Part shown: one piece after another, positions 1-64,000 of the stretch
How positions within the stretch are numbered: the first letter of the stretch is position 1
Layout: every line of letters starts with the position of its first letter
Virus genome (UHGV): UHGV-0277313
Strand: one strand, 5' to 3'
Source of the DNA: a virus
DNA length: 64,000 nt
Notes under the pieces: model-generated
What the model saw: the letters and a program-made list of their open reading frames with translations, nothing else
Database searches by the model: none
Told to the model about the DNA's origin: nothing
Made by a program: the position numbers and the translations under genes

Positions 1-1
1 A

Positions 2-400
2 GGATATTCACGAAAACAATATAATTCTAGCCTATCTGGACAAACTATCAATTTTACAGTAGGTCAACCTATATCGTCATATTGCCAAAATGGTCAAAAT
101 TCATCTTTTCTTGCTCAAATCGGTGGAATGGGTTTTGCAGGAATAGCTGCAACAGGCGGTGCATCTCAACCTGGTGGAGTCGGCGGTGCAGCTTCAGGAG
201 GTGATGTTAATACAAATGGTTCACAAGGAGAGCAAGGTTGCTGGCTAGCTTGGGGCGGCGGCAGTGGTGGTCAAGGTAGAGGTGCAACAGGTCATACAAT
301 AAATGGTGTTCAATATGGGTTTGGTGGAACATGTACTGGCGTAGGTTCCCCAACATCTGGTAGTGGTTGTGTCATCGTTGAGTTAATTTATTGGGCATGA
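2..400 (+). CDS. Glycine-rich structural-type protein, 5'-partial. The frame is open from the window edge; the first in-window ATG is at 128.
   Basis: No stop codon in frame from nt 2 to 400. The Gly-rich composition (GGGSGGQG) matches the Gly-rich family elsewhere in the window. Confidence 0.4.
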   Translation, partial: GYSRKQYNSSLSGQTINFTVGQPISSYCQNGQNSSFLAQIGGMGFAGIAATGGASQPGGVGGAASGGDVNTNGSQGEQGCWLAWGGGSGGQGRGATGHTINGVQYGFGGTCTGVGSPTSGSGCVIVELIYWA

Positions 401-479
401 TTCTTTACTTTTTTAGTTGATTATTTTTAATGATTATGTTAATGTAAATCCATTGTTTGAGAATTAGAAGGAGAGAACA

Positions 480-779
480 GTGGACTTTACTTTGGCTGCT
501 ATGGCAAGTGTTCCATATTCTGCTAACAAGTTGTTTTTATTAGCAACTTGTTTGGTATCGTGTATTTATTCAACGGTTTATTTAATACACTCCAAAGATA
601 AACTAGTTACAGAAAGTAACTATAAATTTCTTTTATGTATTTTAATAGTAGCAATCGTCGATGCAACTTTTATTTTCTTGTGCTGGGATAGGTTGACTTT
701 TGATGAAATATGTGGAATGTTTATATGTGCACCTATTGTTTATTTGATCACATCTGTGTTAAAAAAGGTTAATAAATGA
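480..779 (+). CDS. Small hydrophobic (membrane) protein
   Basis: 99-aa ORF with several hydrophobic stretches. An AGAAGGAG Shine-Dalgarno-like sequence lies upstream, and the start (GTG at 480) is read as M. Confidence 0.35.
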   Translation: MDFTLAAMASVPYSANKLFLLATCLVSCIYSTVYLIHSKDKLVTESNYKFLLCILIVAIVDATFIFLCWDRLTFDEICGMFICAPIVYLITSVLKKVNK

Positions 780-1132
780 AACATTTTTATTGGTATGGTG
801 GTTATATTAAAAATAAAAAGCAATATCAACGTGTTGAATTCATAATTGCACAAGAAGATAAAAAACTGTATCAGTTCGTTGATTACAAACTTTTTAAAGA
901 GATTAAAACTGAAACAAAAGATATTTGGAAAAACGCATCTAAATTAATTCAGGAAGCAGGACATTGGAGTGATGAAGCGGATGCGGCTTTAGCCTTTAAT
1001 GGTTATTTGTGGTCTGAAATAACAGAACAAGAATTTAAAGAAATCTATCAGACAGGGACTGTTGAGGAAAAAGACTTGCGAATGATTTATTTGCAGTGGC
1101 TAAAGGATACAGGAATTAACAGAATCAGATGA
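776..1132 (+). CDS. Hypothetical protein
   Basis: 118-aa ORF. Its ATGA start overlaps the stop of the upstream ORF. Confidence 0.45.
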   Translation: MKHFYWYGGYIKNKKQYQRVEFIIAQEDKKLYQFVDYKLFKEIKTETKDIWKNASKLIQEAGHWSDEADAALAFNGYLWSEITEQEFKEIYQTGTVEEKDLRMIYLQWLKDTGINRIR

Positions 1133-1185
1133 TAAAAGTTTATAAGACCAAATTGAATTTAACATATAATTAGCGTAAGCAATTT

Positions 1186-2268
1186 ATGGCTAATGCTGGT
1201 TGTGCTCGTTGGGCTTATAACTATGTTGTCGGTAAAGAAACTGAATCTTTAAAGAGCAATAAATATATTCCTGTTAATGATTTAAGAAAAGAAGTTACAA
1301 AATTAAAACAAACAGATGAATTAAATTGGTTATTTAATTATGATTGTGATATTGTTAAGCAATCAATGAAAGATGCTGATAAAGCATTCAGAACATTTTT
1401 TAAGAATAAACAGAAATTTGGATTTCCTAAATTTCATTCTAAACATTCATCTAAACAATCTTTTTATGTTGATGGTGTTAAATTAAAAGTTTGGTCGAAT
1501 AAAATCAGAGTACCAAAAGTAGGTTATGTTAAGTTATATGAAAAAGATTATATTCCAACGGATGTTAAAAGTTATACCAATCCAAGAATTTTATTTGATG
1601 GAATAAGTTGGTATATTTCTGTTGGTGTAAAAGAAGATGATCCTAAAAAGATTACAAATAATGTTGTTATTGGCATTGATTTAGGATTAAAGGAATTAGC
1701 AACATGTTCCAATGGACTTGTTATCCATAATATATCCAAATCAAAAAGATATAAAAAGTTAGAAAAGAAATTAAAAAGACAACAAAGGCAAATGTCAAGA
1801 TCCTTAGAAAGGAATAAGATTGGAAAGAAATTTGTCAAGACAAAGAACTTTGAGAAATATAGAAAGAGATATTTAAAGACAAGTATTAAGATGAATAATC
1901 TGAAGATAGATTATTTCAATAAATCTATTGTAGATATCATGAAAACCAAGTGTTGTACAATAGTTCTCGAAGATTTAGCTGTAAAGAATATGCAGAAAAA
2001 TAGAAAAATATCTAATGCTTTTCAGAAATCTGCTATTTCTCAGTTTAGATCAAGATTGATTCAGAAAGCTGAAATGCTTGGTGTCAGTATATCTATCGCA
2101 GATAGATTCTTTCCAAGTTCAAAGATGTGTTCTCATTGTGGACATATTAAAAAAGATCTGACATTGTCAGATAGAATATATCATTGTGATATATGTGGGT
2201 TTGAGGTTGATCGTGATTTAAATGCTGCGATCAATCTCAAGAATACCGTGAGATCCACGGGAATTTAA
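1186..2268 (+). CDS. tnpB: TnpB (IS200/IS605 OrfB family) RuvC-like RNA-guided nuclease
   Basis: RuvC-I motif IGIDLGLKELATCSNG and RuvC-II motif IVLEDLAVKNM. Zinc finger CSHCGH...HCDICG followed by RuvC-III motif DRDLNAAINL. An upstream in-frame 14-codon extension (from ATG 1129) ends at an amber codon inside the conserved N-terminal motif. Confidence 0.85.
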   Translation: MANAGCARWAYNYVVGKETESLKSNKYIPVNDLRKEVTKLKQTDELNWLFNYDCDIVKQSMKDADKAFRTFFKNKQKFGFPKFHSKHSSKQSFYVDGVKLKVWSNKIRVPKVGYVKLYEKDYIPTDVKSYTNPRILFDGISWYISVGVKEDDPKKITNNVVIGIDLGLKELATCSNGLVIHNISKSKRYKKLEKKLKRQQRQMSRSLERNKIGKKFVKTKNFEKYRKRYLKTSIKMNNLKIDYFNKSIVDIMKTKCCTIVLEDLAVKNMQKNRKISNAFQKSAISQFRSRLIQKAEMLGVSISIADRFFPSSKMCSHCGHIKKDLTLSDRIYHCDICGFEVDRDLNAAINLKNTVRSTGI

Positions 2269-2366
2269 GCCTTCTATTGATTTGTTAAGATTATACTTGA
2301 CAAATTCATGTAGGAATTATAAGATTAAATACTTAGTTATAACTTATAAAGATCGGAAAAAGAATA

Positions 2367-3326
2367 ATGAGTAATGTTGATCTAATTGAATGGTGGTTGC
2401 ATCAATTTAAATTTACCGAACAAGATATGAACTTGTTGCAATCGTATGAAACTGATTTTATTATTACAAATAAAGATTACGATATTGTAAGAGAAAAAGC
2501 TTTGTCGATGTTGCCTGTACATTCAATTGATTATCATATTCATTTTGATACTTGTGCAACAAACATAATTGATAATTTATTTTTCAAGTATGTCGATGAT
2601 GACACATTAGTCATTACAACAATGAGCGAACATCCTTCTGTAAAAAAGAATTTAGAGAAGTGCAAGAATGTAATATACATGTGTTGTAACGGAAAAGTGA
2701 TTGAAGATTTTTATAAGCAATCGGACAAAATAGCTAATTTTAAAAAGGTATTTGTTTATAATATAGCTTTATCTGTTGGTGATGGGCATATAACATATAA
2801 TGACAATTTATTGGAGCTGAAAAGGAATCTAGATTCATTAGGTATCAAATCAGTTTTTGTATTAGATGCTGTACAAGAATTGTTTATGTTGCCGCGTGAT
2901 TATTCAATCTATGATTATATTATTGGTACTGCACATGCATTCGTCACGAAATACGATACTGGAGTACTTTTAAGTAAAGAGTATATACCGTCAGCTAAAT
3001 CGTGTTTATCACAAGGTGATCAGTATTTAGATTTATTGTCAATGTTGATAAAACATAAAGAACAATTATATCAATTTAAATATGTAATGGTGCAAGTATT
3101 TGGAAAATATTTATCGACAGATAGCGCTTTAAGTGTAACAGAAAACGGGCCGTATGTATTCAACTTGATTGATAAAAAGAATCGATTGGTTGGAATTACT
3201 GAAGCAGATCCAATTGCACAACCTGAAAATACTAATGCAACATTAAGAGCTTGCGAATCTTTATTGGACCAAAATACGTTTATAAATAAAGTGGAAACGA
3301 TTAAATATCTGTTGTCGGAGAACTAA
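2367..3326 (+). CDS. IscS/NifS-like class-V PLP-fold protein lacking the PLP lysine (paralog 1 of 3)
   Basis: FDTCATN, ITTMSEHPSV (compare IscS ITSxxEHxAV) and LDAVQE...IIGTAHAF (IscS DATQ...SGHK, with K replaced by A). Paralogous to 23936..24874 and 24874..25833. Confidence 0.5.
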   Translation: MSNVDLIEWWLHQFKFTEQDMNLLQSYETDFIITNKDYDIVREKALSMLPVHSIDYHIHFDTCATNIIDNLFFKYVDDDTLVITTMSEHPSVKKNLEKCKNVIYMCCNGKVIEDFYKQSDKIANFKKVFVYNIALSVGDGHITYNDNLLELKRNLDSLGIKSVFVLDAVQELFMLPRDYSIYDYIIGTAHAFVTKYDTGVLLSKEYIPSAKSCLSQGDQYLDLLSMLIKHKEQLYQFKYVMVQVFGKYLSTDSALSVTENGPYVFNLIDKKNRLVGITEADPIAQPENTNATLRACESLLDQNTFINKVETIKYLLSEN

Positions 3327-3328
3327 AC

Positions 3329-4186
3329 ATGAATGAAAAGAAAGAATTAATAAATATTTTTGATTATGATTTGTTTGATTGGGCAGATATGAAAACACAT
3401 TCAATCTCAACTAGTAAATCAACACAAGAAGAAGATAAAAAGTCGTTTATTAAAGCATATAAATTAAATGAAGTAGAAGTAGCTATTGAGCCGCAAAGCT
3501 ATCCTGAATTTCTAAAAACAGGGTCAGTAGGAATTGTTTATAGTGGCGGTTATGATTCAACTGTCTTAATGCTTCAAGCGTTAATGAACGGGGAAACAGT
3601 TAAACCGATTATATTTAATTTTGCACAGGATGATATAATTAAAGCAGTAAACTTGTCTATTTTAAAAAATAGATTTGGTGAGAATTTATTGGAACCTATT
3701 TGGTTCAATTTTTTCGGTTTGCAAGGCGGAATGTGCGGAACACAATGTACACAACAGTTGGCAATTCACAATATGTTGACATATTTGTCTAATGATGTTT
3801 TGAAAAGTTTGAAAGAGATTCAGGTAGGATACGTAATGAACGATGACGCTGTTTCTTTTCAAGAGGAATTGAAAGATGTTGTATCAATTGGATTTAAGAT
3901 TCAAGATAAAGTCAATGTTCCTATTACATATCCTTTAATACAAAAACATAAATATTATATAGATGATTTTATTCAACAACATTTAGGGTTCAATCATTTA
4001 TGTTTGTCTTGCCAGTTGCCAAGTTTTAATTATTATAAAGATTCTGATGCTTTATATATTATCACGGCAACTTGTAATGGCTGTACATCTTGTATGCATT
4101 CACAGTTATATAATTTGAATTTTTATCGTGGTAATTGTGTTGTTTTAGCAACAAGAATCCCATTTGCTAAACGATCTTGTTTTTGA
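3329..4186 (+). CDS. PP-loop ATP pyrophosphatase (QueC/ExsB-like) with Cys-rich C-terminus
   Basis: SGGYDS PP-loop motif. C-terminal CLSC...TCNGCTSC cysteine cluster. Confidence 0.55.
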   Translation: MNEKKELINIFDYDLFDWADMKTHSISTSKSTQEEDKKSFIKAYKLNEVEVAIEPQSYPEFLKTGSVGIVYSGGYDSTVLMLQALMNGETVKPIIFNFAQDDIIKAVNLSILKNRFGENLLEPIWFNFFGLQGGMCGTQCTQQLAIHNMLTYLSNDVLKSLKEIQVGYVMNDDAVSFQEELKDVVSIGFKIQDKVNVPITYPLIQKHKYYIDDFIQQHLGFNHLCLSCQLPSFNYYKDSDALYIITATCNGCTSCMHSQLYNLNFYRGNCVVLATRIPFAKRSCF

Positions 4187-4223
4187 TAGACTAAAAAGAA
4201 ACTAATTGATTTATAGGTGATAA

Positions 4224-4988
4224 ATGATTTTTGCTGATACAGAAACAACTGATTTGACTGAACCAAAAGTCTGTTCAATCGCAATGATTAAAGTTGATCA
4301 GTTTGGGAGCATTGTTGATACTTTGTATGAAATGATAAACCCTGAAAAAGAAGTATCATTAAATGCAAGTCAGGTTAATGGTTTTTCTTTAGAATTATTA
4401 CAATCATATAAAACATTTCGTGAATTGGCTGATAAAATCATTAATTTCGTTGGTGATGAAGTTGTTGTTTTCCATAATGCAGATTTTGATATGAGTGTAT
4501 TAAATAAAGAATTTACTGAATGTGGTAAAAATGTTGATTGGAAAATTATTGATACGTTACGTTTATCTTGTGATATCTTAAATAGTAAACATAAATATGT
4601 CAAACATAATTTAAATGCTTTAACTGAATATTATAATTTGTCGAATTTACGTGATGACAAACATGATGCTTTAATAGATACAAAAATGTTGAAAGAAATC
4701 TATTGTTGTTTGATGAAAGATTATAAAGAAATTAAAAACACAAAAGATTTTTGGACACAGAGAGGTCTAGTTGAATTAGCACATTACCCTAAATCAAAAG
4801 TGTGTATTGGAGGAATGTGTTATAAAACATGTGATCCTAATAGAACACGTGAATATTGGCGTGGTTATGTTTGGTTAAATTCAGGTGATGTTGTTGAGCC
4901 TATATATACAAACAAAATAACATTTAATACACGTGATGGAAAAATGACTTTTGATTTAGCATCTATTTCTATTTTGAAAATAAAATAG
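4224..4988 (+). CDS. DEDDh 3'-5' exonuclease (DnaQ/Pol III epsilon-like)
   Basis: Exo I FADTETTDL, Exo II VVFHNADFDMSVL and Exo III HDALIDTKML motifs are all intact. Confidence 0.75.
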   Translation: MIFADTETTDLTEPKVCSIAMIKVDQFGSIVDTLYEMINPEKEVSLNASQVNGFSLELLQSYKTFRELADKIINFVGDEVVVFHNADFDMSVLNKEFTECGKNVDWKIIDTLRLSCDILNSKHKYVKHNLNALTEYYNLSNLRDDKHDALIDTKMLKEIYCCLMKDYKEIKNTKDFWTQRGLVELAHYPKSKVCIGGMCYKTCDPNRTREYWRGYVWLNSGDVVEPIYTNKITFNTRDGKMTFDLASISILKIK

Positions 4989-4991
4989 TTA

Positions 4992-5020
4992 TTGACATTT
5001 ATTCTTTAATGATATAGCAT
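4992..5020 (+). promoter_or_regulatory. Sigma70-like promoter (TTGACA, ~17-nt spacer, weak -10) upstream of 5049
   Basis: TTGACA at 4992-4997. GAAGGAAGGTG Shine-Dalgarno sequence follows before the start. Confidence 0.35.
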
Positions 5021-5048
5021 ATAACTATATACAGAAGGAAGGTGTATT

Positions 5049-5462
5049 GTGATGAAAATTCGTTTAAGTCAAGAAGAAATGAAACAAGTAACAATCTTGC
5101 GTAATATCTTTAAAGGAAGATATGTTGAATGTTTTTTAAATTCTTCTGATAAGAACACAAGCGTTGTTCGTGTTTTGAAGAAACAAGAAAGAGTTTTTCA
5201 AGGAAGCTATTGGAATCAATCACATGAACCTCTTCGTGCAGACGTTAATGTGTTTTACTTTAGTTCATCTGATGCAGTTTCGTTGTATGTGAAGGCATTT
5301 TATGACAACAAGGAAATTGGGTTCAATATTGAAATTGATATAAATGATTTACGACAGGTTACAAAACAGACTGTATTAACGGATTTAAAGTTAACACCTT
5401 TAGTTAAAGGTGTGGTTATAAAATTAAAAGATTTGGGACAAACAACATTGGAATCAATTTAA
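5049..5462 (+). CDS. Small protein of the conserved C-terminal-tail family (ends ...LKDLGQTTLESI)
   Basis: Shine-Dalgarno GGAAGGTG upstream. C-terminal nonapeptide fits h-G-x3-L-[EDN]-x-[IV]. Confidence 0.6.
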   Translation: MMKIRLSQEEMKQVTILRNIFKGRYVECFLNSSDKNTSVVRVLKKQERVFQGSYWNQSHEPLRADVNVFYFSSSDAVSLYVKAFYDNKEIGFNIEIDINDLRQVTKQTVLTDLKLTPLVKGVVIKLKDLGQTTLESI

Positions 5463-5474
5463 GGGTAACTAGTT

Positions 5475-5786
5475 ATGATTAAACCTATTGAAGAAAATAT
5501 TGAGCTGTTGGAAAATCTTTTGAAAAAACATTTAAAAGGTTTTGTACAATTTTCTGAAAAAGATGATAATGTTGAAATTGACAATGGTTTCATTTGTTTT
5601 AAAATGATTCAAGTTACAGATGGTTTTTCTGGTTATTCTTTAAATATGCGTATGTTGCTATCCGAATTGATGTTAATAACTAAAAAAACACAATCAAATG
5701 AAATTGAGTTACATTATAATTGGGACAATGATTTTGTGGATGTTTCTATAAAAGAGGCTGGTGTATATACGCTTGAGACTGTTTAA
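5475..5786 (+). CDS. C-terminal-tail family protein (ends ...IKEAGVYTLETV)
   Basis: Tandem to 5049..5462. Shared C-terminal motif. Confidence 0.55.
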   Translation: MIKPIEENIELLENLLKKHLKGFVQFSEKDDNVEIDNGFICFKMIQVTDGFSGYSLNMRMLLSELMLITKKTQSNEIELHYNWDNDFVDVSIKEAGVYTLETV

Positions 5787-6145
5787 TGATTGATGACGCG
5801 CTTTCTAAAAAGATTGCAAAATTAGCAACAAAGTTACACAATAAAAAATTTGTTGATGAAGATAATAATGAATTCGTTGTTCGTATATCCCCGAAAATTT
5901 ATGAAACACATACAAAAAAATATATAGACTTTTGGTTGGATAGTAATTACTATTTGCTACGGATTTTAGCTGTTCATAAAAATTTTTTATTTAGAAGAAG
6001 AAAGTGGTTTCATATTCAAATACCTATTGATGATTTTGCAAATATAGATTTAGATTTATCATCAATCACATTTACAAAATGTAAAGATAGTGTTATCAAA
6101 TTAAAATTTGTTGATATTGGAACAGCTTGTTTGAATGAAATTTAA
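5786..6145 (+). CDS. C-terminal-tail family protein (ends ...VDIGTACLNEI)
   Basis: Start overlaps the stop of 5475..5786. Shared C-terminal motif. Confidence 0.55.
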   Translation: MIDDALSKKIAKLATKLHNKKFVDEDNNEFVVRISPKIYETHTKKYIDFWLDSNYYLLRILAVHKNFLFRRRKWFHIQIPIDDFANIDLDLSSITFTKCKDSVIKLKFVDIGTACLNEI

Positions 6146-6147
6146 TG

Positions 6148-6176
6148 TTGACATTGTGCAAAATTTAATATAATAT
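6148..6176 (+). promoter_or_regulatory. Sigma70-like promoter TTGACA-N17-TAATAT
   Basis: TTGACA at 6148-6153 and TAATAT at 6171-6176. An AGGAGAAAG Shine-Dalgarno sequence follows. Confidence 0.5.
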
Positions 6177-6205
6177 ATTTATATAGTTTTAGGAGAAAGT
6201 GGCAT

Positions 6206-6649
6206 ATGAGAATTTTTGTTGTTCCAAGAAAGTATATCAAAATGTTTATGCATACAGATATGTTTTTTAAACATAATAACTTTATCAGTATTGGTGAAGT
6301 TGCAGGTTATGAAGGAGTACCTGTTAATACTGAAAATGTTTTAAAACTTGTGTTCGACGATATGTCAGATAAAGAAACAGTTGGAACATTGTTTACCGAA
6401 GAACATGCCATTCAAATTAAAAACTTTGTTGATCGTATTGATAAAAGTAAAACTTTGTATGTTAACTGTTTCGCAGGTATATCAAGAAGCGGTGCAGTTG
6501 GTACGGTGATTAACGATTATGTCAACTGTTATCTTAACGGGTTGAAAAAGAATGAAGATTGGTATTCATTCTTTGACGATAATAAACAAATCAAACCAAA
6601 TGCTTATATTATGAGGGTTATGAATAAAACGTTTGGATTGACATATTAA
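6206..6649 (+). CDS. Cys-based protein phosphatase (CX5R, dual-specificity/tyrosine phosphatase-like)
   Basis: VNCFAGISRSGAVG matches the CxAGxxRSG signature. Confidence 0.55.
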   Translation: MRIFVVPRKYIKMFMHTDMFFKHNNFISIGEVAGYEGVPVNTENVLKLVFDDMSDKETVGTLFTEEHAIQIKNFVDRIDKSKTLYVNCFAGISRSGAVGTVINDYVNCYLNGLKKNEDWYSFFDDNKQIKPNAYIMRVMNKTFGLTY

Positions 6650-6663
6650 ATTAGGAGGGTAAA

Positions 6664-6945
6664 ATGAAATTGTGCAAAGATAAATTCAAAGAAAAGGTTG
6701 GTTATTTTTATCTTGATGCTATTGATTGGGTTTGTAATGACACAGATCTTAACAATTTCATTTTACCTGAAAAGACAGAATTTATGTCAATTAAAGAAAT
6801 GATTCGATATGCTATTGATAATGTCCCTGCATCTGCAACAGAATCATTTGCACAATTTCATTACATTAAAAATGATGTGATAAAAGAAGAAACAGCGTTG
6901 CTGTTTAAATATTACAACGGTTCGCTTAAAACATTTCAAATCTAA
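6664..6945 (+). CDS. Hypothetical protein
   Basis: Shine-Dalgarno AGGAGGG precedes ATG 6664. Confidence 0.5.
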   Translation: MKLCKDKFKEKVGYFYLDAIDWVCNDTDLNNFILPEKTEFMSIKEMIRYAIDNVPASATESFAQFHYIKNDVIKEETALLFKYYNGSLKTFQI

Positions 6946-6947
6946 AT

Positions 6948-7691
6948 TTATCCTGTTGATTTCATGTATGTAAAATCAAGAATTACACAACCAACTATTC
7001 CGTTTGTATATGCTGCGCCGTAGCTAGGTTGAAAACCCCCTGCTCCATAGCCTGTAGTTGTATCATCATATGCACTAGGTGTTGGCGCAAACACACTGAC
7101 TGAACCATATGGAACGGTATAGCCATTTTTATTTAAACTGTTACCTCCTGTTGCTGTACCACCATTTGCTGCATGGCCGTTGTCATACCAACCGCTCATT
7201 CCACCTTGACCGCCTGTTGCTTGCATGTTAATATTTGTTCCAACACAGCTAGAAGTACCACCATCAGCACCTTTATGACCACCCGCTGAAGTAGGCCCGC
7301 CAGCTGCTGCACCTGCGGCGCACGCTCCAGCTTTACCAACAATACAAGTTAAACTCTGAAGACTTAAATCTTTTGCTGCTGTGCCAGTAAAGACGCTTTT
7401 ACATACAGCGCCACTGCCACCTGAACGACCACACCATTTATTACCGTGATAGAATGTGCTTTCACCGCTACCACCACCGCCGCCGACGACCGTAATTGTT
7501 AACGACAATAATTCTTTAGGTAAAGTAAAGCTATACGTTCCAGCAACGTTAAATGTTTTGTTTTCAGTTGTTTGAACTTTAGTAACATAAACCAGCTGTT
7601 TACCTTTGTAGACTCTCCTAATATTTTTATTATCAGAAGATATTTTTGTTAAATTTTTATTAGACTTTTTTATTGTCATCATTCTTCTCAC
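6948..7691 (-). CDS. Gly/Cys-rich structural-type protein (KVYKG...TITVVGGGGGSG family)
   Basis: N-terminal RVYKGKQLVY motif, then LTITVVGGGGGSG and a long Gly/Ala/Cys-rich region. Paralogs lie at 27744, 33744, 27270, 26638 and 40198. Confidence 0.6.
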   Translation of the reverse strand: MRRMMTIKKSNKNLTKISSDNKNIRRVYKGKQLVYVTKVQTTENKTFNVAGTYSFTLPKELLSLTITVVGGGGGSGESTFYHGNKWCGRSGGSGAVCKSVFTGTAAKDLSLQSLTCIVGKAGACAAGAAAGGPTSAGGHKGADGGTSSCVGTNINMQATGGQGGMSGWYDNGHAANGGTATGGNSLNKNGYTVPYGSVSVFAPTPSAYDDTTTGYGAGGFQPSYGAAYTNGIVGCVILDFTYMKSTG

Positions 7692-7751
7692 TAATTACTA
7701 TTTATCGTAAGAACAAAGATTTATGTGATAAACAAATAACACTAAACAAAA

Positions 7752-7775
7752 ATGCCGGGCTAAAGTGCTCGGCAT
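7752..7775. terminator. Rho-independent terminator hairpin, bidirectional (A-run / T-run flanks)
   Basis: ATGCCGGGC-taaagt-GCTCGGCAT stem-loop flanked by AAAAA and TTTTT. Confidence 0.6.
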
Positions 7776-7800
7776 TTTTGTTTATTTATCTAATTCAATC

Positions 7801-8160
7801 TCAAAATTCAAAGACATAAGGTAATTCATCTTCACGAATTTCGAAAATCTTATCATGTGTCTTTACGAATCCATGTTCAACCAGATATTCAACAAAACCA
7901 TAAAAAGGTGATTTTGCATCTTTCAACAAAGCGTCTTTATACATTTTTCTTAAGTTGAAATCTTTAATAACAAGAAAAGTTGTATGTTTTGCATCAGCAT
8001 CATTGTCGGCAAATTCATTTAATTCAATTAATTCGCCAGCATGACAATCGAAGCCTTCAGGCTCATATGTATCCCAATCACGTTCGATTTGATCTTCGTT
8101 AAGATATGAACGAACAAATTTACGATAGGATTCTTCGATTTTATTTTTAGAATCAGTCAT
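7801..8160 (-). CDS. Hypothetical protein
   Basis: 119-aa ORF followed by a terminator hairpin. Confidence 0.5.
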   Translation of the reverse strand: MTDSKNKIEESYRKFVRSYLNEDQIERDWDTYEPEGFDCHAGELIELNEFADNDADAKHTTFLVIKDFNLRKMYKDALLKDAKSPFYGFVEYLVEHGFVKTHDKIFEIREDELPYVFEF

Positions 8161-8346
8161 TATTAAAACCTTTAGTTAAGTTGCAACTGAATAAAGAACA
8201 AACTTAAAGACAATCAGCTTGACTTTTGTTTTTTAATTTGATATTTTAAAAACTTCACACAAACCAATGAAAATTGAAGAAAATTTCTTGCAAAATTTCA
8301 TCGTTTGAGTTAATATAGAATAAATTGAGAAAAGAAGAAACGGAAA

Positions 8347-9540
8347 ATGATTCGCAGTTCAGCATTGACGTTAAAATTTGCAACAAGCAAAAAGCTGAAC
8401 ACCTTGGATTTGGTGTTTGACGAGTATGTCCGTGTTGTGAATTTGTATATTGATGCCTTGAGCCAATCAAAAGAACTGCCTAAATTCATCAATTTCAAAG
8501 TGGATACTTGGATTTCTGTTCAGCTCCAGCAAGTAGCTGGCAAACAAGCAGTGGAAATAATAAAATCTACCAGAAAGAAAGATCGAGAGATTAGATTGAA
8601 GAAATACAAGAAAACCTACAAGTATTTCTTAAATAAACAACGACAAAAGAAATTCATTAGCACGAAATTCAGCGAATTGAGATTGAATTACAAAATAAAA
8701 CCAAGGTATGATGGGAAAGTAATTCCGTTTGATCAACGCCAGTTTTCTTTATGTAAGTCAAATAATTCGTTTGACTTCTGGGTTCATTTGCGTTGCCTTG
8801 GTAATAAATTTATTTTGGATTTGCCTTTGAAAAATCACAAGCACAATAAACAGTTTATAGATTGGAAACGAGTGGGTTCTTGTAGGTTGCTTAGAAACAA
8901 TGGGAAATACAAAATTGAGTTGATTTATGAAAAAGAAGCTCCTAAATTAGCTAAACCAACAAAAATACTTGCAATAGATGCAGGAATTAATTGCTTGATG
9001 TCTTGCTCAGATGGACGACAGCTTGGTTTAGAACTGAAGAAATTACTCAATGAATTGAATCAGAAACAACAGAAATCTAAATCATACACTCGTAAATTGA
9101 ACCAAATACATAACTATGTCCGTTGGTGCGTGAACCAGCTAAATTGGGGTAATTTATCTGATTTGGTGATTGAAAATCTGAAATACATTCAGATTGATAC
9201 GAAGAAGCGAGTTAATAAAGTAACTTGTAAGTTGCTTTCCAAATGGAATTTGGGTTTATGGCGTAAAGCCATAGAACAAAAATGTGAAGAAAACTGTGTT
9301 TATTTGCATTATGTTAATCCCAAAGACACAAGCAGAACTTGTCCTAAATGCGGAAGCATTGACAAGGAAAACAGAAACGGTGAATTATTTCATTGCATAA
9401 ATTGTGGCTATGAAGCAAATGCTGACCTCAATGCAGCAATGAATATACTCACCCGGTTTTATCAGGAGAAACCTTTGCAGGTTGATATAGTCCTTGATTC
9501 TGCGAAAACTAATTTTAGTGATTTCATTAATTTTCATTAA
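8347..9540 (+). CDS. tnpB: TnpB-like RuvC nuclease (IS605 OrfB / IS607-type)
   Basis: RuvC-I motif ILAIDAGINCLMSC and RuvC-II motif LVIENLKYI. Zinc finger CPKCGS...HCINCGY and RuvC-III motif NADLNAAMNIL. Confidence 0.8.
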   Translation: MIRSSALTLKFATSKKLNTLDLVFDEYVRVVNLYIDALSQSKELPKFINFKVDTWISVQLQQVAGKQAVEIIKSTRKKDREIRLKKYKKTYKYFLNKQRQKKFISTKFSELRLNYKIKPRYDGKVIPFDQRQFSLCKSNNSFDFWVHLRCLGNKFILDLPLKNHKHNKQFIDWKRVGSCRLLRNNGKYKIELIYEKEAPKLAKPTKILAIDAGINCLMSCSDGRQLGLELKKLLNELNQKQQKSKSYTRKLNQIHNYVRWCVNQLNWGNLSDLVIENLKYIQIDTKKRVNKVTCKLLSKWNLGLWRKAIEQKCEENCVYLHYVNPKDTSRTCPKCGSIDKENRNGELFHCINCGYEANADLNAAMNILTRFYQEKPLQVDIVLDSAKTNFSDFINFH

Positions 9541-9583
9541 AATTGGTAACTATTGTAATTCCAATAACGAATTGAGGTTTAAT

Positions 9584-10492
9584 ATGACATTTAATGACTT
9601 TTTGAAAATTAATGAAATCAAGGCATTGTTTAATTGCCCTGAAAATCTGATCTATCACCCTGAAGGCAATACAGGTGGTCATGTTGTCAAAGCATTAGAA
9701 TGGTTAAATGCCAATTGCCCTTCTGAATACAAACACGATTGTTATATTGCAACATTGCTTCATGATATAGGAAAACCTTTAACGGAAAAGGAAAAGTTTC
9801 CTAAACATCCTAAACATGATGTATTGGGTGCTGAATTTATTACAAACAATTCAAATTTTCGTAAGGCTGTAGAGGATATTTACGGTGTTGTTGATTGGAA
9901 ATTTGTCGAAAATGTTTGCCGTTATCACATGGTTTTTTGGCATTTTAAAGATAGAAATAAACGTGCATCTAGCTTTTTAACTTTATTAGAAGATGTAGGC
10001 TATAAAAATATTGATAAATTTTTATGGTGTGTATTCGCTGATAATTGTAGTAATGACAATGTGAATGATAAAAGCTATGTAACATTGTTTCAGTTGTGTA
10101 AAGACTTGTTTAAAGACTTGAAAAACATGTGCGACAAAGTCATAGAACCTAGTCATAAATATAAACAATGGAAGAATATGTATTGGGAAACTAAAGTGCG
10201 AGTCTGTTCGGATGTTGTTAATACATTTAATAAAGAATCCAAAATTGTTGTGTTTGATGATTTGGTTCAATCTTTCATGAATATGCTAAAGAAAAAAGAA
10301 GGCAGTCAAATTAGCAATGATTCTGTTTCAATAAACAAAGAAAATTCGACATTATGGTTTAATGTTAACAATGTAAATTATGTTATTGAAGTTTTTGATT
10401 TGCAAAAATGTAATTGTCGAGTCATTGCACCTGATTTATTTGAATTTAGATTTAGCACAGATTTCAACGTTTGGTTTGTTCGATTTAAATAA
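9584..10492 (+). CDS. HD-domain phosphohydrolase
   Basis: H...LLHDIGKP...HPKHD...H pattern. GAGGT Shine-Dalgarno precedes ATG 9584; the track ORF starting at 9494 overlaps tnpB. Confidence 0.55.
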   Translation: MTFNDFLKINEIKALFNCPENLIYHPEGNTGGHVVKALEWLNANCPSEYKHDCYIATLLHDIGKPLTEKEKFPKHPKHDVLGAEFITNNSNFRKAVEDIYGVVDWKFVENVCRYHMVFWHFKDRNKRASSFLTLLEDVGYKNIDKFLWCVFADNCSNDNVNDKSYVTLFQLCKDLFKDLKNMCDKVIEPSHKYKQWKNMYWETKVRVCSDVVNTFNKESKIVVFDDLVQSFMNMLKKKEGSQISNDSVSINKENSTLWFNVNNVNYVIEVFDLQKCNCRVIAPDLFEFRFSTDFNVWFVRFK

Positions 10493-10872
10493 TGCTTTTT
10501 AAAAATCTTTTATTTAGTACATCGTGGATAACAAATGAAAAAGTTGATGAATTTGTAAATTCAATAAATGGTTTACAATGTGAAGCACATGTATCATTCG
10601 AAGGGCAAAGAGATGCGGTTATTAATCAGACTTCTAAAGTTGCAATCGCAAGTGATTACGACGTTTATTTCATAAATTTAAATTGCGTAATCAACAATAA
10701 AAAAGCTAAATTTAGTTTAATAGAAACGTTTTGTTTTGATCGAGGTTGGTTTGATAACACTAAATCTTTTGTTGGAAAGGAATATAAAATATTGTATAAA
10801 GATACAGTTAAAGGGCGTGTTCAATTTATCAGTGAAAAAGATGTAGGTGAAAGTTTGTTGGGAGACGTTTAA
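10492..10872 (+). CDS. C-terminal-tail family protein (ends ...KDVGESLLGDV)
   Basis: Shared C-terminal motif. Tandem cluster of three. Confidence 0.55.
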   Translation: MLFKNLLFSTSWITNEKVDEFVNSINGLQCEAHVSFEGQRDAVINQTSKVAIASDYDVYFINLNCVINNKKAKFSLIETFCFDRGWFDNTKSFVGKEYKILYKDTVKGRVQFISEKDVGESLLGDV

Positions 10873-11276
10873 TGGAAGATATAGACATTGCAAAAAGAAA
10901 TTTTTCAAAGATATGTGACAAGTTTTTAGGACAAACTATAACTTGTCAATTTAAAGGATATATTGTTACACAGATTAAACGAATAAATATTCATTTGAAT
11001 GAAAATTTTCACTTTTACGAATGGATTGAACAACCTATTGGGAATGCATTACCTCAATTTAAGGATTGTTTTGAAATTCCTTTTGAAGCTGAAAGCGAAG
11101 TAAAAGGTAATGACGTAGTAAAAGGTAATTGTGTGCAATTTCCAGTATTTGTAAATACGAATGTTTTATTCAAAAATAATAGACAATTGATTTTTAAATA
11201 TGGATTGATTTTTGATTGCTTATATTGTGAAGTAGAAGCAGAAGAAGTTGGATTATCTGTTTTAAACGAGGTTTGA
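10872..11276 (+). CDS. C-terminal-tail family protein (ends ...EEVGLSVLNEV)
   Basis: Shared C-terminal motif. Confidence 0.55.
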   Translation: MEDIDIAKRNFSKICDKFLGQTITCQFKGYIVTQIKRINIHLNENFHFYEWIEQPIGNALPQFKDCFEIPFEAESEVKGNDVVKGNCVQFPVFVNTNVLFKNNRQLIFKYGLIFDCLYCEVEAEEVGLSVLNEV

Positions 11277-11735
11277 ATGAAATTAAAATATGTTTATTGG
11301 TGTTTATTTTTATCGCCTCAACTTGCTATGTTGATAGGGGACTGTTGGCATTTTGCACCTGCCATAATTTTATTCCCGTTGCTTCCTATATTTACTATTG
11401 ATTTTAGTTTCAATCATTGTACAAACTATTTAACAGTACACAATGTTACTGTAAAACGTTTGGTTGTAAAGGGCAATGTTTTTTATGAGATAACAAATGA
11501 TTTTTATTATAGGCTTTCAGTTAATGAAAAAATTAATGAGTTACAAATTTTAACAACCAGTTTATCAGATTTTGATATGTTTATGTTTGATATTTTATTT
11601 AAACATGTTATTAATAATTGGGTCAAAAAACAGTTTAACGGGGAGTTAAAAATAAAATATATAAAATTACCTAATCAAATATGTTATAGACTTGAAAAAG
11701 TAGATATTGGTAATGTTTGTCTTAATTCAATTTAG
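11277..11735 (+). CDS. C-terminal-tail family protein with hydrophobic N-terminus (ends ...VDIGNVCLNSI)
   Basis: Shared C-terminal motif. The N-terminal 45 aa are hydrophobic. Confidence 0.5.
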   Translation: MKLKYVYWCLFLSPQLAMLIGDCWHFAPAIILFPLLPIFTIDFSFNHCTNYLTVHNVTVKRLVVKGNVFYEITNDFYYRLSVNEKINELQILTTSLSDFDMFMFDILFKHVINNWVKKQFNGELKIKYIKLPNQICYRLEKVDIGNVCLNSI

Positions 11736-11747
11736 AGGTGTGTGTAA

Positions 11748-12374
11748 ATGTCAACAGAATATTTTTATATTAAAGAATCGACAAAAGAATTATTTGATTT
11801 AGGAAATGGTGGTCATTATTATGATTTGTATGAATTAATCTTGAAAAAGATTAGGTCTTTTCAAAAGTCAGGAACATCGATTGATGTTGTAAAAGAAAAG
11901 TTAAAGCCGTACATTTTAGAAGAATTCCAGTATTTTGATCCTGATACAACTGAAGATGATTCATATTTATGTTTTTTTGTTGAACGAGTTATTCCTTCTT
12001 TGTTAAATTGGATTGATGACACAACAAACCTGATAAATGATTATGAATTAGTTGTATCTGTCGAAAAAGAATTTGGTAAAGAATTTTGTGAGAACTTCTA
12101 TGAAGAAAATCATAAAAGTTATGTAGATCAAGTATACAAAACTGTCGGTTCAATTTATGAAGATGAAACATTCGAAAATGGTATTATTGATCGTTCAGTT
12201 ACTTTTGATCGTGTGTTGATTGAATTGAAGCACGGGAAGACAGCATATCGTAAAAGTAAACCGAATATCATCTTTGGTTTGTTACCAAATGGCATATTTT
12301 CAGTTAATGATCATGGCGTTATCTTAATAAAAACAGATGATATTTTAGCAAATGATTGGATTGTTGTTGACTAA
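11748..12374 (+). CDS. Hypothetical protein
   Basis: Shine-Dalgarno GAGGTG. 208 aa. Confidence 0.55.
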   Translation: MSTEYFYIKESTKELFDLGNGGHYYDLYELILKKIRSFQKSGTSIDVVKEKLKPYILEEFQYFDPDTTEDDSYLCFFVERVIPSLLNWIDDTTNLINDYELVVSVEKEFGKEFCENFYEENHKSYVDQVYKTVGSIYEDETFENGIIDRSVTFDRVLIELKHGKTAYRKSKPNIIFGLLPNGIFSVNDHGVILIKTDDILANDWIVVD

Positions 12375-12426
12375 ATTATGAAAATGATATATTATTATTT
12401 CATGTAGTAAATTCGGAGACAAGTTC

Positions 12427-12726
12427 ATGACTGAAAATTTAACAAAATCGGTAGAGAATTTCATATTATCAAATAAGATATATGGTTATGAAGTTTTGTC
12501 TATCTGTTCTGTTGAAGAATCTTTTCAGAAAGATTATCTTGCTATTGAATTAACAATTAAAACAGATACTTCTTTTAATACTGTAGAACATTGTGTATGG
12601 ATTAGTAAAAAATATCTTGATGAAAAAGTGTATAAACATTTTAGGTATCAGCAACATAAAGATAAACAATGGGTAAGTGAAATTGTTCCGATTGAGATTG
12701 GTGAATTTGCTTTAGAGTCAATTTAA
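12427..12726 (+). CDS. C-terminal-tail family protein (ends ...IEIGEFALESI)
   Basis: Shine-Dalgarno GGAGA. Shared C-terminal motif. Confidence 0.55.
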   Translation: MTENLTKSVENFILSNKIYGYEVLSICSVEESFQKDYLAIELTIKTDTSFNTVEHCVWISKKYLDEKVYKHFRYQQHKDKQWVSEIVPIEIGEFALESI

Positions 12727-12736
12727 AGAGAAACGA

Positions 12737-12928
12737 ATGATTGTAAATTTAATAGAAAGTCAAATAGTCAACAGAATAGATTGTGAACATTTAAAACGTG
12801 TCGAAGATTTAGATAAGTTGGAATGTTTTAACGATTTAATAATGACAGATCTGAAAGAATGCGAAAAAGAACATCTGAAAATTTACAATAAACAAATCGA
12901 AAAAGCGGGAACTTTTAATGGCCAATAA
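12737..12928 (+). CDS. Small hypothetical protein
   Basis: 63-aa ORF between family members. Confidence 0.35.
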   Translation: MIVNLIESQIVNRIDCEHLKRVEDLDKLECFNDLIMTDLKECEKEHLKIYNKQIEKAGTFNGQ

Positions 12929-13253
12929 AAATAAAAAGCTTGAGAGAATATATCAATTATTAAATGAAAAGAATTCAACGTTTTGTTTATATGATCGAGA
13001 AGTATATTTAAAAACATGTCATATATTTCAATTCGATGAATACAATAATGAATACACTGTTGCTGGAGAAATTCATTTAGATAAAGAGCGAACAGAGCAG
13101 CCTTTAGGGTATATAGTTGTAAGAGTCAGTAAAGAAGCTTTAAAATCTTTTCCGTATGTGTTTGAAAAAGGAGATTTAAAGTTAACCGAAAAAGGGTTGT
13201 CTGTCTTCGTGGAAAGAAAAGAGGTTGGAAAAGTTGTTTTAGATAATGTTTAA
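12918..13253 (+). CDS. C-terminal-tail family protein (ends ...KEVGKVVLDNV)
   Basis: Shared C-terminal motif. Confidence 0.55.
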   Translation: MANKNKKLERIYQLLNEKNSTFCLYDREVYLKTCHIFQFDEYNNEYTVAGEIHLDKERTEQPLGYIVVRVSKEALKSFPYVFEKGDLKLTEKGLSVFVERKEVGKVVLDNV

Positions 13254-13257
13254 TTAG

Positions 13258-13286
13258 TTGACATATAGCTTTTTATATGATATATT
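13258..13286 (+). promoter_or_regulatory. Sigma70-like promoter TTGACA-N17-TATATT
   Basis: TTGACA at 13258-13263 and TATATT at 13281-13286. Confidence 0.5.
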
Positions 13287-13756
13287 ACAAAATATAAATT
13301 CTCATCCAAATGTTATTTTTAAAATATATCTTGATTTCTAAATTGATATGAGGTAATCTAAAAGAATAGAAGTTTATCTATAAAGTTTTAAAATTAAGTT
13401 GGAAGGTTTGTGATTTTGTTATACAAGGTGACTAAATCAATGGAAGAAAGAGGATACTTTGTTTAGGTTACAAATTCAACTTGATTTTAAATACAAAAGA
13501 AAATCTGAGTGAAATAAAGGTTTTCTCCTTAGAAATAAGGTTGTTTTTAGATTCATGTCATCTAAATCTATATAAATTTTATAATAGTTTAGAGTGGTGA
13601 GTTATTTTAAGAGAGGTATTTTTGTTTTGCTAAGTTTAGGTGTTGTCTTTACTGTTGTTGCAGTATTAGGTTTCGTTTGGGCAATCAAATTGTCTAAAGT
13701 TGTAGAAAAGGCTGATAAAGCCGATCATGAAAATAAAAACTAATTGAGGTGTGGAA

Positions 13757-14905
13757 ATGTCTTTTAAAAGCTTGACAATCGTTACGATCGTAGTGTGTTT
13801 AGTGCTTTTTGTTTGTTTAGCAGGAGGTCTGTTTGAAACAAACAGTTTTGGAAATTATCAGATTAAACAGGCGGCTGTTACTGGCCATGTAACCGTTCGG
13901 ACGGCGCCAGGTCTTTATTGGCAAGGATTTGGGCAAATCACTACATACCCTGTTTCTGAAGACCTTGATTTTGAAGATTCAAATATGACTGTACGTTTCA
14001 ATGATGGATCTGTTGCTAGTGTGAAAGGTACAGTCAAATACAAATTGCCAATGTTAGAAAAATTGCAGATGGAATTGCATCGTGACTATGGCTCGTTTAA
14101 AAATGTTGAAGAAGATTTGATTCGCAAAAATGTTGCTGAAGCATTGTCACAGGCCGCTACGTTGATGGTTGCTGAAGATTCATATTCTGCAAGACGTGCT
14201 GAATTTTCAGATGCGGCGAAGAAACAGTTGGAAAACGGCATTTTCAAAACGTCTACAAAAGTTGTTGATTCGACTGATGAAAATGGAACAAAATTCAAAC
14301 AGCGCATCATTAACATTGTTTATGATAATGAAGGGAACCCTATCGTTCAGAAGAAGTCGTTGTTGAAGCACTACGGAATTGAAATTCTTCAGTTTGTTGT
14401 AAATGATTTTGGCTACGATTCTAAAATTAACGATTTGATTTCGAAAAAGAAAGAAGCTGAACAGTTAAAAGTTGTTAGTACGGCAAACGCTGAACGTGCT
14501 AAACAGGATGCTTTAACAGCTGAAGCGCAAGGGAAGGCCAGAATTGCAGAAGCCCGTGCAAATGCTGAAGTACAGAAAACTACAGAAGTCGTAGAAGCAC
14601 AGAAACGTGCTGAAGTAGCTAAACTTGCGGCTGAACAGGCTAAATACGAAGCCTTGAAGGTCAAGCAGGAAGGTGAGGCTGAAGCATATGCAAATAAACT
14701 GAAAGTGCAAGCGGGTTTGACACCTTTAGAAAAAGCAACAATCGAAAAAGAAACCCGCATTGGAATTGCAAAAGCATTGGCTAGCGTTAAATTTCCTGAA
14801 CACATGATCATTTCAGGTGGTAGTTCAGGTACAAGTTCAACAAATCCTTTTGACGCAGTAGGACTTAAAGCACTCTACGAATTGTCAAATAGTTTGAATA
14901 AATAA
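13757..14905 (+). CDS. SPFH / band-7 (HflK/C-flotillin-like) membrane protein
   Basis: N-terminal transmembrane helix, then an SPFH-like region. Long Ala/Glu/Lys/Gln coiled-coil (AEAQGKARIAEARANAEVQK...). Shine-Dalgarno GAGGTG precedes ATG 13757. Confidence 0.65.
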   Translation: MSFKSLTIVTIVVCLVLFVCLAGGLFETNSFGNYQIKQAAVTGHVTVRTAPGLYWQGFGQITTYPVSEDLDFEDSNMTVRFNDGSVASVKGTVKYKLPMLEKLQMELHRDYGSFKNVEEDLIRKNVAEALSQAATLMVAEDSYSARRAEFSDAAKKQLENGIFKTSTKVVDSTDENGTKFKQRIINIVYDNEGNPIVQKKSLLKHYGIEILQFVVNDFGYDSKINDLISKKKEAEQLKVVSTANAERAKQDALTAEAQGKARIAEARANAEVQKTTEVVEAQKRAEVAKLAAEQAKYEALKVKQEGEAEAYANKLKVQAGLTPLEKATIEKETRIGIAKALASVKFPEHMIISGGSSGTSSTNPFDAVGLKALYELSNSLNK

Positions 14906-14911
14906 ACTCAA

Positions 14912-14947
14912 ACAGAAGCGAAGTTCAAATACTTCGCTTCTGTTTTG
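14912..14947 (+). terminator. Rho-independent terminator
   Basis: CAGAAGCGAAGT-tcaaat-ACTTCGCTTCTG followed by TTTTG. Confidence 0.7.
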
Positions 14948-14949
14948 TC

Positions 14950-14978
14950 TTGACATTGCATCTTAATCAGCATAGAAT
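14950..14978 (+). promoter_or_regulatory. Sigma70-like promoter TTGACA-N17-TAGAAT
   Basis: TTGACA at 14950-14955 and TAGAAT at 14973-14978. Confidence 0.5.
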
Positions 14979-15006
14979 GAATTTAAATAAACAAATAGGT
15001 GACAAA

Positions 15007-15348
15007 ATGACTAATTGCTTAATGAATGCTACATATACTAAAATGCAAGAAAGGTTGTTGTCTGATGATAACTTAAAAGCATTTACAGTATGTTGTGATA
15101 TAGTTAAAAATGAATTCTTTTTTATTGAACGTATTGATTCTGATGCCGTAATCACAAACAACAACAAATACAAAGACTATATTAGTTTGTGGGATTATCA
15201 AATCGAACAATTGTCAAATGAAGGCGTTGAATGGATTAGACGTTTATTAGATCGTGACAATATTTTAATTGTAACGAAATGCAACAACAAAGAAGACTGC
15301 ATTAAATTAATTAAAGAATTGGAAAAAGTCAAATTCAACGTTCATTAA
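15007..15348 (+). CDS. Hypothetical protein
   Basis: Shine-Dalgarno AGGTGA precedes ATG 15007, downstream of the promoter. Confidence 0.5.
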   Translation: MTNCLMNATYTKMQERLLSDDNLKAFTVCCDIVKNEFFFIERIDSDAVITNNNKYKDYISLWDYQIEQLSNEGVEWIRRLLDRDNILIVTKCNNKEDCIKLIKELEKVKFNVH

Positions 15349-15599
15349 ACATAATAATCTTTTGAATTCTGTTCGTTTAAAACTTCTTCTTCTTCATGAG
15401 CTTTTTGACAATGGTTTCGGGAACCCGTGAAAATAGAAAAGAACACGTCAAGAGAGAAACATATTATAATAAATATTATGTTGCCTTCATATGATTTTCT
15501 ATAGCTTCTTGCCGCAATAGTTTCATCAGGATGCCCAAACAAAATACTGTTAAAAAGTTGGCTGATAGCAATTAAAATGTTTTTGATATATTGTTTCAT
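15345..15599 (-). CDS. Small membrane protein
   Basis: 84 aa with hydrophobic segments. Confidence 0.4.
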   Translation of the reverse strand: MKQYIKNILIAISQLFNSILFGHPDETIAARSYRKSYEGNIIFIIICFSLDVFFSIFTGSRNHCQKAHEEEEVLNEQNSKDYYV

Positions 15600-15700
15600 C
15601 TATTCACCTATATTCTTTCTTTTAAGAACAAATAAAACTTGACAATTTCGTTTGCTTGTTTTATCTTTAGAGTGTAAATAGAAATTTGAGGTAATTTTAT

Positions 15701-16168
15701 ATGGGAAAGATTAATAAGAAATATAAAGCCAATATTTACCGTGATTCATGGGCGATCGATGTGGCTTTTTATGCATGGTTGTTGCCTAGATTAAAAGCTT
15801 TTAGAGATTATACAAATGGTTGGCCTAATCAATTGTATGATACGTTTGAAGATTTTATTGCTGATATCGATGAAAAAATCAAATGGCTAGAGTTTTTGTA
15901 TAAAGCAACATGTAATAGAAAAGATATTAAAATTACAAAAGAAGAAATTGATTCATTATTTAACGAAGAAATGAATGACAAATATTATGAAGGCGATTGG
16001 AGACATTGGCTTAATTTAAAGCCTTTACATATGAAATGTGGGGACTTTGAAAAAATATATGATGAAGATGAAAGTCACTATATTTGGAAACAGGAAATTT
16101 TAACAAATGTTTTAGGTAAAGCATTTGGTGAATGGTTTGGTAAAAATTATTCGACTTTATGGTGGTAA
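15701..16168 (+). CDS. Hypothetical protein
   Basis: TTGACA-N17-TATCTT upstream at ~15640. Shine-Dalgarno GAGGT. Confidence 0.55.
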   Translation: MGKINKKYKANIYRDSWAIDVAFYAWLLPRLKAFRDYTNGWPNQLYDTFEDFIADIDEKIKWLEFLYKATCNRKDIKITKEEIDSLFNEEMNDKYYEGDWRHWLNLKPLHMKCGDFEKIYDEDESHYIWKQEILTNVLGKAFGEWFGKNYSTLWW

Positions 16169-16174
16169 ACTTTA

Positions 16175-16372
16175 ATGAAGAATTTTATCTTGTGTTTATC
16201 TAAATTGCAACTATTGTTTGTTGTGGTTATGACAATAGTTGTCTTAACACAAGTTTTTAACGAAACCGAAGAAAGCCTTTTTATATTCAAAGTTTATATG
16301 TTGTTTAATGTTTTTTCTGTAGCTTTATGGTTGTTTGGTGATATTGTTGCAGAAGATTTAGAAAGCAATTGA
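16175..16372 (+). CDS. Small transmembrane protein
   Basis: 65 aa with two hydrophobic helices. Confidence 0.35.
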   Translation: MKNFILCLSKLQLLFVVVMTIVVLTQVFNETEESLFIFKVYMLFNVFSVALWLFGDIVAEDLESN

Positions 16373-16380
16373 TTGTTTAA

Positions 16381-16743
16381 ATGATTAGCAAAAAAGATTT
16401 TTTAGATTATAAAGATCCACATTTCCAAAAGATATTGAAAATTATTCAAAGTCATTGCTATACATATGTCACAGATTGTTTACACGATATCTGTGGTGGA
16501 AGCTGTAGAAATGGAAAGAACACATTTATTCAAAAATGGGATATTCAAGGTTGTAATACAGCAATAGATTCAGTTTGGGTTCAGGTTTATTCAAAAAGCA
16601 GGCATGCCTATTTTGCACATGAAGATTGTTTCAGAAGGGAACATTTATCTTTTAATGAATTAAACTTCTTAACAGATAAATATACAAAAACAAAATATAT
16701 TTCATTGAAAGAATGTGGTGAAGCTGTGTTGGAGTCGATTTAA
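16381..16743 (+). CDS. C-terminal-tail family protein (ends ...KECGEAVLESI)
   Basis: Shared C-terminal motif. Confidence 0.55.
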   Translation: MISKKDFLDYKDPHFQKILKIIQSHCYTYVTDCLHDICGGSCRNGKNTFIQKWDIQGCNTAIDSVWVQVYSKSRHAYFAHEDCFRREHLSFNELNFLTDKYTKTKYISLKECGEAVLESI

Positions 16744-17096
16744 TGAATGACGATTATAATTTATATGTAGGTGAGATTCTTCGATTTGGTGAAGGTGAAT
16801 ATGAAGATTATTTCACATTTGGTGATCGAGTGGTTTTGAAAGATTTTAATATTCAAGATGAAGCTAAATATTATCTTGATGAATCTCAAGTAATAGGAAT
16901 TTATGATTTCCTAAAAAGACTTGATTCAAAAGGTTTAACAAAAGAGGTAAACAACCGTACTTTCTATATTGGCGCTGGATACGTTGATAACAATCAAGAT
17001 TTTGATTGGTTTGAAAATTTGAGTCAAGAAGAAGTGCAAAAGAATATTGATAATTACTATGACGAGAGCGACGTAGAAGATGAAGAAGAGAATTAA
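16743..17096 (+). CDS. Acidic hypothetical protein
   Basis: ATGA overlap with the upstream stop. Confidence 0.5.
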   Translation: MNDDYNLYVGEILRFGEGEYEDYFTFGDRVVLKDFNIQDEAKYYLDESQVIGIYDFLKRLDSKGLTKEVNNRTFYIGAGYVDNNQDFDWFENLSQEEVQKNIDNYYDESDVEDEEEN

Positions 17097-17637
17097 GTTT
17101 CGAGTTTGGGATAAATGTAATCGAGAATATTGGTCATTCAATAAGATTGATGATAAGTATGATTGGTTAGTTGACGAACAAGATCCTATAGGAAAAGATT
17201 TCATTATCATCGAGAAAAATACTAGAATGTGTGATTCATGTGGCAATGAAATTTATGAAAATGATTTTGTTGATATTACAGATGTTGGCCTGTGCGTCAT
17301 GCGTAAAAACCAAAAAACAAATACATGGTCTTTTGTTTTGTCGATTAAAAATAAACCTGATCGTTGGTTTAGTGTAGAAGATGTAAAAGATAAAAATAAA
17401 CGCAGAGTAGGTGATATACATATGAATGATTTCTATCAGGCTAAACCTGTTGCGAGATGTGTAGGTGGATATCATTTACGGAAAGATTATATTGAGCGGG
17501 AAATCGATCACATATTATCTGGTTTAATGGAGCATGAAAATGTTTCTGTAAGTCGTAAGTTTCTTAAAAAGATTAAGACAAAATTGATGAGATTAAATGA
17601 AATTAAACATCAATCTAGTCGCATCACAAGACTTTAA
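17080..17637 (+). CDS. YopX-like protein
   Basis: N-terminal IKFRVWDK signature typical of YopX-family phage proteins. Confidence 0.45.
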   Translation: MKKRIKFRVWDKCNREYWSFNKIDDKYDWLVDEQDPIGKDFIIIEKNTRMCDSCGNEIYENDFVDITDVGLCVMRKNQKTNTWSFVLSIKNKPDRWFSVEDVKDKNKRRVGDIHMNDFYQAKPVARCVGGYHLRKDYIEREIDHILSGLMEHENVSVSRKFLKKIKTKLMRLNEIKHQSSRITRL

Positions 17638-17690
17638 CACAAACAATTTTTGTTCTTGATTGTACTAATATTTAACTATAGGTTGTTGAA

Positions 17691-18356
17691 ATGTTTGATC
17701 AAAATACAGTAATTCATTTTGAAAATGAAAACAAAGATGAAATTAAAAAGACGTTAGATGAATTGTTTTCATATGAAGAGACATTAGAAGATAATTCCAA
17801 TGTAAAACTTGACCTTAAAGGTAAAAGTCTTGATACAATTGCTTTTGTTTTGAAAGAAGCTTTGAACAATTCAGAATTGAAAAACGTTCAATTGTTAACT
17901 AATGTCCTTTGTTTATTGAAATCATATTTTACATTTGATTCTAGCTTTTTTGAATCAGAAGACATTTATGTTAATAAATCTGTTGAATTAATTGATTTGA
18001 AACGTCGTTTGAAAAGTGATATTGATAAAGTATCACGTCAGGTAGCTATCTATTTTCTGTCAATTTGTCGGTCTTTGAACAAGGTTGAATACACAATGCT
18101 TGATTCATATCGGCCGTTGCCAAACCTTTATCATACAATATTTTTAACGACTGATATGGTTACTATCAGCAGCATTTTATGTGACGTTAAAGATGGTTCT
18201 TTTTCTGAATGTTCATTAGTTCGTGATGCTAATTTGTATTTCAATTCAATCATGAGTAAGTACAGAATTGGGAATGAAATGATGAATGAATTTTTAAGAC
18301 CAATCTTAAAACAATTCCAAAAAGAAGACGGTGCTAAAAATGAAAAAGCTGATTAA
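17691..18356 (+). CDS. Hypothetical protein
   Basis: 221-aa ORF. Confidence 0.5.
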   Translation: MFDQNTVIHFENENKDEIKKTLDELFSYEETLEDNSNVKLDLKGKSLDTIAFVLKEALNNSELKNVQLLTNVLCLLKSYFTFDSSFFESEDIYVNKSVELIDLKRRLKSDIDKVSRQVAIYFLSICRSLNKVEYTMLDSYRPLPNLYHTIFLTTDMVTISSILCDVKDGSFSECSLVRDANLYFNSIMSKYRIGNEMMNEFLRPILKQFQKEDGAKNEKAD

Positions 18357-18996
18357 ATATAGTGAATTAATTGAATACGCATTAACATACATTGCATCAG
18401 TGTGTGAGAATATTGATGGGATGAAACCTTCTATTCCTGATGATGTTAAAAATGGTTATACACGTGTTTTAGCGAACAACGGCAAACATTCAATTACAAT
18501 GGTAGTATCAGATGGAACCGTTGCTCAAGTAGCATCTTCAACTGTTCGTTCTGAATTAACAAGCTTTCTATCAACACAAGGTGTTTATTCTAAAGCTGGA
18601 ACTTTGATTAATGCTAAAGGTGTGCTTAATTTCTTCAATTATTTAGCATCTTTTATCAGTGGTCATGTGTTTACAGTTGTGAATAATGTGTCAGGAAATA
18701 AATGCTGTGTGTATAAAGCAGGGAATGTTTCTGTGTCAGGGGTTTCGAGATTGTCAGAAGAAATAGATTCAGATCCTGAACGTCATAATGTAATCTTTAC
18801 AGCAACACATAATGAAAACAATCTTGCATCTCTGACAGAAGCACTAAAAAATGTAACTAGTGTAAAAAGTATTAATACGTTAATTAATTACGCTTGCTCA
18901 TCGTCTTCGTCATCATCAAGTTCATCTTGTAGTTGTTCAAGTAGTTCAAGTTGTTGCAGCTCGTCTTCTTCGTATATTGTCTATATGATGATTTAA
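18340..18996 (+). CDS. Hypothetical protein with poly-Ser/Cys C-terminal tail
   Basis: Ends CSSSSSSSSSSCSCSSSSSCCSSSSSYIVYMMI. Shine-Dalgarno GGTG precedes ATG 18340. Confidence 0.5.
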   Translation: MKKLIKYSELIEYALTYIASVCENIDGMKPSIPDDVKNGYTRVLANNGKHSITMVVSDGTVAQVASSTVRSELTSFLSTQGVYSKAGTLINAKGVLNFFNYLASFISGHVFTVVNNVSGNKCCVYKAGNVSVSGVSRLSEEIDSDPERHNVIFTATHNENNLASLTEALKNVTSVKSINTLINYACSSSSSSSSSSCSCSSSSSCCSSSSSYIVYMMI

Positions 18997-19008
18997 AGGT
19001 TTACAATA

Positions 19009-19569
19009 ATGGATATTACGTACAGCAATATTACGACAACAATGCTGAACAAACTGATTGCGATGTGTGATAATATCAATCGTTTTGGTTCTATTGACGC
19101 TTGCTTTAAAGCAGGATTTGAAACTGTTGTAAATGTTAATCATACATATAACGCACCTGGTGCCGGTGGAAGAGTTGAATATGTACCTATTTCTAAATAC
19201 AGTTTAACTGGCAATGCAATTCCGCAACAGTCAGCGGCAAATTTGACAAATGACTATAATGCATTTATTGCAAAATTAGGTTTAAATTTAAATGAAAAAT
19301 GTACCGTAAATGGTATGTTTTATTTGTTAGAAAACATTACTGAATTTGCTAAATGTAATATCTTTTTTGCAACAAGTATTTACACAGGAAATAAGTGGGT
19401 AGTTTATATTCCTTCAAATGAATCTGTACGTATACATGATATGTCTGAATTATCTGATGATATTGCTCGTGAAAACCCTGTTGTAAAAATCATTGAAGAA
19501 TATGTTTCAGGTATTCGTAATCGCATCAGGGCATACCCTGCGATTTATACGTATATTATTGTTCAATAA
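19009..19569 (+). CDS. Hypothetical protein
   Basis: 186-aa ORF. Confidence 0.5.
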   Translation: MDITYSNITTTMLNKLIAMCDNINRFGSIDACFKAGFETVVNVNHTYNAPGAGGRVEYVPISKYSLTGNAIPQQSAANLTNDYNAFIAKLGLNLNEKCTVNGMFYLLENITEFAKCNIFFATSIYTGNKWVVYIPSNESVRIHDMSELSDDIARENPVVKIIEEYVSGIRNRIRAYPAIYTYIIVQ

Positions 19570-19579
19570 GGAAATTTCG

Positions 19580-20218
19580 ATGAAAAAGTTTAATTTAAAA
19601 TTAGGTAATAACATTTGTCCTTTTTGTGGTAGTGAATTAACATATAATGACGAATATAAAATTGTTTACTGTAAGATATGTAAAGAAAAAGGTCATGCAG
19701 TACAATTTAAATATAAAGATGATCCACAAGAAGCATTTGATTATGCAAACACAAGAAACGGTGAAAATGAACTGTTGGAAAAACTTCAGGATTTGTATGC
19801 ATATCTTAAACAATTAGGTATTGAAGGTCAAAATCTTGAAGATATTTCAGTTGCATCAGAAGGTGAATTGCCAAACAACGGTTGGATTATTACTGAAGAA
19901 GCTGTTGCCTTGCCTTGCGAAGAACCTCATGATGTAATGTATTCACATTTGGTTACAGATAAATCTATCAATTTGTCTGATCGTCAAGCTGTTTGTAATT
20001 CTTTGCATTGTATTAATGTGACATACGTCATGAAAGTCCTTGACATTTATATTCCAAAAAGATATAATGCTAAACAGAAAGAAGTTTTAACGAAGGTTTG
20101 TTCAAAGTATCCAAAAGATACCAAAATTGAAGTTGAGTATTTGACAGATGCTAAAGGAAAACAGTTCGAAACTTTTGATGGAATAAGTGACTTTTTACTA
20201 TTTTTGGATACGATCTAA
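19580..20218 (+). CDS. Zinc-ribbon (CxxC...CxxC) protein
   Basis: ICPFCGS...YCKICKE motif at the N-terminus. Confidence 0.5.
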   Translation: MKKFNLKLGNNICPFCGSELTYNDEYKIVYCKICKEKGHAVQFKYKDDPQEAFDYANTRNGENELLEKLQDLYAYLKQLGIEGQNLEDISVASEGELPNNGWIITEEAVALPCEEPHDVMYSHLVTDKSINLSDRQAVCNSLHCINVTYVMKVLDIYIPKRYNAKQKEVLTKVCSKYPKDTKIEVEYLTDAKGKQFETFDGISDFLLFLDTI

Positions 20219-21081
20219 TGAACATTAAACCAATTACGGAATTTCTTCTTTGGGATAATTGCAATAATAATTGTAAATTTTGTTTTCAACGTAAGAATCC
20301 GCGATTGTTTTCATTAGATGGTCAAAAACAAATTCTTGATAATGTATTAAGTTTTCTTAATTCAGACGATTATATAAAAGGAAGTCATGTACTTGTTGTT
20401 GGCGGTGAGCTTTTCGACCGTGAACGCGAGTTCATGCTTCCTTTTTTTGAACAGATTATAGAAAAAATGTTATCTGATGATATAGATATTCTATATCTGA
20501 ATACGAATTTAATTTATGATGCAACATATTCGACGATGCTTAAACCTGTTTTAAAATTATTTGATGCAAATAATTTATTTGACAGGTTAAAGTTTACAAC
20601 ATCTTTTGATATTGCAGGAAGGTTTAAGACCAAACAGGCACGATCATTAGTATTAAGCAACCTTTTACTGCTAAAGGAAGATTTTCCAAAATTGCGAACT
20701 GTTGTTAATATAATTTTAACAAAACAGTTTTGTGAAAGTGTCATTTATGAAAAGTTTGAAATCTTTCATTTTATGGAATCTTTTGGAGTTAATACAAATC
20801 TAATTCCGTATATTGTTTTAGATAAAGAATTGTGCGCCGATCGGGAAACTATCTTTGCCGCTTTACGAAAGATTAATGAACAACATCCAGAATATATCAG
20901 ACAATACGTAGATAATATGGATTTGCGACATAAACGTTATTTGTATGCTTGTTACCCTGAACATTTACAATTATGTAGTTGTGAAGATTCAGAATGTGGT
21001 CATTCAATAAACTTTAAGAAATATAGTGATGATCCAGAAGCTTGTTTTGTATGTGATTTAAAAAAAGAGTTTGATCAATGA
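20218..21081 (+). CDS. Radical SAM enzyme (array A, 1 of 4)
   Basis: CNNNCKFC (Cx3Cx2C) and VVGGELF motifs. C-terminal cysteines CSCEDSECGHS...CFVCD. Confidence 0.7.
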   Translation: MNIKPITEFLLWDNCNNNCKFCFQRKNPRLFSLDGQKQILDNVLSFLNSDDYIKGSHVLVVGGELFDREREFMLPFFEQIIEKMLSDDIDILYLNTNLIYDATYSTMLKPVLKLFDANNLFDRLKFTTSFDIAGRFKTKQARSLVLSNLLLLKEDFPKLRTVVNIILTKQFCESVIYEKFEIFHFMESFGVNTNLIPYIVLDKELCADRETIFAALRKINEQHPEYIRQYVDNMDLRHKRYLYACYPEHLQLCSCEDSECGHSINFKKYSDDPEACFVCDLKKEFDQ

Positions 21082-22034
21082 CTAAAGTAAATACTAATGT
21101 TGTAGATTGTGGAGAACATCGATTCTTGCAATTCAATCTATGGAAAGATTGTAATAATAATTGTGAATTTTGTTTTTATCGTGGCCACAAATTATTATCA
21201 AATGAAAAGAAAATTTCATCAATTAATTTTGTTAAAGAAAGATTATTAGATTTTGAAGAGTCTGATTTCTATAATGAAATTGGTTTCATTGGCGGTGAGT
21301 TCTTTGATAATCAAATTGAAAATGAGTCTGTTAAAAAAGCTTTTTATGGATTGTTCGATATCCTAAAAGATAAACGTGAACGTGGAAAGCTTGATCGTAT
21401 TTACATTACAACAAACTTAATATTCGATTCACATAAATTATTGCGGCCATTTCTTGACTATTTAAAAGAATTGAACCTTTTAGATATCACATTATTATGC
21501 ACATCGTATGATTTAAAATACAGATTTCATAATGAAAAAGCATTGCAGTATTGGCAAGATAATATGATTAATTTGTCAAAAGATTACAATACAATGATTC
21601 ATACAGAAATTATTGTAACGCAAGCTTTTATTGATGCTGTCATGAGTGGTTCATTTGACATCGAAGATTTCTGTGATAAATATAATACACGAATCGATTA
21701 TATCGAACCTTCTTCAGGTTTCTATTTCTATGATAAAAAGGAATGCGAGAAAGAAGTTAAAGACTTTTTCCCTAAACGTGAGGATTTCTTAAACTTTATT
21801 AGATATACCGCAATTGATAATAATTGGATTGATTTAACAAAATTCTTGTCAATGCGAATCAGATCAGATACGTTGTACTGTCATTTAAAAGGTCAATGGA
21901 GAAAGCTGGAAGGTCGTAGGTCACAATATATATGCCCGACTTTAGGATTGTATGACGTAACGTATGAGAATGGTTATTGTGATTCGACAGAATCAATGGT
22001 CGATGATGTAAATGCATTTTTAGGGAGTGTATGA
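21078..22034 (+). CDS. Radical SAM enzyme (array A, 2 of 4)
   Basis: CNNNCEFC and FIGGEFF motifs. Start overlaps the upstream stop. Confidence 0.7.
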   Translation: MTKVNTNVVDCGEHRFLQFNLWKDCNNNCEFCFYRGHKLLSNEKKISSINFVKERLLDFEESDFYNEIGFIGGEFFDNQIENESVKKAFYGLFDILKDKRERGKLDRIYITTNLIFDSHKLLRPFLDYLKELNLLDITLLCTSYDLKYRFHNEKALQYWQDNMINLSKDYNTMIHTEIIVTQAFIDAVMSGSFDIEDFCDKYNTRIDYIEPSSGFYFYDKKECEKEVKDFFPKREDFLNFIRYTAIDNNWIDLTKFLSMRIRSDTLYCHLKGQWRKLEGRRSQYICPTLGLYDVTYENGYCDSTESMVDDVNAFLGSV

Positions 22035-22966
22035 TGGGGAAAATGGTTCAATATTCGATGTGGTCAAATTGCAGTAATCATTGTGATTTTTGTTTAATTC
22101 GTGATCATCATCATTATACAAAAAAAGAACAGATTGCGAATATACGTAGAATTCGTGAGAATATAAAACATGTTGACTGGCAGAATGAATTTTCATACGG
22201 AATTTCTTTATTAGGTGGTGAGCTTTATTTTATTACTGATAAAGAAGTGCAAGATGAATTTATGTTGTTAATTGATGATATCATTGAAAATATCTTGTTA
22301 AAAGTGGATAATAAATTCTGCCGATATTCATCTGTTACTAACGGTTTATATGAGCCTTCTTTCCTGTTTCGCGTAATTGATGAAATAAAAAATAGAGCAG
22401 GTATTGAAAAAGTTGACATTAACTTTTCATATGATTTGAAATATCGTTATCATTCAGAAGCTAGAAGAAAATTGGCTTTGGAAAATATTAACAAATTTCA
22501 TGACAGATATGATTATAGAGTTGGCGTACAAATGATTGTTACACAACATTTGATTAATTTGTGTAAATCAGGTGAATTTAATGTAGCAGAATTTGTTGAA
22601 AAAGAAATTCCTGGATGTGTATTGTCTTTATTATACCCGCACCCTGTTCAAACTGGTAATGTATTGCCGGATTTCTTTTTTACACGCGATGACCTGTTTT
22701 GGTTCGTTAATTATTTAAGAGAGAATTGTTTGGATACATATTATAATTTCCTATACAGTACAAAAAATTCTGGTACGTTTAAATATACAGGTTTTCTTGA
22801 CAGATCGTCTAAAGGTATGAAACAATTGGATCAGCAGCCAACATTGTCTGATGGTAAAGAAGAATTAAGTGAATGTGGTCATTCTGTTTTGTATAAATGC
22901 TATTCAGATAGTGATGAATGTATGTTATGTGACTTGGAATTATTAGAAGCGGATATTAATTCATGA
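22031..22966 (+). CDS. Radical SAM enzyme (array A, 3 of 4)
   Basis: CSNHCDFC and LLGGELYF motifs. C-terminal ECGHS...CYSDSDECMLCD. Confidence 0.7.
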   Translation: MMGKMVQYSMWSNCSNHCDFCLIRDHHHYTKKEQIANIRRIRENIKHVDWQNEFSYGISLLGGELYFITDKEVQDEFMLLIDDIIENILLKVDNKFCRYSSVTNGLYEPSFLFRVIDEIKNRAGIEKVDINFSYDLKYRYHSEARRKLALENINKFHDRYDYRVGVQMIVTQHLINLCKSGEFNVAEFVEKEIPGCVLSLLYPHPVQTGNVLPDFFFTRDDLFWFVNYLRENCLDTYYNFLYSTKNSGTFKYTGFLDRSSKGMKQLDQQPTLSDGKEELSECGHSVLYKCYSDSDECMLCDLELLEADINS

Positions 22967-23943
22967 ATAAAGAAAATGATAACAGACAAGAATGTCAATT
23001 TGAAGTTTGGACTGAATGCAATTCTAAATGTGTGTTTTGTTATTTAAGTACAAATAACATTAAAACATTAGATGAAATTAAAATAAAACAGATGAATGAA
23101 ATCATCGATAGCATGAAAGCCGATGACTTTTGTGAAAAGTTTAATAAAGTTGCATTCATTGGCGGTGAATTTTATCAAGGTCAACTATCAAATCCTGAAG
23201 TCAAGTCTAAATTTATGGAAATGATGGATGTTGCAGCAGATTTACTAAACAGTGGTAAAATTACTGAAGTTTGGACTTGTGCAACTTTAACAATTGGTGA
23301 TCAGAAGGATATGTATGAAGTCTTGAAGAAATTCAATGACATATCAAGAGTTTGGGTGTTGACATCATACGATACTATAGGAAGATTTCATACACCTAAA
23401 ATGAAACAGACGTGGCTTGATAACATGCAGAAGTTACGTGACACATACAAAGATATTAAGATTAACATTACATCAATCTTAACTGGTGATTTTATTGATA
23501 AATATCTTGAAGGAACTTTAGATTTATGGGAAATTGCTAATCAGTATAATGCAGCAATTTTCTTAAAACCAGCATGCCCTATTGATAGAAACGAAAAGTC
23601 ACAATACACTAAAGAAGAAACCAATCAAATTATACCAAACTTTTTCCCAACACGTGACAAATTTATTGAGTTTCTATATAAATTTAAAATGAATGAGCCT
23701 GAATTCATGTATGATAAATTATTCAACATGAAATATAGAAGCGATTATTTATATCGTTTTGAAGAAGGTGAAATGCATTGTTCGCATCGAGTAAAAGAAA
23801 CACAGCAAGAGTTTTATGATAAACAAATAGCTGATAATGTTGTTAATAAATGCGGACATAGTTCACAATATCAAATATATCTTGATAGTGATGAATGTGC
23901 TGTTTGTGATAAAGAAATGATTAAGGAAATGGTGAATGATTGA
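22963..23943 (+). CDS. Radical SAM enzyme (array A, 4 of 4)
   Basis: CNSKCVFC and FIGGEFYQ motifs. C-terminal KCGHS...DSDECAVCD. Confidence 0.7.
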   Translation: MNKENDNRQECQFEVWTECNSKCVFCYLSTNNIKTLDEIKIKQMNEIIDSMKADDFCEKFNKVAFIGGEFYQGQLSNPEVKSKFMEMMDVAADLLNSGKITEVWTCATLTIGDQKDMYEVLKKFNDISRVWVLTSYDTIGRFHTPKMKQTWLDNMQKLRDTYKDIKINITSILTGDFIDKYLEGTLDLWEIANQYNAAIFLKPACPIDRNEKSQYTKEETNQIIPNFFPTRDKFIEFLYKFKMNEPEFMYDKLFNMKYRSDYLYRFEEGEMHCSHRVKETQQEFYDKQIADNVVNKCGHSSQYQIYLDSDECAVCDKEMIKEMVND

Positions 23944-24874
23944 GTCTATTCTAGAAAAAGTATCTTTTAACAATGCCGAATTTGCATTTTATAAAGAGTC
24001 ACTTAAAAGTTACAATGCAAAAGAAATCATGTCTGAACATGATTATGAATCAGTTGATAAAGCATTGAAAGAATTTCTTCCTTGCAAAATTAATGACGAT
24101 TATCATTTTACATTTTCAACAACCGCAACTGATTTAATTAAACAGTTATTTAAAAAGTATGTTGATGATGACACATTGGTTTTGACAACAAATAGTGAAC
24201 ATCCTAAAGTTCAGGAAATTTTAAAGAAATGCAAAAACGTAGTTAAAGCTTTTGATAAAGAAAGTTTACAACAGTTTACAGTTGATAATAAATATAAACG
24301 CGTTTTTATTTATATGATTGGGACAATGTGTGCAACAGGCCACATTGTTTATGATCAGGAGTTTGAATCAATCATTGAACGTGCAAAAGCTTCAGGTAAA
24401 GAAGTCATTACAGTCATTGATGCAGTTCAAGAACTATTCCTATTACACCGTGATTATAACAAATTCGATTATATTATTGGTACAGCACATGCCTTAATTC
24501 CTGAATATAATGTTGGTTTAATGTTGTCAAAAGACACATCAGTTGGAAAACATTTGATGATTGCGCAACCTTTTGTAACGATGTTAAAATGGCTTTTAAA
24601 GCGCAAAGAATACCTATATCAATTCAGTACTTTTATGAGTATGGAATTTGGCAATACCCGTAATACACAATTCTATCATGATTTTGGTATCAGTCATCTA
24701 TTCTTTATTAAAACCAGAAATGGTGAATTTAATCAGATGCAAGAAGAAGATACTGTAAAAGATAATATCGACAATGTTGGTGTATTATTTAGAGGTTGTT
24801 GGTCTGTTGTAGATCGTGAAACTTTTGATAATCTTTTACAAACAACAAAATTCATTGTTGAAGGGAATATCTAA
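23936..24874 (+). CDS. IscS/NifS-like PLP-fold protein lacking PLP lysine (paralog 2)
   Basis: LTTNSEHPKV and VIDAVQELF...IIGTAHALIP motifs. Confidence 0.5.
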   Translation: MIESILEKVSFNNAEFAFYKESLKSYNAKEIMSEHDYESVDKALKEFLPCKINDDYHFTFSTTATDLIKQLFKKYVDDDTLVLTTNSEHPKVQEILKKCKNVVKAFDKESLQQFTVDNKYKRVFIYMIGTMCATGHIVYDQEFESIIERAKASGKEVITVIDAVQELFLLHRDYNKFDYIIGTAHALIPEYNVGLMLSKDTSVGKHLMIAQPFVTMLKWLLKRKEYLYQFSTFMSMEFGNTRNTQFYHDFGISHLFFIKTRNGEFNQMQEEDTVKDNIDNVGVLFRGCWSVVDRETFDNLLQTTKFIVEGNI

Positions 24875-25833
24875 TGAAATTAATTACTAATTGGTTGAAT
24901 AGTTTTGATTATTCAAAAAATGAATTAGAACAATTGGCAAGAATACGGATATCCGATGATATCATTATAGATAACTTTGATGAAGAAAAAGTTCGAACTT
25001 TTTCAATGATACCGTTTGATAGCTTTAAATATAATCATCTGACTGTTGATACATGTGCAACAAATATCATTAATAATTTATTTGATAAATATGTTGATGA
25101 CGATACTTTGGTTATTACAACAGGAAGTGAACATCATTCTGTTAGAAACAATCTAAACAAATGCCAAAATGTTGTTAATTTTGTTTGTCGTGGGGAAATC
25201 CGTCAAGATATAGATATAATTAACACAATAAAACCTTTTAAAAAAGTATTCATTTATATGATTGCTTTAAGTGTCGGCGACCCACATTATCTTAACAATT
25301 GTATTGTGGAGCAATTACAAAACATTCTAAAAGAAAACAATAAACAATTCGTTACTGTATTAGATGCTGTACAAGAATTGTTTTTATTACCACGAGATTA
25401 TTCAATCTATGATTATGTTGTAGGCACTTCACATGCGTTAATACCGAATTATGATATGGGAATGTTATTCGGTAAAGAAGAGCTTTCATATAAAGCGGGA
25501 AATTGGTTGAAAGATTTTAACGATTGTCTGGAAATTCTTTTAAGAAACCGCGACAAATTATATCAATTGAACGTTGTAATGCGTCAACACTTTGCCAAAT
25601 ATACATGTTTCGATAAAGATTTAATTGATTCAAGTCGTGCACCGTATGTTTATAATTTGTGTGATTATAAAAAACGTTTAGACGGTTTAAACGATGTCGA
25701 TTACGAACGAGGAGCAGTAGCTCCTGGTGATTACACACCTGTTACTTTTAGGGCATGCCCGTTTTTAGCACATCAAGAAAAGTTCCTTGATAGAATACAA
25801 ACGATTGATAATATCCTTGAATCAGATATGTGA
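24874..25833 (+). CDS. IscS/NifS-like PLP-fold protein lacking PLP lysine (paralog 3)
   Basis: VDTCATN, ITTGSEHHSV and VLDAVQELF...VVGTSHALIP motifs. Confidence 0.5.
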   Translation: MKLITNWLNSFDYSKNELEQLARIRISDDIIIDNFDEEKVRTFSMIPFDSFKYNHLTVDTCATNIINNLFDKYVDDDTLVITTGSEHHSVRNNLNKCQNVVNFVCRGEIRQDIDIINTIKPFKKVFIYMIALSVGDPHYLNNCIVEQLQNILKENNKQFVTVLDAVQELFLLPRDYSIYDYVVGTSHALIPNYDMGMLFGKEELSYKAGNWLKDFNDCLEILLRNRDKLYQLNVVMRQHFAKYTCFDKDLIDSSRAPYVYNLCDYKKRLDGLNDVDYERGAVAPGDYTPVTFRACPFLAHQEKFLDRIQTIDNILESDM

Positions 25834-25837
25834 AGAT

Positions 25838-25864
25838 AAAGGCTGGAAACTAAATCCAGCCTTT
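25838..25864. terminator. Bidirectional terminator hairpin
   Basis: AAAGGCTGGA-aactaaa-TCCAGCCTTT. Confidence 0.65.
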
Positions 25865-25868
25865 ATAT

Positions 25869-26483
25869 TTATTGAATTGCTTTATCTATATTGACAACAC
25901 GTTGTTGTTGATCCATTGTACGATAAAGTTGTTTGTCAAACCAATCTAAACCTTCAGGTGTGTTCGGAACAATTATAAATTTTAAATCATCTTTAAAACG
26001 TATCGAGTTGTCTTCGATAAAAGGTTTGAACATATCTTTCACACAAATGAATTTCCAATTATTCAAGACATATTTGCGTAATTCAGAATAAATTCCGAAA
26101 GCGTCAAGGTGATCTAAACGAAGAAGAGTGTCATTAATTTTGTCATAATCTTCTTCAGTAATTGTTGACATTGAACAACCGCAAACAATTTGTGATTGTT
26201 TTGTTTTATCAAAACTTAATTGATTAACTGTTAAAATAACTAAATGAGTTTTATCAAAAAATATACGCATTTTCACAAAACTAAAAACACCTTTTTCTGA
26301 CACATCATTTTTAGAATGAAAAGAAAATTCTTTGATATCTTCTAGATTCCATTGAGAGCCATCAACATATGGCGAAATGTAACCAAAATCTTCTTTTGCA
26401 TACTTTAGATGTTTTTCTTCTAAAGGTTGTTCGTAACTATCTTCCATGTATTCAAGAAAGGTTTCAATAAACGTCTTTTTCAT
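25869..26483 (-). CDS. Hypothetical protein
   Basis: Shine-Dalgarno GAAGGTGA precedes the ATG at 26483; the track ORF extends to 26561. Confidence 0.5.
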   Translation of the reverse strand: MKKTFIETFLEYMEDSYEQPLEEKHLKYAKEDFGYISPYVDGSQWNLEDIKEFSFHSKNDVSEKGVFSFVKMRIFFDKTHLVILTVNQLSFDKTKQSQIVCGCSMSTITEEDYDKINDTLLRLDHLDAFGIYSELRKYVLNNWKFICVKDMFKPFIEDNSIRFKDDLKFIIVPNTPEGLDWFDKQLYRTMDQQQRVVNIDKAIQ

Positions 26484-26637
26484 AAAAATCACCTTCATAT
26501 TCTTATATAAAATAAAGAACGAACAGTGAAAGTCTAACACATATTTAAGACACAAAAACACGTTATTTAAGTTTTTGTTTTTATCATATTTAAATTATTT
26601 AATAAATAAAGTGTGTTTTTAAACCCCGCTTTCCTTT

Positions 26638-27255
26638 TTATATTGCAATTATTTTTACATAGCCACCTATAGCAGGAAACGAAGCATTATTTTGTCCTGC
26701 ATTGTTATTCCCTGAAGCGCCAGGACCTGTTATTGTTCCATCATATGTTGAAACTGTACGTGTTGAACCAGGCGTATTCCAAGAATCATAAATAGCAAAC
26801 CATTTACCATTTACAGGTGTTGCATTACTTATTATTTGAAAATTTGTCCATAGATTAGTATCGAAACCGCCTGTTGAATACCCAATAGCTTTTGTACCAT
26901 CACCAACTTTTCCAGAGTTAAAGGCAGCGCCTACTTGGGATAAATCACCTTGTGGGGAAATAAAAATATTGGACGAATAATCCGGCAACGTTCCAACACC
27001 AGAAGCCACACCGGTATTTGTCGGTGCAGCAATATTTCCATAACTAAAATTTGAGTTATCACCACCATTACCAACAACTATATACAGTTTTTGCCCTGCA
27101 TGTTTAGGTTTTATTCGTATAATTCCACAACCTGAACCACTTGCCGTTGATCTTGACCAATAGAGCTTATAACGTTTATCTGTATGTTTGTTTAACTTGT
27201 TTGTACGATTATGTCTTTTTGGTTTATTATCAATAAAGTTACTGATATTTATCAT
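26638..27255 (-). CDS. Gly-rich structural-type protein
   Basis: LYIVVGNGGDNS... Gly/Thr/Asn-rich sequence. Immediately downstream of 27270..27527. Confidence 0.5.
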   Translation of the reverse strand: MINISNFIDNKPKRHNRTNKLNKHTDKRYKLYWSRSTASGSGCGIIRIKPKHAGQKLYIVVGNGGDNSNFSYGNIAAPTNTGVASGVGTLPDYSSNIFISPQGDLSQVGAAFNSGKVGDGTKAIGYSTGGFDTNLWTNFQIISNATPVNGKWFAIYDSWNTPGSTRTVSTYDGTITGPGASGNNNAGQNNASFPAIGGYVKIIAI

Positions 27256-27269
27256 GAAAATTTCCTTTT

Positions 27270-27527
27270 TTATAAGTCAACAACTGCACCAACTACAGGT
27301 GAACCCCCACCGACAACAACTATCTCAACCATTTGTGATGTCGGTAACATTATTTCATAGGTACTAAAACCACCACCACCATTATTACCAAACTTTTCAA
27401 ACAAAACAGTTCCAGAAGGTAAAGCTTTTTGATATATCAAAGTTTGACCTTGATAAATTTCTTTGATTACTCTGTCACCAAAAGTAACTAAAGGAACTTT
27501 ATTTCCTTGATAAATTATCATATGCAA
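27270..27527 (-). CDS. Small Gly-rich protein (IYQG...VVVGGG family)
   Basis: IYQGNKVPLV...IYQGQTLIY then VEIVVVGGGSP. Confidence 0.5.
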   Translation of the reverse strand: MHMIIYQGNKVPLVTFGDRVIKEIYQGQTLIYQKALPSGTVLFEKFGNNGGGGFSTYEIMLPTSQMVEIVVVGGGSPVVGAVVDL

Positions 27528-27583
27528 CTCTTTCTAGTAATATAAACACAATTGTATCTCTATACAACTAAAAAGAAGAACAA

Positions 27584-27603
27584 AACGTCGTACGACTTAA
27601 TTA
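27584..27603 (-). promoter_or_regulatory. Palindrome-box motif (TTAAGTCGTACGACGTTTTGTTC on the minus strand) directed at 27270..27527
   Basis: Copy of TCGTACGA plus a GAAG/GTTC-type extension. One of the pair in the divergent intergenic region. Confidence 0.45.
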
Positions 27604-27685
27604 TGAAAATTTAAAAATAGAATGTAACAACAAATGGTGCATCAGAATGTCCATCAATAAAAATAACATGATTCATTTTAAATTA

Positions 27686-27705
27686 AGTCGTACGACTTGA
27701 AGGTC
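27686..27705 (+). promoter_or_regulatory. Palindrome-box motif AGTCGTACGACTTGAAGGTC ~38 nt upstream of 27744
   Basis: Exact GTCGTACGAC palindrome followed by TTGAAGGTC. Confidence 0.5.
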
Positions 27706-27743
27706 TATTGATCAAATGATGTTTTAGAATACAGGTTTGTTTA

Positions 27744-28382
27744 ATGTCAATCAATAATCAAGGTCGAAAAATAAAAGTAATTTATAAAGGTTCAACAAAG
27801 TTTGGACGTGTTTATAAAGGTGAACAGATAATTTTTGGAACAAAGTTTCATGATGTAAAAACTTTTACAGCGTCCGGAAGTTTTATCTTTCCAAACAGAC
27901 TGATTTCATTGACTATTACAGTTGTTGGTGGCGGTGGTGCATCTGGTGGTTGGTCAAATGATAGGCACGGTTGGTACACACCAAAACCTGGTCAAAACGG
28001 CGGAAAAGCTATACATTCACTGTCTAATGCAATTGATTATTCAAATAAAACTGTAACGTTTATTGTTGGTGATGGTGGAAAAGCTGGTGCTCAAGCCTGG
28101 TCTGGAAAATTTAACGGGTTTTATGCTTCTACCAAAGGCGGCGACAGTTCAGTTCCATTGTTTAATTTGGTTGCGACAGGTGGTTATCAAGGGTGGACTG
28201 CAGGAAACCCTCAATCTACTGATAACCAACCTGGTACGGCATCTGGTGGCAATACGTTCAATGGTGTTTCAACAGATGCATATCCTGCAAATGGTGGTGG
28301 CGCCCCAATTTCTTCATCGGTTGGTGCTGGCATTAATGGTGTTGTCGGTAAAGTAGTTTTTGATTATTACTATTGGAAATAA
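27744..28382 (+). CDS. Gly-rich structural-type protein (KVIYKG...TITVVGGGGASG)
   Basis: Paralog of 6948..7691 and 33744..34385. Confidence 0.6.
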   Translation: MSINNQGRKIKVIYKGSTKFGRVYKGEQIIFGTKFHDVKTFTASGSFIFPNRLISLTITVVGGGGASGGWSNDRHGWYTPKPGQNGGKAIHSLSNAIDYSNKTVTFIVGDGGKAGAQAWSGKFNGFYASTKGGDSSVPLFNLVATGGYQGWTAGNPQSTDNQPGTASGGNTFNGVSTDAYPANGGGAPISSSVGAGINGVVGKVVFDYYYWK

Positions 28383-28449
28383 CCTTGATTTTGTTCGTTT
28401 TTTATGCTATCTTAAAACAATCTAAAACTAATTGAAAGGTTTTTTAATA

Positions 28450-29373
28450 ATGAATAAAGACGAACTATCATTACTTCCTGATTGTATAAAACAACAGGTT
28501 GAAAAATGTCTGAAATTTGAAGAAGATTGCAAGAAGCAAGATGAAATTGAATTTCGTGAATTTGCCAAAACACACAATAACCTATCAGCAAGCGAATTTG
28601 TATTACAGTATTATAATATAACAAAAAAGACATTGACAAATGAACGGTTGTATTGGTATTTGCAAGTTTATGGCACAAATACATATGGCGCAAGTGTTGC
28701 TAAATTTGTATTAGATAACATTGGTTTGCATGATAATGCTGTTGTAACTGTTGAAAATAAACCAAAAGAATGTTTAAAAGAGTTTAAGGATCCAGTTGTT
28801 CCTCCTTGTACAATAACTTGTACTTGTGAACAACCGTCTATAACAATACAAGAAAATGTTTGTTGGGATTTATTTTCTGAACGAATTGAAGAAAGTAAAA
28901 CATTTCAAAAGTTCAGTCAAAAAACTGTTGATTATAATGAAGAAATTTATCAGATGTCAAGGGCTATTTATCAAGCTTGTAAAATGCAAGAAGATAAATC
29001 AACTACAATTATAGATCTATTTAACATGCTTTATCAAAATGATGGATCTAAAAAGCTTGAAGACAATGATAATTATAAATTTCTTGCTGAATTAATTAAG
29101 GTCATGTCATCATATGGAATAATTAAACGTAAGGCATTGACTTTTAAAATTGTCGAAAATCTTTTTACGTATGATCGTGTAAAAATTTGTATTATAAAAA
29201 CATGTTGCTATTCTGAACTGTTTACTAAAGAAGAAAAAATTAACTATTTGCAACAAGTTGGTACATTGAATGTTGTTGAATTAACAAGTATTTTCAAACA
29301 GGCACACGAAAAAACAACTGAACTTTTAGAAAGTTTAGAGTTAAAGAAAAAGCGTAAAAGAAGAAGCAAATAA
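28450..29373 (+). CDS. Hypothetical protein with basic C-terminus
   Basis: Shine-Dalgarno AAAGG precedes ATG 28450. Ends KKKRKRRSK. Confidence 0.5.
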   Translation: MNKDELSLLPDCIKQQVEKCLKFEEDCKKQDEIEFREFAKTHNNLSASEFVLQYYNITKKTLTNERLYWYLQVYGTNTYGASVAKFVLDNIGLHDNAVVTVENKPKECLKEFKDPVVPPCTITCTCEQPSITIQENVCWDLFSERIEESKTFQKFSQKTVDYNEEIYQMSRAIYQACKMQEDKSTTIIDLFNMLYQNDGSKKLEDNDNYKFLAELIKVMSSYGIIKRKALTFKIVENLFTYDRVKICIIKTCCYSELFTKEEKINYLQQVGTLNVVELTSIFKQAHEKTTELLESLELKKKRKRRSK

Positions 29374-29797
29374 AATAATTAAGCGGGTAACTTTATTTGT
29401 TACCCGCTTTTCTTTTTATATAGCTAATTTAAATTCCGGTGATTTAATTGCAGAAAGAAAATCTGGAAATTGTTTTACAACTGGTTCAATCATTTCGTCT
29501 TTTCTACACATACAGGTTATTCCATTGCTGTATAGGTAAAAACAAAACTCATCTGATACTTTAGTAATTAAGAATCTTTCTCCACAAAAGGTTTCTCTCA
29601 ATTGGAAGGCTTTAGGAAGTGCGATTTTAGACATAGGGGTTTCACCTTGTTTACAGTTGCACGGACATTATCAAGAACATCAACATCAACGTAATTCAAT
29701 CAGTTTTTGAATGACAGTTGCCCTTAATCAAATAATATTGTTGACAAATCTATCAATGCAATGATAATTTTTTAATTTGACAAAAATTAAACAAAAT

Positions 29798-30385
29798 TTA
29801 AGCACTAAACGACAGTTTATTGTACAACATAAATAATAAACGAACAGTTTTAAAGCATGAATTGTCAGAAGGTGTTGGCAAATCAAATGCTGTACATATT
29901 GTGTTAAATTTAAAATCAGGGATTGTTGGACGAATGTCCAACATTGCAATATTTGCTAATTGCATAACATCTAAAGCTGGTGAATAGAAATAATCAAAAA
30001 ATCTATTATGTTGTTCTCCTGATTCATTAACAGTTACACCATATCGTTTAAACATGTTTAGTATAAAGTCGTATACAAAAGGTGCATTATAGGCAACAAT
30101 CATAAACTTTTCATTTTGTGAATAATGTTTCTTTAATATTTCTTCAACGTGTTTAAATGCAAACTCTTGTGGAATATATTTTTGTATATCCTCTATTTTT
30201 TCATTGTTTATCGTTAAAGCTTTTGGATCAAACTCAACATCGCCTGGATTCATTTTTGTATACATTTGGTCAATTACTTTGCCATTCTTTTCAACCAAAA
30301 TTGCAATTTCAGTAATACCGTGTTTCCAAGGAATTGTTCCTGTTGTTTTTATAGATGTGAATAGTTTTATCATTTTGATTTCCAA
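29798..30385 (-). CDS. DEDD-exonuclease-fold protein with degenerate Exo I motif (likely inactive)
   Basis: LFTSIKTTG aligns to F-D-T-E-TTG with both acidic residues replaced. Exo II-like VAYNAPFVYDFIL is retained. Confidence 0.4.
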   Translation of the reverse strand: MEIKMIKLFTSIKTTGTIPWKHGITEIAILVEKNGKVIDQMYTKMNPGDVEFDPKALTINNEKIEDIQKYIPQEFAFKHVEEILKKHYSQNEKFMIVAYNAPFVYDFILNMFKRYGVTVNESGEQHNRFFDYFYSPALDVMQLANIAMLDIRPTIPDFKFNTICTAFDLPTPSDNSCFKTVRLLFMLYNKLSFSA

Positions 30386-30506
30386 TGTTTATTGAAACTT
30401 TTGAAAGATTATCACATTAAAAATTATAGTGCAAGTCTTATTTTGAAATTCAAATTTCATAATTAATGATATACCAACTGAACAATGGACAGTCAAATAA
30501 ATTAAA

Positions 30507-30530
30507 AGGGCAGGTTTATTTACCTGCCCT
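30507..30530. terminator. Bidirectional terminator hairpin
   Basis: AGGGCAGGT-ttattt-ACCTGCCCT flanked by AAAA and TTCTTT. Confidence 0.7.
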
Positions 30531-30534
30531 TTCT

Positions 30535-30843
30535 TTATGCAATTTTCTCAAATTTACAGTCACGAACAATATATACAACAGGTTTTTTCTTTTTTGCTTC
30601 AACAATAAAAATAAAACCTTCATTGTTTTTATCTACAAATTCTTTAGCCTGTTTCAATGAACCATAAACAGGATATTCAATATCATCGTCAACTGTAATT
30701 ACATCACCTAAAATATTGTCAATATCCTGAAATGCAAACTGATAAAAGTCTGATGCAAATTCATCAACATCATTTGCTTTTAAAAACATTTCTTTCATAT
30801 ATTCAATCAAATCACGAGGTGTTTCGAAATGTGGTTTTGTCAT
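30535..30843 (-). CDS. Hypothetical protein
   Basis: 102-aa ORF. Terminator immediately downstream. Confidence 0.5.
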   Translation of the reverse strand: MTKPHFETPRDLIEYMKEMFLKANDVDEFASDFYQFAFQDIDNILGDVITVDDDIEYPVYGSLKQAKEFVDKNNEGFIFIVEAKKKKPVVYIVRDCKFEKIA

Positions 30844-30983
30844 CTTAACTTCCTTTTTTGTTTAACCAATGTAGACACTTTAGAATAACATTTTCAAAAT
30901 GTCAAGCTTTATTTGCAAACATATCTAAAAAACATTCATCACGTTCTTTTTATAAAGATTTTTATATTTAAACAGGTGTGAAT

Positions 30984-32087
30984 ATGAGCATTCGTGTTAA
31001 CGGTAAAGTGATTGCAAGTAATGGAGATGTTAAAACAGAAACTGATAACCTGGTAACCACTGATACTAATCAGACTATTACCGCAACTAAAGTATTCACT
31101 GCTGAACAGCAGAAGAAATCAACAGTTATCGATATTACAACACAGCCAGAAAATTACACTTCAAATAACGCTTTTCGTTTTCTAGATAAAAACGATCAAA
31201 TTTCTGGTTATATTGAAAATGGTCAGATGGCTTCTGGCGAAATTACAACAGGGATCCATGCAAAAAATAAAGATGGCTATCAACCTCATGTAAGTATTTT
31301 TGCACCTTTATCAGGTACAACCGGAGCTTATGCAATCGCACCTAGGACACCTGAAGACGCTCCTGATAATGCTATTACTACCATTGATTATGTGAAGAAT
31401 AACTATGTAGATAAGACGAGTAATCAGACGATTTCTGGTGTTAAAACATTCACGGCAAGTAGACCTGTTGAAATTATAGCTGATACCAATCAGCAAATAG
31501 TTCCTACTACCGACACATCTTGTGTGCTTGGATTATACCGTAATGCTACATATACAAAGGGAGATGGATTTTCGAGTTGGATACAAGGAGTTCGTGCTTC
31601 TAACGGGTTATCAACGAGCGGGATGTATGTAAGACGATTTCTTGAAAGTGATAGTCAGCCAATTGTAAACTATATTTCTGTACAAATAACAGCAGATGGA
31701 AGCCCTTTTGCCGTTACAAAAACACCCCCTGCTTATTGCGTTAATGAAGAAATAGTAACTGCTGCGTGGTTTAAGCAGTCAAACTGTAGCGTAAGAACAG
31801 TCATAGAAACATATCACAATGGCACTGAATGGTATCGCGTCTGGAGTGATGGCTGGAAAGAACAAGGTGGTGTTGTTTTAACTGGAAATTCGGCAACCCC
31901 CGTAACCGTGACACTTTTAACACCCTTTTCTGACGCAAATTATACTCTTCAAGCTACTTGCAACCCTCTAACAGTACAATGGGCACAAATGGTAGATTTG
32001 CAGATTGTAAATAAAACTGCAACATCTTTTGGGATAATCGCTAACCCGTCAAACAACAATAACAACTGGTTCGCCTGTGGTTATTAA
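30984..32087 (+). CDS. Tail-fibre-like protein
   Basis: VTTDTNQTITATKVFT and TSNQTISGVKTFT fibre repeats. YTKGDGFSSWIQGVRASNG...VRRFLESD shared with 40654..41397. Confidence 0.6.
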   Translation: MSIRVNGKVIASNGDVKTETDNLVTTDTNQTITATKVFTAEQQKKSTVIDITTQPENYTSNNAFRFLDKNDQISGYIENGQMASGEITTGIHAKNKDGYQPHVSIFAPLSGTTGAYAIAPRTPEDAPDNAITTIDYVKNNYVDKTSNQTISGVKTFTASRPVEIIADTNQQIVPTTDTSCVLGLYRNATYTKGDGFSSWIQGVRASNGLSTSGMYVRRFLESDSQPIVNYISVQITADGSPFAVTKTPPAYCVNEEIVTAAWFKQSNCSVRTVIETYHNGTEWYRVWSDGWKEQGGVVLTGNSATPVTVTLLTPFSDANYTLQATCNPLTVQWAQMVDLQIVNKTATSFGIIANPSNNNNNWFACGY

Positions 32088-32099
32088 GGAGAGACAACA

Positions 32100-32426
32100 A
32101 TGAAACTTTACAAAAACGAAATGACAAATGCGAAATACGCCGACCTTGCTGTTTATTGTAACAAGAATGGCAAAGTCATTGAAGACAAAGGTGATTATCT
32201 GGAAGCGGTTAATCCTCCTGAACCGGGTATTGAAGAAAAGAAAGCTCAAGTTCGTTCCATCCGTAATCAATACTTGGAACAGACAGATAAATTCATGATT
32301 ACTGACTATCCTATCACTGATGAAGAACGTGAGATTTATAAACAGTATCGTACTTATTTGCGTGATTACACACTGACAGAAAACTGGTGGGAAAGTAATC
32401 CGTTGAAGTTCGAGGAATGGAAATAA
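32100..32426 (+). CDS. Hypothetical protein
   Basis: Shine-Dalgarno AAGGAGAGA precedes ATG 32100. Confidence 0.55.
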   Translation: MKLYKNEMTNAKYADLAVYCNKNGKVIEDKGDYLEAVNPPEPGIEEKKAQVRSIRNQYLEQTDKFMITDYPITDEEREIYKQYRTYLRDYTLTENWWESNPLKFEEWK

Positions 32427-33286
32427 TTAAACCCTGTTACAATTATAAATTTTGGATTGAACATATGAATAATACTAATACTAATGCTATTGAAGCAACG
32501 TTTAGACACAAAATTCTAGAATCAGTTTTGAATCTTCTAGAAGATACTGATTTATCTTTTGATGCTAACGAACAAAAAGACATCTCTAAAATGCTAATAC
32601 AAATGGCTAGTGAAGTTGGCGAACAAGTGCCTGAACAAATACAGGTACTTGCAAATTCAGATGATAGTAATGTTCAGGAATCGAATGTTATTGATATTTT
32701 GAAATCATTTGCTAAAAAAGTCATTCCGGCATTTTTATTAAGCACAGTATTGTTCAGTCCTTCAGCAAATGCTATGAATATACCGTCACAAGTATCAATG
32801 CAAAGTGGTTATATACAAGGTGTTTATGATATTGATACTAGAGAATATACAACAAAAAAGTGTAATGACATTGCAAATCAATTGACGTTAAAATGGAAAT
32901 CTTCACAAGATAGTGAAGAAATCTTTAAAGATTTAAGTCAATTAAGCGGTTGTGAATTTAGTCCTGTTCAAACAACATTCTTACAATCCGAGCTTGATGC
33001 TTATGAAAATTTAGCTTCAAAATATATTGATGTAACTATTGAAGTAGTTAAAGATGCACAAACGAATGAGTTAACAGATCAGTTTTCTGTTGAAATCAAT
33101 GCATTATCATCAAAAGATTCAGCAACACTTGAGAATGGTTCTTCACACGAAGCTTATGATTTATTAAGTAATAAAATTGTAGGCTTTAAAGATCATATTA
33201 CATACGATAATTTTATGAACATGATTAAGTCGTGCGATTCAAAAAAGCTTCAAGATTTAGTTAACAAAAGTATAGAAAATAATTAA
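32417..33286 (+). CDS. Hypothetical protein
   Basis: 289-aa ORF. Start uncertain (alternative ATG at 32465). Confidence 0.35.
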   Translation: MEIIKPCYNYKFWIEHMNNTNTNAIEATFRHKILESVLNLLEDTDLSFDANEQKDISKMLIQMASEVGEQVPEQIQVLANSDDSNVQESNVIDILKSFAKKVIPAFLLSTVLFSPSANAMNIPSQVSMQSGYIQGVYDIDTREYTTKKCNDIANQLTLKWKSSQDSEEIFKDLSQLSGCEFSPVQTTFLQSELDAYENLASKYIDVTIEVVKDAQTNELTDQFSVEINALSSKDSATLENGSSHEAYDLLSNKIVGFKDHITYDNFMNMIKSCDSKKLQDLVNKSIENN

Positions 33287-33308
33287 TTTTAATTAAAGGT
33301 ATTTTAAA

Positions 33309-33686
33309 ATGTTTAAAGCAATTAAAGACGAAAAGATTATCGCAGTTAATGAATCAGGTGAATTTCCTTGCATGATTTATGATTCCGTTGAAGAAGATAC
33401 TGAACATACACTTTCTGACTATGTTCATTGCAATGGTGAATTCGTTTTGACAACATCTGATCCTGCAATTGCACAATATAAAGAAATTAAACGTTCTGAA
33501 CGTGACGCTATGATTGAAAAATATGAATGGCGTCTATCACGTTATGAACGTCAAAAAGCAATTAATATTGAAACTACAGATTCTGAAGAAACGTATCTTA
33601 ATCTGTGTAAATACATTCAGGATTTGAGAGATATCACCAAAAAAGATAAATGGTGGCAACTTGAATTAAAAGAATTTGCAGAATAA
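33309..33686 (+). CDS. Hypothetical protein
   Basis: Shine-Dalgarno AAAGG. Followed by a terminator. Confidence 0.5.
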   Translation: MFKAIKDEKIIAVNESGEFPCMIYDSVEEDTEHTLSDYVHCNGEFVLTTSDPAIAQYKEIKRSERDAMIEKYEWRLSRYERQKAINIETTDSEETYLNLCKYIQDLRDITKKDKWWQLELKEFAE

Positions 33687-33709
33687 AGTTTTAACATATC
33701 AATAAAAGG

Positions 33710-33745
33710 CCAGTAGTTAAATTAATTGCTGGTCTTTATTTTTTT
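33710..33745 (+). terminator. Rho-independent terminator
   Basis: CCAGUAGUU...AAUUGCUGG stem with G-U pairs, then TCTTTATTTTTTT. Confidence 0.5.
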
Positions 33746-34385
33746 ATATTGTTCTAATCTCGACCCAACCAGACTGTCCTGTTGCACCAACGATTGTTGT
33801 GGATTGGTTTGTCCCACTCCCACCAGCACCTGGCCCTGTTAATGTTCCATCAACAAGTGAATAACCCCCGTGACCTCCAGCAACCCAACCGTCACCATTG
33901 TTACCTACCGAATTTCTGATTATTCGATAAAACGATCCTTGAACTGTAGCTGCAGCTCCCCCAGCACCATGCCCAATACCACCATTTCGTTGGCTATCAC
34001 CACCGCCTCCTCCTGAAATTGACACAAGACCAGATATAGATGAGCCACCACCATTTTGTGCCCATACGTTTCTATTTCCACCAGCACTTCCAGCTCCAAT
34101 GACAATTGACAATACAGTGTTTTTAATTAATTTTATATCACCAATAAATAAACCACTACTACCACCAGATGCAGTTGCTCCACCTCCACCACCACCAACA
34201 ACAGTGATACGATAGTTTTGTGATGTTGGGATTGTAAATGAATAGGTTCCTGAATTACGTATAGAAAATAAAACGGTATTTACAGGAAGAATTTGAAACA
34301 TTAATGAAGAAGCATGATAAACTTTTCCAATATTTCGACTACCTTTAATGGTGCAAATCAATTTATTTCCTTTATATATTGGCAT
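33744..34385 (-). CDS. Gly-rich structural-type protein (IYKGNK...RITVVGGGGGGATASGG)
   Basis: Paralog of 6948..7691 and 27744..28382. Confidence 0.6.
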   Translation of the reverse strand: MPIYKGNKLICTIKGSRNIGKVYHASSLMFQILPVNTVLFSIRNSGTYSFTIPTSQNYRITVVGGGGGGATASGGSSGLFIGDIKLIKNTVLSIVIGAGSAGGNRNVWAQNGGGSSISGLVSISGGGGGDSQRNGGIGHGAGGAAATVQGSFYRIIRNSVGNNGDGWVAGGHGGYSLVDGTLTGPGAGGSGTNQSTTIVGATGQSGWVEIRTI

Positions 34386-34442
34386 AGTTTAGATGTTCCT
34401 TCAAATGATGAATTATAATTAACATATAGTTCAAGAACGTTG

Positions 34443-34462
34443 AATCGTACGATTGTTTTATA
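34443..34462 (-). promoter_or_regulatory. Palindrome-box motif (AATCGTACGATTCAACGTTC on the minus strand) directed at 33744..34385
   Basis: TCGTACGA core with a GTTC-type extension. Confidence 0.4.
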
Positions 34463-34480
34463 AAATTGAAATTTAAAATG

Positions 34481-34500
34481 TATCGTACGAATCGAAGGTC
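34481..34500 (+). promoter_or_regulatory. Palindrome-box motif TATCGTACGAATCGAAGGTC ~35 nt upstream of ATG 34535
   Basis: TCGTACGA plus GAAGGTC. Confidence 0.45.
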
Positions 34501-34534
34501 TTTAAATAAAAGGATTGTTAAATTAGGAAAAGCA

Positions 34535-35731
34535 ATGTCTAACTATCAATTAACTCAATCGGTCGTTCAAGGTTTACTAAAAGACAAAAACACAATAATT
34601 GATAAATTTAATTCGAATAAAATTGTTTCAATTCAGCAAGATATTAAGTTAGAATTAAATGACGGTACTCTGATTTTAAAAGCTGGAAGTAAAGTATATA
34701 TACCTAATGGTAAGAATAGTGATGATAGCAATAAATTTGATGCAGTTACTATTGAGAATGATGTAACTTATTCTGCCGTATATACATCGGCCGTTAAATG
34801 TTATGCTGTATACGATTATTCAGCAAAAAGATTGCAAATAATTTCTTTAACTGATAATAGATTATCTTATGATTCTACAACAAATAAAGTAATTCATACA
34901 GAAATAACTGATAATGTTTTATCTTTTCCATTTGCTTTAGTAGTAAGAGATACAACTGGTATAGGTAGTGTTAACCAAATCTTCAATGGTTTTGGATACA
35001 TTGGCTCGACTTGTTATATTTTACCAGGTATTACCGGATATATTCCACAAGGATTAAATTCAGACGGAACTTTAATTAATGAAATAATCACACAAACAAA
35101 AGTGTCTTGTACAACAGTTACTTCATCATGGGGAACTGGTTCAGAATTATTCTTCTTTAATGGCATCGATAGCTATATTCATAGAGCTTCAAAAAATTGT
35201 TTTTATCAAGCAACACAACCTATAGTGAACGATGTTGACAATTATTGGTATAACACTGAAACTGGGAAATTTTATGAAACAAAAAATTCTGGATCATCTT
35301 GGTCTGAATTTAAAGCTATTCCTGCATTTACGATTACTTTTGATGAAGGGAAGATTACATCTTTAAAATCTTGTGGTGTACATGAATTAGTCAATTCAAA
35401 TGCAACGAATTTATCTGACTATGGAAGACAAGTTATTTCAGGTTTAGGAAAGCCTTCTAGCAAATATATTGATCTGACTGTCGGGGCTTCTGGAACGACT
35501 TATATCGCTCCAATGAATGGCTATCTTTATTGTAGTGGTCATGCCGATGCTTCACCTGCATATATATCAATTGATATTCCAAACTTACAATATTGTGGAA
35601 TAAATGGTGATGAAGGACAGGATTTAACAACAAATCAAATAGCATTAAAAATTGGTGATAAATTTACTCTACGCTATAGTAACACAACAATTAATGCTTT
35701 TAGGTTTGTTTATGATGAAGGGTGCTCTTAA
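34535..35731 (+). CDS. Tail-fibre-like protein (paralog of 38503..39789)
   Basis: DIKLELNDGTLILKAGSK, IFNGFGYIGST, YIDLTVGASGTTYIAPMNGY and RFVYDEG motifs. Shine-Dalgarno AGGAAAAG precedes ATG 34535; the track ORF from 34466 runs through the motif box. Confidence 0.55.
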   Translation: MSNYQLTQSVVQGLLKDKNTIIDKFNSNKIVSIQQDIKLELNDGTLILKAGSKVYIPNGKNSDDSNKFDAVTIENDVTYSAVYTSAVKCYAVYDYSAKRLQIISLTDNRLSYDSTTNKVIHTEITDNVLSFPFALVVRDTTGIGSVNQIFNGFGYIGSTCYILPGITGYIPQGLNSDGTLINEIITQTKVSCTTVTSSWGTGSELFFFNGIDSYIHRASKNCFYQATQPIVNDVDNYWYNTETGKFYETKNSGSSWSEFKAIPAFTITFDEGKITSLKSCGVHELVNSNATNLSDYGRQVISGLGKPSSKYIDLTVGASGTTYIAPMNGYLYCSGHADASPAYISIDIPNLQYCGINGDEGQDLTTNQIALKIGDKFTLRYSNTTINAFRFVYDEGCS

Positions 35732-35825
35732 ATAGTCTGTCAGGTTGTACAACATTTGATTTAACCAGAACAGAGTTTCACCTTAGGCAATGCAAGATAT
35801 GAAACCGTTAATTGTTTTCAAATTT

Positions 35826-35904
35826 AGAAACCTTATAAAATTTTATGATTTTATTTATGTTGAATCATAGAAAATTAAAAATCAAGACTTGTTTTAAAAA
35901 TAAT
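35826..35904 (+). repeat. Solitary copy (~75% identity) of the ~80-nt 5' leader found upstream of the TnpB-like gene 36479..37792
   Basis: AAACCTTAtaAAATTTTATgaTTTtATTTATGTT...TCAAGACTTgTTTTAAAAATAATa matches 37796..37875. Confidence 0.5.
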
Positions 35905-36001
35905 AAGATCCAAAGTTAACTTTTGAAAAAGAGAATGTTTGTTTTTGAACCATCTCAATTTTTCTATTGATTTTCTTATTCATATCTTATAATATAATTA
36001 T

Positions 36002-36415
36002 ATGAAAGGAATAAAGAAGATGCAAAGAATTCAAAAATTGAAATACACCTTGAAACATAAAATTGCTTTTCTTAAAGTTGAAAAGCAAATCACTGGTCAC
36101 ATTTCATTTAAGGGAATTGTTCATGATTTGGATAAAGTCTTTATGTTCCTTTTTTGTCCTTGGTTGACAACGAAAGAAATTCAAAAGATTCATCGTCAAA
36201 ATCAAAAACATCACATTGAAAATGTTTCACAAAAAACAGAAAAGGATTATCTGGAAGCAATCATTGATTGGGAATGTGCAAGATATACAAAGCCGGATAA
36301 ACCTTTAAATGCTTATGAAACACTTATGAAGTTTTATCCGAATTACAAAGAAGTTTATTTACCTCTTATTTTGCAATATCTTCCGCAGGAAGTTATCGAT
36401 TACAAATCAAAATAA
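36002..36415 (+). CDS. Hypothetical protein (passenger ORF next to the TnpB-like gene)
   Basis: Shine-Dalgarno GAAAGGAA precedes ATG 36002. 137 aa. Confidence 0.5.
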   Translation: MKGIKKMQRIQKLKYTLKHKIAFLKVEKQITGHISFKGIVHDLDKVFMFLFCPWLTTKEIQKIHRQNQKHHIENVSQKTEKDYLEAIIDWECARYTKPDKPLNAYETLMKFYPNYKEVYLPLILQYLPQEVIDYKSK

Positions 36416-36478
36416 ATTGTAGTGTTTGAGAAAAAGATCAGTTTGAAATTTGCTTCTCACTGATCTCTTTAAAATAGC

Positions 36479-37792
36479 TCAACATTCTAAACTATTATAA
36501 ATTTTATATAAATTTACAAAAGATTTAGATGACTTGAGTCTAAAAACTTCAGATTTAAACAAACCCAAAGAACGTCTGTATTTCACTCCAGATGTTTTTG
36601 CTATATCAAAGAGTTCTTTCCAAGAACTATAAACCCAGCTTGCTGATTCCTTCCATAGGTTGAACAAACTTTCAGCTTTTATAAGTTCTGGATAAAACCG
36701 ACCTTTGATATAACGGAAATTCGCACGACGTGCAATTTCCAAACTTGCTGCTATCGGGTCTGGTGCTTCGTTAAGCACATTCCCAATGAATGAAGAATAA
36801 ACTGGATTGACTTCTATGAAGTCTATTTTGTTAAGCAAGCATAGTTTCTTTAAAGCAGAAACCAAGCTATCTCTTTTCCATTTATTCTTCGTTAATCTAT
36901 TGAATGATTTACCTTTTCCTGAATTACCAATTTTGAAATTCAAATCTTCAATGCCAAATTTACCAACATGGAAAAATTTGCATTTTTTGATTATATCTTT
37001 CGCAATCTCTTTAAGCTCAAAGATTTGCTTGTTGTTTTGGTGCTTAGAGTCTTTATGAGAAGAAGATTTATGAAAATTTTTGGTAAAATAGGAAAGGTCA
37101 TACTGCTCTTTAAGTAATATCTTCCTCTTATCACCAGTCCATTTAGAAATAGAAAATCCAATATAATTTGGATTCATATCAATTGCGCCAATAACATTTA
37201 ATTTTCCATTATAATTGGAACAATAGATTTTGAAATCATCGAAAGCAATACAGATTTTATCTAATTTTAATTCAACACTAAAATTAGATAACTTCTGCTT
37301 GACTTGCTCTTCTAAGCTGATTAGTTCATATAAGTAATTCTTATGAAAGATAGGTAACTTCAAATAGATATGTTTAGTTTTAGAAAACTTAAAGATAATC
37401 TGGTTATTTGAGATATCCAACTTGAATTTACGATTTCCACCTTTTGGCGTTTCACCTTGAGAATAAATCCCTAAAAATCTATTTTCTTTGAAAATATTTT
37501 TATTTAACTTATGTTTTAATCTCTGAAAGAAATTAAATTTACCTCCAAATATAACATTTTCTTTATTTGCTGCAAGCAAATAACTTGCTTTCTTAATAGC
37601 ACACTGAATAAACCACGAATCCGAAGGAACATTTGATAAGCTTTTAGAAAGCAATCTAATGTCTTTTTCAGATTTTTCATCTTGAAAACGGTTATATGCA
37701 AATCTTACCATATTAGACGACTTACGAATTTCATCTCTGATGAAGATTCGATCATCGTCTGAACAAGTATAAGGTAAGCTAATTGTTTTCAA
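36479..37792 (-). CDS. TnpB/Fanzor-like RuvC-fold nuclease lacking the zinc finger (paralog a)
   Basis: RuvC-I VIGAIDMNPNYIGF and RuvC-II FGIEDLNFK. EVNPVYSSFIGN sits in the position of the TnpB VDPxYTSQxC motif but has no CxxC. RuvC-III-like APDPIAASLEIARRA. TTG start. ~85% aa identity to 46869..48176. Confidence 0.6.
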   Translation of the reverse strand: MKTISLPYTCSDDDRIFIRDEIRKSSNMVRFAYNRFQDEKSEKDIRLLSKSLSNVPSDSWFIQCAIKKASYLLAANKENVIFGGKFNFFQRLKHKLNKNIFKENRFLGIYSQGETPKGGNRKFKLDISNNQIIFKFSKTKHIYLKLPIFHKNYLYELISLEEQVKQKLSNFSVELKLDKICIAFDDFKIYCSNYNGKLNVIGAIDMNPNYIGFSISKWTGDKRKILLKEQYDLSYFTKNFHKSSSHKDSKHQNNKQIFELKEIAKDIIKKCKFFHVGKFGIEDLNFKIGNSGKGKSFNRLTKNKWKRDSLVSALKKLCLLNKIDFIEVNPVYSSFIGNVLNEAPDPIAASLEIARRANFRYIKGRFYPELIKAESLFNLWKESASWVYSSWKELFDIAKTSGVKYRRSLGLFKSEVFRLKSSKSFVNLYKIYNSLEC

Positions 37793-37795
37793 TTT

Positions 37796-37875
37796 ATAAA
37801 CCTTAGGAAATTTTATAGTTTAATTTATGTTAAATTAGATTTAGTTAGATGTCAAGACTTATTTTAAAAATAATC
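37796..37875 (-). repeat. Conserved 5' leader of the TnpB-like gene (ends in the TATTTTTAAAATAAGTCTTGA motif)
   Basis: Matches the leader of 46869..48176 (46788..46868) and the solitary copy at 35826..35904. Confidence 0.5.
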
Positions 37876-37964
37876 TCTTTGATTTTAACTAAGTCTTCTT
37901 GAATTGACATTTTAAGATTTCCAACTTCATATTAAAAAGATGGATAGAATTAAGTATAAAAACA

Positions 37965-38005
37965 AAGGAGAGGCTTAGGATTTTTATTTCCTAAGCCTCT
38001 TCCTT
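37965..38005 (-). terminator. Strong hairpin terminator downstream of the small ORF 38021..38176
   Basis: GGAGAGGCTTAGGA-ttttta-TCCTAAGCCTCTTCC, a 14-bp stem followed by a T-run on the minus strand. Confidence 0.6.
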
Positions 38006-38020
38006 CATTTTGAAGATTTT

Positions 38021-38176
38021 TTAATAATCTTCGTACCAATCACCTTGGCCATTTACCCGACGATGATAATCTTCGTTGCTTTCGTGGGATTTCCGTGTTG
38101 TGCCTTGTTCCCGTTCCAGCCGTTTGAATCTTTCGTAAGAGCTTTCTTCTTTATCTTCATCATAGGTGTAACTCAT
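38021..38176 (-). CDS. Small highly charged protein (51 aa; MSYTYDEDKEESSYERFKRLEREQG...DWYEDY)
   Basis: Perfect AAGGAG Shine-Dalgarno 8 nt before the ATG. Hairpin terminator downstream. Absent from the track, which lists only ORFs of 60 aa or more. Confidence 0.5.
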   Translation of the reverse strand: MSYTYDEDKEESSYERFKRLEREQGTTRKSHESNEDYHRRVNGQGDWYEDY

Positions 38177-38430
38177 TTTCTTTTCTCCTTTTCCTTTCTC
38201 CAGGGGAAATCAATTTCCCTTTACATATATAACATAACCTTTTTTGGAGAAGAAATCAAGAACTTTTTTATATTTTTATTATAATTTTTCTTGATTTCTC
38301 TGCAAATCTTCAATTAAACACAGAGAGCTAAATGAAAGCTAACGTTTTAAGTTGAATCGAAATAGTCATTTCGAATTTCATAACAAATGAAGATTAAATT
38401 AAAAACTTATGCTCTTAAATAATCTGCTAA

Positions 38431-38450
38431 ATCGTACGACAGATTTAATA
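38431..38450 (+). promoter_or_regulatory. Palindrome-box motif (AATCGTACGAC..., weak second half) upstream of 38503
   Basis: TCGTACGAC core ~62 nt upstream of the ATG. Confidence 0.35.
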
Positions 38451-38502
38451 ATAAATATTTAATTTAATGTTCTTTTATTAGTTAAAATAAAGGAGCATTA
38501 AA

Positions 38503-39789
38503 ATGGTGTCATATACAGTTAAACAAACAGTTGTTGAAAACTTAAATGCAGATCTTGATGGAAAACAACCAGCTGGTGATTATCCTACAAATGCTTCTTT
38601 AACAGAATCTCTTCAATCCAATCTGTTTAATTATACAACGAACCGAATCCTTGAAATTCCACAAGATATTAAGTTAGAATTAAATGACGGTACTCTAACT
38701 TTAAAAGCAGGAAGCAAGCTTAGAAGATTAACAGGCGAAGAATATATAGTAAAAAATGATTTTAGCTTAAATACTTCTTATTACGGCTTTAATCAAACTT
38801 GTCTAATCATCCCTAGTCCAGATAATGATTTACCGAATACTGGTTTGGAGACTCCTAATATAGATATATGCGTGTCTGGAACTACGATACCAACCAGTAC
38901 CGCAGGCCAGTATTGTTTGTTTTTTAAAACAGATACAAAAGAATACTATTGGACAAGTGATAATGGTGTAACTTGGGAACGACGAGCTTATGCAGAATTT
39001 TTCCCTATCGCTATTGCTAAGGTCGGTACTGAAAACTGGACTTCTATCGAACAGGTTTTTAATGGATTTGGATACATCGGTTCAACAGTATTCGCATTAC
39101 CTGGTGTTAAGTACCAATTTGCTGACGGTCGTAATGAAGATGGAACGTATAAATCAATAACAAAAACATTTGATAATGTTTCATTAGTCAGCTACTCATA
39201 CCAAATCACAGGTACGGAAAGGCAACCATTGTCAATAAACGATCAAGGTACCTTGATTCGGACTTATAGGTATGTTATGCAAAATAACCAGCCAGCTCTA
39301 GGTGATACTGTTTTGTACAAACCAGAAATAAATGAAACCTTTAGAAGTGATGGTTCTGGTGTTTTTGCTAAATCAAGAGAAATTATCATAGCCACTGGTA
39401 TCTCAACAAACAGTGCATTTAATATTACTTCTTTTGAACCATTGGATGTTCCAACAATCAACTCTTATCAACGCACCGAATTAGCAGGAATGGGTATGCC
39501 AAGCAATAGGTACATTGAACTGACCTTAGGTGCAACTAACACTGCTTATGTTGCTCCTGCGAATGGATGGTTCACTTGTGTTAAACGAGCTGCATCTGCT
39601 GGTCAATATTTATATTTAAGGACGTTGAATAGCAATATAGGAAATCAGACAAGTATATCTAATGCTGGTGACTACGCAGTTGTTGCTATACCTATTTCTG
39701 CGGGTGATAGTTGCATTGTTATCTATACAGCAACAGGTGAAGGTGCTGCAGAACGTTTCCGTTTCGTCTATGCTCAAGGCGAACAATAA
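38503..39789 (+). CDS. Tail-fibre-like protein (paralog of 34535..35731)
   Basis: Shine-Dalgarno AAGGAG. DIKLELNDGTLTLKAGSK, VFNGFGYIGST, YIELTLGATNTAYVAPANGW and RFRFVYAQG motifs. Confidence 0.6.
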   Translation: MVSYTVKQTVVENLNADLDGKQPAGDYPTNASLTESLQSNLFNYTTNRILEIPQDIKLELNDGTLTLKAGSKLRRLTGEEYIVKNDFSLNTSYYGFNQTCLIIPSPDNDLPNTGLETPNIDICVSGTTIPTSTAGQYCLFFKTDTKEYYWTSDNGVTWERRAYAEFFPIAIAKVGTENWTSIEQVFNGFGYIGSTVFALPGVKYQFADGRNEDGTYKSITKTFDNVSLVSYSYQITGTERQPLSINDQGTLIRTYRYVMQNNQPALGDTVLYKPEINETFRSDGSGVFAKSREIIIATGISTNSAFNITSFEPLDVPTINSYQRTELAGMGMPSNRYIELTLGATNTAYVAPANGWFTCVKRAASAGQYLYLRTLNSNIGNQTSISNAGDYAVVAIPISAGDSCIVIYTATGEGAAERFRFVYAQGEQ

Positions 39790-39859
39790 TTTCAGGTTGA
39801 CAATTAATTTTGTTTCATATATAATTCTTTTTATAAACATAAAAGAAAGGATTAAAGAT

Positions 39860-40201
39860 ATGAAACTTGAAGATCTGTTTGATAAAATTGATGCATTACG
39901 CTTAAACAAAGAAGCAAAATATGAATTAAAAAGTGCAATTGAAAATGTCATAGACAGTTGTTGTGCCGAAGCTTTGAGAAAACAGCAAGAAAAACTTGAG
40001 CAACAAATTGAAAGTCTGAAACAACCGAGTGAAAGCTTTTTGGCACAATTAGAAACTGCAATTGCAAAACACCCTGAATTTATTACTGGAATCATTGACA
40101 ATCGAATTGAACAAGGTTTAAGTGTCCGATCTGAATATGTTATGGATGTTAACGATGGACACGAAGAAATTAGTTTGCGCTATTTCGGCCGTGAGCTTTA
40201 A
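39860..40201 (+). CDS. Coiled-coil hypothetical protein downstream of the fibre gene
   Basis: Shine-Dalgarno AAAGGA precedes ATG 39860. The track ORF from 39662 overlaps the fibre gene. Confidence 0.45.
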   Translation: MKLEDLFDKIDALRLNKEAKYELKSAIENVIDSCCAEALRKQQEKLEQQIESLKQPSESFLAQLETAIAKHPEFITGIIDNRIEQGLSVRSEYVMDVNDGHEEISLRYFGREL

Positions 40202-40515
40202 GCTTTCATTGGGTAAAATCGTAAAATTGCAGGTGCTGTTCCGCGAATAGAAATGACATCACCTGCAGAAACCCATGCATACCCGTTACCACCACACGAA
40301 CCTGAATCACCTAAATCAAACATTCTAGCAACTTCAACATTGTTAACAAGTAACCAGGTGTCACTATTCGATGAGACCTGCCAGCACCAAACTAAACCAT
40401 GTGACGGACAAGTATAAGGTGCAGTAATAACAACACCTTTTGCATAATCAGGCAGAAAGAGATTGATGTTTGTTTCTTTTCCTGACAAACGTGTACTTCC
40501 TTTAAAAATCGGCAT
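40198..40515 (-). CDS. Small Gly/Cys-containing protein (MPIFKGS... family)
   Basis: N-terminal MPIFKGSTRL resembles MPIYKGNKL of 33744..34385. Contains GDSGSCGGNGYAW. Confidence 0.5.
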   Translation of the reverse strand: MPIFKGSTRLSGKETNINLFLPDYAKGVVITAPYTCPSHGLVWCWQVSSNSDTWLLVNNVEVARMFDLGDSGSCGGNGYAWVSAGDVISIRGTAPAILRFYPMKA

Positions 40516-40556
40516 TGTATTTTTCCTAATTCATTTGTTTTCAATAATTGCAGAAC

Positions 40557-40576
40557 TTTAAGTCGTACGAGTAAAA
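40557..40576 (-). promoter_or_regulatory. Palindrome-box motif (ACTCGTACGACTTAAAGTTC on the minus strand) directed at 40198..40515
   Basis: TCGTACGAC plus TTAAAGTTC. Confidence 0.45.
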
Positions 40577-40599
40577 ATTTTTAATTCATAAAATAAACT

Positions 40600-40619
40600 A
40601 TTCGTACGACTTGAAGTTC
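40600..40619 (+). promoter_or_regulatory. Palindrome-box motif ATTCGTACGACTTGAAGTTC ~35 nt upstream of 40654
   Basis: TCGTACGAC plus TTGAAGTTC. Confidence 0.45.
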
Positions 40620-40653
40620 TTAAATGTAGTAATGTCAATAAAGGTTAAATGCA

Positions 40654-41397
40654 ATGTCAACATTCACATTGAAACAAGAAACGATCACAGGTCTATCTGA
40701 CAGTTTAGATATTAAACAAGATAAAAACAATGCTGTTACAACCGATTCAAACCAAACGATTACATGTGATAAAACATTTACAACACAAATGCCTTTAAGG
40801 TTTCAAGTGGAAGCTAATCAACAACACACACCGTCTGAATATGTTGTTAGACAATTCGGTTTGCTTCAAAATAAAACATACACAAAAGGTGATGGTTTTT
40901 CATCTTGGATACAAGGTTATCGAGGAAGTGATGGATATACAGTTTCAAGCTTGCATGTTCGCCGTTTTCTTGAAGACGATGAAAATGAGATTGTTGCTGA
41001 ATTAAATATTGCAGTGGAACCAAACGGAAACACTGTAGCAACATGCCCTTCACCTATTGATCAAGCTAATGGTGATCAAATAGCAACAGCATCATGGTCA
41101 CGAAAAATAATTTCAATGGTTCCAGGAAACTATATCAATTTGACTTTAGGCGCTTCAGATAGCAAATATACTGCGCCAGCAAATGGTTATGTTGTTCTTC
41201 AAAAAAGCTCCACAAAACAAGGGCAAGAAATAAGATTGACAAATTCAACAAACAGACTTGTTGGGTATGCGACATCAGGAATTGATACAAATCGTGCTTT
41301 AGGTTGTGTAGTACATTGTCGAAAAGGGGATATTATCAACGTGTTTTATTCTGCTGATGGCAACACTGAATGGTTTAGGTTTGTTTATACTGCATAA
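40654..41397 (+). CDS. Tail-fibre-like protein
   Basis: NNAVTTDSNQTITCDKTFTT and YTKGDGFSSWIQGYRGSDG...VRRFLEDD motifs. C-terminal YINLTLGASDSKYTAPANGY...EWFRFVYTA is shared with 34535 and 38503. Confidence 0.6.
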   Translation: MSTFTLKQETITGLSDSLDIKQDKNNAVTTDSNQTITCDKTFTTQMPLRFQVEANQQHTPSEYVVRQFGLLQNKTYTKGDGFSSWIQGYRGSDGYTVSSLHVRRFLEDDENEIVAELNIAVEPNGNTVATCPSPIDQANGDQIATASWSRKIISMVPGNYINLTLGASDSKYTAPANGYVVLQKSSTKQGQEIRLTNSTNRLVGYATSGIDTNRALGCVVHCRKGDIINVFYSADGNTEWFRFVYTA

Positions 41398-41419
41398 ACA
41401 CCAATAAATAAAAAGACTC

Positions 41420-41448
41420 TTGACAAATTTCAAAACATATGTTATTCG
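41420..41448 (+). promoter_or_regulatory. Promoter-like element TTGACA-N17 (weak -10), copy 1 of a duplicated ~40-nt element
   Basis: AAAGACTCTTGACAAATTTCAAAACATATGTTA matches 41676..41712. Confidence 0.4.
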
Positions 41449-41495
41449 TAACATAAATATTGATTTTTAATTTTCTATAATGTTGAGGTACAAAA

Positions 41496-41642
41496 ATGAG
41501 TCACTACTATTCTGAAGAAATCTATGATTTGGAAATGGAAATCATAAAGCTGAAGCGTGAAAATGATGAACTTCGTAAACAGCTGAAGGAAAAAGAATCG
41601 CGAATCATAGAACTGGAACAAGTTAAGAGTGAAGCTAAATGA
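41496..41642 (+). CDS. Small coiled-coil protein (48 aa)
   Basis: Shine-Dalgarno GAGGT precedes the ATG. Heptad-like EIIKLKRENDELRKQLKEKE. Lies between the two promoter-like repeats. Confidence 0.4.
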   Translation: MSHYYSEEIYDLEMEIIKLKRENDELRKQLKEKESRIIELEQVKSEAK

Positions 41643-41682
41643 ATGCAAGATAATTATTTGTTCACATTATTCTTTAAAAGAC

Positions 41683-41711
41683 TTGACAAATTCTAAAACA
41701 TATGTTAAGTT
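41683..41711 (+). promoter_or_regulatory. Promoter-like element TTGACA-N17-TAAGTT, copy 2
   Basis: AAAGACTTGACAAATTCTAAAACATATGTTAAGTT. Shine-Dalgarno AAAGGAAAAGGTG follows before 41749. Confidence 0.45.
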
Positions 41712-41748
41712 CATAATATCATTTAAAGGAAAAGGTGTTGAATAAACT

Positions 41749-42249
41749 ATGGAATGGACAGAAGATATTGTTGAAGAATTGAAAAAGTTGTGGGCTGAAG
41801 GTCATACAACACAGAGAATTGCTGATATGATGCACACAACAAAAGGCACCATTATTGGCAAAGTGCATCGTCTTCAGCTTCCTTCACGTATAAAAAAAGA
41901 TAAGCACGTTTGTACTTGTCACTGTGAAAAACATGATAAAAAGAAATCACCTTGTATTGAGATTAAAGAAACAAGCATTGGTGGACATTCTAATGTAACT
42001 GACGAAACTGCATTCAACAACTTGTATGAAAGTTCGATAAAGAATGATGATCGTTGTCACAGCAAGTATGGCAAGACGTTGTATGAATTGAAACATAATG
42101 AATGCAGATGGCCTATTGGAGATCCGAAATCACCTGAATTTCATTTTTGTGGTGAAAAAACAGTTAACGGAAAACCTTACTGCGCCAAACATTGTGCATT
42201 TGCATATGTTACAGTTAGTTCAAATAAAGACTTGAAAGATATTTCTTAA
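41749..42249 (+). CDS. gcrA: GcrA-like cell-cycle-type transcriptional regulator
   Basis: N-terminal MEWTEDIVEELKKLWAEGHTTQRIADMM...TIIGKVHRLQL. C-terminal CRWPIGDP...FCGE...KPYCAKHCAFAY. Confidence 0.6.
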   Translation: MEWTEDIVEELKKLWAEGHTTQRIADMMHTTKGTIIGKVHRLQLPSRIKKDKHVCTCHCEKHDKKKSPCIEIKETSIGGHSNVTDETAFNNLYESSIKNDDRCHSKYGKTLYELKHNECRWPIGDPKSPEFHFCGEKTVNGKPYCAKHCAFAYVTVSSNKDLKDIS

Positions 42250-42253
42250 ACAA

Positions 42254-42276
42254 AAGGCCGAATAGAATCGGCCTTT
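42254..42276. terminator. Bidirectional terminator hairpin
   Basis: AAGGCCGA-atagaa-TCGGCCTT followed by TTTTCTT. Confidence 0.65.
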
Positions 42277-42279
42277 TTC

Positions 42280-42783
42280 TTATTCTGGAATAAAATAAAA
42301 CACATTTGCATCAGGGTTTGCAGGTAATGTTGACACAATTTGCATTTTGGAATTAAACCATTTATTAGTTAATATTTGGTTATCATTACTTCCATCAACT
42401 GGCGGCGTTGGTGCAGTAGCAAATGTTGAACCATCACTTCCACGAACACCAACAGCTAAATTGGCATAATGATCAGTCCCTTCAACATTATGATGTGCAG
42501 TTAATTGCATAACTGCATCTTTTGTTGGCGCACCACTATTCAGAAAAGACTCACAATAACCTGTATTTAAATCACCTTTTCTAAAAATTAATGATCCTGA
42601 CCATGTGTTTGAATCTGAAGCTTTTGATGCCATAATAACATCTGTACGTACAGTATCTGTTGACATATCGAATGTTTTCAAAGACTTGATTGTTTGAGGT
42701 TCATTAAGTGTTACAGCACTGTCTAAATCTGTTTTTAAATCTTTGACTGAATTGATTTCTAGTTTATGTGATGTAATCGGCAT
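42280..42783 (-). CDS. Tail-fibre-like protein (short)
   Basis: LNEPQTIKSLKTFD fibre repeat. NDNQILTNKWF resembles the IATTAW motif. Confidence 0.5.
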   Translation of the reverse strand: MPITSHKLEINSVKDLKTDLDSAVTLNEPQTIKSLKTFDMSTDTVRTDVIMASKASDSNTWSGSLIFRKGDLNTGYCESFLNSGAPTKDAVMQLTAHHNVEGTDHYANLAVGVRGSDGSTFATAPTPPVDGSNDNQILTNKWFNSKMQIVSTLPANPDANVFYFIPE

Positions 42784-42851
42784 GTGAATACCTTTCTAAA
42801 AGAACACTATAAAATAGAACATTTTAAACAGTTGTCACACAGAGTTAAAGT

Positions 42852-43349
42852 TCAAATTAAATTCAATACAGATTCACCTGCTTGACGGTACAGATCTTCA
42901 ACTTGATTGAAACAATCAGATATGTGTTCAAAATTTATAATTTGTTTCTTAATGATAGGTCTTGATGGTATAAGATTGTTATTAACAACTAAATCATTTT
43001 TAGCAAACGTAAATTCAAAATTCTTTTTTAAAATGATTAATGAAGTCTGATTTATTTCAATAGCAAAGAAACTTTCTTTAACTTGTTTGATCTTTATCAA
43101 CAAGCAATTGCCATTCCAACCTGAATTACATAAAAAAGTTTCAAGTTTATTTAGAAAACCATAAACATCATAAGTTTCTAAATCAGGTCCACTTCTTCTG
43201 TTAAGTAAAGTAGGAAAATTTTTATAAAGCTCAACAATTGAAAATAATACTAGAGGGTAATTCTTATATTTTTGTAAGAAGATTTTCTCATTTATTTCAA
43301 AAACTTTATGATTTCCTTCTGTACCTAAATTGTAAATATTTCCTTGCAT
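42852..43349 (-). CDS. Hypothetical protein
   Basis: 165-aa ORF. Confidence 0.5.
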   Translation of the reverse strand: MQGNIYNLGTEGNHKVFEINEKIFLQKYKNYPLVLFSIVELYKNFPTLLNRRSGPDLETYDVYGFLNKLETFLCNSGWNGNCLLIKIKQVKESFFAIEINQTSLIILKKNFEFTFAKNDLVVNNNLIPSRPIIKKQIINFEHISDCFNQVEDLYRQAGESVLNLI

Positions 43350-43354
43350 TTAGC

Positions 43355-43843
43355 TCAACACAAACAATTATTAATATCTTCAAAAGAAGTTGTAATTGGA
43401 ACTGTTAATTCTTTTCCATTATAATTAATTAGATAATTTTTAGAAAATGAATTATAAACAATATACAACTTTACACCTTTTTCTATTAAATAATTAGGAA
43501 TATCACTAACATATTCCACACGATTCGCACATTGAATTTGTTGAAAATCAGTCAACGTATAAGAGTATTCCGTATAAACAGGTTTTTTTGTTGGTATATA
43601 ATTGATAGTTCTTCTTTCTTGTTTTACACAAGCAGAGAACGAAACCAAATCACCCTTTTTGAACTTAACGTTATTATCAACAAGGTTACAGTTTACCTTC
43701 AATTTATCAAGCATTTTAATACCATCAAGCATTACGCCTTTTAACAACATATATTCACCATCATTGTAAATACTATATTCATGAAAAGTTGCAACATACT
43801 TCATACGGCGGTTTGAACCGATTGAACACAAATCTTTGAACAT
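43355..43843 (-). CDS. Hypothetical protein
   Basis: 162-aa ORF. Its stop lies 5 nt upstream of the start of 42852..43349. Confidence 0.5.
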   Translation of the reverse strand: MFKDLCSIGSNRRMKYVATFHEYSIYNDGEYMLLKGVMLDGIKMLDKLKVNCNLVDNNVKFKKGDLVSFSACVKQERRTINYIPTKKPVYTEYSYTLTDFQQIQCANRVEYVSDIPNYLIEKGVKLYIVYNSFSKNYLINYNGKELTVPITTSFEDINNCLC

Positions 43844-43983
43844 ACTTTTTCCTTTTTATTTTTATGTTAATCATATAAATTAAATTATCAGAATAAAGCA
43901 CAAAAGTCAATTTTAAATATTTTATGAATAAAGCTTTATTGTGTTCTTTTAATTGCTTGGAATATAACTTAACAGGTGATAAA

Positions 43984-44679
43984 ATGGCAACACACAAAAT
44001 CGATAGCAAACAAATTGATCCGGCAACTGTTGCAACAACAGGTTATGTATCGAACTCAATAGATGAATTCGCTGGTACAGTAAATGTATCTTCTATTATG
44101 CGTACATCCGGTGACCAAACTATTTCAGGCACCAAAAGTTTTAGTGGCAAGCTAAACTATACTGCCACTATTGACGCTGCTGCAAACGATCAGCAACCTG
44201 CCACAACAGCATGGTGTAATTCAGCAAGTAGTATTGTTCACAAGACTGGCGATGAAACAATCAACGGGAATAAAACATTTTCTGAAACAATTAACGGTAC
44301 AGCAATGTATGCTAATTGGGGTGACCTTGCTGAAATGTATAATACAGATTTTAATTATAAAGAAGGTACTTTAGTTCAATTTGGCGGTGAAAAAGAAATG
44401 ACACTTGCTATTTCTGAAGCAAATGGTGTAATATCTTCTCAACCCGGTTTATTGATCAATAACAACAAGGAAGACAACATGCAACCGATCGCTTTAATAG
44501 GTAAAGTTCCTGTTCGTGCTGTTGGTATTGTACATAAATTTGACAGAATCACATTGTCTGATATTCCTGGCGTTGCTAAAGTTGCTAAAGATGGTGATAA
44601 AGTTATTGGTGTAGCTTTAGAAAATAAATTAGATGATGATGAAAATTTGGTTTTGTGTTCAGTTAAACTAAAATTCTGA
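43984..44679 (+). CDS. Tail-fibre-like protein
   Basis: Shine-Dalgarno AGGTGA precedes ATG 43984. GDQTISGTKSFSG, NDQQPATTAWCN and GDETINGNKTFS motifs. Confidence 0.55.
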   Translation: MATHKIDSKQIDPATVATTGYVSNSIDEFAGTVNVSSIMRTSGDQTISGTKSFSGKLNYTATIDAAANDQQPATTAWCNSASSIVHKTGDETINGNKTFSETINGTAMYANWGDLAEMYNTDFNYKEGTLVQFGGEKEMTLAISEANGVISSQPGLLINNNKEDNMQPIALIGKVPVRAVGIVHKFDRITLSDIPGVAKVAKDGDKVIGVALENKLDDDENLVLCSVKLKF

Positions 44680-45089
44680 TGAAGAAACATCTATTAGATA
44701 AAAGAAATTTATCATATTTGATCAACGACTGGGATGATTTAAATCTTCCGTTTACTATAAACGATAATGATATTGCATCTCAAGTCGTTGATTTCTTTTG
44801 TAAACAATCTGAATTAGTATATCCGGCAAAATCATATTTTGTTGCTATCGTTTATGCAAAATGTCTTGAAAACTTCTTTCATGAAGATTTTTATGAATGT
44901 TTGTCTGATAAAGATCTATTACCTGATGATAAGTTTTTCAAAACATATATTGACTCTCAAGAAATTTATGATAAGATATTAACACAAATTAAAGACCCGT
45001 TAACATATAAATCTGTCGAAAAGACTGTAAGTTATTTTAAAAAGGAATTTCTTATTGGAACTAATAATCAAACCAACAGGCCGTTGTAA
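44679..45089 (+). CDS. Hypothetical protein
   Basis: ATGA overlap with the upstream stop. Confidence 0.45.
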   Translation: MKKHLLDKRNLSYLINDWDDLNLPFTINDNDIASQVVDFFCKQSELVYPAKSYFVAIVYAKCLENFFHEDFYECLSDKDLLPDDKFFKTYIDSQEIYDKILTQIKDPLTYKSVEKTVSYFKKEFLIGTNNQTNRPL

Positions 45090-46014
45090 CTTTAATTGCA
45101 AATTCTGTAGCGCTAATTTATTAAGCATTAAGCATCAAACAAAAGTACCAAATGAATTAATCAAAATAATTCAAACTATAAAGCCAAACAGTCTTATTTT
45201 TACAGGTGGGGATCCTTTATTAGTTGGCCCTGGATATTATTATGAAATTTTATCTTTAGGTAATTTTTCTATTTCATTAACAACAAACCTAAAAGATTAT
45301 TACATTCAATCAAAAAAATGGATTGATTTATTCAAAAATAAGCGTGTCGGAATTTGCACATCTTTTCAATACGGAAATGAACGCATGTGGAATTCTGAAC
45401 AGGTTTATAGTGAAGATGTATTTAAAAAAGTTATGAAAAGATTTAAAGAAGATGTTGGTTATACACCTTCGTTTATTTCAGTCATTTCTAAATCAAATGA
45501 GGATAAAGCATTAGATCATTTATATCTTGCAAAGGAGTTGAAAACTAAATGCAAGATTAACGGCGTCTTGCCGATCGGATTGTCAAAAGAATATTACCCT
45601 TTATATAAAATGATCGATATTTGGTTGCAAATAAAAGAAAATAATCTTGAAAAATATTGGGACAACAAAATTCAATTTCACAATGGCGGTTGCAATTTTA
45701 ATACAAACTTAATATGCTCAAGCACCATTCGCTCTTTCTGGCTTGATAACAACAATAACATACATTATAATAATTGCGAAGATTGTGCTGTACGTGGCTC
45801 TCGTATTCCTTTAGATACCAACATAGTTATCCCTAAAGAAGAAAATCTGAAGCCAGAACAATTGATTTCTCAAGACTGTTTATGTTGTGAACTATGCAGG
45901 CTATGCAATGCTTGTAAATCAACAAGACAATCAATTCTTGATAAACAGACTTTTTGTTCTGAAATGAAAAAACGGAAACAGAAGATATTGGATGCTAAAT
46001 GGAAAATCTATTAA
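45055..46014 (+). CDS. Radical SAM/SPASM-like enzyme (array B, 1)
   Basis: IKPTGRCNFNCKFC and FTGGDPLL motifs. C-terminal CLCCELCRLCNACKS. Confidence 0.65.
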   Translation: MELIIKPTGRCNFNCKFCSANLLSIKHQTKVPNELIKIIQTIKPNSLIFTGGDPLLVGPGYYYEILSLGNFSISLTTNLKDYYIQSKKWIDLFKNKRVGICTSFQYGNERMWNSEQVYSEDVFKKVMKRFKEDVGYTPSFISVISKSNEDKALDHLYLAKELKTKCKINGVLPIGLSKEYYPLYKMIDIWLQIKENNLEKYWDNKIQFHNGGCNFNTNLICSSTIRSFWLDNNNNIHYNNCEDCAVRGSRIPLDTNIVIPKEENLKPEQLISQDCLCCELCRLCNACKSTRQSILDKQTFCSEMKKRKQKILDAKWKIY

Positions 46015-46802
46015 CTGCACTGTATGTAATTCCGAATTATCAATGCAATCTGGCATGTCCACATTGTACATTGCACAATTATAATATAGAGTACGATGAA
46101 GAAACATTTATAGATACATTGGTTAAAACGAACGCCAAAAAATGCATTCTATTTGGTGGTGAGCCATTGTTGTATTTTGAAAGATTTAAACGTATTTTGG
46201 AAACTAAAAAGATTCACTCAATATCAACAAATCTTTTATTACTATCAAGAGAATCACTCAATTTAATTAAACATTACAATATTAGTATTGCAACTTCTTG
46301 GAATTTAAAAAGATTCACAAACGATCAATTAAATAAATGGTTTGACAATATTAAAAATGTACAATGTGATGTTTTAATAACAATGACAGACGATTTGATA
46401 ACTAAAAGCGGTACAGAAAAAATGTTTGAAATTTTAGAACATTTAGAAAATTTTGGTACTGTAAAAAATATTATTTTCGAACAAGTTGTCGATGATAGAA
46501 TGGATGAACAACATTATGAACAAGTTGACAACTGGTTGTGCAATATACATGATAATTGGCATTTTAAAATGAATAATGCTATCGAAGATAAACTAGATAA
46601 ATGCATTCTGGATTGTTCAAAAGTTAAAACACTTGAACCTAACGGTATCTTGCATAATGGTTGCCCACAATTTAAAACAGTTCATATTGTTAACAAATGT
46701 TTAAGTTGTGAATTAAATAAAATTTGTAAACCATGTATTTTACAAAAACATTGCACGTTTCCTACAAAACTTTACAACAAATTAAAGGTTATTTTAAAAT
46801 AA
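45999..46802 (+). CDS. Radical SAM/SPASM-like enzyme (array B, 2)
   Basis: CNLACPHC and LFGGEPLLY motifs. C-terminal CLSCELNKICKPCILQKHC. Confidence 0.65.
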   Translation: MENLLTALYVIPNYQCNLACPHCTLHNYNIEYDEETFIDTLVKTNAKKCILFGGEPLLYFERFKRILETKKIHSISTNLLLLSRESLNLIKHYNISIATSWNLKRFTNDQLNKWFDNIKNVQCDVLITMTDDLITKSGTEKMFEILEHLENFGTVKNIIFEQVVDDRMDEQHYEQVDNWLCNIHDNWHFKMNNAIEDKLDKCILDCSKVKTLEPNGILHNGCPQFKTVHIVNKCLSCELNKICKPCILQKHCTFPTKLYNKLKVILK

Positions 46803-46868
46803 GCCTTGATTTTTAAATTTTTATAATTTATAATAAATAAAAATAAAGAATTTTATAAGGTTTATAAA
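46788..46868 (+). repeat. Conserved 5' leader of the TnpB-like gene (begins TTATTTTAAAATAAGCCTTGA)
   Basis: Same length and ~70% identity to the revcomp of 37796..37875. Overlaps the 3' end of the rSAM gene. Confidence 0.45.
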
Positions 46869-48176
46869 TTGAAAACAATTAGTTTGCCATATACTTGTTC
46901 AGAAGACGACCGAAACTTCATCAAAGATGAAATTCGGAAATCGTCTAATATGGTAAGATTTGCTTTCAACAGATTCAAAGATTCTAAGTCTGAAAAAGAC
47001 ATTAGATTGCTTTCTAAAAGCTTATCAAATGTTCCTTCGGATTCTTGGTTTATTCAATGTGCAATCAAGAAAGCAAATTATCTGTTATTAACCAATAAAG
47101 AAAAAGTTATTTTCGGAGGAAAATTTTATTTTTATCAAAGATTAAAACATAAATTAGATAAAGACAGGTTTAAATCAAGTAGATTGCTTGGGATTTATTC
47201 TCAAGGTGAAACACCGAAAGGTGGAAATAGAAAATTCAAACTAGATATAGCGAACAATCTAATCATTTTCAAATTCTCAAGATATAAATACATCAATCTC
47301 CAGTTACCTAAACTTCGTAAGAATTATCTTTATGAACTAATCAACTTAGAAGAGCAATGTAATCAGAAGTTATCTAATTTTAGTGTTGAATTAAAATTAG
47401 ATAAAATCTGCATAACGTTTGATGATTCCAAAATCTATACAAGTAATTATAATGGAAAATCAAATATAGTCGGTGCTATTGATATGAATCCTAATTATAT
47501 TGGATTTTCTATTTCTAAATTTTCAAATGGAAAAAGGAAGATTTTGCTCGAAGAGCAATATGATTTGTCTTACTTTACAAGAAATCTTCATAAAGCAACA
47601 GATGATGCTAAAGGTAAGCACCAAAACAGCAAACAGATATTTGAGCTTAAAGAGATTGTGAAAGATATAATCAAGAAATGCAAATTTTTCCACGTTGGAA
47701 AATTTGGCATTGAAGATTTGAATTTCAAACAAACAAATTCAGGAAAAGGTAAATCATTCAATAGATTAACGAAGAATAAATGGAAAAGAGAGGCACTGGT
47801 TTCTGCATTGAAGAAACAATGCTTACTTAACAAAATAGACTTCATAGAAGTTAATCCAGCTTATTCTTCATTTATTGGGAACCTATGTAATAATGCACCA
47901 GACCCAATAGCAGCAAGTTTGGAAATTGCTCGTAGGGCAATGTTCAAGTATATCAAAGGTCAGCTCTATCCAGAACTTATAAAAGTTGAAAGCTTGTTCA
48001 ACCTATGGAAGGAATCAGCAAGCTGGGTTTATTCGAGCTGGAAAGAACTGTTTGATATAGTAAAAACATCTAAAGTGAAATATAGACGTTCTTTGGAATC
48101 TTTTGATTCTGAAGTTTTTAGACTCAAGTCATCTAAATCTATGGTAAATTTATATAAAATTTATAATTGTTTATAA
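46869..48176 (+). CDS. TnpB/Fanzor-like RuvC-fold nuclease lacking the zinc finger (paralog b)
   Basis: Same motifs as 36479..37792 (IVGAIDMNPNYIGF, FGIEDLNFK, EVNPAYSSFIGN, APDPIAASLEIARRA). TTG start. Inserted between rSAM genes. Confidence 0.6.
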   Translation: MKTISLPYTCSEDDRNFIKDEIRKSSNMVRFAFNRFKDSKSEKDIRLLSKSLSNVPSDSWFIQCAIKKANYLLLTNKEKVIFGGKFYFYQRLKHKLDKDRFKSSRLLGIYSQGETPKGGNRKFKLDIANNLIIFKFSRYKYINLQLPKLRKNYLYELINLEEQCNQKLSNFSVELKLDKICITFDDSKIYTSNYNGKSNIVGAIDMNPNYIGFSISKFSNGKRKILLEEQYDLSYFTRNLHKATDDAKGKHQNSKQIFELKEIVKDIIKKCKFFHVGKFGIEDLNFKQTNSGKGKSFNRLTKNKWKREALVSALKKQCLLNKIDFIEVNPAYSSFIGNLCNNAPDPIAASLEIARRAMFKYIKGQLYPELIKVESLFNLWKESASWVYSSWKELFDIVKTSKVKYRRSLESFDSEVFRLKSSKSMVNLYKIYNCL

Positions 48177-48195
48177 TAGTGAGTTATTTTAATAA

Positions 48196-49302
48196 ATGAA
48201 TCCTTTAGAGTTTTATAAAAATAGTGATTACTATGAAATTGCTTGCATGTTATTTGAACCTTGCAATTTAAAATGTAAATTTTGTTTTGAAGATCATAAA
48301 AACAAAACAATCGACACAGATTACATTGAGAATATTTATAAAATAATTGATGAAAAGTTTTCGATTGATTATGAAAAATACAAACATTCTTTAAAGACAC
48401 TTTATATAATGATGTGGGGTGGCGAGATTTTTTATGACGCACTACCTGATGAAGTTTTTAAATCATATTACAAATTTGTCGATAATATAAAAGATTTGTT
48501 TGATAAAAAATTTCCAAATGTTAAAGTTATCTTTTCATGGTTATCAAACGGTGTATTTACAAACTATAAACGTGTCGAAGATATTGTCAAATATTCAAAA
48601 GGAATTATTAACTTTAGTTATGATCCTGTTAACAGATTCTCAACACATAAACAAAAAGATTTAATGGTAAAGACCGCAACCTATTTTAAAAAAATTGGTT
48701 TAGCTGATAAAATATCAATTACATTAACAAAAGACTCTATTAAAGGTTTTATTGAAAATGATGATTCATTAAAATACTTTAACAATATTGGATTCTTAAT
48801 TGATGTAAATTACTATATCGCAAATGTCAACTGGCAATCACTATTAGCGACAGACAATGAAATATTTACATTTTTTAAATGGGCAATAGATAACAAATTG
48901 TATAGAATAAAAGTATTGGAAAAATGTTTTGATTCTATTACAGGAAAGCCTTCATCTTCATATTGTAACTGTTTATGGTGTTCACAAATTACACATGGTC
49001 AATGGAGTATTGATTGTGCTAAATGTAGTTCGGTATTGCCACCAGAATTGTTTTACGGTGAATATACGCCACAAATAACAGAAGAAAATTCAAATCAAAT
49101 TAAGGCATCTATTGGATTAGTTAAACGAGGTTGTTTAGCTTGTGAATATCACCACATTTGTCAACACCCTTGTTGGATTTCCATAGTGTTTAAAGGATTT
49201 AAACCTTCAGTTTGCTTTTATAAACAAACTTATGATTATATAAAATCAAATGATGTTATTATTAATGATTTTTTGAAATGGAAACACAATGAAACAAAAT
49301 AA
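48196..49302 (+). CDS. Radical SAM/SPASM-like enzyme (array B, 3)
   Basis: CNLKCKFC and MWGGEIFYD motifs. C-terminal CNCLWCSQ...CAKCSS...GCLACEYHHICQHPC. Confidence 0.65.
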   Translation: MNPLEFYKNSDYYEIACMLFEPCNLKCKFCFEDHKNKTIDTDYIENIYKIIDEKFSIDYEKYKHSLKTLYIMMWGGEIFYDALPDEVFKSYYKFVDNIKDLFDKKFPNVKVIFSWLSNGVFTNYKRVEDIVKYSKGIINFSYDPVNRFSTHKQKDLMVKTATYFKKIGLADKISITLTKDSIKGFIENDDSLKYFNNIGFLIDVNYYIANVNWQSLLATDNEIFTFFKWAIDNKLYRIKVLEKCFDSITGKPSSSYCNCLWCSQITHGQWSIDCAKCSSVLPPELFYGEYTPQITEENSNQIKASIGLVKRGCLACEYHHICQHPCWISIVFKGFKPSVCFYKQTYDYIKSNDVIINDFLKWKHNETK

Positions 49303-50365
49303 TTTAAACAGTTTCGGTTTTGATTGTCTACTATTTGAACGTTGCAATCTTCATTGCACTTTTTGTCTTGAAGAACATTCTGTAAATGATATTGACATTC
49401 AATGGATCAGACAACTTCCGTCATTGTTATTAGAAAGATTTGAAAAAGAATATGAAAAACATTCTGAAACAAATCTTATTACTTTTCGTATTTGGGGAGG
49501 CGAATTGTTTTTTGATGCCATACCAAACGAATTATTTGAAGAATATAAGATGTTTGTTGAACAAACAAAACGTTTATTTAATAAAACTTTTCCTGAAATT
49601 AAATTAGATTTTGCATGGGTTTCAAATGGTGTATTTAAAAATATCGAACGTGTTATTAATTTATTAAAAGAAACTAATAGTGGAATTAATTTGAGTTACG
49701 ATCCTATAGGAAGGTTTCATAAAAAAGAATTAGAAGATTTAATGATTGAAAACGCTTTACACTTTCATTCATTGGGATTGTTGAATGAAATTTCAATCAC
49801 ATTAACTAAACATTGTATCAATGCATACGTAAACGATAAATCTCGACTTTTGGATTTAAAGTTCGCTAAAAAGATTGATATTAATTACTATATACCAAAC
49901 ATTAACTGGAAAACTTTACTTCCTTCTGACGACGATCTTTTCAACTTTTTTAAATGGGCAATCAATAATAAACTGTTTCAAATTATTGATCTGAATAGCT
50001 TGTTGTTAACACTGACTGGAAAAATGTCTAAATGTGTTAAAGGTTGCAACTGCCATAAACATTTATCAGCGTGTAAAAATTGTATTACATATAACTGTGT
50101 TAAAAGCTCAACAATATTTCCAAATGCAGATTTTTATGGTGATACAGTTATTACTGAAGACAACGTATCTGAAATTAAAAAATATAAAGGCATGTGCAAG
50201 CGAGGTTGCTTCTATTGTAAATATATAGATAAATGCCCCGGATGTTGCTGGACATCTATTATCTATAAAAATGCTACACTAGACGATTGCCCGTTCAAAA
50301 AAATTATAGAATATGTCGAACAAAATTCAAATATAAAAAATGAATTCATGCAATGGAAACTTTAA
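49289..50365 (+). CDS. Radical SAM/SPASM-like enzyme (array B, 4)
   Basis: CNLHCTFC and IWGGELFFD motifs. C-terminal CNCHKHLSACKNC...GCFYCKYIDKCPGCC. Confidence 0.65.
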   Translation: MKQNNLNSFGFDCLLFERCNLHCTFCLEEHSVNDIDIQWIRQLPSLLLERFEKEYEKHSETNLITFRIWGGELFFDAIPNELFEEYKMFVEQTKRLFNKTFPEIKLDFAWVSNGVFKNIERVINLLKETNSGINLSYDPIGRFHKKELEDLMIENALHFHSLGLLNEISITLTKHCINAYVNDKSRLLDLKFAKKIDINYYIPNINWKTLLPSDDDLFNFFKWAINNKLFQIIDLNSLLLTLTGKMSKCVKGCNCHKHLSACKNCITYNCVKSSTIFPNADFYGDTVITEDNVSEIKKYKGMCKRGCFYCKYIDKCPGCCWTSIIYKNATLDDCPFKKIIEYVEQNSNIKNEFMQWKL

Positions 50366-51252
50366 ACAATTTATCAATACAACCATCCTTTAAATGCAAT
50401 TGGAATTGTCAATTTTGTTATTTAGGTAATTTAAAAGCTGATACAACACTTTTAAATCTTAAAGTGTTAAAAGATAACCTATATGAAATTAAACAATTTT
50501 ACAAAATTAATCATGTACAAGTATTAGGTGGTGAGCCAAGCTTGCTTAATTGCTATTATTTGGAAGAGTTACAAGGATTAATTAAAGATTACCATGTTAC
50601 ATATGTCACTAATCTTTCAAACATGGAATTCGTAAATTTTTGCTTACAGCACAATGTGCAAATGACAATATCTGTCAATAAAGAAAGACAACACTTTGCA
50701 GAAACAGTAAAGAATTTAAAATTAATTAAAGGCTTGAAGAATATTCAGTTAAGCAGTGTCGTCTTACCTTCATTATTAAATGACGACATTAAAAATATTT
50801 TACAATTCTATAATTCTTTTGGGTTTGATGTATATTTCTTGAAGTATAATGCTTCAAAAACAAACAAACTTAATTACAACATAACAAATGAAGAGTACTA
50901 TAAATTTATTGATGAATTAATCAAACAATATCAGGTTGGGTGCTATAAATTTAAAATCAAAAATATTGATTTCTTGTTGCAAGACAATATTAATGCTATC
51001 AGTTGTGACTCGTTATTTATAAACCCTAATGGTAAATTTTCAACGATTACATATAATGACAACAACGAAGAGTATTTTGTTGAATTTGACACTGTTGAAC
51101 AATTTAATAAATTTTGTAACAGCACTAATGTAAAACAAAAAGATACGTGTAAACAATGCCTTTGTTATAAACAATGTGGTTCAAAAAATATTTATAGTTC
51201 GGATCAAAATAAATGCATGAATCTTTTTAAAATAAGAAATGAATTGCTATGA
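50353..51252 (+). CDS. Radical SAM/SPASM-like enzyme (array B, 5)
   Basis: CNWNCQFC and VLGGEPSLL motifs. C-terminal CKQCLCYKQCGS. Confidence 0.65.
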   Translation: METLNNLSIQPSFKCNWNCQFCYLGNLKADTTLLNLKVLKDNLYEIKQFYKINHVQVLGGEPSLLNCYYLEELQGLIKDYHVTYVTNLSNMEFVNFCLQHNVQMTISVNKERQHFAETVKNLKLIKGLKNIQLSSVVLPSLLNDDIKNILQFYNSFGFDVYFLKYNASKTNKLNYNITNEEYYKFIDELIKQYQVGCYKFKIKNIDFLLQDNINAISCDSLFINPNGKFSTITYNDNNEEYFVEFDTVEQFNKFCNSTNVKQKDTCKQCLCYKQCGSKNIYSSDQNKCMNLFKIRNELL

Positions 51253-52178
51253 AAAATTTAACACTATCAATAATGCCTTCATATAAATGCAATTTCAAGT
51301 GTCAATATTGTTATTTGGGTAATTTAATAAAAAATGACAACCTTTTAAATTTAGAAAATCTTGAGCATTCATTACTAGAATTAAAACAACTATATAACAT
51401 TAAAAATGTTAGTCTGTATGGTGGCGAACTATCATTACTTGATAACGTTTATTTACAACGTTTAGTGGATTTAATAAAAGTTAAATTACCTAAATCAAGT
51501 ATATCTTTAACAAGTAATTTTAGTAATGAAAATATATTAACTTTTTGTTTGCTTAATAATATCAAACTAAACGTTTCATTAAATGAAGAAAGATACCAAT
51601 ACTCAAAAACATTACAACAAATAAAGAAATATACAGGAACAAAGCTTTTTGATCTAACTGCTGTCGTATTACCATCTATTATAAACAAACATACAAATGA
51701 ACTTTATAAATTTTATAATGATTTAGGATTTGATGTTTTCTTTATTCAACATCATAATTCAATTCATCAAAAATCATATTCCATTTCACTAGATCAATTC
51801 TCAAAATTTTTATACGATTTCATTTGTTATCATTCAATGCAATCTGATGCTAAATTTAAAATCGAAAATTTAAATGTATTAAATGATACAGAGTTCAACC
51901 CAAACACAGAAAGCTATTTATTTATAAATCCAAACGGAAAATACTGTACAACTGTTTTTAAAGATAATATCGAACATTATGTAACATTCGACAACTTACA
52001 ACAATGGCAAACCTTTTGTGAAAAAAGCTATCAAATGTATGAAAATTCTTGTTCGACTTGTAAATTCTTTAACAGATGTAAAGCTGAACACCTTGAAACA
52101 TTAAACAATGATAATGAATGTTCCGGGTTAAAACACCTATTGACATCATTACAGAATCGTTCTATTATTAATTGGTGA
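51249..52178 (+). CDS. Radical SAM/SPASM-like enzyme (array B, 6)
   Basis: CNFKCQYC and LYGGELSLL motifs. C-terminal CSTCKFFNRCKAE. Confidence 0.65.
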   Translation: MKNLTLSIMPSYKCNFKCQYCYLGNLIKNDNLLNLENLEHSLLELKQLYNIKNVSLYGGELSLLDNVYLQRLVDLIKVKLPKSSISLTSNFSNENILTFCLLNNIKLNVSLNEERYQYSKTLQQIKKYTGTKLFDLTAVVLPSIINKHTNELYKFYNDLGFDVFFIQHHNSIHQKSYSISLDQFSKFLYDFICYHSMQSDAKFKIENLNVLNDTEFNPNTESYLFINPNGKYCTTVFKDNIEHYVTFDNLQQWQTFCEKSYQMYENSCSTCKFFNRCKAEHLETLNNDNECSGLKHLLTSLQNRSIINW

Positions 52179-52190
52179 GTCGTACGACGG
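52178..52190 (+). promoter_or_regulatory. Palindrome-box core AGTCGTACGACGG immediately upstream of 52200
   Basis: Same GTCGTACGAC palindrome as the fibre/Gly-rich promoters, but only 10 nt from the ATG. Confidence 0.3.
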
Positions 52191-52199
52191 ATTTTAAAT

Positions 52200-52826
52200 A
52201 TGGTAAATTCAAATACAAGAATTCAAAAAATTACAGCAAACTCAATTGTTGGTTTTATTTCACAATTTAATTCAACAGTTGTTGATCCTGCATACAATAC
52301 AGCAACGTATCATTCTGGTAACAAACCACATTTTTCAAAAACGGCTAACGGGTTAACAACACCACAATCAATACCTGATAATCAATTGTTAGGTACTGAA
52401 CGTACGTACTTGTCATCAAACGATACTAGAATAAATGCTGCTTCTTTATGTGCTGCATTATTAAGCATTACACAATCTTTAAGTAAGATTAGGAAGTTTC
52501 AATCACAATGGTATTTCAATACAAATGGTACACAAGCTTTAGTTGATAGTATGTCTGGAACAGGTATATTAACATTCCCTGACATTCCTGCTGGTACAAA
52601 AGAAGCCTCATGGACACGCGAAGGAAATACGAATATACAACTGTCGCCGCAAATGCTTTTTTCTGCAGGAAAGAAAATGATGGCTTCTGATGCGAATCAA
52701 ACAATTGTCAATTGTTTAAATGCTTGGGCTACTCAATGCCGTGATAATAATGAAATCATATACAAATTCTTTCAATGTTATTCAGATTGTCATGTAAATT
52801 GTTATGATTCACGAGGAAGAAGATGA
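52200..52826 (+). CDS. Hypothetical protein (possibly structural)
   Basis: 208-aa ORF preceded by the palindrome box. Confidence 0.5.
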   Translation: MVNSNTRIQKITANSIVGFISQFNSTVVDPAYNTATYHSGNKPHFSKTANGLTTPQSIPDNQLLGTERTYLSSNDTRINAASLCAALLSITQSLSKIRKFQSQWYFNTNGTQALVDSMSGTGILTFPDIPAGTKEASWTREGNTNIQLSPQMLFSAGKKMMASDANQTIVNCLNAWATQCRDNNEIIYKFFQCYSDCHVNCYDSRGRR

Positions 52827-53539
52827 TTAAAACTGGTTTGCCTTATGATTTTGAAACAATGCAACAAATAATGCAAGAAGGTGCAATTGTTGATGTAACT
52901 AATATCAGCTATCCATCTATTCCAAAGGAAGATAACGTAAAAACAAGTTTGATCTATTTAAGAAATACAAACTTTGATAATGTTCATTTGGATTTTCAGA
53001 AAGCTGATTATAATTTAAAATCAGAATTCTTAGATTGCTATTTTTCTGGCGGAAGCTTTCCTTGCAAACTTAAAGAATTGTCTGATACAATATTGCATGC
53101 AATATTTAAAATCCTAAATATCAATAATGAATTAGAAACCATATTAACCGAACAAGAAGAAACTTTATATATAAATTCACATAAAGAACAATTAAATGAA
53201 TTAATTCAGCTCTCAATATCTTTACCGTTATTTTTGATCAATCGTTTAGATAATATTGATTTTGAAATATCTTTTGACGATTTAGAAAAATCAAATGACG
53301 AAACTTGTAAAGATATCATTAATTTGATTATTGATTCGCCTGAATTTTGTCTTTTATATTCTAAAGATTTAGGAATGCAACCTAAATTTTATGAAAAGCT
53401 TTTTACATTAGATAACAATATTTTATTTGAGAATATCTGTAATCATACACCTTTTCAAACTTTGATGTTTGGAATCGCAGACGAACAAAATTGGAACGCA
53501 TTCGTAAATTCGATAAAGGAAGTAATAAATGTTTTATAA
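52823..53539 (+). CDS. Hypothetical protein
   Basis: ATGA overlap with the upstream stop. Confidence 0.5.
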   Translation: MIKTGLPYDFETMQQIMQEGAIVDVTNISYPSIPKEDNVKTSLIYLRNTNFDNVHLDFQKADYNLKSEFLDCYFSGGSFPCKLKELSDTILHAIFKILNINNELETILTEQEETLYINSHKEQLNELIQLSISLPLFLINRLDNIDFEISFDDLEKSNDETCKDIINLIIDSPEFCLLYSKDLGMQPKFYEKLFTLDNNILFENICNHTPFQTLMFGIADEQNWNAFVNSIKEVINVL

Positions 53540-54311
53540 TAATATTAATGTAAAAACAACTGATATTTGTCAACTTCTTCCTTTATGTATTAAAAAGACT
53601 GCAAATATTAATAAAAATTTTATTGGTGAAATACATATAGATGATGTTCAATCTATATATAAAACAACTAACAAAAGCATTACCTCAAAAGAGGAAGCTG
53701 AAAGAATCATTAATTCTACAAAAGCTATTAAATATTTTCAAGATTTTAAAACTTTGTTGCTCAATAATGAATTGGATTTATTCTTTGACAATTATTCAGG
53801 TGAAGACATTCTAGGTACATATTACTTATATCAAAATTCACAGTTCGAAAATTTTGCTTCATTGTTAAGTTCGGATTCTATTGTTTATTCAACTATAGAG
53901 AATACATATCATAAAAATACGCAGGTATTAGATGTAAACATACCTGTTGATTTATTTGATAACATTTTGATCCAATATGATGCACTATCTTATGATGCTG
54001 AAAACAATTTTATTAACGATTACTTTTCGCATGATGAAATTATTAATATGCTAAATGATACTGTTAATAAAGGATTAAAAACAGCATTACAAATGTTTTT
54101 GCAAAACGACGGCAGTTTGTTACCTTCTAATAATAAATGTGAACTACAAGCTTTATTATTAATGATGCTAAAAGTTCCATCAATACCTGTTAAATTATCA
54201 ATCCTTGATAACAGCAGGTACAATAGCACAAGAAATATTTTTAGACCGCACAAACAAATTAATAAACAAAAAATTCAAGAACTGATACAACCAAACTTTA
54301 TTTTGCCATGA
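53529..54311 (+). CDS. Hypothetical protein
   Basis: 260-aa ORF. Confidence 0.5.
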   Translation: MFYNNINVKTTDICQLLPLCIKKTANINKNFIGEIHIDDVQSIYKTTNKSITSKEEAERIINSTKAIKYFQDFKTLLLNNELDLFFDNYSGEDILGTYYLYQNSQFENFASLLSSDSIVYSTIENTYHKNTQVLDVNIPVDLFDNILIQYDALSYDAENNFINDYFSHDEIINMLNDTVNKGLKTALQMFLQNDGSLLPSNNKCELQALLLMMLKVPSIPVKLSILDNSRYNSTRNIFRPHKQINKQKIQELIQPNFILP

Positions 54312-55285
54312 ATGAATTAATAATCTATTTGAAACTTACTAACCGTTGTCAATTGCGTTGCCAACACTGTTATAATGCTGTTTCAAAATTTAATGACGAC
54401 TTATCTGTTGATACTTTAAAACAGGCAATTTCTTTTATCAATAACAAAACACTGACAAATAATGTAACATTAATATTACACGGCGGTGAACCTCTATATG
54501 GCGGAATACAAAAATCCAAATATGTCATTGATAATGTTGATAAAAAAGTCAATCTTTATATAACAACAAATTTAATGTACGATATTAATGAAGAGACGTT
54601 AAATTTCTTCAAACAATTCAAATTAATTTCAACATCATGGGATTACAAAATTCGTTTTCAAAATAAGCAACAATTAAAACTTTGGGAAGATAATGCTAAA
54701 AAACTAATAGAATCAAACATTAGTATTCAACCTATAATTTCGATCAATAAATATTTAATAAACGAATTAAAACCAGACACTTTGTTTGTTTATTTTAAAC
54801 AATTTGATATATCAAAATTAAATTTTGAACGGATTACAGAAACTGGTAATGCAGCTAAATTTAATGTCAAAGCAAATAATAGTGATATTGATAGATGGTT
54901 ATATGATGCATATATAGAAAATATCAATAAGTTTAATTTTACAATTCCATTGTTTGAAAGTTGTGAAGAAGCTGTCTTTCATAATAATTTGATAGGGTGC
55001 AGAAAACGGCAATGTCAAAAGAAAATAATTACAATCAATACAGATGGAACGATATGTGGTTGTCCAAACAGTTATCAATTTACATATGGTGATGTTTATG
55101 GAAGAACAAATGTTGATGTCTACAACTCTTTAATTACAAAAGAATTAATCAGGAATAACAATTGTTACATTTGCCCATACTTTAAATATTGTAACGGAGA
55201 TTGTTGCCAACTCAATTGGGATGAAACAGGTTGTCCTGGAATGCCGTCAATATTTAACTATTTGATAAATAAAGCCGGGAATTAA
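54308..55285 (+). CDS. Radical SAM/SPASM-like enzyme (array B, 7)
   Basis: NRCQLRCQHC and LHGGEPLYGG motifs. C-terminal GCRKRQC...CGCPNS...CYICPYFKYCNGDCC. Confidence 0.65.
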   Translation: MNELIIYLKLTNRCQLRCQHCYNAVSKFNDDLSVDTLKQAISFINNKTLTNNVTLILHGGEPLYGGIQKSKYVIDNVDKKVNLYITTNLMYDINEETLNFFKQFKLISTSWDYKIRFQNKQQLKLWEDNAKKLIESNISIQPIISINKYLINELKPDTLFVYFKQFDISKLNFERITETGNAAKFNVKANNSDIDRWLYDAYIENINKFNFTIPLFESCEEAVFHNNLIGCRKRQCQKKIITINTDGTICGCPNSYQFTYGDVYGRTNVDVYNSLITKELIRNNNCYICPYFKYCNGDCCQLNWDETGCPGMPSIFNYLINKAGN

Positions 55286-55292
55286 TCCCGGC
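55274..55292. terminator. Bidirectional terminator hairpin
   Basis: GCCGGGA-atta-ATCCCGGC, then CTTCCTTTT. Confidence 0.6.
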
Positions 55293-55299
55293 CTTCCTT

Positions 55300-55539
55300 T
55301 TAAATATCTTTCCGTTCAAAAACTTCATTAATGAATTCTTTATCATCAAACACTTTTGAAAGCTCTACAATTAGTGTCAACAACTGATCTTTTCTGAATG
55401 AATCATTGCTTGAATTTTTTAAAGACATTGTTAGAGCCATCATAGCATTTTTTGCGCCATCTATAAACGACTGTTTCTGTAAGTGTTCAACACCTTCGGC
55501 TAATTCCTTTTTCAAATCTTTCTTTTCTTTTTTGTTCAT
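55300..55539 (-). CDS. Hypothetical protein
   Basis: Shine-Dalgarno GAGGTG precedes the ATG at 55539; the track ORF extends to 55605. Confidence 0.45.
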   Translation of the reverse strand: MNKKEKKDLKKELAEGVEHLQKQSFIDGAKNAMMALTMSLKNSSNDSFRKDQLLTLIVELSKVFDDKEFINEVFERKDI

Positions 55540-55550
55540 GTAACACCTCA

Positions 55551-55847
55551 TTAATAAATATAAATGCAACCATTTGCCTTGTAATCGTCCTGAAGACACC
55601 ACCAATCTTCTACAGACAATTTTACACCTTGCTTTTTAAAGTAATGATACAATTCATCAATGACGTCTTTAGGCATGTCTAAATCAACTGGAATACCCCT
55701 GGAATCAACTTTGAACATATCAATCTTTTTATCAAGATCTTTCAACTTTGAAGATATCTCATCTTCTAAAACTGATGGATTAAAAACAGAGATCATGGCA
55801 ATTCCAACCATTGACAAACTATCAGATACCGCTTTAAAAATATTCAT
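55551..55847 (-). CDS. Hypothetical protein
   Basis: 98-aa ORF. Confidence 0.45.
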   Translation of the reverse strand: MNIFKAVSDSLSMVGIAMISVFNPSVLEDEISSKLKDLDKKIDMFKVDSRGIPVDLDMPKDVIDELYHYFKKQGVKLSVEDWWCLQDDYKANGCIYIY

Positions 55848-55911
55848 TACTATTTTCTCCTACAACAAAAACAATATAGCAAAACGCAAATAGTTTGTCA
55901 AGGAAAAAGAA

Positions 55912-55945
55912 AACAGTCTAGTAAAAGAATTACTAGACTGTCTCT
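55912..55945 (-). terminator. Hairpin (10-bp perfect stem), probable terminator for the minus-strand tdk operon
   Basis: CAGTCTAGTA-aaagaat-TACTAGACTG. T-run on the minus strand after the stem. Confidence 0.45.
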
Positions 55946-56323
55946 TTGGTATCAACCTCTTTTGTATCAACAGGCTGCTTCAGGAGTTGCACCTGAACCT
56001 TGCGCCAACAAGGTGTTCTCCAACAACCACAGATGCAGTAACTTTAAATGTCAATTCGTTTAGTTTACTAAACAATTGAATATTGCTCAACCACTTTTTT
56101 CACGTTAACCTATATCTTCACAGGCATTGACTAAAGTTACTGCATCCAAAAATGAAAGGATGGTTGAGTTTTAGCAAACTTAAAGGCAAAACAAACAAGG
56201 GAGACATCGACCTTATCTGTTTTTGTAACCTAAACAATGTGAAGTCATTGTCAGTGAAACAGAAAACTGTAGGTTACCTTCACCAATTATTAGAATAGTA
56301 AATATCCTTCAAAATGTCAATAA

Positions 56324-56902
56324 TTATTTTTTCTTTTTCACACTTTTCTTTTTTGAAGAATTAGAAGCTTTAGGTGTGTTCACTTTTTGAACAACTGGTG
56401 CTTCTATATGTACTTCTTCAGGTTCACTGTCTGACTCTTCAACAATTTCTGCTTCTGTATTTTCTACATCATCAACGTCAGAAGATTCATCGATTGATAT
56501 AGAAACTTCCCCTGTTGTATCTTCAAAATCTTCTTCACATTCAGTTCCACAAGAAGCTTCTTTTTCTAATGCTTCTAGATGTTCCTGCTGTGCCATTTCA
56601 GATAGTTTATCCATAGCTTTCTGATGACTATCTTCTAAAGTCATTTTACGCTTAAATTCTTCACAAGTAACACCTTCAATATCAATTTTAACGGTACACT
56701 CTTCAGAAATAAATTTATCCAATTCTGCACGAATTTGTGTCGGTGTTTTTTCACAACCTTCAGGCAACAACTCTTTTGTAATTTTACGTAAATTACGGTA
56801 AACATATTCTTCAGAAAAAGTTCCACCATTCGGATATAGTTTCAAAACTATTGCCGCAGCTTCATTCGACAATTGACGACCATTAATAAAAACTCTATTC
56901 AT
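56324..56902 (-). CDS. Hypothetical protein with acidic C-terminal half
   Basis: Shine-Dalgarno GGAG precedes the ATG at 56902. Co-directional with and immediately downstream of tdk. Confidence 0.5.
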   Translation of the reverse strand: MNRVFINGRQLSNEAAAIVLKLYPNGGTFSEEYVYRNLRKITKELLPEGCEKTPTQIRAELDKFISEECTVKIDIEGVTCEEFKRKMTLEDSHQKAMDKLSEMAQQEHLEALEKEASCGTECEEDFEDTTGEVSISIDESSDVDDVENTEAEIVEESDSEPEEVHIEAPVVQKVNTPKASNSSKKKSVKKKK

Positions 56903-56916
56903 TTTACATTCTCCAT

Positions 56917-57540
56917 TCACTTCTTATAAACTTCATTTGCACCAATGATTCCTTGCTCTCGTAAGTGTTTTTTAAAACAACGACGACAACAGGATTCATA
57001 TTTCACATCTTTACTTTCACAACCTGCGTTGCCAGCAAGATATTTACCACCTGACACCCTAATATGGTGCGTTGCACGACGACCACAATCACAAATACCA
57101 ATTGTTTCTTCTAGTTCATCAGCGATAGCCAATAATGCGGAACTTCCTTCAAACAGATCGCCTTCGGCAGTTGTTTTCAATCCATAACACATCACTGGAA
57201 TATTTAAGTCATCAACAACATCACTTAAATAATAAATATCTTCTTTCTTACAAAATTGTGATTCATCAACGAATATGATATCGAGATTTTCAACATCAAC
57301 AAATTTAGGAAGATCTTTAAAATTACCTGAATCCAAAAATAGACATTCTGGCCCTTCTGGAATAGGCCGTGAACATGTTGAACCAAACTGACCGTGTCCA
57401 AATGCCCCATTTCTTGTATCTGTTGTTGGTTTAATAATTAAAGTCTTTTTACCTTTTTCTTTATATGAATGATTTTTACAAATCAACAAAGAACTCTTGC
57501 TGGAACCCATTGTTCCGTAGATAAAAAATAATTTAGCCAC
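56917..57540 (-). CDS. tdk: Thymidine kinase
   Basis: P-loop YGTMGSSKSSLL, IIFVDESQF, and C-terminal zinc ribbon CDCG...CRRC. Confidence 0.9.
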   Translation of the reverse strand: MAKLFFIYGTMGSSKSSLLICKNHSYKEKGKKTLIIKPTTDTRNGAFGHGQFGSTCSRPIPEGPECLFLDSGNFKDLPKFVDVENLDIIFVDESQFCKKEDIYYLSDVVDDLNIPVMCYGLKTTAEGDLFEGSSALLAIADELEETIGICDCGRRATHHIRVSGGKYLAGNAGCESKDVKYESCCRRCFKKHLREQGIIGANEVYKK

Positions 57541-57596
57541 AATTTAGCCTTTCTGGAGTGTTTGTTTAGATAAAATCAGAACTATTGAAACATCAG

Positions 57597-58241
57597 TCAA
57601 TTTTTTAAAATGACATCCAAAACTAACTGCTGATATTCCTCTAATGTACCGTTATTATACAATGTAAAATCTTCTAAACATAAACCTGCCAAAGATCTTT
57701 CAGATGCATGAACATTCTTTAATGTTTCAGGTAAATCAACTTCTTCACCTTTACTTTTAGCCACATTATACTTTTGTGCATCAATGTACCACGCTGGCAA
57801 TCCCCCTCTTTTAACCCTATAAACGATACCACCCAAATCATGAATCATTTTAACTTCATTAGGAAAGCGAACATCTGTAATTAAATAGGTACCATCATAG
57901 TCAGAGTTTGATAATCTATGTTTAACTACATATACCCAAAAAGCATTGTCGATAGTATTTCTAAAACATTCTGTCCCGATTAATTGCAAAGCAAGTCGAG
58001 GTGTAAACTCTTTTCCTAAAGCTTCAGACCAGAATTCATCTTTCGCTTCTCTAAACTGTCTTGATTCAACAGTATCTCCTTGAAGCAATTTCCTACCCCA
58101 GCCAAAAGACACAGATGCAACATCCTTAACTGCATCCCCAAAAGAAATTTTTCTAAATTTACAACTATTTTTTATTAAAGTATCAGCTGCAGTATCTTTT
58201 CCCGAACCTGCAAGTCCAGAAAAACCTATAATTTTAGTCAT
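57597..58241 (-). CDS. P-loop nucleotide kinase, T4 gp1-like deoxynucleoside monophosphate kinase
   Basis: N-terminal MTKIIGFSGLAGSGKDTAADTL resembles the dNMP kinase N-terminus. Confidence 0.6.
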   Translation of the reverse strand: MTKIIGFSGLAGSGKDTAADTLIKNSCKFRKISFGDAVKDVASVSFGWGRKLLQGDTVESRQFREAKDEFWSEALGKEFTPRLALQLIGTECFRNTIDNAFWVYVVKHRLSNSDYDGTYLITDVRFPNEVKMIHDLGGIVYRVKRGGLPAWYIDAQKYNVAKSKGEEVDLPETLKNVHASERSLAGLCLEDFTLYNNGTLEEYQQLVLDVILKN

Positions 58242-58605
58242 TATTTTTACTCGACTCTTTTAAAGTAACTCTTGCACGATAGGGTGTTTCAACAATATAA
58301 AAAGCAAAACGAGGATCGTTTCTAATCTCTTTCATGTCAAAATCCTTTTTCCAAAGCTTGTCTGTATACGGAATCGTATTCATTATAGCTTTACCTTCTT
58401 CATTTAATGAATACCCTTTATTGTCTGTAACAGTGACACAAATATCATCAAGGATAAATGTCTTTTGTTTGGGTGAAGCCTTTTTCAGCTCTTCAACCAA
58501 AGCAATTTCACAACGATCCTTATATTCCGTTAACTCTTTAATCTTTTCACGAAGACGTTTAATTGCAAATGCTTTATCACGTAAATCTTTTGTCGCTTCA
58601 AACAT
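58234..58605 (-). CDS. Hypothetical protein
   Basis: 123-aa ORF overlapping the kinase start by 8 nt. Confidence 0.45.
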   Translation of the reverse strand: MFEATKDLRDKAFAIKRLREKIKELTEYKDRCEIALVEELKKASPKQKTFILDDICVTVTDNKGYSLNEEGKAIMNTIPYTDKLWKKDFDMKEIRNDPRFAFYIVETPYRARVTLKESSKNND

Positions 58606-58774
58606 TTTTCATTCCTTTATAAAATTGCAACTTAAGAAAGTTAACATAAAACACATTTACTGTCAATTCAAATTTTAAAAATTAATTTCAAATGTCAATG
58701 AAAAAACCTACGTGACGTTCAAGAAGTTGCCTTCGATGTTCTTAAGAAAAGGTTGAATTAAAGGACTTCTTACC

Positions 58775-60526
58775 ATGGCTAGCACAGATATTGAAACCAA
58801 AACTCTTGTCATTAATAAATTAGATACAGCAAAATTAAAAGAATTACAAACAGCTGGCGAAATTAAGAATAATGAAGTTTATGTCACAACTGATCCACTT
58901 TATCATGACTTAAGCAATATCGCTCCAATGGCTGTTAGTAAAGCTTTAGTTACTAATGATAAAGGACTTATTGCTTCATCTGAAACAACCTCTGAAGAAA
59001 TTGGTTTTGTTCACGGTGTAACAAGCGGTATTCAAGAACAAATCAATACAAAAGCTAACCAAACAGAAGTCACAAATAATCTAGCTCTAAAAGCTAACAT
59101 TGAATCACCAGAACTGACTGGCAAACCTTTAGCGCCGACAGCTGATGCCGGAACTAATGATAAACAGATTGCTACTACAGAATTTGTTACAACAGCAATC
59201 AGTAATGCAACCCCTGGTGTTGATAATGTAACAATCGAATCTTTTGATAATTCTGCTGCTGCAGGTGGTTCGACACACGATATTCGTGTTAAAGACGGCG
59301 GCCTCTCTATTGGAAAATTATCATCAACTGATCTCGTTTTAAAAACTGGTGAAGTTCAAACGGGTGCTAAATTACCTTCTTATGATAAAGTAAAAGAAAT
59401 GGTTGATAATGCAACACCAGTTGTTGATTCTAAAACAATTTCATATAATGAACAAACTAAATTACAAAGTATTGGCGTTATTAACAAAAACACAAACGAC
59501 TCAATGTATCATTGGGTTGGTACACTACAAGAATATAATGCTGCTGTCGAAAATGGAACAATTAAAGAAAATTGGGTTTGCTGCATTACCGACGATTACA
59601 TTGAAGGAAAAACTTTTGCTGGTGAAATAATTCAAGTCACAAAAACTTTCGAAGAAGAAAGTAATCATATTGCTTTTACTGAAAAATGTATGACAAAAAA
59701 TTATATTTCAGTATTTCAGGATCGTATTTTTATTTACCCTGATGAATATACTTTAGACGATAATTTCTTGGGCATTACTTTCACAAAAAATATGGCTGTC
59801 GGAAGTGTTGTTACAGTCAATTACTTTAAAGGCATACCATCAACAAAAATCGATGAAGTAATTGCAATCGGTGAAAAGATTCCGACTCCAACAGAAAACG
59901 ATACATATTTGAATTATACTGACAATCAAGTATCGTGGAAAGCCAATCCATATACTAAAACAGAGGTTGATGATAAAATCACAACTGTTACAAATGCCAC
60001 ATACTCAAAAACAGAAATTGACGAAAAAATAACGAATGTTGAAAAGGCTGGCTTTGTTAAAATTTGGGCTGGTGAAACAGCTCCAGAAGGTTATTTATTA
60101 TGCGATGGTTCAGCGATTAGCAGAACAACATACTCTGCGCTATTTGCCGCAATTGGGACGTTATATGGCGTTGGGGATGGAAGTTCAACATTCAATTTAC
60201 CTAATTTTAATGACCGATATGCCATAGGTTCAAATGTGTCAGGAAAGTACATTAGTGAATGTCTTCCTAATATTACTGGTCAGTTTGTTCCTTCTCAAGG
60301 AGATAACGACTCATATGCACGTTTTGGAACAGGTAGCAATAAAATTGTAACAGGTTGTTTTTATACAGCAAACGATGTAGGCTCTGGTTCAACACTAGAT
60401 GAAACCACTGGCAATTATACAGGCGGTTCTTTACATTTTGATGCATCACACTCTTCAAGTATTTATAAAAACAATGCAAAAGTACAACCTGATTCAATAT
60501 GTGTTATTTATTGCATACGTTATTAA
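58775..60526 (+). CDS. Tail fibre protein with phage tail-collar domain. Constant N-terminal part (to ~60213) plus currently expressed C-terminal cassette A.
   Basis: TNDKQIATTEFVTTAI fibre motif. Tail-collar signature FVKIWAGETAPEGYLLCDGSAISRTTYSALFAAIGTLYGVGDGSSTFNLPNFNDRY. Ends ...ICVIYCIRY. Confidence 0.8.
   Translation: MASTDIETKTLVINKLDTAKLKELQTAGEIKNNEVYVTTDPLYHDLSNIAPMAVSKALVTNDKGLIASSETTSEEIGFVHGVTSGIQEQINTKANQTEVTNNLALKANIESPELTGKPLAPTADAGTNDKQIATTEFVTTAISNATPGVDNVTIESFDNSAAAGGSTHDIRVKDGGLSIGKLSSTDLVLKTGEVQTGAKLPSYDKVKEMVDNATPVVDSKTISYNEQTKLQSIGVINKNTNDSMYHWVGTLQEYNAAVENGTIKENWVCCITDDYIEGKTFAGEIIQVTKTFEEESNHIAFTEKCMTKNYISVFQDRIFIYPDEYTLDDNFLGITFTKNMAVGSVVTVNYFKGIPSTKIDEVIAIGEKIPTPTENDTYLNYTDNQVSWKANPYTKTEVDDKITTVTNATYSKTEIDEKITNVEKAGFVKIWAGETAPEGYLLCDGSAISRTTYSALFAAIGTLYGVGDGSSTFNLPNFNDRYAIGSNVSGKYISECLPNITGQFVPSQGDNDSYARFGTGSNKIVTGCFYTANDVGSGSTLDETTGNYTGGSLHFDASHSSSIYKNNAKVQPDSICVIYCIRY
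60187..60213 (+). repeat. Invertase crossover site 1 (AACATTCAATTTACCTAATTTTAATGA) inside the fibre gene, encoding TFNLPNFND
   Basis: Exact 27-nt inverted copy at 60800..60826. Further copies at 63115, 63395 and 63978. Confidence 0.75.
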
Positions 60527-60799
60527 TATTTTATACAGAAACAAACAACAACAGCCGATTGTTGTACAGGCACATTGTCTTTGTAGGCATTGTTTAATGT
60601 TTCAATGCGTGTGTAAACACCATCAGATGCTTTGGTATTGGAAATAGCCCCGCTATACCCTTGCGCGATGATGCTTTTGTTTCCACCGTCACCTGACCCG
60701 CCACCCCAATATGAATAGAGCGTTGATTGTGGATTCGGCAAGCTTTCCGCAAGATACGCCCCAACACCTCCACGATTTCCTCTTCCCTGCGGGATCCTG
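60523..60799 (-). CDS. Alternative tail-fibre C-terminal cassette B (silent, inverted)
   Basis: Reading from site 2 on the minus strand continues the fibre frame: FNLPNFNDRIPQGRGNRGGVGAYLAESLPNPQ...VVVCFCIKY. Confidence 0.65.
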
Positions 60800-60826
60800 T
60801 CATTAAAATTAGGTAAATTGAATGTT
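60800..60826 (-). repeat. Invertase crossover site 2 (inverted exact copy of site 1)
   Basis: The revcomp equals site 1 over 27 nt. Confidence 0.75.
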
Positions 60827-61156
60827 AGTTTTGCTGAAAATGATTGCTATTTCATTTAAAAATATCAGATTTATATAAAAACATTTGTAATTAAACCGTC
60901 TTAACAATTAATCAAATAAACACTAATACACAATAGAATTAAAATATTAAACAATATCACAAATAAAAAATTTTTATAATATTGAAAATTTTTATTTAAT
61001 ATGTGATTCTTAAATCATTAATCAACAAATTGAAAGATTGTAATAATGTCAAAACATCGAGTATACCCTTCTGCTGCTTTAAATCGTAAATACAAGAAAA
61101 ATGCTGAAAAGAAGAGGAAAGAATTTGAAAAAGTTCAAGAAGTATCAAAGAGAAAA

Positions 61157-61834
61157 GTGTATTGTTATTTACGTGTTTCAACAGATATGCAAAATGTTGA
61201 ATCGCAAAAGATTGGAGTAAAAGAATTAGCTAAACGGAAACAATTGATTGTTGATGAATATGTAATTGACGATGGCATTTCAGGAACAGTTAAAGCAGAA
61301 AATAGAAATTTAGGTAAATTGTTAAATAAATTAAAAAAGAATGACATTTTAATTTGTTCTGAACTGTCTAGACTATCACGTTCAATGGTTGAACTTTTAT
61401 CTTTATTGAACAAAGCTTTAAAAACTGGCGTTAAAATTTATTCGGTAAAAGAAAATTATGAATTAGGTGATGACATTACATCTCAAGTCATTGCATTTGC
61501 ATTTTCTTTATGTGCTGACATTGAACGAAGAATGATTAGTGCACGTACTAAAGAAGGTTTAGCGAACGCAAAGGCTAAAGGAAAAGTTTTAGGAAGACCA
61601 AAGGGGTACGTCTGTAAACATCATGTAACAGATGGCAAAAAATACAAGTATTTAAAATTAAGGCTTTTAGGTTTTTCTAAAATAAAAATAGCTAAAAGGT
61701 TCCGAATATCATATAAAACTATTCAGAATTGGGTTAAGCAAAATAAATTAGATGATTATCTAAAACATGTTAAAGTAAAGACAAACTATAAAAAGTTTGA
61801 TTTATTTGCTTTATCACTCATCAACCATATCTAA
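61157..61834 (+). CDS. Serine recombinase, Gin/Hin/Cin-type DNA invertase
   Basis: N-terminal VYCYLRVSTDMQNVESQK with catalytic Ser. Resolvase core, then C-terminal HTH KIAKRFRISYKTIQNWV. GTG start after Shine-Dalgarno AGAGAAAAG; the track ORF starts at 61046. Confidence 0.75.
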   Translation: MYCYLRVSTDMQNVESQKIGVKELAKRKQLIVDEYVIDDGISGTVKAENRNLGKLLNKLKKNDILICSELSRLSRSMVELLSLLNKALKTGVKIYSVKENYELGDDITSQVIAFAFSLCADIERRMISARTKEGLANAKAKGKVLGRPKGYVCKHHVTDGKKYKYLKLRLLGFSKIKIAKRFRISYKTIQNWVKQNKLDDYLKHVKVKTNYKKFDLFALSLINHI

Positions 61835-62188
61835 TCTTTTTTTAACTTCTGCTTTAGTCAAAAACCGTTTTATAACTCTTGAAAAGTCATCATTGTCAAC
61901 CAAATCGTTTCTTTCTAAATCATCGACCAAATATCGCCCTGCTTTACTATCTAAAAAGTCGCGAGTTAATTCTGGAGACATGTCACATTCTGATTGCAAA
62001 TGTTCAGAAACAATATTCCAATAAGTTTGCAACAATTCTTCAGGGATATCAACTTCCTTTAGTTCACCCCAAAAACCATGTTCTTCATTTTCAGTTGGGA
62101 GAATTACGAAATCAACACCTTCGTCTTTTTCTAATTCTTCCATAAAGGATTTTAAATAAATTTTGATTTGTTCTAGATCTGGTTGCAT
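61814..62188 (-). CDS. Acidic protein downstream of the fibre-like gene (possible tail-fibre assembly/chaperone)
   Basis: 124 aa. Positioned like Tfa genes, immediately 3' of 62193..63038. No recognisable motif. Confidence 0.3.
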   Translation of the reverse strand: MQPDLEQIKIYLKSFMEELEKDEGVDFVILPTENEEHGFWGELKEVDIPEELLQTYWNIVSEHLQSECDMSPELTRDFLDSKAGRYLVDDLERNDLVDNDDFSRVIKRFLTKAEVKKRLDMVDE

Positions 62189-62192
62189 TAAA

Positions 62193-63038
62193 TTAACCCC
62201 AATTTCTTAATGTGATTTTAACAGCATCTGTCCATGTAGCAACACTTCCGTCAGTAGTTAATAATTTTCCACTATTGCCTGTTTGACTAGGAATTGCATC
62301 AACTTTATCTATTGCATTCTTAACAAATGCGGTTGTTGCTATTTTTGTAGAATTGTCACCTTCTAATACTGTAGGAGCTTTAGGCTCACCAGTAAATTCA
62401 GGATTATTTAATGTTGCATAAGAAGATAGGTCGATATCGCCAGCAAGTTTATCCCAAAAACCAGCTAATTCACCAACTGGTGCAACCCATGCATAATTAT
62501 CTCCAGTATCTTTAACATTATACACATCACCTTCTGTTAAATTTTCTGAAGGTAAATCAGTTTTAGTTTCAACAGATCCTTTATAACGATATACTGACGA
62601 AATCTTGCTTGAAATCTCATCTTTTGTGAAGGCGTCTGTTATACCGTATCCTGCTAAAGTGCTGGCTTTATTAGCTTTTTCTGAATCGTAATTGTCGTAT
62701 TTAGTTACTTTATCAGCTGAAATGCCAGAATTAACAGCAATAATTTGCGTTTCATTTAACGCGTTTTGTTTGGAATCTAAATTTAAATCAACCCATGAAG
62801 CACTAGTTCCATCAGTTGTTAGAACATTTCCTGATTGATTAGTTTGATCAGGCAGTGCATCAATGCTTGAAATCGCTGTTGTAACGTATTCTGTTGTCGC
62901 AACGTTTTTGGAATTGTCTGATAATTCTTTAGTCGGTGCCTGTAATGAACCAGTAAACTCTTTATCACCAGTAATTGTTTGTGCTGTATCAATAGTTAAT
63001 AAAGTATTCGAATTTAAAGTAATCAACCCATGTGTCAT
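62193..63038 (-). CDS. Tail-fibre-like protein located inside the invertible region
   Basis: Repeats LPDQTNQSGNVLTTDGTSASW and IPSQTGNSGKLLTTDGSVATW. NSTKIATTAFVKNAI motif. Confidence 0.6.
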   Translation of the reverse strand: MTHGLITLNSNTLLTIDTAQTITGDKEFTGSLQAPTKELSDNSKNVATTEYVTTAISSIDALPDQTNQSGNVLTTDGTSASWVDLNLDSKQNALNETQIIAVNSGISADKVTKYDNYDSEKANKASTLAGYGITDAFTKDEISSKISSVYRYKGSVETKTDLPSENLTEGDVYNVKDTGDNYAWVAPVGELAGFWDKLAGDIDLSSYATLNNPEFTGEPKAPTVLEGDNSTKIATTAFVKNAIDKVDAIPSQTGNSGKLLTTDGSVATWTDAVKITLRNWG

Positions 63039-63114
63039 ATTACAAGCTCCTAATTTGAGTTATAATTAAGAACAAATTTAAAATCTTTAAACCGTAAACT
63101 TCAAAATTTAAACT

Positions 63115-63139
63115 AACATTCAATTTACCTAATTTTATA
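63115..63139 (+). repeat. Invertase crossover site 3
   Basis: AACATTCAATTTACCTAATTTTATA is identical to site 1 except for the last bases. Confidence 0.65.
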
Positions 63140-63385
63140 GGGACTTTTCTTCCTAATTCTCAACAGCAGACTGTGGCTATTTCTTCAACTGGCGAACCGC
63201 TTGTATATGTCGGTACAAAAAATATCACAACAACATTTCACAACAGAGTCGATGGGGACCCATCTTTTTCAGGAATAGTTATCGGAACAAATGCAGATAG
63301 TGGTGCTTATAAATATCAATCTGGTTTGACTGGCAACTTATCTTTATCAGGAGAATCCGGAGTTAATTACTATATTAAATATTAA
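63140..63385 (+). CDS. Alternative tail-fibre C-terminal cassette C (silent)
   Basis: In frame with the site: FNLPNFIGTFLPNSQQ...GVNYYIKY. No independent start signal. Confidence 0.5.
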   Translation, partial: GTFLPNSQQQTVAISSTGEPLVYVGTKNITTTFHNRVDGDPSFSGIVIGTNADSGAYKYQSGLTGNLSLSGESGVNYYIKY

Positions 63386-63394
63386 ATATTAACT

Positions 63395-63418
63395 TTTAAT
63401 TTACCTAATTTTAATGAT
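63395..63418 (+). repeat. Invertase crossover site 4
   Basis: TTTTAATTTACCTAATTTTAATGA. Confidence 0.65.
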
Positions 63419-63703
63419 AGAATTCCTCAAGGTAATGGTAATCGTGGTGGAGTTGGCGCACTGTTGAATGAAAGCTTGCCAAATATCAAAGGAAGCTTGG
63501 TTGATGATTTAGTTAATTCTACTCAAACTGCATCTGGTGCATTTAGCATATCAGCTATTAGATCAGATACAACAGGGGCTGCAACTGGAACTCTTAGAGT
63601 CGCCACATTAAATTTTGACGCTTCCAGCTCTTCTAACACATACAAAGACAATGCGCCAGTTCAGCAAGCGGCTGTTATTGTTTGTTTCTGTATAAAATAT
63701 TAA
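63419..63703 (+). CDS. Alternative tail-fibre C-terminal cassette D (silent)
   Basis: FNLPNFNDRIPQGNGNRGGVGALLNESLPNIKG...VIVCFCIKY. Close paralog of cassette B. Confidence 0.6.
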   Translation, partial: RIPQGNGNRGGVGALLNESLPNIKGSLVDDLVNSTQTASGAFSISAIRSDTTGAATGTLRVATLNFDASSSSNTYKDNAPVQQAAVIVCFCIKY

Positions 63704-63977
63704 TAACGTATGCAAAATATAATCGAAATATTTGCAGGAACGACAAGCGAAACATTTTTATAAATTGACGACGATTTAGACGCGTCCATCAACAATCTTG
63801 TTGGGTGTGTTTCTGGAGTTGATCCATAATATTGCTGAACAGAACTATCGGCTGTAAAACAACCCACTGTATTATATAAAATGGAGTGGTCTATATTTAC
63901 TTCACCCGTAATGTTCGGAAGTTCGCCAGCTGACGTAATACCGACTTTATGATCTGTTCTTTGCCACACCGTTTTAG
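63700..63977 (-). CDS. Alternative tail-fibre C-terminal cassette E (silent, inverted)
   Basis: Minus-strand frame from site 5 reads FNLPNFNAKTVWQRTDHKVGITSAGELPNITG...SIIFCIRY. Confidence 0.6.
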
Positions 63978-64000
63978 CATTAAAATTAGGTAAATTGAAA
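63978..64000 (-). repeat. Invertase crossover site 5 (inverted; runs to the window edge)
   Basis: CATTAAAATTAGGTAAATTGAAA is the revcomp of TTTCAATTTACCTAATTTTAATG. Confidence 0.6.

What the first reader, a model, noticed from the sequence alone, without database searches (positions are those of the whole stretch)
5049..16743. Nine small, otherwise dissimilar proteins share an invariant C-terminal nonapeptide ending -G-x-x-x-L-[EDN]-x-[IV]-COOH
Nine ORFs of 99-152 aa end in the same motif at the extreme C-terminus:
- 5049 ...DLGQTTLESI
- 5475 ...EAGVYTLETV
- 5786 ...DIGTACLNEI
- 10492 ...DVGESLLGDV
- 10872 ...EVGLSVLNEV
- 11277 ...DIGNVCLNSI
- 12427 ...EIGEFALESI
- 12918 ...EVGKVVLDNV
- 16381 ...ECGEAVLESI

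They sit in three tandem clusters and their bodies are highly divergent. A conserved C-terminal tag on a diversified paralog family looks like a shared recognition signal rather than a shared fold. Candidate roles are capsid targeting, a protease or adaptor degron, or a PDZ/strand-complementation ligand. I do not recognise the motif as described.
Basis: seen in the sequence. Interest (0 to 1): 0.8.

Follow-up and report, generated by a model that had tools for sequence, protein, structure and literature searches.

The report
Expanded phage protein family, fixed C-terminus
The nine small proteins are real and belong to a much larger gene family (36 copies in a related jumbo phage) found only in this phage lineage; the members probably share one fold and all end in the same short peptide, whose function is unknown but which most likely acts as a common docking handle.

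Summary
Observation confirmed. All nine + strand ORFs end [DE]-h-G-x3-L-[EDNG]-x-[IV]-stop. A tail scoring matrix separates them cleanly from every other ORF end and every internal 14-mer in the window. Synonymous codon variation shows the selection is on the protein, not the DNA.

The nine are the edge of a much larger family. A 314-kb relative (R) has 36 members: 27 in a 15-kb array upstream of the window-equivalent region, plus orthologs of all nine. A third lineage has 13 in 20 kb, with gene gain and loss.

In 58 members, G is kept in 56 and L in 56, the last residue is always hydrophobic, and every protein stops exactly three residues after the L (M in two). Amino acids change about 4x faster than in neighbouring genes, but under purifying selection.

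The claim 'a shared tag rather than a shared fold' is not supported. Conservation extends about 45-70 residues. Tail-trimmed profiles resemble each other more than decoys do. Two AlphaFold models have the same element order, with the tail at low confidence.

No match in Pfam, PHROGs, PADLOC, PDB, BFVD or 1.84 billion representative proteins.

Best guess: diversified early proteins carrying a common terminal docking peptide. Rivals: a purely structural cap; a site for the phage's radical-SAM/SPASM enzymes or M16 peptidase; a degron; a packaging signal.

The parts
5049..5462 (+). Family member o5049 (136-137 aa; the start may be ATG 5052). Ends ...KLKDLGQTTLESI
   Evidence: leave-one-out tail score 15.5 bits. 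Ortholog in R is 52.5% identical and keeps the tail
5475..5786 (+). Family member o5475 (103 aa). Ends ...SIKEAGVYTLETV. Its stop overlaps the next start (TAATG)
   Evidence: R ortholog 42.7% identical
5786..6145 (+). Family member o5786 (119 aa). Ends ...KFVDIGTACLNEI. AlphaFold model m1d7a40281b9f
   Evidence: R ortholog 27.5% identical. An exhaustive HMMER search finds only its own lineage
10492..10872 (+). Family member o10492 (126 aa). Ends ...SEKDVGESLLGDV
   Evidence: R ortholog 34% identical
10872..11276 (+). Family member o10872 (134 aa). Ends ...AEEVGLSVLNEV. Many population variants, with a variable loop and a 7-residue indel at about residues 78-90
11277..11735 (+). Family member o11277 (152 aa). 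Ends ...KVDIGNVCLNSI. The only ortholog group with an N-terminal membrane-like hydrophobic segment
   Evidence: The R ortholog ends ...CLNSF
12427..12726 (+). Family member o12427 (99 aa). Ends ...PIEIGEFALESI. AlphaFold model md43001d7341c
12918..13253 (+). Family member o12918 (111 aa). Ends ...RKEVGKVVLDNV
   Evidence: R ortholog 64% identical
16381..16743 (+). Family member o16381 (120 aa, Cys/His-rich body). Ends ...LKECGEAVLESI
   Evidence: R ortholog 64% identical, tail 9/10 identical
4992..5020 (+). Sigma-70-like promoter candidate (TTGACA-17-TAGCAT) in the gap before o5049. Inferred, not shown
   Evidence: The overall promoter-like count is not above the shuffles, so this is only a consensus match in the right place
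12367..12395 (+). Sigma-70-like promoter candidate (TTGACT-17-TATTAT) before o12427. Inferred

Best explanation
The nine ORFs belong to a lineage-specific multigene family that has expanded in tandem in one clade of gut jumbo phages (about 277-314 kb). The related phage R carries 36 copies, about 13 kb or 4% of its genome.

Shown:
- Members are small (median about 120 aa), mostly cytoplasmic and fast-evolving, yet under purifying selection.
- They are arranged in tightly packed, often start/stop-overlapping + strand runs.
- All end with a strictly terminal, conserved cap: [DE]-[IVL]-G-p-x-[VCTI]-L-[NED]-p-[IVLF]-COOH.

Probable:
- They share one alpha/beta fold: N-terminal helix, antiparallel strands, short helix, beta-hairpin.

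Inferred mechanism:
- The variable bodies have diversified, by gene birth and death, to engage different targets during early or middle infection.
- The invariant terminal peptide, whose free end must sit exactly three residues after the Leu, is a common handle that docks every member onto the same partner site on a phage or host hub protein.
- This would be like other strictly C-terminal docking peptides.
- The partner has not been identified.
For: Family and expansion:
- Nine members in the window.
- 36 in relative R, including a 27-gene array.
- 13 in 20 kb of a third lineage, with unequal content.

Real genes:
- Synteny across lineages.
- Pooled dN 0.46 versus 0.12 for neighbours, with omega about 0.3.

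Protein-level selection on the tail:
- Synonymous codon variation at conserved positions.

Strict terminality and logo:
- G 56/58, L 56/58, last residue hydrophobic 58/58, none extended or truncated.

Shared fold:
- Common architecture in the alignments.
- Body-only hhalign scores exceed reversed decoys, p = 1.4e-10.
- A 5-member subgroup plus several pairs are linked by BLAST or hhalign.
- Two AlphaFold models (pLDDT 73.7 and 75.3) show the same element order.

Tail behaves like a binding motif:
- Lowest pLDDT (about 50) in both models although it is the most conserved segment.

Context:
- Members sit among nucleotide-metabolism, nuclease, phosphatase, methylase and tRNA genes rather than inside the virion module.
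- Exact TTGACA boxes lie in the + strand gaps.

Lineage restriction and novelty.
Against: - No partner has been identified. No PDZ, TPR or ring-protease candidate was seen in the regions examined, which total roughly 110 kb of a genome of about 310 kb.
- The tail could simply be the most constrained structural element of the fold. In one model it forms a short amphipathic helix, with -5, -4 and -1 on one face.
- Both models used the same family-wide alignment, so their matching topology is not fully independent evidence.
- Sequence evidence for body homology is weak for most of the 33 groups.
- Expression timing is inferred from context only. Promoter-like sites are not enriched overall.
- The host is unknown.
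Confidence: 0.45

Rival explanations
1. Structural cap only. The conserved C-terminus is the most constrained piece of a shared fold: a Gly turn followed by a short amphipathic helix or strand whose V/C/T, L and terminal I/V plug the hydrophobic core. It has no separate recognition role. The family is simply a divergent lineage-specific expansion with unknown and diverse functions.
For: - The hydrophobic pattern at -5, -4 and -1 with Gly at -8 fits one face of a short helix.
- Model 1 predicts a helix at residues 91-97.
- Conservation extends into the preceding strands, as expected of a fold and not an appended tag.
- In highly divergent families, Gly turns and core hydrophobic residues are typically the last residues to change (general knowledge).
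Against: - Exact termination in 58/58 members across 33 divergent groups is unusual for a purely structural element. Domain families normally tolerate variable C-terminal overhangs (inference).
- The tail has the lowest pLDDT in both models, and in model 2 it is coil.
- Polar positions -10 (D/E) and -3 (N/E/D) are also conserved.
Confidence: 0.27
2. Enzyme recognition or modification site. The tail is the recognition sequence or modification site for the phage's own radical-SAM/SPASM maturase-like enzymes and/or the M16 metallopeptidase that follows the array about 3 kb downstream. This would be a phage-encoded protein or peptide maturation system with dozens of substrates, for example epimerisation or cross-linking in the tail, or cleavage after the invariant Gly to release a heptapeptide.
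For: - Eleven window ORFs have an N-terminal CxxxCxxC motif. The seven in the second array also have Cys-rich C-termini.
- ORF 54308-55285 aligns over nearly its full length to DynA, PapB, TIGR04083 and the anaerobic sulfatase maturase, although far below the curated cut-offs.
- An M16 peptidase with intact HxxEH follows the array (after a Pnkp-like gene, about 3 kb downstream) in both R and T.
- From general knowledge: the PQQ and subtilosin pathways pair radical-SAM enzymes with M16 peptidases, and mycofactocin's MftC acts on the extreme C-terminus of MftA.
- The tail is predicted flexible and accessible.
- No other substrate for these enzymes is evident.
Against: - Family genes are not interleaved with the radical-SAM genes. 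The nearest are 3.5 kb apart, and the main array is tens of kb away.
- There is no invariant Cys, aromatic, Lys or acidic acceptor of the kind used by known cross-linking maturases. Only G and L are invariant.
- Members are 100-160 aa proteins with a predicted fold, unlike typical precursors.
- No RRE domain was detected.
- All similarity scores are far below family cut-offs.
Confidence: 0.13
3. Degron. The tail is a C-terminal degradation signal read by a host AAA+ protease (ClpXP, ClpAP, Lon or FtsH). It would give all these early proteins a short, synchronised lifetime, or titrate the protease.
For: - Strictly terminal, with a hydrophobic last residue and low-confidence structure.
- C-terminal degrons are a known way to time-limit proteins (general knowledge: ssrA, MuA).
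Against: - Known C-terminal degrons are specified mainly by the last 2-5 mostly non-polar residues (for example LAA). Here -2 and -3 are polar, and the conserved footprint spans 10 or more residues with fixed spacing to a Gly.
- There is no obvious reason for about 40 paralogs to keep a degron under purifying selection.
Confidence: 0.06
4. Virion packaging signal. The tail targets the proteins into the capsid, or onto a virion scaffold, so that they are injected with the DNA.
For: - Jumbo phages package paralogous internal proteins, and T4 uses a short capsid-targeting sequence (general knowledge).
- Tail and baseplate genes lie within 10-15 kb of the window members.
Against: - The genes lie outside the structural module, among early-type genes, and face exact TTGACA boxes.
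- Known capsid-targeting sequences are N-terminal and are cleaved at protease sites.
- Packaging about 36 different small proteins has no precedent that I know of.
- No prohead protease motif was seen.
Confidence: 0.05

Closest known systems
Lineage-specific expansions in jumbo phages, e.g. the ~35-copy Zn-ribbon family of Bacillus phage G (Iyer et al. 2021, PMC7824862)
   Same: Dozens of small paralogs within one jumbo-phage genome, with a proposed role in phage-host conflict or regulation. The copy number is similar: 36 in R.
   Different: It is a different domain: no Zn-ribbon, and no Pfam or PHROG match. Here the unifying feature is a strictly C-terminal peptide, and the bodies are so divergent that most pairs are undetectable by sequence.
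Strictly C-terminal docking peptides: HbYX tails of proteasome activators, the HslU C-terminal octapeptide, PDZ class II/III ligands, EEVD-TPR
   Same: A short motif that must sit at the free C-terminus with a hydrophobic last residue. This matches the 58/58 exact termination.
   Different: None of the defining residues match. There is no penultimate Tyr (HbYX). The -3 position is acidic in only 21/58 (PDZ class III). There is no EEVD. No cognate receptor domain was found in the regions examined. This is a resemblance in logic only, not membership.
Large-virus multigene families with a variable body and a conserved C-terminal adaptor motif (poxvirus ankyrin/PRANC F-box-like proteins)
   Same: Many tandem, rapidly turning-over paralogs. 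The variable part is thought to bind diverse targets, and the conserved C-terminal element docks all of them onto one hub.
   Different: Those are eukaryotic viruses, with a roughly 30-residue F-box-like helix bundle and ankyrin-repeat bodies. Here it is a phage, with a roughly 10-residue cap and a small alpha/beta body. No hub is known.
RiPP or protein-maturation substrates with a shared recognition sequence (prochlorosin/Nif11 precursor families; mycofactocin MftA C-terminus; PqqA with the M16 protease PqqF)
   Same: Many paralogous substrates share one short conserved segment. Radical-SAM/SPASM-like enzymes and an M16 peptidase are encoded in the same genome.
   Different: The conserved segment is C-terminal and the variable part is a large body with a predicted fold. 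There is no invariant modifiable residue other than G and L. The genes are not adjacent to the radical-SAM genes. No RRE was detected.
T4 capsid-targeting sequence of internal proteins
   Same: A short shared peptide on otherwise different small phage proteins that directs them to one destination.
   Different: The T4 signal is N-terminal, is removed by the prohead protease at L-x-E, and occurs on a handful of proteins. Here the peptide is C-terminal, with no protease-site evidence, and occurs on dozens of proteins outside the structural module.

Membership tests
Any curated protein family (Pfam-A, PHROGs v4, PADLOC-DB, PDB sequences) | Significant profile match for the whole protein | tested here: not met
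   - Nine window members: no Pfam hit below E = 0.03 and no PHROG hit below E = 0.037.
- All 45 members: one chance-level Pfam hit and one chance-level PADLOC hit.
- Family profile against PDB sequences: best E = 0.063.
PDZ class III C-terminal ligand ([DE]-x-hydrophobic-COOH) | Hydrophobic residue at the free C-terminus | tested here: met
   58/58 members end in I, V, L, F or M.
PDZ class III C-terminal ligand ([DE]-x-hydrophobic-COOH) | Acidic residue two positions before the last residue | tested here: not met
   The position is N in 24, E in 17 and D in 4 of 58, with K, G, Q, S or T in the rest. It is acidic in only 21/58.
PDZ class III C-terminal ligand ([DE]-x-hydrophobic-COOH) | A PDZ-domain receptor in the same compartment | tested here: inconclusive
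   - No PDZ domain among the precomputed Pfam hits for called genes in the regions examined.
- Members lack signal peptides, whereas bacterial PDZ proteases are mostly periplasmic.
- Most of the genome, and the host, were not examined.
ssrA-like / ClpX C-motif degron | Small non-polar last 2-3 residues (for example L-A-A-COOH) | tested here: not met
   Positions -2 and -3 are polar in most members (N, S, E, D), and the last residue is a bulky I, V or L.
HbYX proteasome-activator tail | Hydrophobic-Tyr-any at the C-terminus | tested here: not met
   No Tyr at -2 in any member.
Beta-clamp binding motif (Q-L-[SD]-L-F) | Gln followed by an L-x-L-F-type pentapeptide | tested here: not met
   There is no conserved Gln. 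The tail logo is G-p-x-[VCTI]-L-[NED]-p-[IVL].
Glycyl-radical domain (substrate of radical-SAM activases) | R-V-x-G-[FWY] fingerprint around the radical Gly | tested here: not met
   The residues before the Gly are [DE]-[IVL], and the residue after it is polar (E, N, Q or K), not aromatic.
T4-type capsid-targeting sequence | N-terminal location with a prohead-protease cleavage site | tested here: not met
   The shared peptide is at the C-terminus. The N-termini are not conserved.
RiPP precursor family | Conserved recognition segment shared by many paralogs | tested here: met
   The tail is conserved in 58 members.
RiPP precursor family | Precursor genes adjacent to the maturase, and an invariant modifiable residue in a short core | tested here: not met
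   - The nearest radical-SAM gene is 3.5 kb from o16381, and the main array is tens of kb away.
- Only G and L are invariant.
- The bodies are 90-150 aa with a predicted fold.
RiPP precursor family | Demonstrated modification or cleavage | not testable with these tools
   This needs mass spectrometry of co-expressed proteins.
[not shown]
   - BFVD: best E = 0.02, TM below 0.5.
- The models are only of medium confidence.

The most novel reading that the evidence does not exclude
The strictly terminal D-I-G-x3-L-N-x-I peptide is the common recognition or modification site of a phage-encoded protein-maturation system. On this reading, the roughly 11 radical-SAM enzymes in the window (seven with SPASM-like Cys-rich C-termini) and/or the M16 metallopeptidase that follows the array act on the tails of about 40 different small proteins, by epimerising, cross-linking or clipping them. 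That would be a RiPP-like pathway of unprecedented substrate multiplicity inside a bacteriophage.
Probability: 0.12. Interest if true: 0.9.

Novelty: new variant of a known kind. Interest (0 to 1): 0.62.

Why it matters
Jumbo phages are full of genes of unknown function, and lineage-specific expansions mark the genes a phage is investing in most heavily. Here one uncultivated gut jumbo-phage clade devotes about 4% of its genome (36 genes) to a single family. The family has no relatives among billions of database proteins, turns over quickly between close relatives, and yet preserves a 10-residue peptide that must end the protein.

Fast-evolving variable bodies combined with an invariant, strictly terminal handle is the signature of modular effector families in large eukaryotic viruses. 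To my knowledge, and in the held literature searched, it has not been described for phages.

If the handle docks onto a hub, the peptide is a ready-made bait for identifying a central node of this phage's infection programme. If it is instead a substrate site for the phage's unusual set of radical-SAM/SPASM enzymes, it would reveal a new kind of viral post-translational chemistry.

Either way, the finding gives a concrete, testable entry point: one synthetic decapeptide, or one residue added to the C-terminus.

Tried and rejected
1. DNA-level explanation (a repeat, promoter, terminator or recombination site overlapping the gene ends). Rejected: codons vary synonymously at conserved residues, and the sequences after the stop codon differ.

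2. A tenth window member at 42852-43349 (- strand). Rejected: 1.3 bits.

3. Body homology by BLASTP and iterative HMMs. This linked only one 5-member subgroup and a few pairs, and iteration did not extend. A tail-stripped HMM trained on the array gave only modest enrichment of held-out members.

4. The search for homologous proteins with ever-larger family alignments. The 18-sequence profile gave only same-lineage hits. The 45-sequence profile was too diluted and gave 11 hits. The C-terminal-45-residue profile seeded only 14 candidates and was wasted.

5. A family-wide profile for the exhaustive HMMER job. Offline tests showed held-out members score mostly below 20 bits, which is hopeless against 1.84 billion sequences.

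6. The search for related loci with a single member (o5049). Nothing found.

7. Megablast of the region against deposited phages. No match. The SPFH neighbour is only 31.5% identical to crAss001-like proteins, which is not informative about taxonomy.

9. Host identification through the phage's TnpB in 185,000 genomes. Best match 37%, uninformative.

Arrays were found only in contigs carrying R-lineage sequences. The pattern matches only about 15% of known tails, so absence elsewhere is weak evidence.

11. Literature searches for a described equivalent. None found.

12. Membership in glycyl-radical, HbYX, beta-clamp, ssrA and T4 capsid-targeting motifs. Considered and rejected on their defining residues.

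13. Looking up a non-window protein to walk further upstream in the window's own lineage.

Full report
OBSERVATION

The pattern G-x3-L-[EDNG]-x-[IV] occurs 12 times in about 119,000 six-frame positions of the window, and nine of those are the extreme C-termini of these ORFs.

A 14-residue position-specific matrix was scored with each ortholog group left out. It gives the nine tails 11.8-27 bits. The best of 29,838 internal 14-mers scores 8.8 bits, and the next-best ORF end scores 3.7 bits. A look-alike on the minus strand (42852-43349) scores 1.3 bits and is not a member.

At the conserved residues the codons differ synonymously (Leu TTG/CTT/TTA, Gly GGA/GGT), and the DNA after the stop codons is unrelated. 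The constraint is therefore on the protein, not on a nucleic-acid signal. With the last 12 residues removed, no pair of the nine gives a BLASTP E-value below 1.

WHAT GENOME THIS IS

The window is part of a recurrent, uncultivated jumbo phage. The exact proteins occur on metagenome scaffolds of 277-313 kb (ENA ERZ28615576, ERZ27290582, ERZ27290652). GC is about 30%.

The window carries:
- a tail-collar fibre, Phage_tail_APC and Gly_rich_2 proteins;
- two TnpB-type transposases;
- QueC-like, RNase-T-like, HD, DSP-phosphatase-like and SPFH proteins;
- thymidine and dNMP kinases, and a resolvase;
- two arrays of radical-SAM paralogs.

It has no close relative among deposited phages. The host could not be inferred.

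THE FAMILY IS MUCH LARGER THAN NINE

A related 314-kb contig, here called R (IMGVR_UViG_3300013426_000013), has orthologs of all nine in the same order. They are 27-64% identical to the window proteins, whereas most neighbouring genes are 69-98% identical. All keep the tail; one ends ...CLNSF.

I then walked upstream in R, past a D12 methyltransferase and the equivalent of a 13-tRNA array. This revealed an array of 27 further members between contig positions 52.1 and 67.3 kb. Almost every ORF there carries the tail, and two are on the opposite strand. R therefore has 36 members, about 4,340 codons or roughly 4% of the contig.

The window's own lineage has at least one more member upstream of the tRNA array (L010 3-152...AEFGETILNKI). 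A third lineage, T (ENA ERZ27271083 k141_55547), has 13 members in 20 kb. Some are 50-79% identical to R members, some only 27-39%, and one has no detectable counterpart, while the corresponding part of R is far richer in members. T is about as far from R as the window is: the M16 peptidase is 82% identical and the Pnkp-like protein 78%. The array therefore appears to evolve by gene birth and death.

THE MOTIF

In 58 members from the three lineages the logo is as follows:
- position -10: D/E in 40
- position -9: I/V/L in 50
- position -8: G in 56
- position -7: polar
- position -6: variable
- position -5: V/C/T/I in 53
- position -4: L in 56, M in the other 2
- position -3: N/E/D in 45
- position -2: polar
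- position -1: I/V/L/F/M in 58

Every member stops exactly three residues after the Leu. None is extended or truncated.

Members have a median length of 119.5 aa and a median pI of 5.9. Only the o11277 ortholog group has a membrane-like N-terminal segment. Genes are tightly packed, often with overlapping stop and start codons.

REAL GENES, FAST BUT CONSTRAINED

For window-R ortholog pairs, pooled dN is 0.46 for family bodies against 0.12 for twelve neighbours. Omega is about 0.3 against about 0.1, but dS is near saturation, so the ratios are rough. Population variants of o10872 concentrate their differences, including a 7-residue indel, in one loop (about residues 78-90), while the C-terminal 45 residues are almost invariant.

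SHARED FOLD OR SHARED TAG?

With the larger set, alignments show a common architecture over at least the last 45-70 residues: a strand, then a short [DK]-x-x-[LF]-[FYW]-[DN] helix, two strands, D-I-G, and the tail.

Sequence evidence for homology of the bodies is partial:
- BLASTP links a five-member subgroup (which also shares an N-terminal G-N-R-[YF]-[DE]-R-R-R motif) and two pairs.
- HMM iteration does not extend the subgroup.
- A tail-stripped HMM trained on the 27 array members places 11 of 18 held-out members in the top 43 of 173 sequences, and one reaches E = 6e-4.
- hhalign of 33 tail-trimmed ortholog groups adds two strong links. Its scores are shifted above reversed-alignment decoys (Mann-Whitney p = 1.4e-10; 21 of 528 pairs above the decoy 99th percentile against 5.3 expected).

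Two AlphaFold2 models of members from unlinked groups have medium confidence and the same order of elements:
- o12427: pLDDT 73.7, pTM 0.64.
- o5786: pLDDT 75.3, pTM 0.63.
- Both run N-terminal helix, three to four antiparallel strands, a short helix, a beta-hairpin, then the tail.

The caveat is that both predictions used the same family-wide alignment.

In both models the tail is the least confident segment (pLDDT about 50). It is a short helix in one model and coil in the other. I conclude that the family most probably shares one fold.

NO KNOWN RELATIVES

- Pfam, PHROGs and PADLOC give nothing beyond chance for any of 45 members.
- The family profile has no significant PDB sequence match.
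- BFVD gives nothing significant.
- Word-seeded searches of 5.8 billion proteins return only this lineage, and no source gives a functional name.
- An exhaustive HMMER search of 1.84 billion representatives with the most diverse ortholog group returns only its own cluster, one more ortholog, and one weak repeat-like hit in an unrelated 1304-aa protein.
- DNA-pattern scans for the tail coding sequence in IMG/VR and in a truncated metagenome scan find arrays only in contigs carrying R-lineage sequences. The pattern captures only about 15% of known tails, so this is weak negative evidence.
- I found no description in the held literature.
- For scale, Iyer et al. 2021 (PMC7824862) called a roughly 35-copy Zn-ribbon expansion in Bacillus phage G 'unprecedented' among jumbo phages.

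CONTEXT THAT BEARS ON MECHANISM

The members lie among nucleotide-metabolism, nuclease, phosphatase, methylase and tRNA genes, not inside the virion module. Exact TTGACA boxes with reasonable -10 elements sit in the + strand gaps before o5049 and o12427 and after 6145 and 13253. However, promoter-like sites are not enriched overall, so early or middle expression is inferred and not shown.

Downstream of the array, in both R and T, come a Pnkp-like RNA-repair protein (directly after the last member) and then, about 3 kb from the array, a 431-433-aa M16 peptidase with an intact HxxEH site.

The window encodes eleven proteins with an N-terminal CxxxCxxC motif. The seven in the second array also have Cys-rich C-termini. 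One of them (54308-55285) aligns over nearly its full length with radical-SAM/SPASM peptide or protein maturases (DynA, PapB, anaerobic sulfatase maturase), though far below the curated cut-offs. No PDZ, TPR or ring-protease candidate was seen in the regions examined, which total roughly 110 kb.

EXPLANATION

Shown: this is a lineage-specific, tandemly expanded, fast-evolving but constrained family with a strictly terminal conserved cap.

Probable: one shared alpha/beta fold.

Inferred, and my best guess (0.45): the bodies have diversified to bind different targets during infection, and the terminal peptide is a common handle that docks all members into one pocket of an unidentified phage or host hub. 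The supporting points are the requirement for an exact free end, the 10-residue footprint that includes conserved polar positions, and the low structural confidence of the tail.

Rivals:
- The cap is purely structural (0.27). It fits the amphipathic pattern and the continuity with the fold. It fits the exact termination in 33 divergent groups less well.
- The tail is the site recognised or modified by the phage's radical-SAM/SPASM enzymes or the M16 peptidase (0.13). This is attractive because those enzymes lack evident substrates. It is weakened by the lack of gene adjacency and of an invariant modifiable residue.
- A degron (0.06).
- A packaging signal (0.05).

Defining residues of PDZ class III ligands, HbYX tails, ssrA-type degrons, clamp-binding motifs, glycyl-radical fingerprints and T4 capsid-targeting sequences were checked against the logo and are not met.

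NOVELTY AND VERDICT

The kind of thing, a lineage-specific multigene expansion in a giant virus, is known. This family, its size, its restriction to one phage clade, and above all its invariant and strictly terminal peptide on otherwise hyper-divergent paralogs are new. It is a genuine, well-supported feature with an open mechanism and simple decisive experiments. Interest 0.62.

Noticed in passing
window 20218-25833 and 45055-55285: Two tandem arrays of paralogous ~260-370-aa proteins. Eleven carry an N-terminal CxxxCxxC radical-SAM motif (20218, 21078, 22031, 22963, 45055, 45999, 48196, 49289, 50353, 51249, 54308). The seven in the second array also have Cys-rich C-termini suggestive of SPASM/twitch domains. 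ORF 54308-55285 aligns over nearly its full length with DynA, PapB and anSME-type maturases, far below the curated cut-offs. Several array neighbours (23936, 24874, 52200-54311) lack the motif. A dozen radical-SAM genes in one phage is highly unusual, and their substrates are unknown.
   Followed up: partly
L013 14036-15337 (R) and L101 18629-19924 (T); Pnkp-like at L013 11155-13458 and L101 15513-17768: Downstream of the family array, both lineages encode a Pnkp-like protein (AAA_33 kinase + Metallophos + T4 RNA ligase 1) and then a 431-433-aa M16 (insulinase-type) peptidase with an intact HCLEH zinc site. An M16 peptidase is an unusual gene for a phage.
   Followed up: partly
L010 544-7485 (immediately upstream of window position 1): An array of 13 tRNA genes (Ser, Ile-tat, Tyr, Thr, Leu x2, Ser, Phe-aaa, Trp, Pro, Asn, Arg, Gln) lies between a D12 adenine methyltransferase and the window. 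It explains the long stretches without called genes.
   Followed up: partly
window 1186-2268 and 8347-9540: Two TnpB / IS605 OrfB-type (Cas12f-like TNB domain) genes lie inside the phage genome, one of them between two clusters of the family. The R relative seems to lack a counterpart of 8347-9540 at that spot, since no ortholog appeared in the L004 comparison.
   Followed up: no
window 10872-11276 (o10872) and proteins P0004-P0033: This member has about 25 separate 90%-identity clusters in public metagenomes. The differences and a 7-residue indel are concentrated at residues ~78-90, and the last 45 residues are almost invariant. This could be a population-level hypervariable loop.
   Followed up: partly
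R members at contig 55303, 58629, 60106, 60937 and 61534 (L013/L014); proteins P0035, P0038-P0040: A five-member subgroup of the family carries an extra conserved basic N-terminal motif, F-[LI]-G-N-R-[YF]-[DE]-R-R-R. This suggests an added function such as nucleic-acid binding in that subgroup.
   Followed up: no
L101 12846-13715 (- strand): A 289-aa ankyrin-repeat protein is inserted, on the opposite strand, inside the family array of lineage T. Ankyrin repeats are uncommon in phages.
   Followed up: no
window 6948-7691 (-), 27744-28382 (+), 33744-34385 (-); L010 9265-9921: Several paralogous Gly-rich proteins (Pfam Gly_rich_2) are scattered through the region. This is another small paralog family in this phage.
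   Followed up: no
window 16175-16372: A 65-aa strongly hydrophobic ORF lies directly upstream of o16381 and ends ...GDIVAEDLESN. This loosely echoes the tail (L-E-S) but does not score as a member. It is conserved in R (68% identity).
   Followed up: no
L013 6312-6704 and 2229-2615; L101 644-979: Some ORFs inside the arrays have degenerate tails (...SSLIGEFLTYDI; ...HSIGSVCMNDI) or no tail (...YAEEALKED). This suggests decay or functional divergence of individual copies.
   Followed up: no
window 6206-6649 and 11748-12374: A DSPc-like dual-specificity phosphatase candidate (E = 3e-5, below the Pfam cut-off) lies between family clusters. So does a conserved 208-aa protein with only a chance-level Tad2-like hit at its last 12 residues.
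   Followed up: no

Follow-up and report, generated by a model that had tools for sequence, protein, structure and literature searches.

Four tandem radical SAM (rSAM) genes followed by two genes for IscS-like proteins without the PLP lysine raise the question of what such a phage gene block modifies. The block occupies positions 20218-25833 of the window, the 64,000-nucleotide stretch of virus genome UHGV-0277313 that was analysed. A preliminary description had seen in it an undescribed phage module for sulfur- or carbon-radical modification of a peptide, protein or nucleic acid, with PLP-dead desulfurase-like proteins as carriers or scaffolds. Our results confirm part of the underlying observations and partly support this interpretation. 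The new element lies upstream, as the cassette follows a 22-kDa protein with a Ser/Cys tail in nine phage lineages. The block and its borders comprise the following features.

20040..20068, + strand: perfect sigma-70 consensus (TTGACA-17-TATAAT), 150 nt 5' of ORF1
20218..21081, + strand: ORF1, rSAM group A, 287 aa, C-terminal CxC-x4-CGHS-x15-CxxCD
21078..22034, + strand: ORF2, rSAM group B, 318 aa, without the C-terminal Cys motif
22031..22966, + strand: ORF3, rSAM group C, 311 aa, C-terminal CGHS-x5-C-x6-CxxCD with four invariant Cys
22963..23943, + strand: ORF4, rSAM group D, 326 aa, C-terminal CGH-x14-CxxCD
23936..24874, + strand: ORF5, Lys-less NifS/IscS-fold protein 1, 312 aa, GTAHAL
24874..25833, + strand: ORF6, Lys-less NifS/IscS-fold protein 2, 319 aa, GTSHAL
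25836..25866, + strand: strong hairpin terminator of the operon, 12 base pairs then a T-run, facing the convergent gene 25869-26561

All six ORFs were confirmed and are translationally coupled, neighbouring ORFs sharing stop and start codons at ATGA or TAATG junctions. The overlaps between consecutive rSAM genes thus agree with the preliminary description, but their supposed fusion to the IscS-like proteins does not hold, as these are adjacent, separate ORFs. An upstream Zn-ribbon ORF ending at 20218 likewise overlaps the start of ORF1 (TAATG junction). The sigma-70 site may represent an internal promoter; it is merely a lead, because the total count of promoter-like sites in the region was not above that of shuffled sequences.

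ORFs 1-4 are mutually paralogous (BLASTP E 7e-11 to 2e-35) and represent ancient rSAM paralogs. Each carries the N-terminal CX3CX2C and GGE motifs initially described, together with an SxD ribose motif. The C-terminal cysteine cluster attributed to all four (CGH...CxxCD) is found in ORF1, ORF3 and ORF4, but is missing from ORF2 and its orthologs. This motif is not a canonical SPASM domain: the SPASM/twitch models, which had been suggested for checking the assignment, gave no match with the four proteins, which also lack the CX2CX5CX3C signature. All four belong to the rSAM superfamily, as indicated by these motifs, by Pfam and PHROG matches (for ORF2, PF04055 at 30.5 bits against a cutoff of 29.5), by a profile match to YydG and by an AF2 model, which covers ORF3 only. 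In the profile search, YydG/EpeE ranked first (E 1.5e-8 over 176 residues, covering the rSAM core) and viperins came next (2e-4); none of the four matched TIGR04078, the NCBIfam model of YydG (cutoff 300 bits), at E <= 1. The top fold matches of the ORF3 model (pLDDT 90.9) were all rSAM enzymes, including EpeE (Foldseek 3e-6), anSMEcpe (4K37, ranked third, 3.2e-6), CteB (1.6e-4) and viperin. Among solved structures, the peptide epimerase YydG/EpeE, the sulfatase maturase anSME and viperin come closest to ORFs 1-4.

Group C is the best conserved of the rSAM groups, with orthologs 52-64% identical, and group D is frequently duplicated in relatives. That each of the four orthogroups is kept across lineages implies four distinct steps or sites. 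Seven further rSAM genes lie at 45-55 kb, bringing the window to a minimum of 11 rSAM proteins; the best matches of this second cluster are RiPP maturases. The preliminary description had left these seven genes, and a third Lys-less paralog, unlinked to the block. Multiplicity of rSAM genes in a phage is not new in itself, since 11-12 of them were reported in CP220 and CPt10 (PMC2853527). The claim of an undescribed module is supported by searches for relatives: tblastn searches with ORF4 and ORF6 and a megablast search with 20218-25833 returned nothing from 50,697 deposited phage genomes, and no match was found among viral structure predictions.

ORF5 and ORF6 are paralogous (BLASTP, 36% identity, E 8e-46), and the position of the IscS motif FSGHKI reads GTAHAL and GTSHAL, respectively. 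Both proteins have the NifS/IscS fold, and so does a third paralog from the window.

2367..3326, + strand: third NifS-fold paralog without the lysine, sharing 43% identity with ORF6; a QueC-like PP-loop ATPase (3329-4186) comes next

The AF2 model of ORF6 (pLDDT 91.8) retrieved NifS with Foldseek (E 1e-10), and hhalign aligned ORF6 with E. coli IscS; the lysine is therefore truly missing rather than shifted. Among 169 family members, the Schiff-base lysine column holds A, S, V, N, C or T, never K. The label of PLP-dead scaffold is nevertheless doubtful, since, of the seven PLP contacts known from IscS, six are kept at 93-100% (D164 and H187 in 169 members, T185 in 168, Q/H167 in 167, H87 in 166 and T/S63 in 157). 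Such near-invariance argues for a ligand-binding protein and not for a dead scaffold, and suggests that a pocket for a cofactor or ligand has been retained. Conversely, cysteines are poorly conserved in the same 169 members (C97 48%, C295 19%), none being able to carry a persulfide as a conserved residue. No IscU/SufE-like partner was noticed in passing among the ORFs examined. With neither a catalytic lysine nor a persulfide-type Cys, sulfur mobilisation is unsupported. NifS-fold genes also occur away from the quartet: the window has one beside the QueC-like ATPase, and in lineage L014 one comes directly after NrdG/NrdD. This hints at a more general role. The pair with the QueC-like ATPase recurs in L006. 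An exonuclease gene also neighbours the pair in the window, and NrdD lies close to the cassette in L019 and L025.

At least nine divergent phage lineages share the four rSAM orthogroups and the Lys-less protein, and thus the pattern is not due to chance. Conservation of the block, anticipated in the preliminary description, applies to its components, but not to their order and copy number, which vary between lineages. Upstream DNA was available for nine lineages (window/L002-5, L001, L007-11, L012, L013, L015, L019/20, L023/24 and L025/27), and in all nine a protein with a Ser/Cys tract, here called TAILP, is encoded 5' of the rSAM block. In the window, this upstream region contains the following features.

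17691..18356, + strand: conserved accessory gene, 221 aa, with which the conserved module begins, without Pfam or PHROG match
18331..18996, + strand: TAILP, candidate substrate, 221 aa, 22 kDa, with an orphan domain of ~188 aa, a 26-residue Ser/Cys tract and the C-terminus YIVYMMI
18895..18972, + strand: Ser/Cys tract of TAILP, CSSSSSSSSSSCSCSSSSSCCSSSSS, 26 residues, Ser and Cys only
18973..18996, + strand: conserved C-terminal peptide of TAILP, [F/Y]-I-[A/V/G]-Y-M-x-[I/L], and stop codon
19009..19569, + strand: tail-less paralog of the TAILP N-domain, 186 aa (alignment A3)
19580..20218, + strand: Zn-ribbon (Lar-like) protein, weak Pfam Lar_restr_allev match (E 9e-4)

TAILP directly precedes the rSAM block in L012 and L013. 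Elsewhere, the only intervening genes are the tail-less paralog, which adjoins TAILP in most lineages, and sometimes the Zn-ribbon gene, which is restricted to some lineages (orthologs in L002-5 and L025). Orthologs of the accessory gene lie directly 5' of TAILP in L001, L007-11, L013, L015, L019, L023 and L025, and none was detected in L012. The linkage to TAILP persists while rSAM genes A-D and the NifS-fold genes change in order and number. Lineage L001 has duplicates of TAILP, its tail-less paralog, rSAM B, rSAM D and the NifS-fold gene, and a carbamoyltransferase gene is added to the block in L001 and L028. Altogether, the full cassette comprises the accessory gene, TAILP, its tail-less paralog, four non-redundant rSAM proteins (A-D) and one to three Lys-less NifS-fold proteins. 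It sits among tail genes of uncultured jumbo phages: in L023 it is flanked by sheath, tube and tail-fibre genes and by baseplate genes, and tail-fibre domains are abundant in the window. As all these lineages are related phages, the conserved adjacency partly reflects shared ancestry.

The architecture of TAILP (N-domain, Ser/Cys tract and terminal motif) is common to the nine lineages. The tract spans 18-26 residues with 1-5 Cys, the rest being Ser and never Thr, Gly, Ala or Asn, and every run of at least 15 Ser/Cys residues in the fetched loci was a TAILP C-terminus. Its serine codons are mixed TCN and AGY, indicating that it is not a DNA repeat. Given N-domains that have diverged to ~30% mean identity, these features fit selection on beta-OH/SH chemistry rather than on flexibility. 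The terminal heptapeptide averages 48% identity, with I216, Y218 and M219 invariant (alignment A2), whereas the Cys positions inside the tract vary between lineages. Neither an RRE nor a known fold was detected in TAILP.

In view of these data, the cassette looks like an undescribed protein-modification system, and we give an even chance to a radical post-translational modification of the Ser/Cys tail or the IxYM end of TAILP. Among the substrates initially considered, a protein is now favoured because a Ser/Cys-tailed protein is encoded upstream in every lineage where the region is readable; moreover, the nearest characterised rSAM relatives act on peptide or protein residues. The folded N-domain of ~185 aa would play a leader- or scaffold-like role, and the tract of 18-26 residues and/or the ...IxYM end would be threaded into the rSAM active sites. 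Each enzyme would reductively cleave SAM, and the resulting 5'-deoxyadenosyl radical would take a C-alpha or C-beta hydrogen from residues of the tail. By analogy, possible products are epimerised residues, as with YydG, formylglycine from Ser or Cys, as with anSME, or Cys-to-C-alpha thioethers, as with sactisynthases. The Lys-less protein, with its putative PLP/PMP-type pocket, might process a carbonyl intermediate in a PMP-dependent manner, like ColD/E1/SpnQ or the daptide aminotransferase, or might act as a ligand-bound adaptor. An argument against PLP/PMP chemistry is that, with Ala in place of the lysine, no general base is evident.

The poly-Ser tract could, however, be a mere linker presenting a beta-strand-like terminal peptide. 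The quartet would then act on a different tail-module target (for instance a tail-fibre or baseplate protein) or only on the IxYM peptide of a syntenic structural protein. The location of the cassette among tail-fibre and baseplate genes, the unconserved Cys positions and a terminal heptapeptide better conserved than the N-domain are in line with this explanation, and the tail-less paralog (p19009) has a similar beta-strand-like end without a tract. Still, we consider it rather unlikely: a plain linker should tolerate Gly, Thr, Asn and Ala, which are absent from all nine lineages, and TAILP keeps its place while the internal order of the block shuffles.

A purely scaffolding NifS-fold protein would leave the near-invariant PLP contacts unexplained. 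This bears on the unlikely scenario that the Lys-less proteins take no part in the quartet chemistry and are non-catalytic Fe-S helpers, involved in cluster loading or stability of phage [4Fe-4S] enzymes, including the rSAM proteins and NrdG. Such a function is known for Archaeoglobus fulgidus IscS and M. acetivorans IscS1, which act in Fe-S assembly without the lysine and desulfurase activity (PMC7585200), and would match the abundance of rSAM proteins in the window and the Nrd neighbourhoods of L014, L019 and L025. AfIscS, however, provides a conserved Cys ligand and works with IscU, whereas the phage family lacks a conserved Cys, and no gene resembling IscU was noticed in passing among the ORFs examined. 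It is also unlikely that the cassette synthesises or alters nucleotides, nucleic acids or small molecules, by viperin-like chemistry or by an rSAM and PLP-type DNA hypermodification, with TAILP unrelated. Nucleotide-acting viperins do score almost like peptide enzymes in the fold search, but they resemble the quartet only around the N-terminal cluster and GGE (~20 bits, cutoff 180), and the SxD motif and best profile match tie the quartet to a peptide-modifying, SPASM/twitch-related clade. Likewise, the QueC-like ATPase and exonuclease beside the third paralog and the carbamoyltransferase of L001 and L028 would suit such a role, but the four rSAM proteins gave no match to a QueE model, and neither FolE nor DpdA nor a nucleotide kinase was noticed in passing in the block.

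Compared with known systems, the Lys-less proteins resemble A. fulgidus IscS and Methanosarcina IscS1, where the lysine of the NifS/IscS fold is naturally replaced and desulfurase activity is lost (PMC7585200). In the archaeal proteins, the active-site Cys is retained, IscU is the partner and the change is K->D, whereas the phage family shows K->A/S/V, has lost ~85 residues in length by comparison and preserves the remaining PLP contacts. Lys-less fold-type-I enzymes are also found among the PMP-dependent sugar 3-dehydratases ColD, E1 and SpnQ, which use non-covalent PMP on carbonyl substrates (PMC8987622). These belong to a DegT/aspartate-aminotransferase-like subgroup, with His as the replacement base, while the phage proteins come closest to class V (NifS), with Ala, Ser or Val in that place. 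Their substrates are nucleotide sugars, unlike in our proposal.

Class III aminotransferases, to which the daptide enzyme belongs, are of fold-type I and normally keep the catalytic lysine. Daptide biosynthesis sets a precedent, since there a fold-type-I PLP enzyme acts on a carbonyl, a ketone, made on a ribosomal peptide (PMC10036551); this carbonyl arises from an oxidative decarboxylase and not from an rSAM enzyme, and the system is bacterial rather than phage-borne. The Campylobacter phages CP220 and CPt10 are large and virulent, their rSAM genes are of unknown role, and five of them form an exchangeable module (PMC2853527); a NifS-fold partner or a Ser/Cys-tailed protein is unreported for those phages.

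Among rSAM enzymes, anSME/AtsB turns a protein Cys or Ser into formylglycine (PMC5682303) by abstraction of a C-beta hydrogen, and these are exactly the two residue types of the TAILP tract. Unlike the phage proteins, it contains a complete SPASM domain that holds two auxiliary clusters, and it recognises C/S-x-P-x-R, a motif absent here. The best profile and Foldseek match, the Bacillus subtilis epipeptide epimerase YydG/EpeE, shares CX3CX2C, GGE and the ribose motif SYD, possesses additional Cys ligands in its C-terminal region and abstracts the C-alpha hydrogen from a ribosomal peptide encoded alongside (PMC5682303). The phage cassette differs in having four paralogous enzymes instead of one, a putative substrate consisting of the Ser/Cys-rich tail of a folded 22-kDa protein instead of Val/Ile, a tail-module setting and a Lys-less NifS-fold partner. 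We regard it as a variant of rSAM peptide-maturation systems.

The six overlapping genes encoding four radical SAM (rSAM) proteins and two lysine-less proteins of the NifS/IscS fold are part of a larger cassette. This cassette also contains an accessory gene, a Ser/Cys-tailed protein that is a candidate substrate (TAILP), and a tail-less paralog of TAILP. All six ORFs of the preliminary description lie on the + strand, exactly at the coordinates reported. Their start and stop codons overlap as claimed, with junctions reading ATGA or TAATG, and the upstream ORF ending at 20218 likewise overlaps the ORF1 start. The elements of the locus are the following.

17691-18356: accessory gene
18331-18996: TAILP, Ser/Cys-tailed candidate substrate
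19009-19569: tail-less paralog of TAILP
20218-21081, + strand: ORF1, rSAM group A
21078-22034, + strand: ORF2, rSAM group B
22031-22966, + strand: ORF3, rSAM group C
22963-23943, + strand: ORF4, rSAM group D
23936-24874, + strand: ORF5, NifS-fold protein
24874-25833, + strand: ORF6, NifS-fold protein
25836-25866: terminator hairpin (12 base pairs) with a trailing T-run, beginning three bases past the last stop

A perfect TTGACA-17-TATAAT element is found 150 nt 5' of ORF1. The scan for sigma-70-like sites was uninformative overall, as it returned 80 sites against 75 expected, with no excess over shuffled sequence. The window has a GC content of about 30% and contains no tRNA genes. Neither megablast with the 5.6-kb six-gene block nor tblastn with ORF4 or ORF6 gave a match among 50,697 deposited phage genome records. 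Close relatives were found as IMG/VR contigs of 65-314 kb, some of them binned into MAGs of unrelated taxa. The lack of matches among deposited phages, together with the large size of these contigs, indicates that the window derives from an uncultured jumbo phage.

ORFs 1-4 are paralogous to one another (E 7e-11 to 2e-35), and their membership in the radical SAM superfamily is borne out by sequence motifs, by PHROG 1802 and by the fold of ORF3. In an alignment of 28 sequences from the four orthogroups and seven lineages (ORF3 numbering), W11, C14, C18, C21, G62, G63, S133, D135 and R139 were invariant, and F20 and E64 nearly so. The picture was the same in another alignment, with 40 sequences from groups A-D: G62, G63, E64 and S133 were invariant, and D135 was invariant or nearly so. 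The CX3CX2C motif with an aromatic residue before its last cysteine (C14, C18, F20, C21) is invariant or nearly so in both alignments. Besides this cluster motif, the conserved positions represent GGE and the ribose motif SxD, which align with the GGE and SYD of YydG. PHROG 1802, annotated as rSAM, matched ORF1-3 (E 2e-11 to 6e-10). At the gathering cutoff of PF04055 (29.5 bits), ORF2 passes with 30.5 bits, and ORF4 (28.9), ORF3 (20.1) and ORF1 (19.5) fall below. The AlphaFold2 (AF2) model of ORF3 (pLDDT 90.9) predicts the alternating beta/alpha elements of a partial TIM barrel, and all 25 PDB matches retrieved with it by Foldseek at E <= 1e-3 were rSAM enzymes, including EpeE (3e-6), anSMEcpe (3.2e-6), viperins (about 5e-6), DesII and the sactisynthase CteB. 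At 90% identity (E <= 1e-3), the rSAM family falls into 867 clusters.

The best solved relative of the rSAM family profile is YydG/EpeE (E 1.5e-8, 37.7 bits over 176 residues), followed by viperins (2e-4). YydG/EpeE is a peptide epimerase of Bacillus subtilis whose C-terminus binds one auxiliary cluster (PMC5682303). The similarity is confined to the core at the profile level, and the YydG-family model TIGR04078 (cutoff 300 bits) left ORF1-4 unmatched at E <= 1. Scores against the equivalog models for viperin, YydG, anSME, QueE and NrdG were all far under their cutoffs, and assignments as viperin, QueE, NrdG or MoaA were discarded on the same grounds. In particular, the viperin model NF038283 (PADLOC pVip, cutoff 180 bits) gave 15-21 bits, restricted to residues ~5-70, and the PADLOC models matched nothing beyond these weak viperin-like N-terminal segments.

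The C-terminal Cys cluster, previously attributed to all four proteins, is a feature of groups A, C and D only; group B lacks it, both in the window copy and in its orthologs. Its general form is CGH(S)-x5-16-(C-x6)-CxxCD, with the following variants.

Group A: (CxC)-x4-5-CGHS-x15-CxxCD
Group C: CGHS-x5-C-x6-CxxCD
Group D: CGH-x14-CxxCD

This is not a canonical SPASM domain, since the CX2CX5CX3C signature is missing and none of the SPASM/twitch models, PF13186 and TIGR04085 among them, matched ORF1-4 at E <= 1. The motif could hold one auxiliary cluster by analogy with the C-terminus of YydG, perhaps of a reduced, twitch-like type, or it could hold zinc.

ORF5 and ORF6 are paralogs, and a third copy at 2367-3326 is 43% identical to ORF6. 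Their proposed relationship to class V, IscS-like enzymes proved correct at the level of the fold. Single-sequence searches barely pick up class V enzymes: matches to SufS and TIGR01977 were weak, ORF6 scored 12.4 bits (E 0.074) against the PF00266 gathering cutoff of 21.5 bits, and ORF5 was unmatched by this model. Precomputed Pfam domains were found in 0 of 32 homolog clusters, and phmmer with ORF6 had no match among PDB sequences; the family profile alone reached NifS, matching the Thermotoga NifS-like protein 1ECX (E 9e-4). The AF2 model of ORF6, built from 25 homologs (pLDDT 91.8), had NifS, IscS and SufS as its best PDB matches in Foldseek (E 1e-10, TM 0.55-0.63). The assignment to the fold-type-I NifS/IscS fold is thus founded on the AF2 model, the PDB fold matches and the 1ECX profile match. 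When 1.84 billion representative proteins were searched exhaustively with the HMM, only 222 matched, 200 of them under 1e-10, which indicates a discrete family with no gradual transition to the NifS superfamily. It comprises about 220 clusters at 50% identity. One member, P0257 (450 aa), is a possible fusion and lies on a 2-kb contig that offers no gene context.

Alignment of ORF6 with Escherichia coli IscS (sequence from NC_000913) by hhalign paired A62:A75, T63:T76, S85:T102, E86:E103, H87:H104, D164:D180, Q167:Q183, T185:S203, S186:G204, H187:H205 and A188:K206. The probability was low because the template was a single sequence, and the register is consistent with the 1ECX alignment and the fold match. 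The replacement of SGHK by TAHA/TSHA is real and extends to the whole family: in the 169 members with a length of 250 residues or more, the column of IscS K206 holds A in 109, S in 43, V in 13, N in two, C in one, T in one and K in none. A lysine shifted through misalignment is discarded, as no Lys is conserved anywhere in the family; one is found at +3 of this column in 17/169 members (10%), and K96 in 56%. The residues equivalent to the other PLP contacts of IscS are kept, with T/S63 in 157, H87 in 166, D164 in all, Q/H167 in 167, T185 in 168 and H187 in all of the 169 members (IscS T76, H104, D180, Q183, S203 and H205, respectively). G196 is also present in every member, and conservation reaches at least 90% in a motif peculiar to the family, R174-D175-Y176...D180. 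No Cys is conserved (C97 in 81/169, C295 in 32/169), and the ORF6 loop 265-287, which corresponds to the catalytic persulfide Cys of IscS (C328), contains none. Desulfurase function was therefore rejected, lysine and catalytic cysteine both being missing. The earlier view of these proteins as PLP-dead scaffolds was a weak inference. Since six of the seven cofactor contacts are retained under strong selection, the pattern of conserved residues suggests that binding of a PLP/PMP-type ligand in the pocket has most likely been preserved.

TAILP, encoded upstream of the rSAM block, is a protein of 221 aa (22 kDa) whose C-terminus reads ...YA-CSSSSSSSSSSCSCSSSSSCCSSSSS-YIVYMMI. In nine lineages of related phages, its tract spans 18-26 residues, of which 1-5 are Cys and all the others Ser. 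A motif with invariant I, Y and M, [F/Y]-I-[A/V/G]-Y-M-x-[I/L], comes next; the N-domains share only about 30% identity between lineages. Serine codons of the tract are a mixture of TCN and AGY. Threonine, the other single-step intermediate linking the two serine codon families, never occurs in it across the nine lineages. When all retrieved loci were scanned in six frames, [SC]>=15 tracts occurred at the TAILP C-terminus alone. The homolog search for TAILP returned 5 clusters, and the family had no match in PHROGs, Pfam or PDB. As a candidate RiPP-type precursor, TAILP combines a Ser/Cys tract with a conserved C-terminal peptide upstream of the enzymes in nine lineages, and it is a 22-kDa protein, not a short peptide. 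Neither an RRE nor a protease nor an exporter was detected.

We compared the loci of the nine lineages, restricted to those with upstream DNA present. In most of them, the rSAM block comes after the accessory gene, TAILP and the tail-less paralog, though both flanking genes were not found in every one. Order and copy number of groups A-D and the NifS-fold gene (Isc) vary, as in A-B-C-D-Isc, A-B-Isc-C-D-D-D and C-D'-D-Isc-B, and locus L001 has two copies each of TAILP, the tail-less paralog, the NifS-fold gene and groups B and D. Despite this shuffled internal order, TAILP is always upstream of the block. Retention of all four rSAM orthogroups implies non-redundant roles. The nine lineages are related phages, and the conserved synteny is thus only partly independent evidence. 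One of the nine lineages, represented by the ENA contigs L019 (147 kb) and L020 (79 kb), has an identical cassette order and uses TAG as a sense codon, with 68 in-frame TAG in 12 genes, all 12 of which stop at TAA or TGA. The cassette of L023 is flanked by sheath/tube/tail-fibre genes and by baseplate genes, and the window itself encodes many tail-fibre domains.

Several relatives carry additional enzymes close to the cassette. In L015, a truncated 311-aa Cys/Met-metabolism PLP enzyme resembling cystathionine or methionine gamma-lyase, with its PLP lysine present, follows rSAM A (12573-13508). A NodU/TobZ-type carbamoyltransferase of ~540 aa is appended to the cassette in L001 (13475-15088) and L028 (5248-6870), and downstream of it lies another rSAM gene, a relative of that at 51249 in the window. 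L021 encodes a SAM lyase (PF23780; 11933-12577, - strand) ~2 kb downstream of the genes after the cassette, in a phage that relies on SAM for many rSAM enzymes. Other features of the window are listed below.

1186-2268 and 8347-9540: further TnpB/Cas12f-like ORFs
2367-4186, + strand: third NifS-fold paralog, then a QueC-like PP-loop ATPase (SGGYDST motif, C-terminal Cys cluster), then an RNase T-like exonuclease
6948-7691, 26638-27255, 27270-27527 and 33744-34385, - strand, and 27744-28382, + strand: small glycine-rich paralogs
13751-14905, + strand: SPFH/Band-7 protein
36479-37792, - strand, and 46869-48176, + strand: two TnpB-related copies of 435 aa, 83% identical
45055-55285, + strand: second cluster, with seven rSAM genes starting at 45055, 45999, 48196, 49289, 50353, 51249 and 54308, and unknown ORFs at 52200, 52823 and 53529
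61046-61834, + strand: serine recombinase with resolvase and HTH domains

The second rSAM cluster includes two tandem paralog pairs. Its best NCBIfam matches are RiPP maturases (DynA, PapB, AmcB, anSME), and the 54308 gene resembles a full rSAM/SPASM enzyme. This cluster may be functionally tied to the TAILP block, because the 45055 ortholog abuts it in L001. The pair of NifS-fold and QueC-like genes recurs at 9989-11817 of L006, a 314-kb IMG/VR relative. A TnpB-related homolog (32% identity) lies between the two NifS-fold genes of the close relatives L002 and L005 (8623-9969) and, being inserted there, appears mobile. The glycine-rich paralogs share an N-terminal '...KVIYKG...', are scattered among tail-fibre-like genes, occur also in L013 and had no database match.

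We favor a role of the cassette in the maturation of TAILP, for which we infer the substrate, the site of attack, the chemistry and the binding of the cofactor, and which we consider to have roughly an even chance of being right. The rSAM enzymes would abstract hydrogens from TAILP tail residues, and a tract made of Ser and Cys alone is consistent with chemistry at the carbon bearing the beta-OH or SH. anSME oxidises Cys or Ser to formylglycine (PMC5682303). The composition of the tract is equally compatible with chemistry at C-alpha, as YydG-type epimerisation or as Cys-to-C-alpha thioethers. The NifS-fold protein may use non-covalent PMP on a carbonyl intermediate or serve as a ligand-bound adaptor; precedents for the former are ColD, E1 and SpnQ (PMC8987622) and the daptide aminotransferase, whose target is a peptide ketone (PMC10036551). 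If TAILP maturation is true, this would be the first rSAM/RiPP-type post-translational modification machinery dedicated to a phage tail-module protein, in a carrier clade that is abundant and uncultured. The system is small, with seven to nine genes and a candidate substrate C-terminus of 33 residues.

Other readings of the cassette appear less probable. The rSAM enzymes might act on another tail-module target, the tract being a mere linker, which we regard as unlikely. Still less probable is that the NifS-fold proteins are general Fe-S helpers. In favor of this, the phage encodes at least 11 rSAM genes, and NifS-fold genes lie near NrdD in L019 and L025 and directly after NrdG/NrdD in L014 (6232-11026: NrdG activase, NrdD with an intein containing a LAGLIDADG homing endonuclease, and a NifS-fold gene with a GTG start); no rSAM quartet was found near the latter gene. 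Nucleotide or small-molecule chemistry would fit the viperin-like fold scores and the QueC-like PP-loop ATPase adjoining the third NifS-fold paralog, and we place it slightly lower again. As doubtful as this is the most far-reaching form of TAILP modification, in which an anSME/YydG-like quartet would turn the Ser/Cys tract, residue by residue, into a polymer of non-proteinogenic residues. The product could be poly-formylglycine, transaminated by the NifS-fold enzyme with non-covalent PMP to poly-2,3-diaminopropionate, or an alternating D/L or thioether-stapled rod. If true, it would represent a chemically new appendage on jumbo-phage tails and a new class of PLP-fold enzymes that need no Schiff-base lysine to act on protein-borne carbonyls.

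An abundance of rSAM genes has precedents in phages such as CP220 and CPt10 (PMC2853527), and TAILP maturation may offer a clue as to why certain large phages encode a dozen of them. What is unusual here is the set of four conserved rSAM orthogroups, the discrete lysine-less NifS-fold family with its cofactor pocket kept, and the pure Ser/Cys tract on a folded tail-module protein. In agreement with the claim of an undescribed phage module, the literature on polyserine and rSAM, rSAM in huge phages and phage RiPP rSAM gave no description of it, and no relatives of the cassette were found in viral structure predictions. Two lysine-less precedents exist for the NifS-fold proteins. The IscS of Archaeoglobus fulgidus (K->D) has no desulfurase activity, and one of its Cys residues serves as a ligand of the IscU-bound cluster (PMC7585200), whereas the phage family has no conserved Cys and no IscU-like gene was noticed among the ORFs examined. 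The sugar 3-dehydratases ColD, E1 and SpnQ (K->H) use PMP (PMC8987622); unlike them, the phage proteins have no replacement base at the lysine position. As judged from its sequences, the phage family fits neither the archaeal IscS nor the PMP dehydratases. If TAILP maturation is true, the phage proteins would define a discrete, conserved fold-type-I PLP-like family that lacks the lysine and keeps the remaining pocket, and in which PLP/PMP chemistry independent of the lysine, or a new function as ligand sensor, could be tested.

Follow-up and report, generated by a model that had tools for sequence, protein, structure and literature searches.

A palindromic box and a separable GTTCTT element upstream of Gly-rich and fibre genes in a large gut phage

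T4-type late promoters consist of TATAAATA, which is read by gp55 and gp33 together with the sliding clamp, and the PeSLs of T4-like phages are stem-loop-bearing early promoters found on either side of small hyperplastic-region ORFs. In the Mu C, P2 Ogr/P4 Delta and MerR-type systems, a palindromic site lies fixed beside a weak or partial core and coordinates late or morphogenetic operons. A similar layout is found in the DNA analysed here, a 64,000-nt stretch ("the window") from an uncultivated gut phage of ~300 kb that had no match among cultured phages. Two elements recur upstream of its genes, an 8-mer palindrome (the box) and the hexamer GTTCTT. They are separable cis elements, which the first-pass annotation had merged into one extended palindrome. 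Both are non-random in occurrence, oriented, fixed in spacing, conserved and modular, and we regard them as a real, conserved and fairly ordinary kind of viral gene-control signal.

The box, TCGTACGA, has eight exact matches in the window against 0.23 expected, a count reached in 0 of 100 shuffles (starts at 27588, 27688, 34445, 34483, 38432, 40563, 40602 and 52180). The eight occurrences reported earlier hold for this 8-mer and not for the 10-mer GTCGTACGAC, which occurs three times. CGTACG has nine sites in the window, eight of them inside copies of the box. All eight boxes are intergenic in a window that is 9.6% intergenic, a placement with a chance of ~7e-9 (0.096^8, hand arithmetic). Variants with one mismatch stay at chance level in the window (11 found, ~9 expected), and there are zero mismatches across the 23 copies known to us. 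The three divergent regions with two boxes each (27522-27743, 34386-34534 and 40516-40653) and the single boxes preceding genes 38503 and 52200 were found as described, and no sigma70-like match of at least 10/12 occurs at the box sites. The assignment of flanking genes was only roughly right: 27744 (+) encodes a Gly-rich protein and not a fibre, and 27270-27521 (-) and 40198-40515 (-) encode short proteins related to the N-terminus of the Gly-rich proteins. The distance to the ATG, given as ~35–55 nt, had to be revised: from the end of the box it is 44–66 nt in seven copies and 12 nt at 52180. Three geometries can be distinguished, box-N6-G(T/G)TCT (type A; six copies in three divergent pairs), box-N29-GTTCTT (type B; 38432) and GTTCTA-N15-box-N12-ATG (type C; 52180):

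27588..27595: left box of pair P1; minus-strand operon 27270-27521 / 26638-27255
27576..27581 (-): GTTCTT core, 6 nt from the P1 left box on the gene side, 54 nt before the ATG at 27521
27688..27695: right box of pair P1; Gly-rich gene 27744-28382 (+), Gly_rich_2 (PF21722) E 1e-7
27702..27707 (+): variant core GGTCTA, 6 nt past the P1 right box; kept in LR756497
34445..34452: left box of pair P2; Gly-rich gene 33744-34385 (-), Gly_rich_2 E 1e-9
34433..34438 (-): GTTCTT core, 47 nt before the ATG at 34385
34483..34490: right box of pair P2; fibre-like gene 34535-35731 (+)
34497..34502 (+): variant core GGTCTT, 6 nt past the P2 right box; GGTCTA in the relative
38432..38439: single box, type B, 29 nt upstream of GTTCTT; fibre-like gene 38503-39789 (+)
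38469..38474 (+): GTTCTT core, 28 nt before the ATG at 38503, with the Shine-Dalgarno sequence AAAGGAG in between
40563..40570: left box of pair P4; gene 40198-40515 (-), truncated Gly-rich homologue
40551..40556 (-): variant core GTTCTG, 6 nt from the P4 left box
40602..40609: right box of pair P4; fibre-like gene 40654-41397 (+)
40616..40621 (+): GTTCTT core, 32 nt before the ATG at 40654
52180..52187: single box, type C, 15 nt past GTTCTA and followed after 12 nt by the ATG of 52200-52826
52159..52164 (+): possible core GTTCTA, within the 3' end of gene 51249-52178

The status of the last element as a core is uncertain because it lies inside coding sequence. The centre-to-centre distance within box pairs varies (36, 38, 39, 40, 41 and 100 bp) while the distance from box to core is fixed, and each box therefore belongs with its own core and not with its partner box.

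The conserved extension that had been assigned to every copy does not form part of the box. Its 18-mer is exact in only three copies and has two mismatches in a fourth, and the copies at 38432 and 52180 lack it. It resolves into two parts: a 6-nt spacer of weak conservation (consensus cTyrAw) and, after it, G(T/G)TC, with which a separate element, G(T/G)TCT(T), begins. Among hexamers in oriented upstream regions, GTTCTT ranks first (present in 15 of 49, 1.46 expected, p 6e-11), with 15 sense occurrences and one antisense, 16–54 nt before start codons. Core variants are GGTCT, GTTCTA and GTTCTG. At least 11 genes in the window are preceded by GTTCTT without a box:

7709..7714 (-): GTTCTT before Gly-rich gene 6948-7682; the aligned position, a perfect box in the relative, reads TCACATAA in the window
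8194..8199 (-): GTTCTT before 7801-8160
30943..30948 (+): GTTCTT before fibre-like gene 30984-32087 (Gp53-like_C match, E 4.6e-4, 21.1 bits, under the Pfam curated cut-off of 24.9 bits)
42800..42820 (-): two core-like elements, GTTCTT at 42800-42805 and GTTCTA at 42815-42820, before 42280-42783; the upstream one aligns with the relative
43943..43948 (+): GTTCTT before 43984-44679 (BppL_N E 2.6e-13, above cut-off; Peptidase_G2 E 1.9e-4, under its cut-off)
58738..58743 (+): GTTCTT before tail-fibre gene 58775-60526 (Collar domain, E 9e-22)
63068..63073 (-): GTTCTT before tail-fibre-like gene 62193-63038 (PHROG tail-fibre families)
15624-15629 (-), 17652-17657 (+), 26515-26520 (-) and 29673-29678 (-): further GTTCTT without a box

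With ~9 bits and no flanking conservation, individual box-less sites could be chance occurrences. Two cases with only 16 nt to the start are doubtful, the 42800 site and gene 25869-26498, whose start codon is uncertain; at the former, the relative conserves instead a GTTCTA located 37 nt from the ATG. The stretch from GTTCTT to the ATG contains clear Shine-Dalgarno sequences, and since this gap can be as short as 24–28 nt there is no room for GTTCTT to serve as a -35 element. No upstream region is common to the GTTCTT class and the sigma70-type TTGACA class: TTGACA precedes GcrA, a kinase operon, a PLP-like/QueC-like operon and a TnpB-like gene, and GTTCTT precedes genes matching Collar, BppL_N, Gly_rich_2 and PHROG tail-fibre families.

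Both elements are conserved in a related 313-kb phage, whose 13 perfect boxes show the same geometries and each precede a Gly-rich or fibre gene. G(T/G)TCT lies exactly 6 nt outward of all six paired boxes in the window, of an extra pair just left of it (L098) and of nine boxes in the relative, so spaced in 17 of the 23 known copies; one box in the relative has N5. The N29 geometry of type B occurs twice there (L054 9929 and 11372) and the type C copy is also conserved (L090 9981). In a three-way alignment (A2), AAGAAC-N6-TCGTACGA and TCGTACGA-N6-GTTC are all that stays conserved while the rest of the intergenic DNA has diverged, and two further alignments (A1 and A3) agree. A scan of the whole 313-kb contig with TCGTACGANTNNANGTTCT, a restricted type A pattern, found type A sites only at Gly-rich or fibre genes; types B and C and type A copies with other spacers were covered at the fetched loci. 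Strain L105 kept GTTCTT while its boxes are mutated to TCGTACAA and TTGTACGA, the latter being the counterpart of the 52180 box. In a more distant phage lineage (L154, L155), the consensus of T4 late promoters, (C/T)ATAAATA, stands about as far from the ATG of homologous fibre genes.

The first-pass annotation had proposed a late promoter or activator-binding site. Placement and orientation at structural genes, conservation in a related phage and the absence of sigma70 hexamers bear this out in part, but two elements were merged in it: because GTTCTT stands without a box at no fewer than 11 genes, the distance of the box varies, and the box is lost at some orthologous promoters where GTTCTT stays, the label "late promoter" suits GTTCTT and that of "regulator-binding site" suits the box. 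We think it fairly probable that GTTCTT is a phage-specific, probably late, -10-like core and the box an accessory operator for a putative dimeric regulator. By analogy with T4-type late promoters, GTTCTT would act as a -10-like element with no -35, recognised by transcription machinery under phage direction, and would drive tail-fibre, Gly-rich adhesin-like and other probably late genes. The box, in most cases set 6 bp before the core, would be bound by a sequence-specific, probably dimeric, putative DNA-binding protein; should GTTCTT occupy -12 to -7, the box would be centred near -22, similar to where MerR-family operators lie. With one box per promoter of the back-to-back modules (Gly-rich gene leftward, fibre gene rightward), the receptor-binding modules would thus form a sub-regulon within the GTTCTT class. 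Repression, or a MerR-like regulator bound in the spacer, would be compatible with boxes near -22 and about +13, and an activator model is at odds with the type C box, which leaves only 12 nt to the ATG. From these patterns we infer promoter function for GTTCTT, its late timing and protein binding at the box. Among the genes of the window, neither a sigma factor nor an RNA polymerase was found, and a GcrA-like protein was the one obvious DNA-binding regulator. The suggested link to that protein found no backing: the 177 GANTC sites do not exceed the 181 expected, and only three of the eight boxes overlap one.

An 8-bp operator that tolerates zero mismatches is unusually strict for a transcription factor, which counts against the operator reading. 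This invariance, the rigid N6 and the lack of sigma70 hexamers would all be accommodated if box and GTTCTT were one 20-bp promoter for a dedicated phage sigma factor or RNA polymerase, with the palindrome as upstream promoter element. We consider this possible but doubtful: no fewer than 11 promoters have GTTCTT alone, the box is also found 29 nt before the core and 15 nt after a core-like element, GTTCTT outlasts the box at orthologous promoters, and a perfect palindrome suggests a symmetric dimer over a directional polymerase contact. The 6-bp gap also falls well below every known -35/-10 spacing. That the boxes are functionless relics of repeated duplication of one ancestral module is very improbable. 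The modules are indeed paralogous (Gly-rich proteins share an MPI(Y/F)KG N-terminus and fibres an ...RFVY C-terminus), yet every box is 8/8 where spacers have diverged or been resized (inter-box gaps of 28–92 nt), copies with one mismatch are not in excess, and types B and C stand in unrelated contexts.

A role of the boxes as recombination joints, crossover sites or homology linkers that invert, swap or shuffle receptor-binding cassettes, is disfavoured and in our view unlikely. Near-identical strains do differ by whole fibre cassettes that start just past the promoter: homology between the window and LR756497 ends at 40635, ~14 nt downstream of the core at 40616-40621, with divergence until the stop codon at 41390, and two independent contigs end ~37 nt beyond 40635. 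Fibre modules are rearranged between strains, the window encodes a serine recombinase, and the divergent promoters each form a long inverted repeat (P4 DNA fold z = -5.75). However, none of three mapped rearrangement boundaries falls inside a box. The cassette swap begins ~26 nt beyond one, the large BRIT20-1 rearrangement crosses over within paralogous fibre genes to give a hybrid gene, and a module deletion spans stop codon to stop codon. The invertase has a separate and different repeat set (TTCAATTTACCTAATTTTAATG, at 60187-64000), and the boxes are syntenic, in order as in orientation, across two lineages with only 70–90% DNA identity. Still less likely is a target for a methyltransferase, restriction enzyme or homing nuclease, where methylation might be an epigenetic switch. 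The invariant 8-bp palindrome contains two CpGs, GTAC and CGTACG, the decayed copies (TCGTACAA, TTGTACGA and TCACATAA) are altered mainly at the CpGs, and a D12-class adenine methyltransferase gene lies near one module. Against this, no enzyme of matching specificity was identified, GATC, the typical target of D12 (Dam-like) enzymes, is absent from the box, and GTAC, TCGA and GATC are not unusual in frequency in the window. Such a target would also leave the fixed 6-bp link to GTTCTT and the restriction to fibre and Gly-rich genes unexplained.

Returning to the preferred reading of a promoter core with an accessory operator, comparison with known systems gives partial matches. As in Gin/Cin/Min-type tail-fibre inversion, this phage has a serine invertase and crossover-like repeats inside tail-fibre genes (60.2–64 kb), but the TCGTACGA boxes are unrelated to those repeats in sequence, lie upstream of whole genes and not within them, and do not bound segments seen in alternative orientation. 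PeSL cassettes and mosaic-phage linkers likewise have conserved promoters flanking variable cassettes, with replacement starting right past the promoter; here, in contrast, one of three mapped boundaries abuts a promoter and none lies in a box. Mu C and Ogr have longer sites, situated farther upstream at about -30 to -55 and beside sigma70 -10 elements; unlike in these and MerR-type systems, the core here is not of the sigma70 type, the box spans just 8 bp and is also found at N29 and downstream positions, and the regulator is putative. T4 differs in having no adjacent palindromic operator, and the window has GTTCTT where T4 has TATAAATA, which is absent from all its upstream regions, with no gp55 or gp33 homologue seen. 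What the GTTCTT class has in common with T4-type late promoters is a single short -10-like element without a -35, placed a few tens of nt before virion genes and separate from a host sigma70-type early class of the same genome, with (C/T)ATAAATA at the matching position in the homologous fibre genes of the distant lineage.

We counted the box TCGTACGA across the window. This perfect 8-bp palindrome occurs 8 times against 0.23 copies expected, and no shuffle reached 8. The first-pass annotation had given a count of eight; this number holds for the 8-mer, not for that annotation's 10-mer GTCGTACGAC, which is present in 3 copies. All eight boxes are intergenic in a window whose intergenic share is 9.6%, and they contain 8 of its 9 CGTACG sites. 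One-mismatch variants in the window occur at chance level (11 found, ~9 expected), and the functional set therefore consists strictly of 8/8 matches. The earlier description of two copies in each of three divergent intergenic regions was confirmed for this box. We found no literature report of TCGTACGA in phages, of promoter motifs of huge phages, or of the source samples.

Copies of the box TCGTACGA in the window and their arrangement relative to the core element GTTCTT
27588 and 27688: divergent pair P1 (27522-27743), type A
34445 and 34483: divergent pair P2 (34386-34534), type A
40563 and 40602: divergent pair P4 (40516-40653), type A
38432: single copy, type B, box-N29-GTTCTT
52180: single copy, type C, GTTCTA-N15-box-N12-ATG
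Type A is TCGTACGA-N6-G(T/G)TCT, aimed at the flanking gene, in 6/6 paired window copies

The annotation had also described a conserved extension on the gene-proximal side of each copy. The resulting 18-mer (box plus extension) fits exactly in 3 copies and not in the others; its TT(G/A)AAG part suits some copies and not others because the N6 spacer is weakly conserved (cTyrAw). Its GTTC end proved to be where a much more common element, GTTCTT, begins, and is not part of the box. This element emerged when the upstream regions of the box genes were aligned with those of further fibre-like genes of the window. In an unbiased test of 49 oriented upstream regions, GTTCTT was the top hexamer (15 regions versus 1.46 expected, p 6e-11), followed by the box hexamers and by CTTGAC/TTGACA. 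It is strongly oriented (15 sense, 1 antisense) and lies 16-54 nt upstream of start codons, though for one of the two 16-nt cases a conserved GTTCTA 37 nt upstream is probably the element that serves the gene; outside the hexamer itself, GTTCTT shows no conserved flanking positions. The genes that follow have Collar, BppL_N, Gly_rich_2 or PHROG tail-fibre matches, and others carry weaker, sub-threshold Gp53-like_C and Peptidase_G2 matches. A clear Shine-Dalgarno sequence lies between GTTCTT and the ATG. As this gap, in places a mere 24-28 nt, has to hold the Shine-Dalgarno, GTTCTT must be close to the transcription start, and we infer that it is -10-like and not -35-like.

The distance between the two boxes of a pair varies (38, 39 and 100 bp centre to centre in the window, 41 bp in a pair just left of it, and 36-40 bp in a related 313-kb phage). 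The constant feature is how far a box lies from the core it belongs to, not the gap between boxes. The N6 spacing is found in 17 of 23 copies, the 8-bp palindrome is perfect, and in the alignments of box regions between the window and its relatives (A1-A3) the footprint is conserved while the flanks drift. By dyad symmetry, position and conservation, the box is thus a candidate transcription-factor operator. Among the proteins scanned, no candidate for the cognate box-binding protein was found except the GcrA-like protein, and no small ribbon-helix-helix or HTH regulators were recognisable in neighbouring small ORFs.

Megablast and tblastn gave no DNA or protein relative among cultured phages except one weak fibre-domain match. 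Several gut-type metagenomes contain the same species complex (97-99% identity) as contigs of 277-310 kb, and the NCBI record LR756497.1 (309,049 bp) also belongs to it; accessions neighbouring that record (LR7565xx) are metagenome-assembled huge phages (PMC9723777). A second lineage, at 70-90% DNA identity, is the 313-kb contig ERZ808258.5 (IMGVR_UViG_3300013426_000013). It carries 13 perfect boxes, arranged as 4 divergent pairs, 2 type B, 1 type C, 1 single with N5 and 1 single with N6, and each of the 13 precedes a Gly-rich or fibre gene. When the whole contig was scanned with TCGTACGANTNNANGTTCT, a restricted type A pattern, sites appeared solely at Gly-rich/fibre genes; types B and C, and type A with other spacers, were covered in the fetched loci alone. 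A three-way alignment of P4 conserves only AAGAAC-N6-TCGTACGA(GTA) and T-TCGTACGACTT-AAGTTC, the remainder having diverged, and the type B alignment keeps the box, AATGTTCTTTT and the Shine-Dalgarno. An 18-mer scan of viral contigs gave 53 matches and one relevant contig, the 313-kb one; the other 52 matches were discarded as unrelated conserved coding sequence of higher-GC phages. The two MAG bins holding the relative's contigs (L136, L142, L153 and L141, L145, L150, L151; 99.6-100% identity) are labelled uncultured Erysipelotrichaceae versus Candidatus Melainabacteria, a conflict that probably reflects bin contamination and makes the labels an unreliable host clue.

Comparison of strains also separates the box from the core. 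At the promoter of the Gly-rich gene 6948-7682, the relative's orthologue has a perfect type A box where the window reads TCACATAA, with GTTCTT kept. One strain (L105) lacks the paired modules and has TCGTACAA at the type B position and TTGTACGA at the type C position, again with GTTCTT intact, and in another (L106) TCGTACGG and TCGTAAGA adjoin truncated or replaced genes. From such comparisons the box appears to be accessory to the GTTCTT core.

The first-pass statement that no sigma70 elements accompany the boxes was borne out: with TTGACA (-35) and TATAAT (-10) hexamers 16-18 bp apart, no box promoter gave a match of at least 10/12. Upstream regions with TTGACA and those with GTTCTT or the box show zero overlap in the window, and TTGACA-N17-TAnnnT precedes the GcrA-like gene, a dNMP-kinase/thymidine-kinase operon, a PLP-like/QueC-like operon and a TnpB-like gene. 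A perfect 12/12 sigma70 consensus (TTGACA-17-TATAAT) is present at 39797-39825, just after the fibre gene 38503-39789. The gene it drives, 39860-40201, is conserved, encodes a coiled-coil-like protein of 113 aa and is located between late-type fibre modules. In T4-type late promoters, TATAAATA stands before late genes at about -13 to -6. This consensus occurs 12 times in the 64 kb on both strands and in none of the window upstream regions, and the box sites were rejected as T4-type late promoters. No gp55-like late sigma, gp33 or clamp partner was seen among the window proteins scanned (~64 kb plus flanks of the ~300-kb genome). A distant phage group of ~40% GC (L154, L155) differs in that its homologous fibre gene has no box and T4-like ATAAATA promoters. 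Structural genes in these two loci have (C/T)ATAAATA, the T4-type late consensus, ~30 nt before the ATG, and their other genes have TTGACA promoters.

Several other roles for the box were weighed. GcrA prefers GANTC, the GcrA/CcrM signal, and the GcrA-like protein had been put forward as a regulator; this link found no support, as GANTC is found 177 times against 181 expected, overlaps 3/8 boxes and lies outside the conserved motif. A methylation-dependent GcrA/CcrM promoter was rejected for this lack of enrichment. No terminator-like site, taken as a GC-rich hairpin with a trailing T run, coincides with a box, and Rfam gave 0 matches at gathering score over the whole window. At 38432 the predicted hairpin has little stability (-2.6 kcal/mol, z -1.1). 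Long inverted repeats are seen in the divergent promoters (P4: -17.9 kcal/mol, z -5.75), as one would expect where a 20-bp signal is present twice in mirror image. That the box is a target for modification has a low probability; this reading draws on its strict invariance, its two CpGs and the fact that decay falls mainly at these CpGs. We regard as unlikely a dedicated receptor-binding-diversity switch, whether a methylation/protein toggle choosing which of several adhesin/fibre modules a virion bears or an integron-like joint by which huge phages take up and swap promoter-less fibre cassettes.

The boxes could also be recombination sites, given that the window has a serine recombinase gene, that fibre content varies among strains and that two contigs end just beyond P4. 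Against this, the recombinase is surrounded by its own repeat family, TTCAATTTACCTAATTTTAATG, which differs from the boxes.

Elements around the serine recombinase
61046-61834: serine recombinase, Resolvase domain (E 2e-34), with a weak C-terminal HTH_23 match (E 2e-4, below the Pfam cut-off)
60187-60214: TTCAATTTACCTAATTTTAATG inside the Collar-domain tail-fibre gene 58775-60526
60799, 63110, 63394, 63972: further TTCAATTTACCTAATTTTAATG copies
60504/63641: inverted repeat, 82 nt
60758/63385: inverted repeat, 75 nt

With at least 5 copies of TTCAATTTACCTAATTTTAATG in both orientations, 60187-64000 reads as a Gin/Min-like multi-inversion tail-fibre switch, unrelated to the boxes. Crossover sites of the gix/cix/hix type are inverted copies that bound a segment seen both ways and match the sites beside the recombinase gene; as the invertase repeats differ from them in sequence, the boxes were rejected as such sites. 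Furthermore, the three mappable rearrangement boundaries all lie outside boxes, no crossover in a box could be seen, and the boxes were rejected as breakpoints in these cases. The window and LR756497.1 share 97% identity across the P4 promoter as far as 40635, ~14 nt past GTTCTT and 26 nt past the box; from there to the stop codon at 41390 they are unrelated. In place of the fibre gene 40654-41397, LR756497.1 (L091, 12125-13000) has unrelated genes for a 76-aa protein and a 195-aa ALK_LTK_GRD glycine-rich protein; metagenome contigs L087 and L089 end ~37 nt past this divergence point. The BRIT20-1 strain (scaffold_10; L092/L099) shows a large inversion-like rearrangement relative to window 1-11312 and 39058-50824, and lacks the whole P4 module (40224-41390), deleted from stop codon to stop codon. 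Window 1-11312, reversed, abuts a hybrid fibre gene there. This junction gene has its N-terminal part from a fibre left of the window and its C-terminal part from 38503-39789, indicating homologous recombination inside paralogous genes. The conserved promoter may act passively as a homology linker.

A TnpB-like gene (Pfam SSO2105_N, 437 aa; 36472-37871) and its flanks are absent from the 97%-identical LR756497.1 and are therefore a recent insertion; a paralogue of 82% identity lies at 46869-48176, and classical TnpB/OrfB genes at 1186-2268 and 8347-9540. About 10 paralogous radical-SAM-like genes with Cys-rich C-termini are arrayed beside paralogous 312-319-aa proteins and adjoin a QueC-like PP-loop protein (3329-4186), which suggests an elaborate DNA or peptide modification pathway. 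Left of the window (L023 ~4900-6100, L098 ~1400-7200), an apparent tRNA cluster, judged by eye from sequence, adjoins a D12-class adenine methyltransferase and the fibre/Gly-rich module P0.

Radical-SAM-like array regions
20218-23943, 45055-46802, 48196-52178, 54308-55285
Also 2367-4186 and 23936-25833

Altogether, the statistics, geometry, conservation and modularity of box and core are shown, and the two form a real, conserved cis-regulatory architecture. We consider it reasonably probable that they make up a composite promoter/operator, a palindromic operator joined to a GTTCTT core; promoter function, timing and protein binding are inferred. In the early phase, host sigma70 holoenzyme would use cTTGACa-type promoters; later, a phage-directed apparatus would read GTTCTT as a -10-like core that has no -35 partner. 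At the receptor-binding modules, a putative dimeric protein would sit on TCGTACGA, centred ~10 bp upstream of the core, and bring the two promoters of every back-to-back pair under shared control. Box positions near -22 and about +13 would point to repression or to a spacer mechanism of MerR type, and the N29 position would suit activation.

Huge gut phages of ~300 kb are known from metagenomes alone and their transcription programmes are uncharted. For one lineage there is now a testable promoter grammar, consisting of host-type TTGACA, phage-specific GTTCTT and a palindrome-tagged sub-regulon that covers multiple adhesin/fibre modules, the probable determinants of host range. Such a grammar can guide the annotation of late genes in genomes of this kind, the hunt for the late factor and the box-binding protein, and the design of reporters. 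Exchange of fibre cassettes from just downstream of the box promoters bears on host-range evolution. For the proposed late use of GTTCTT the closest parallel is the T4 late system, and the homologous fibre genes of the distant phage group have (C/T)ATAAATA at the matching position. Both sequences described here are new; the type of system and signal is already familiar.
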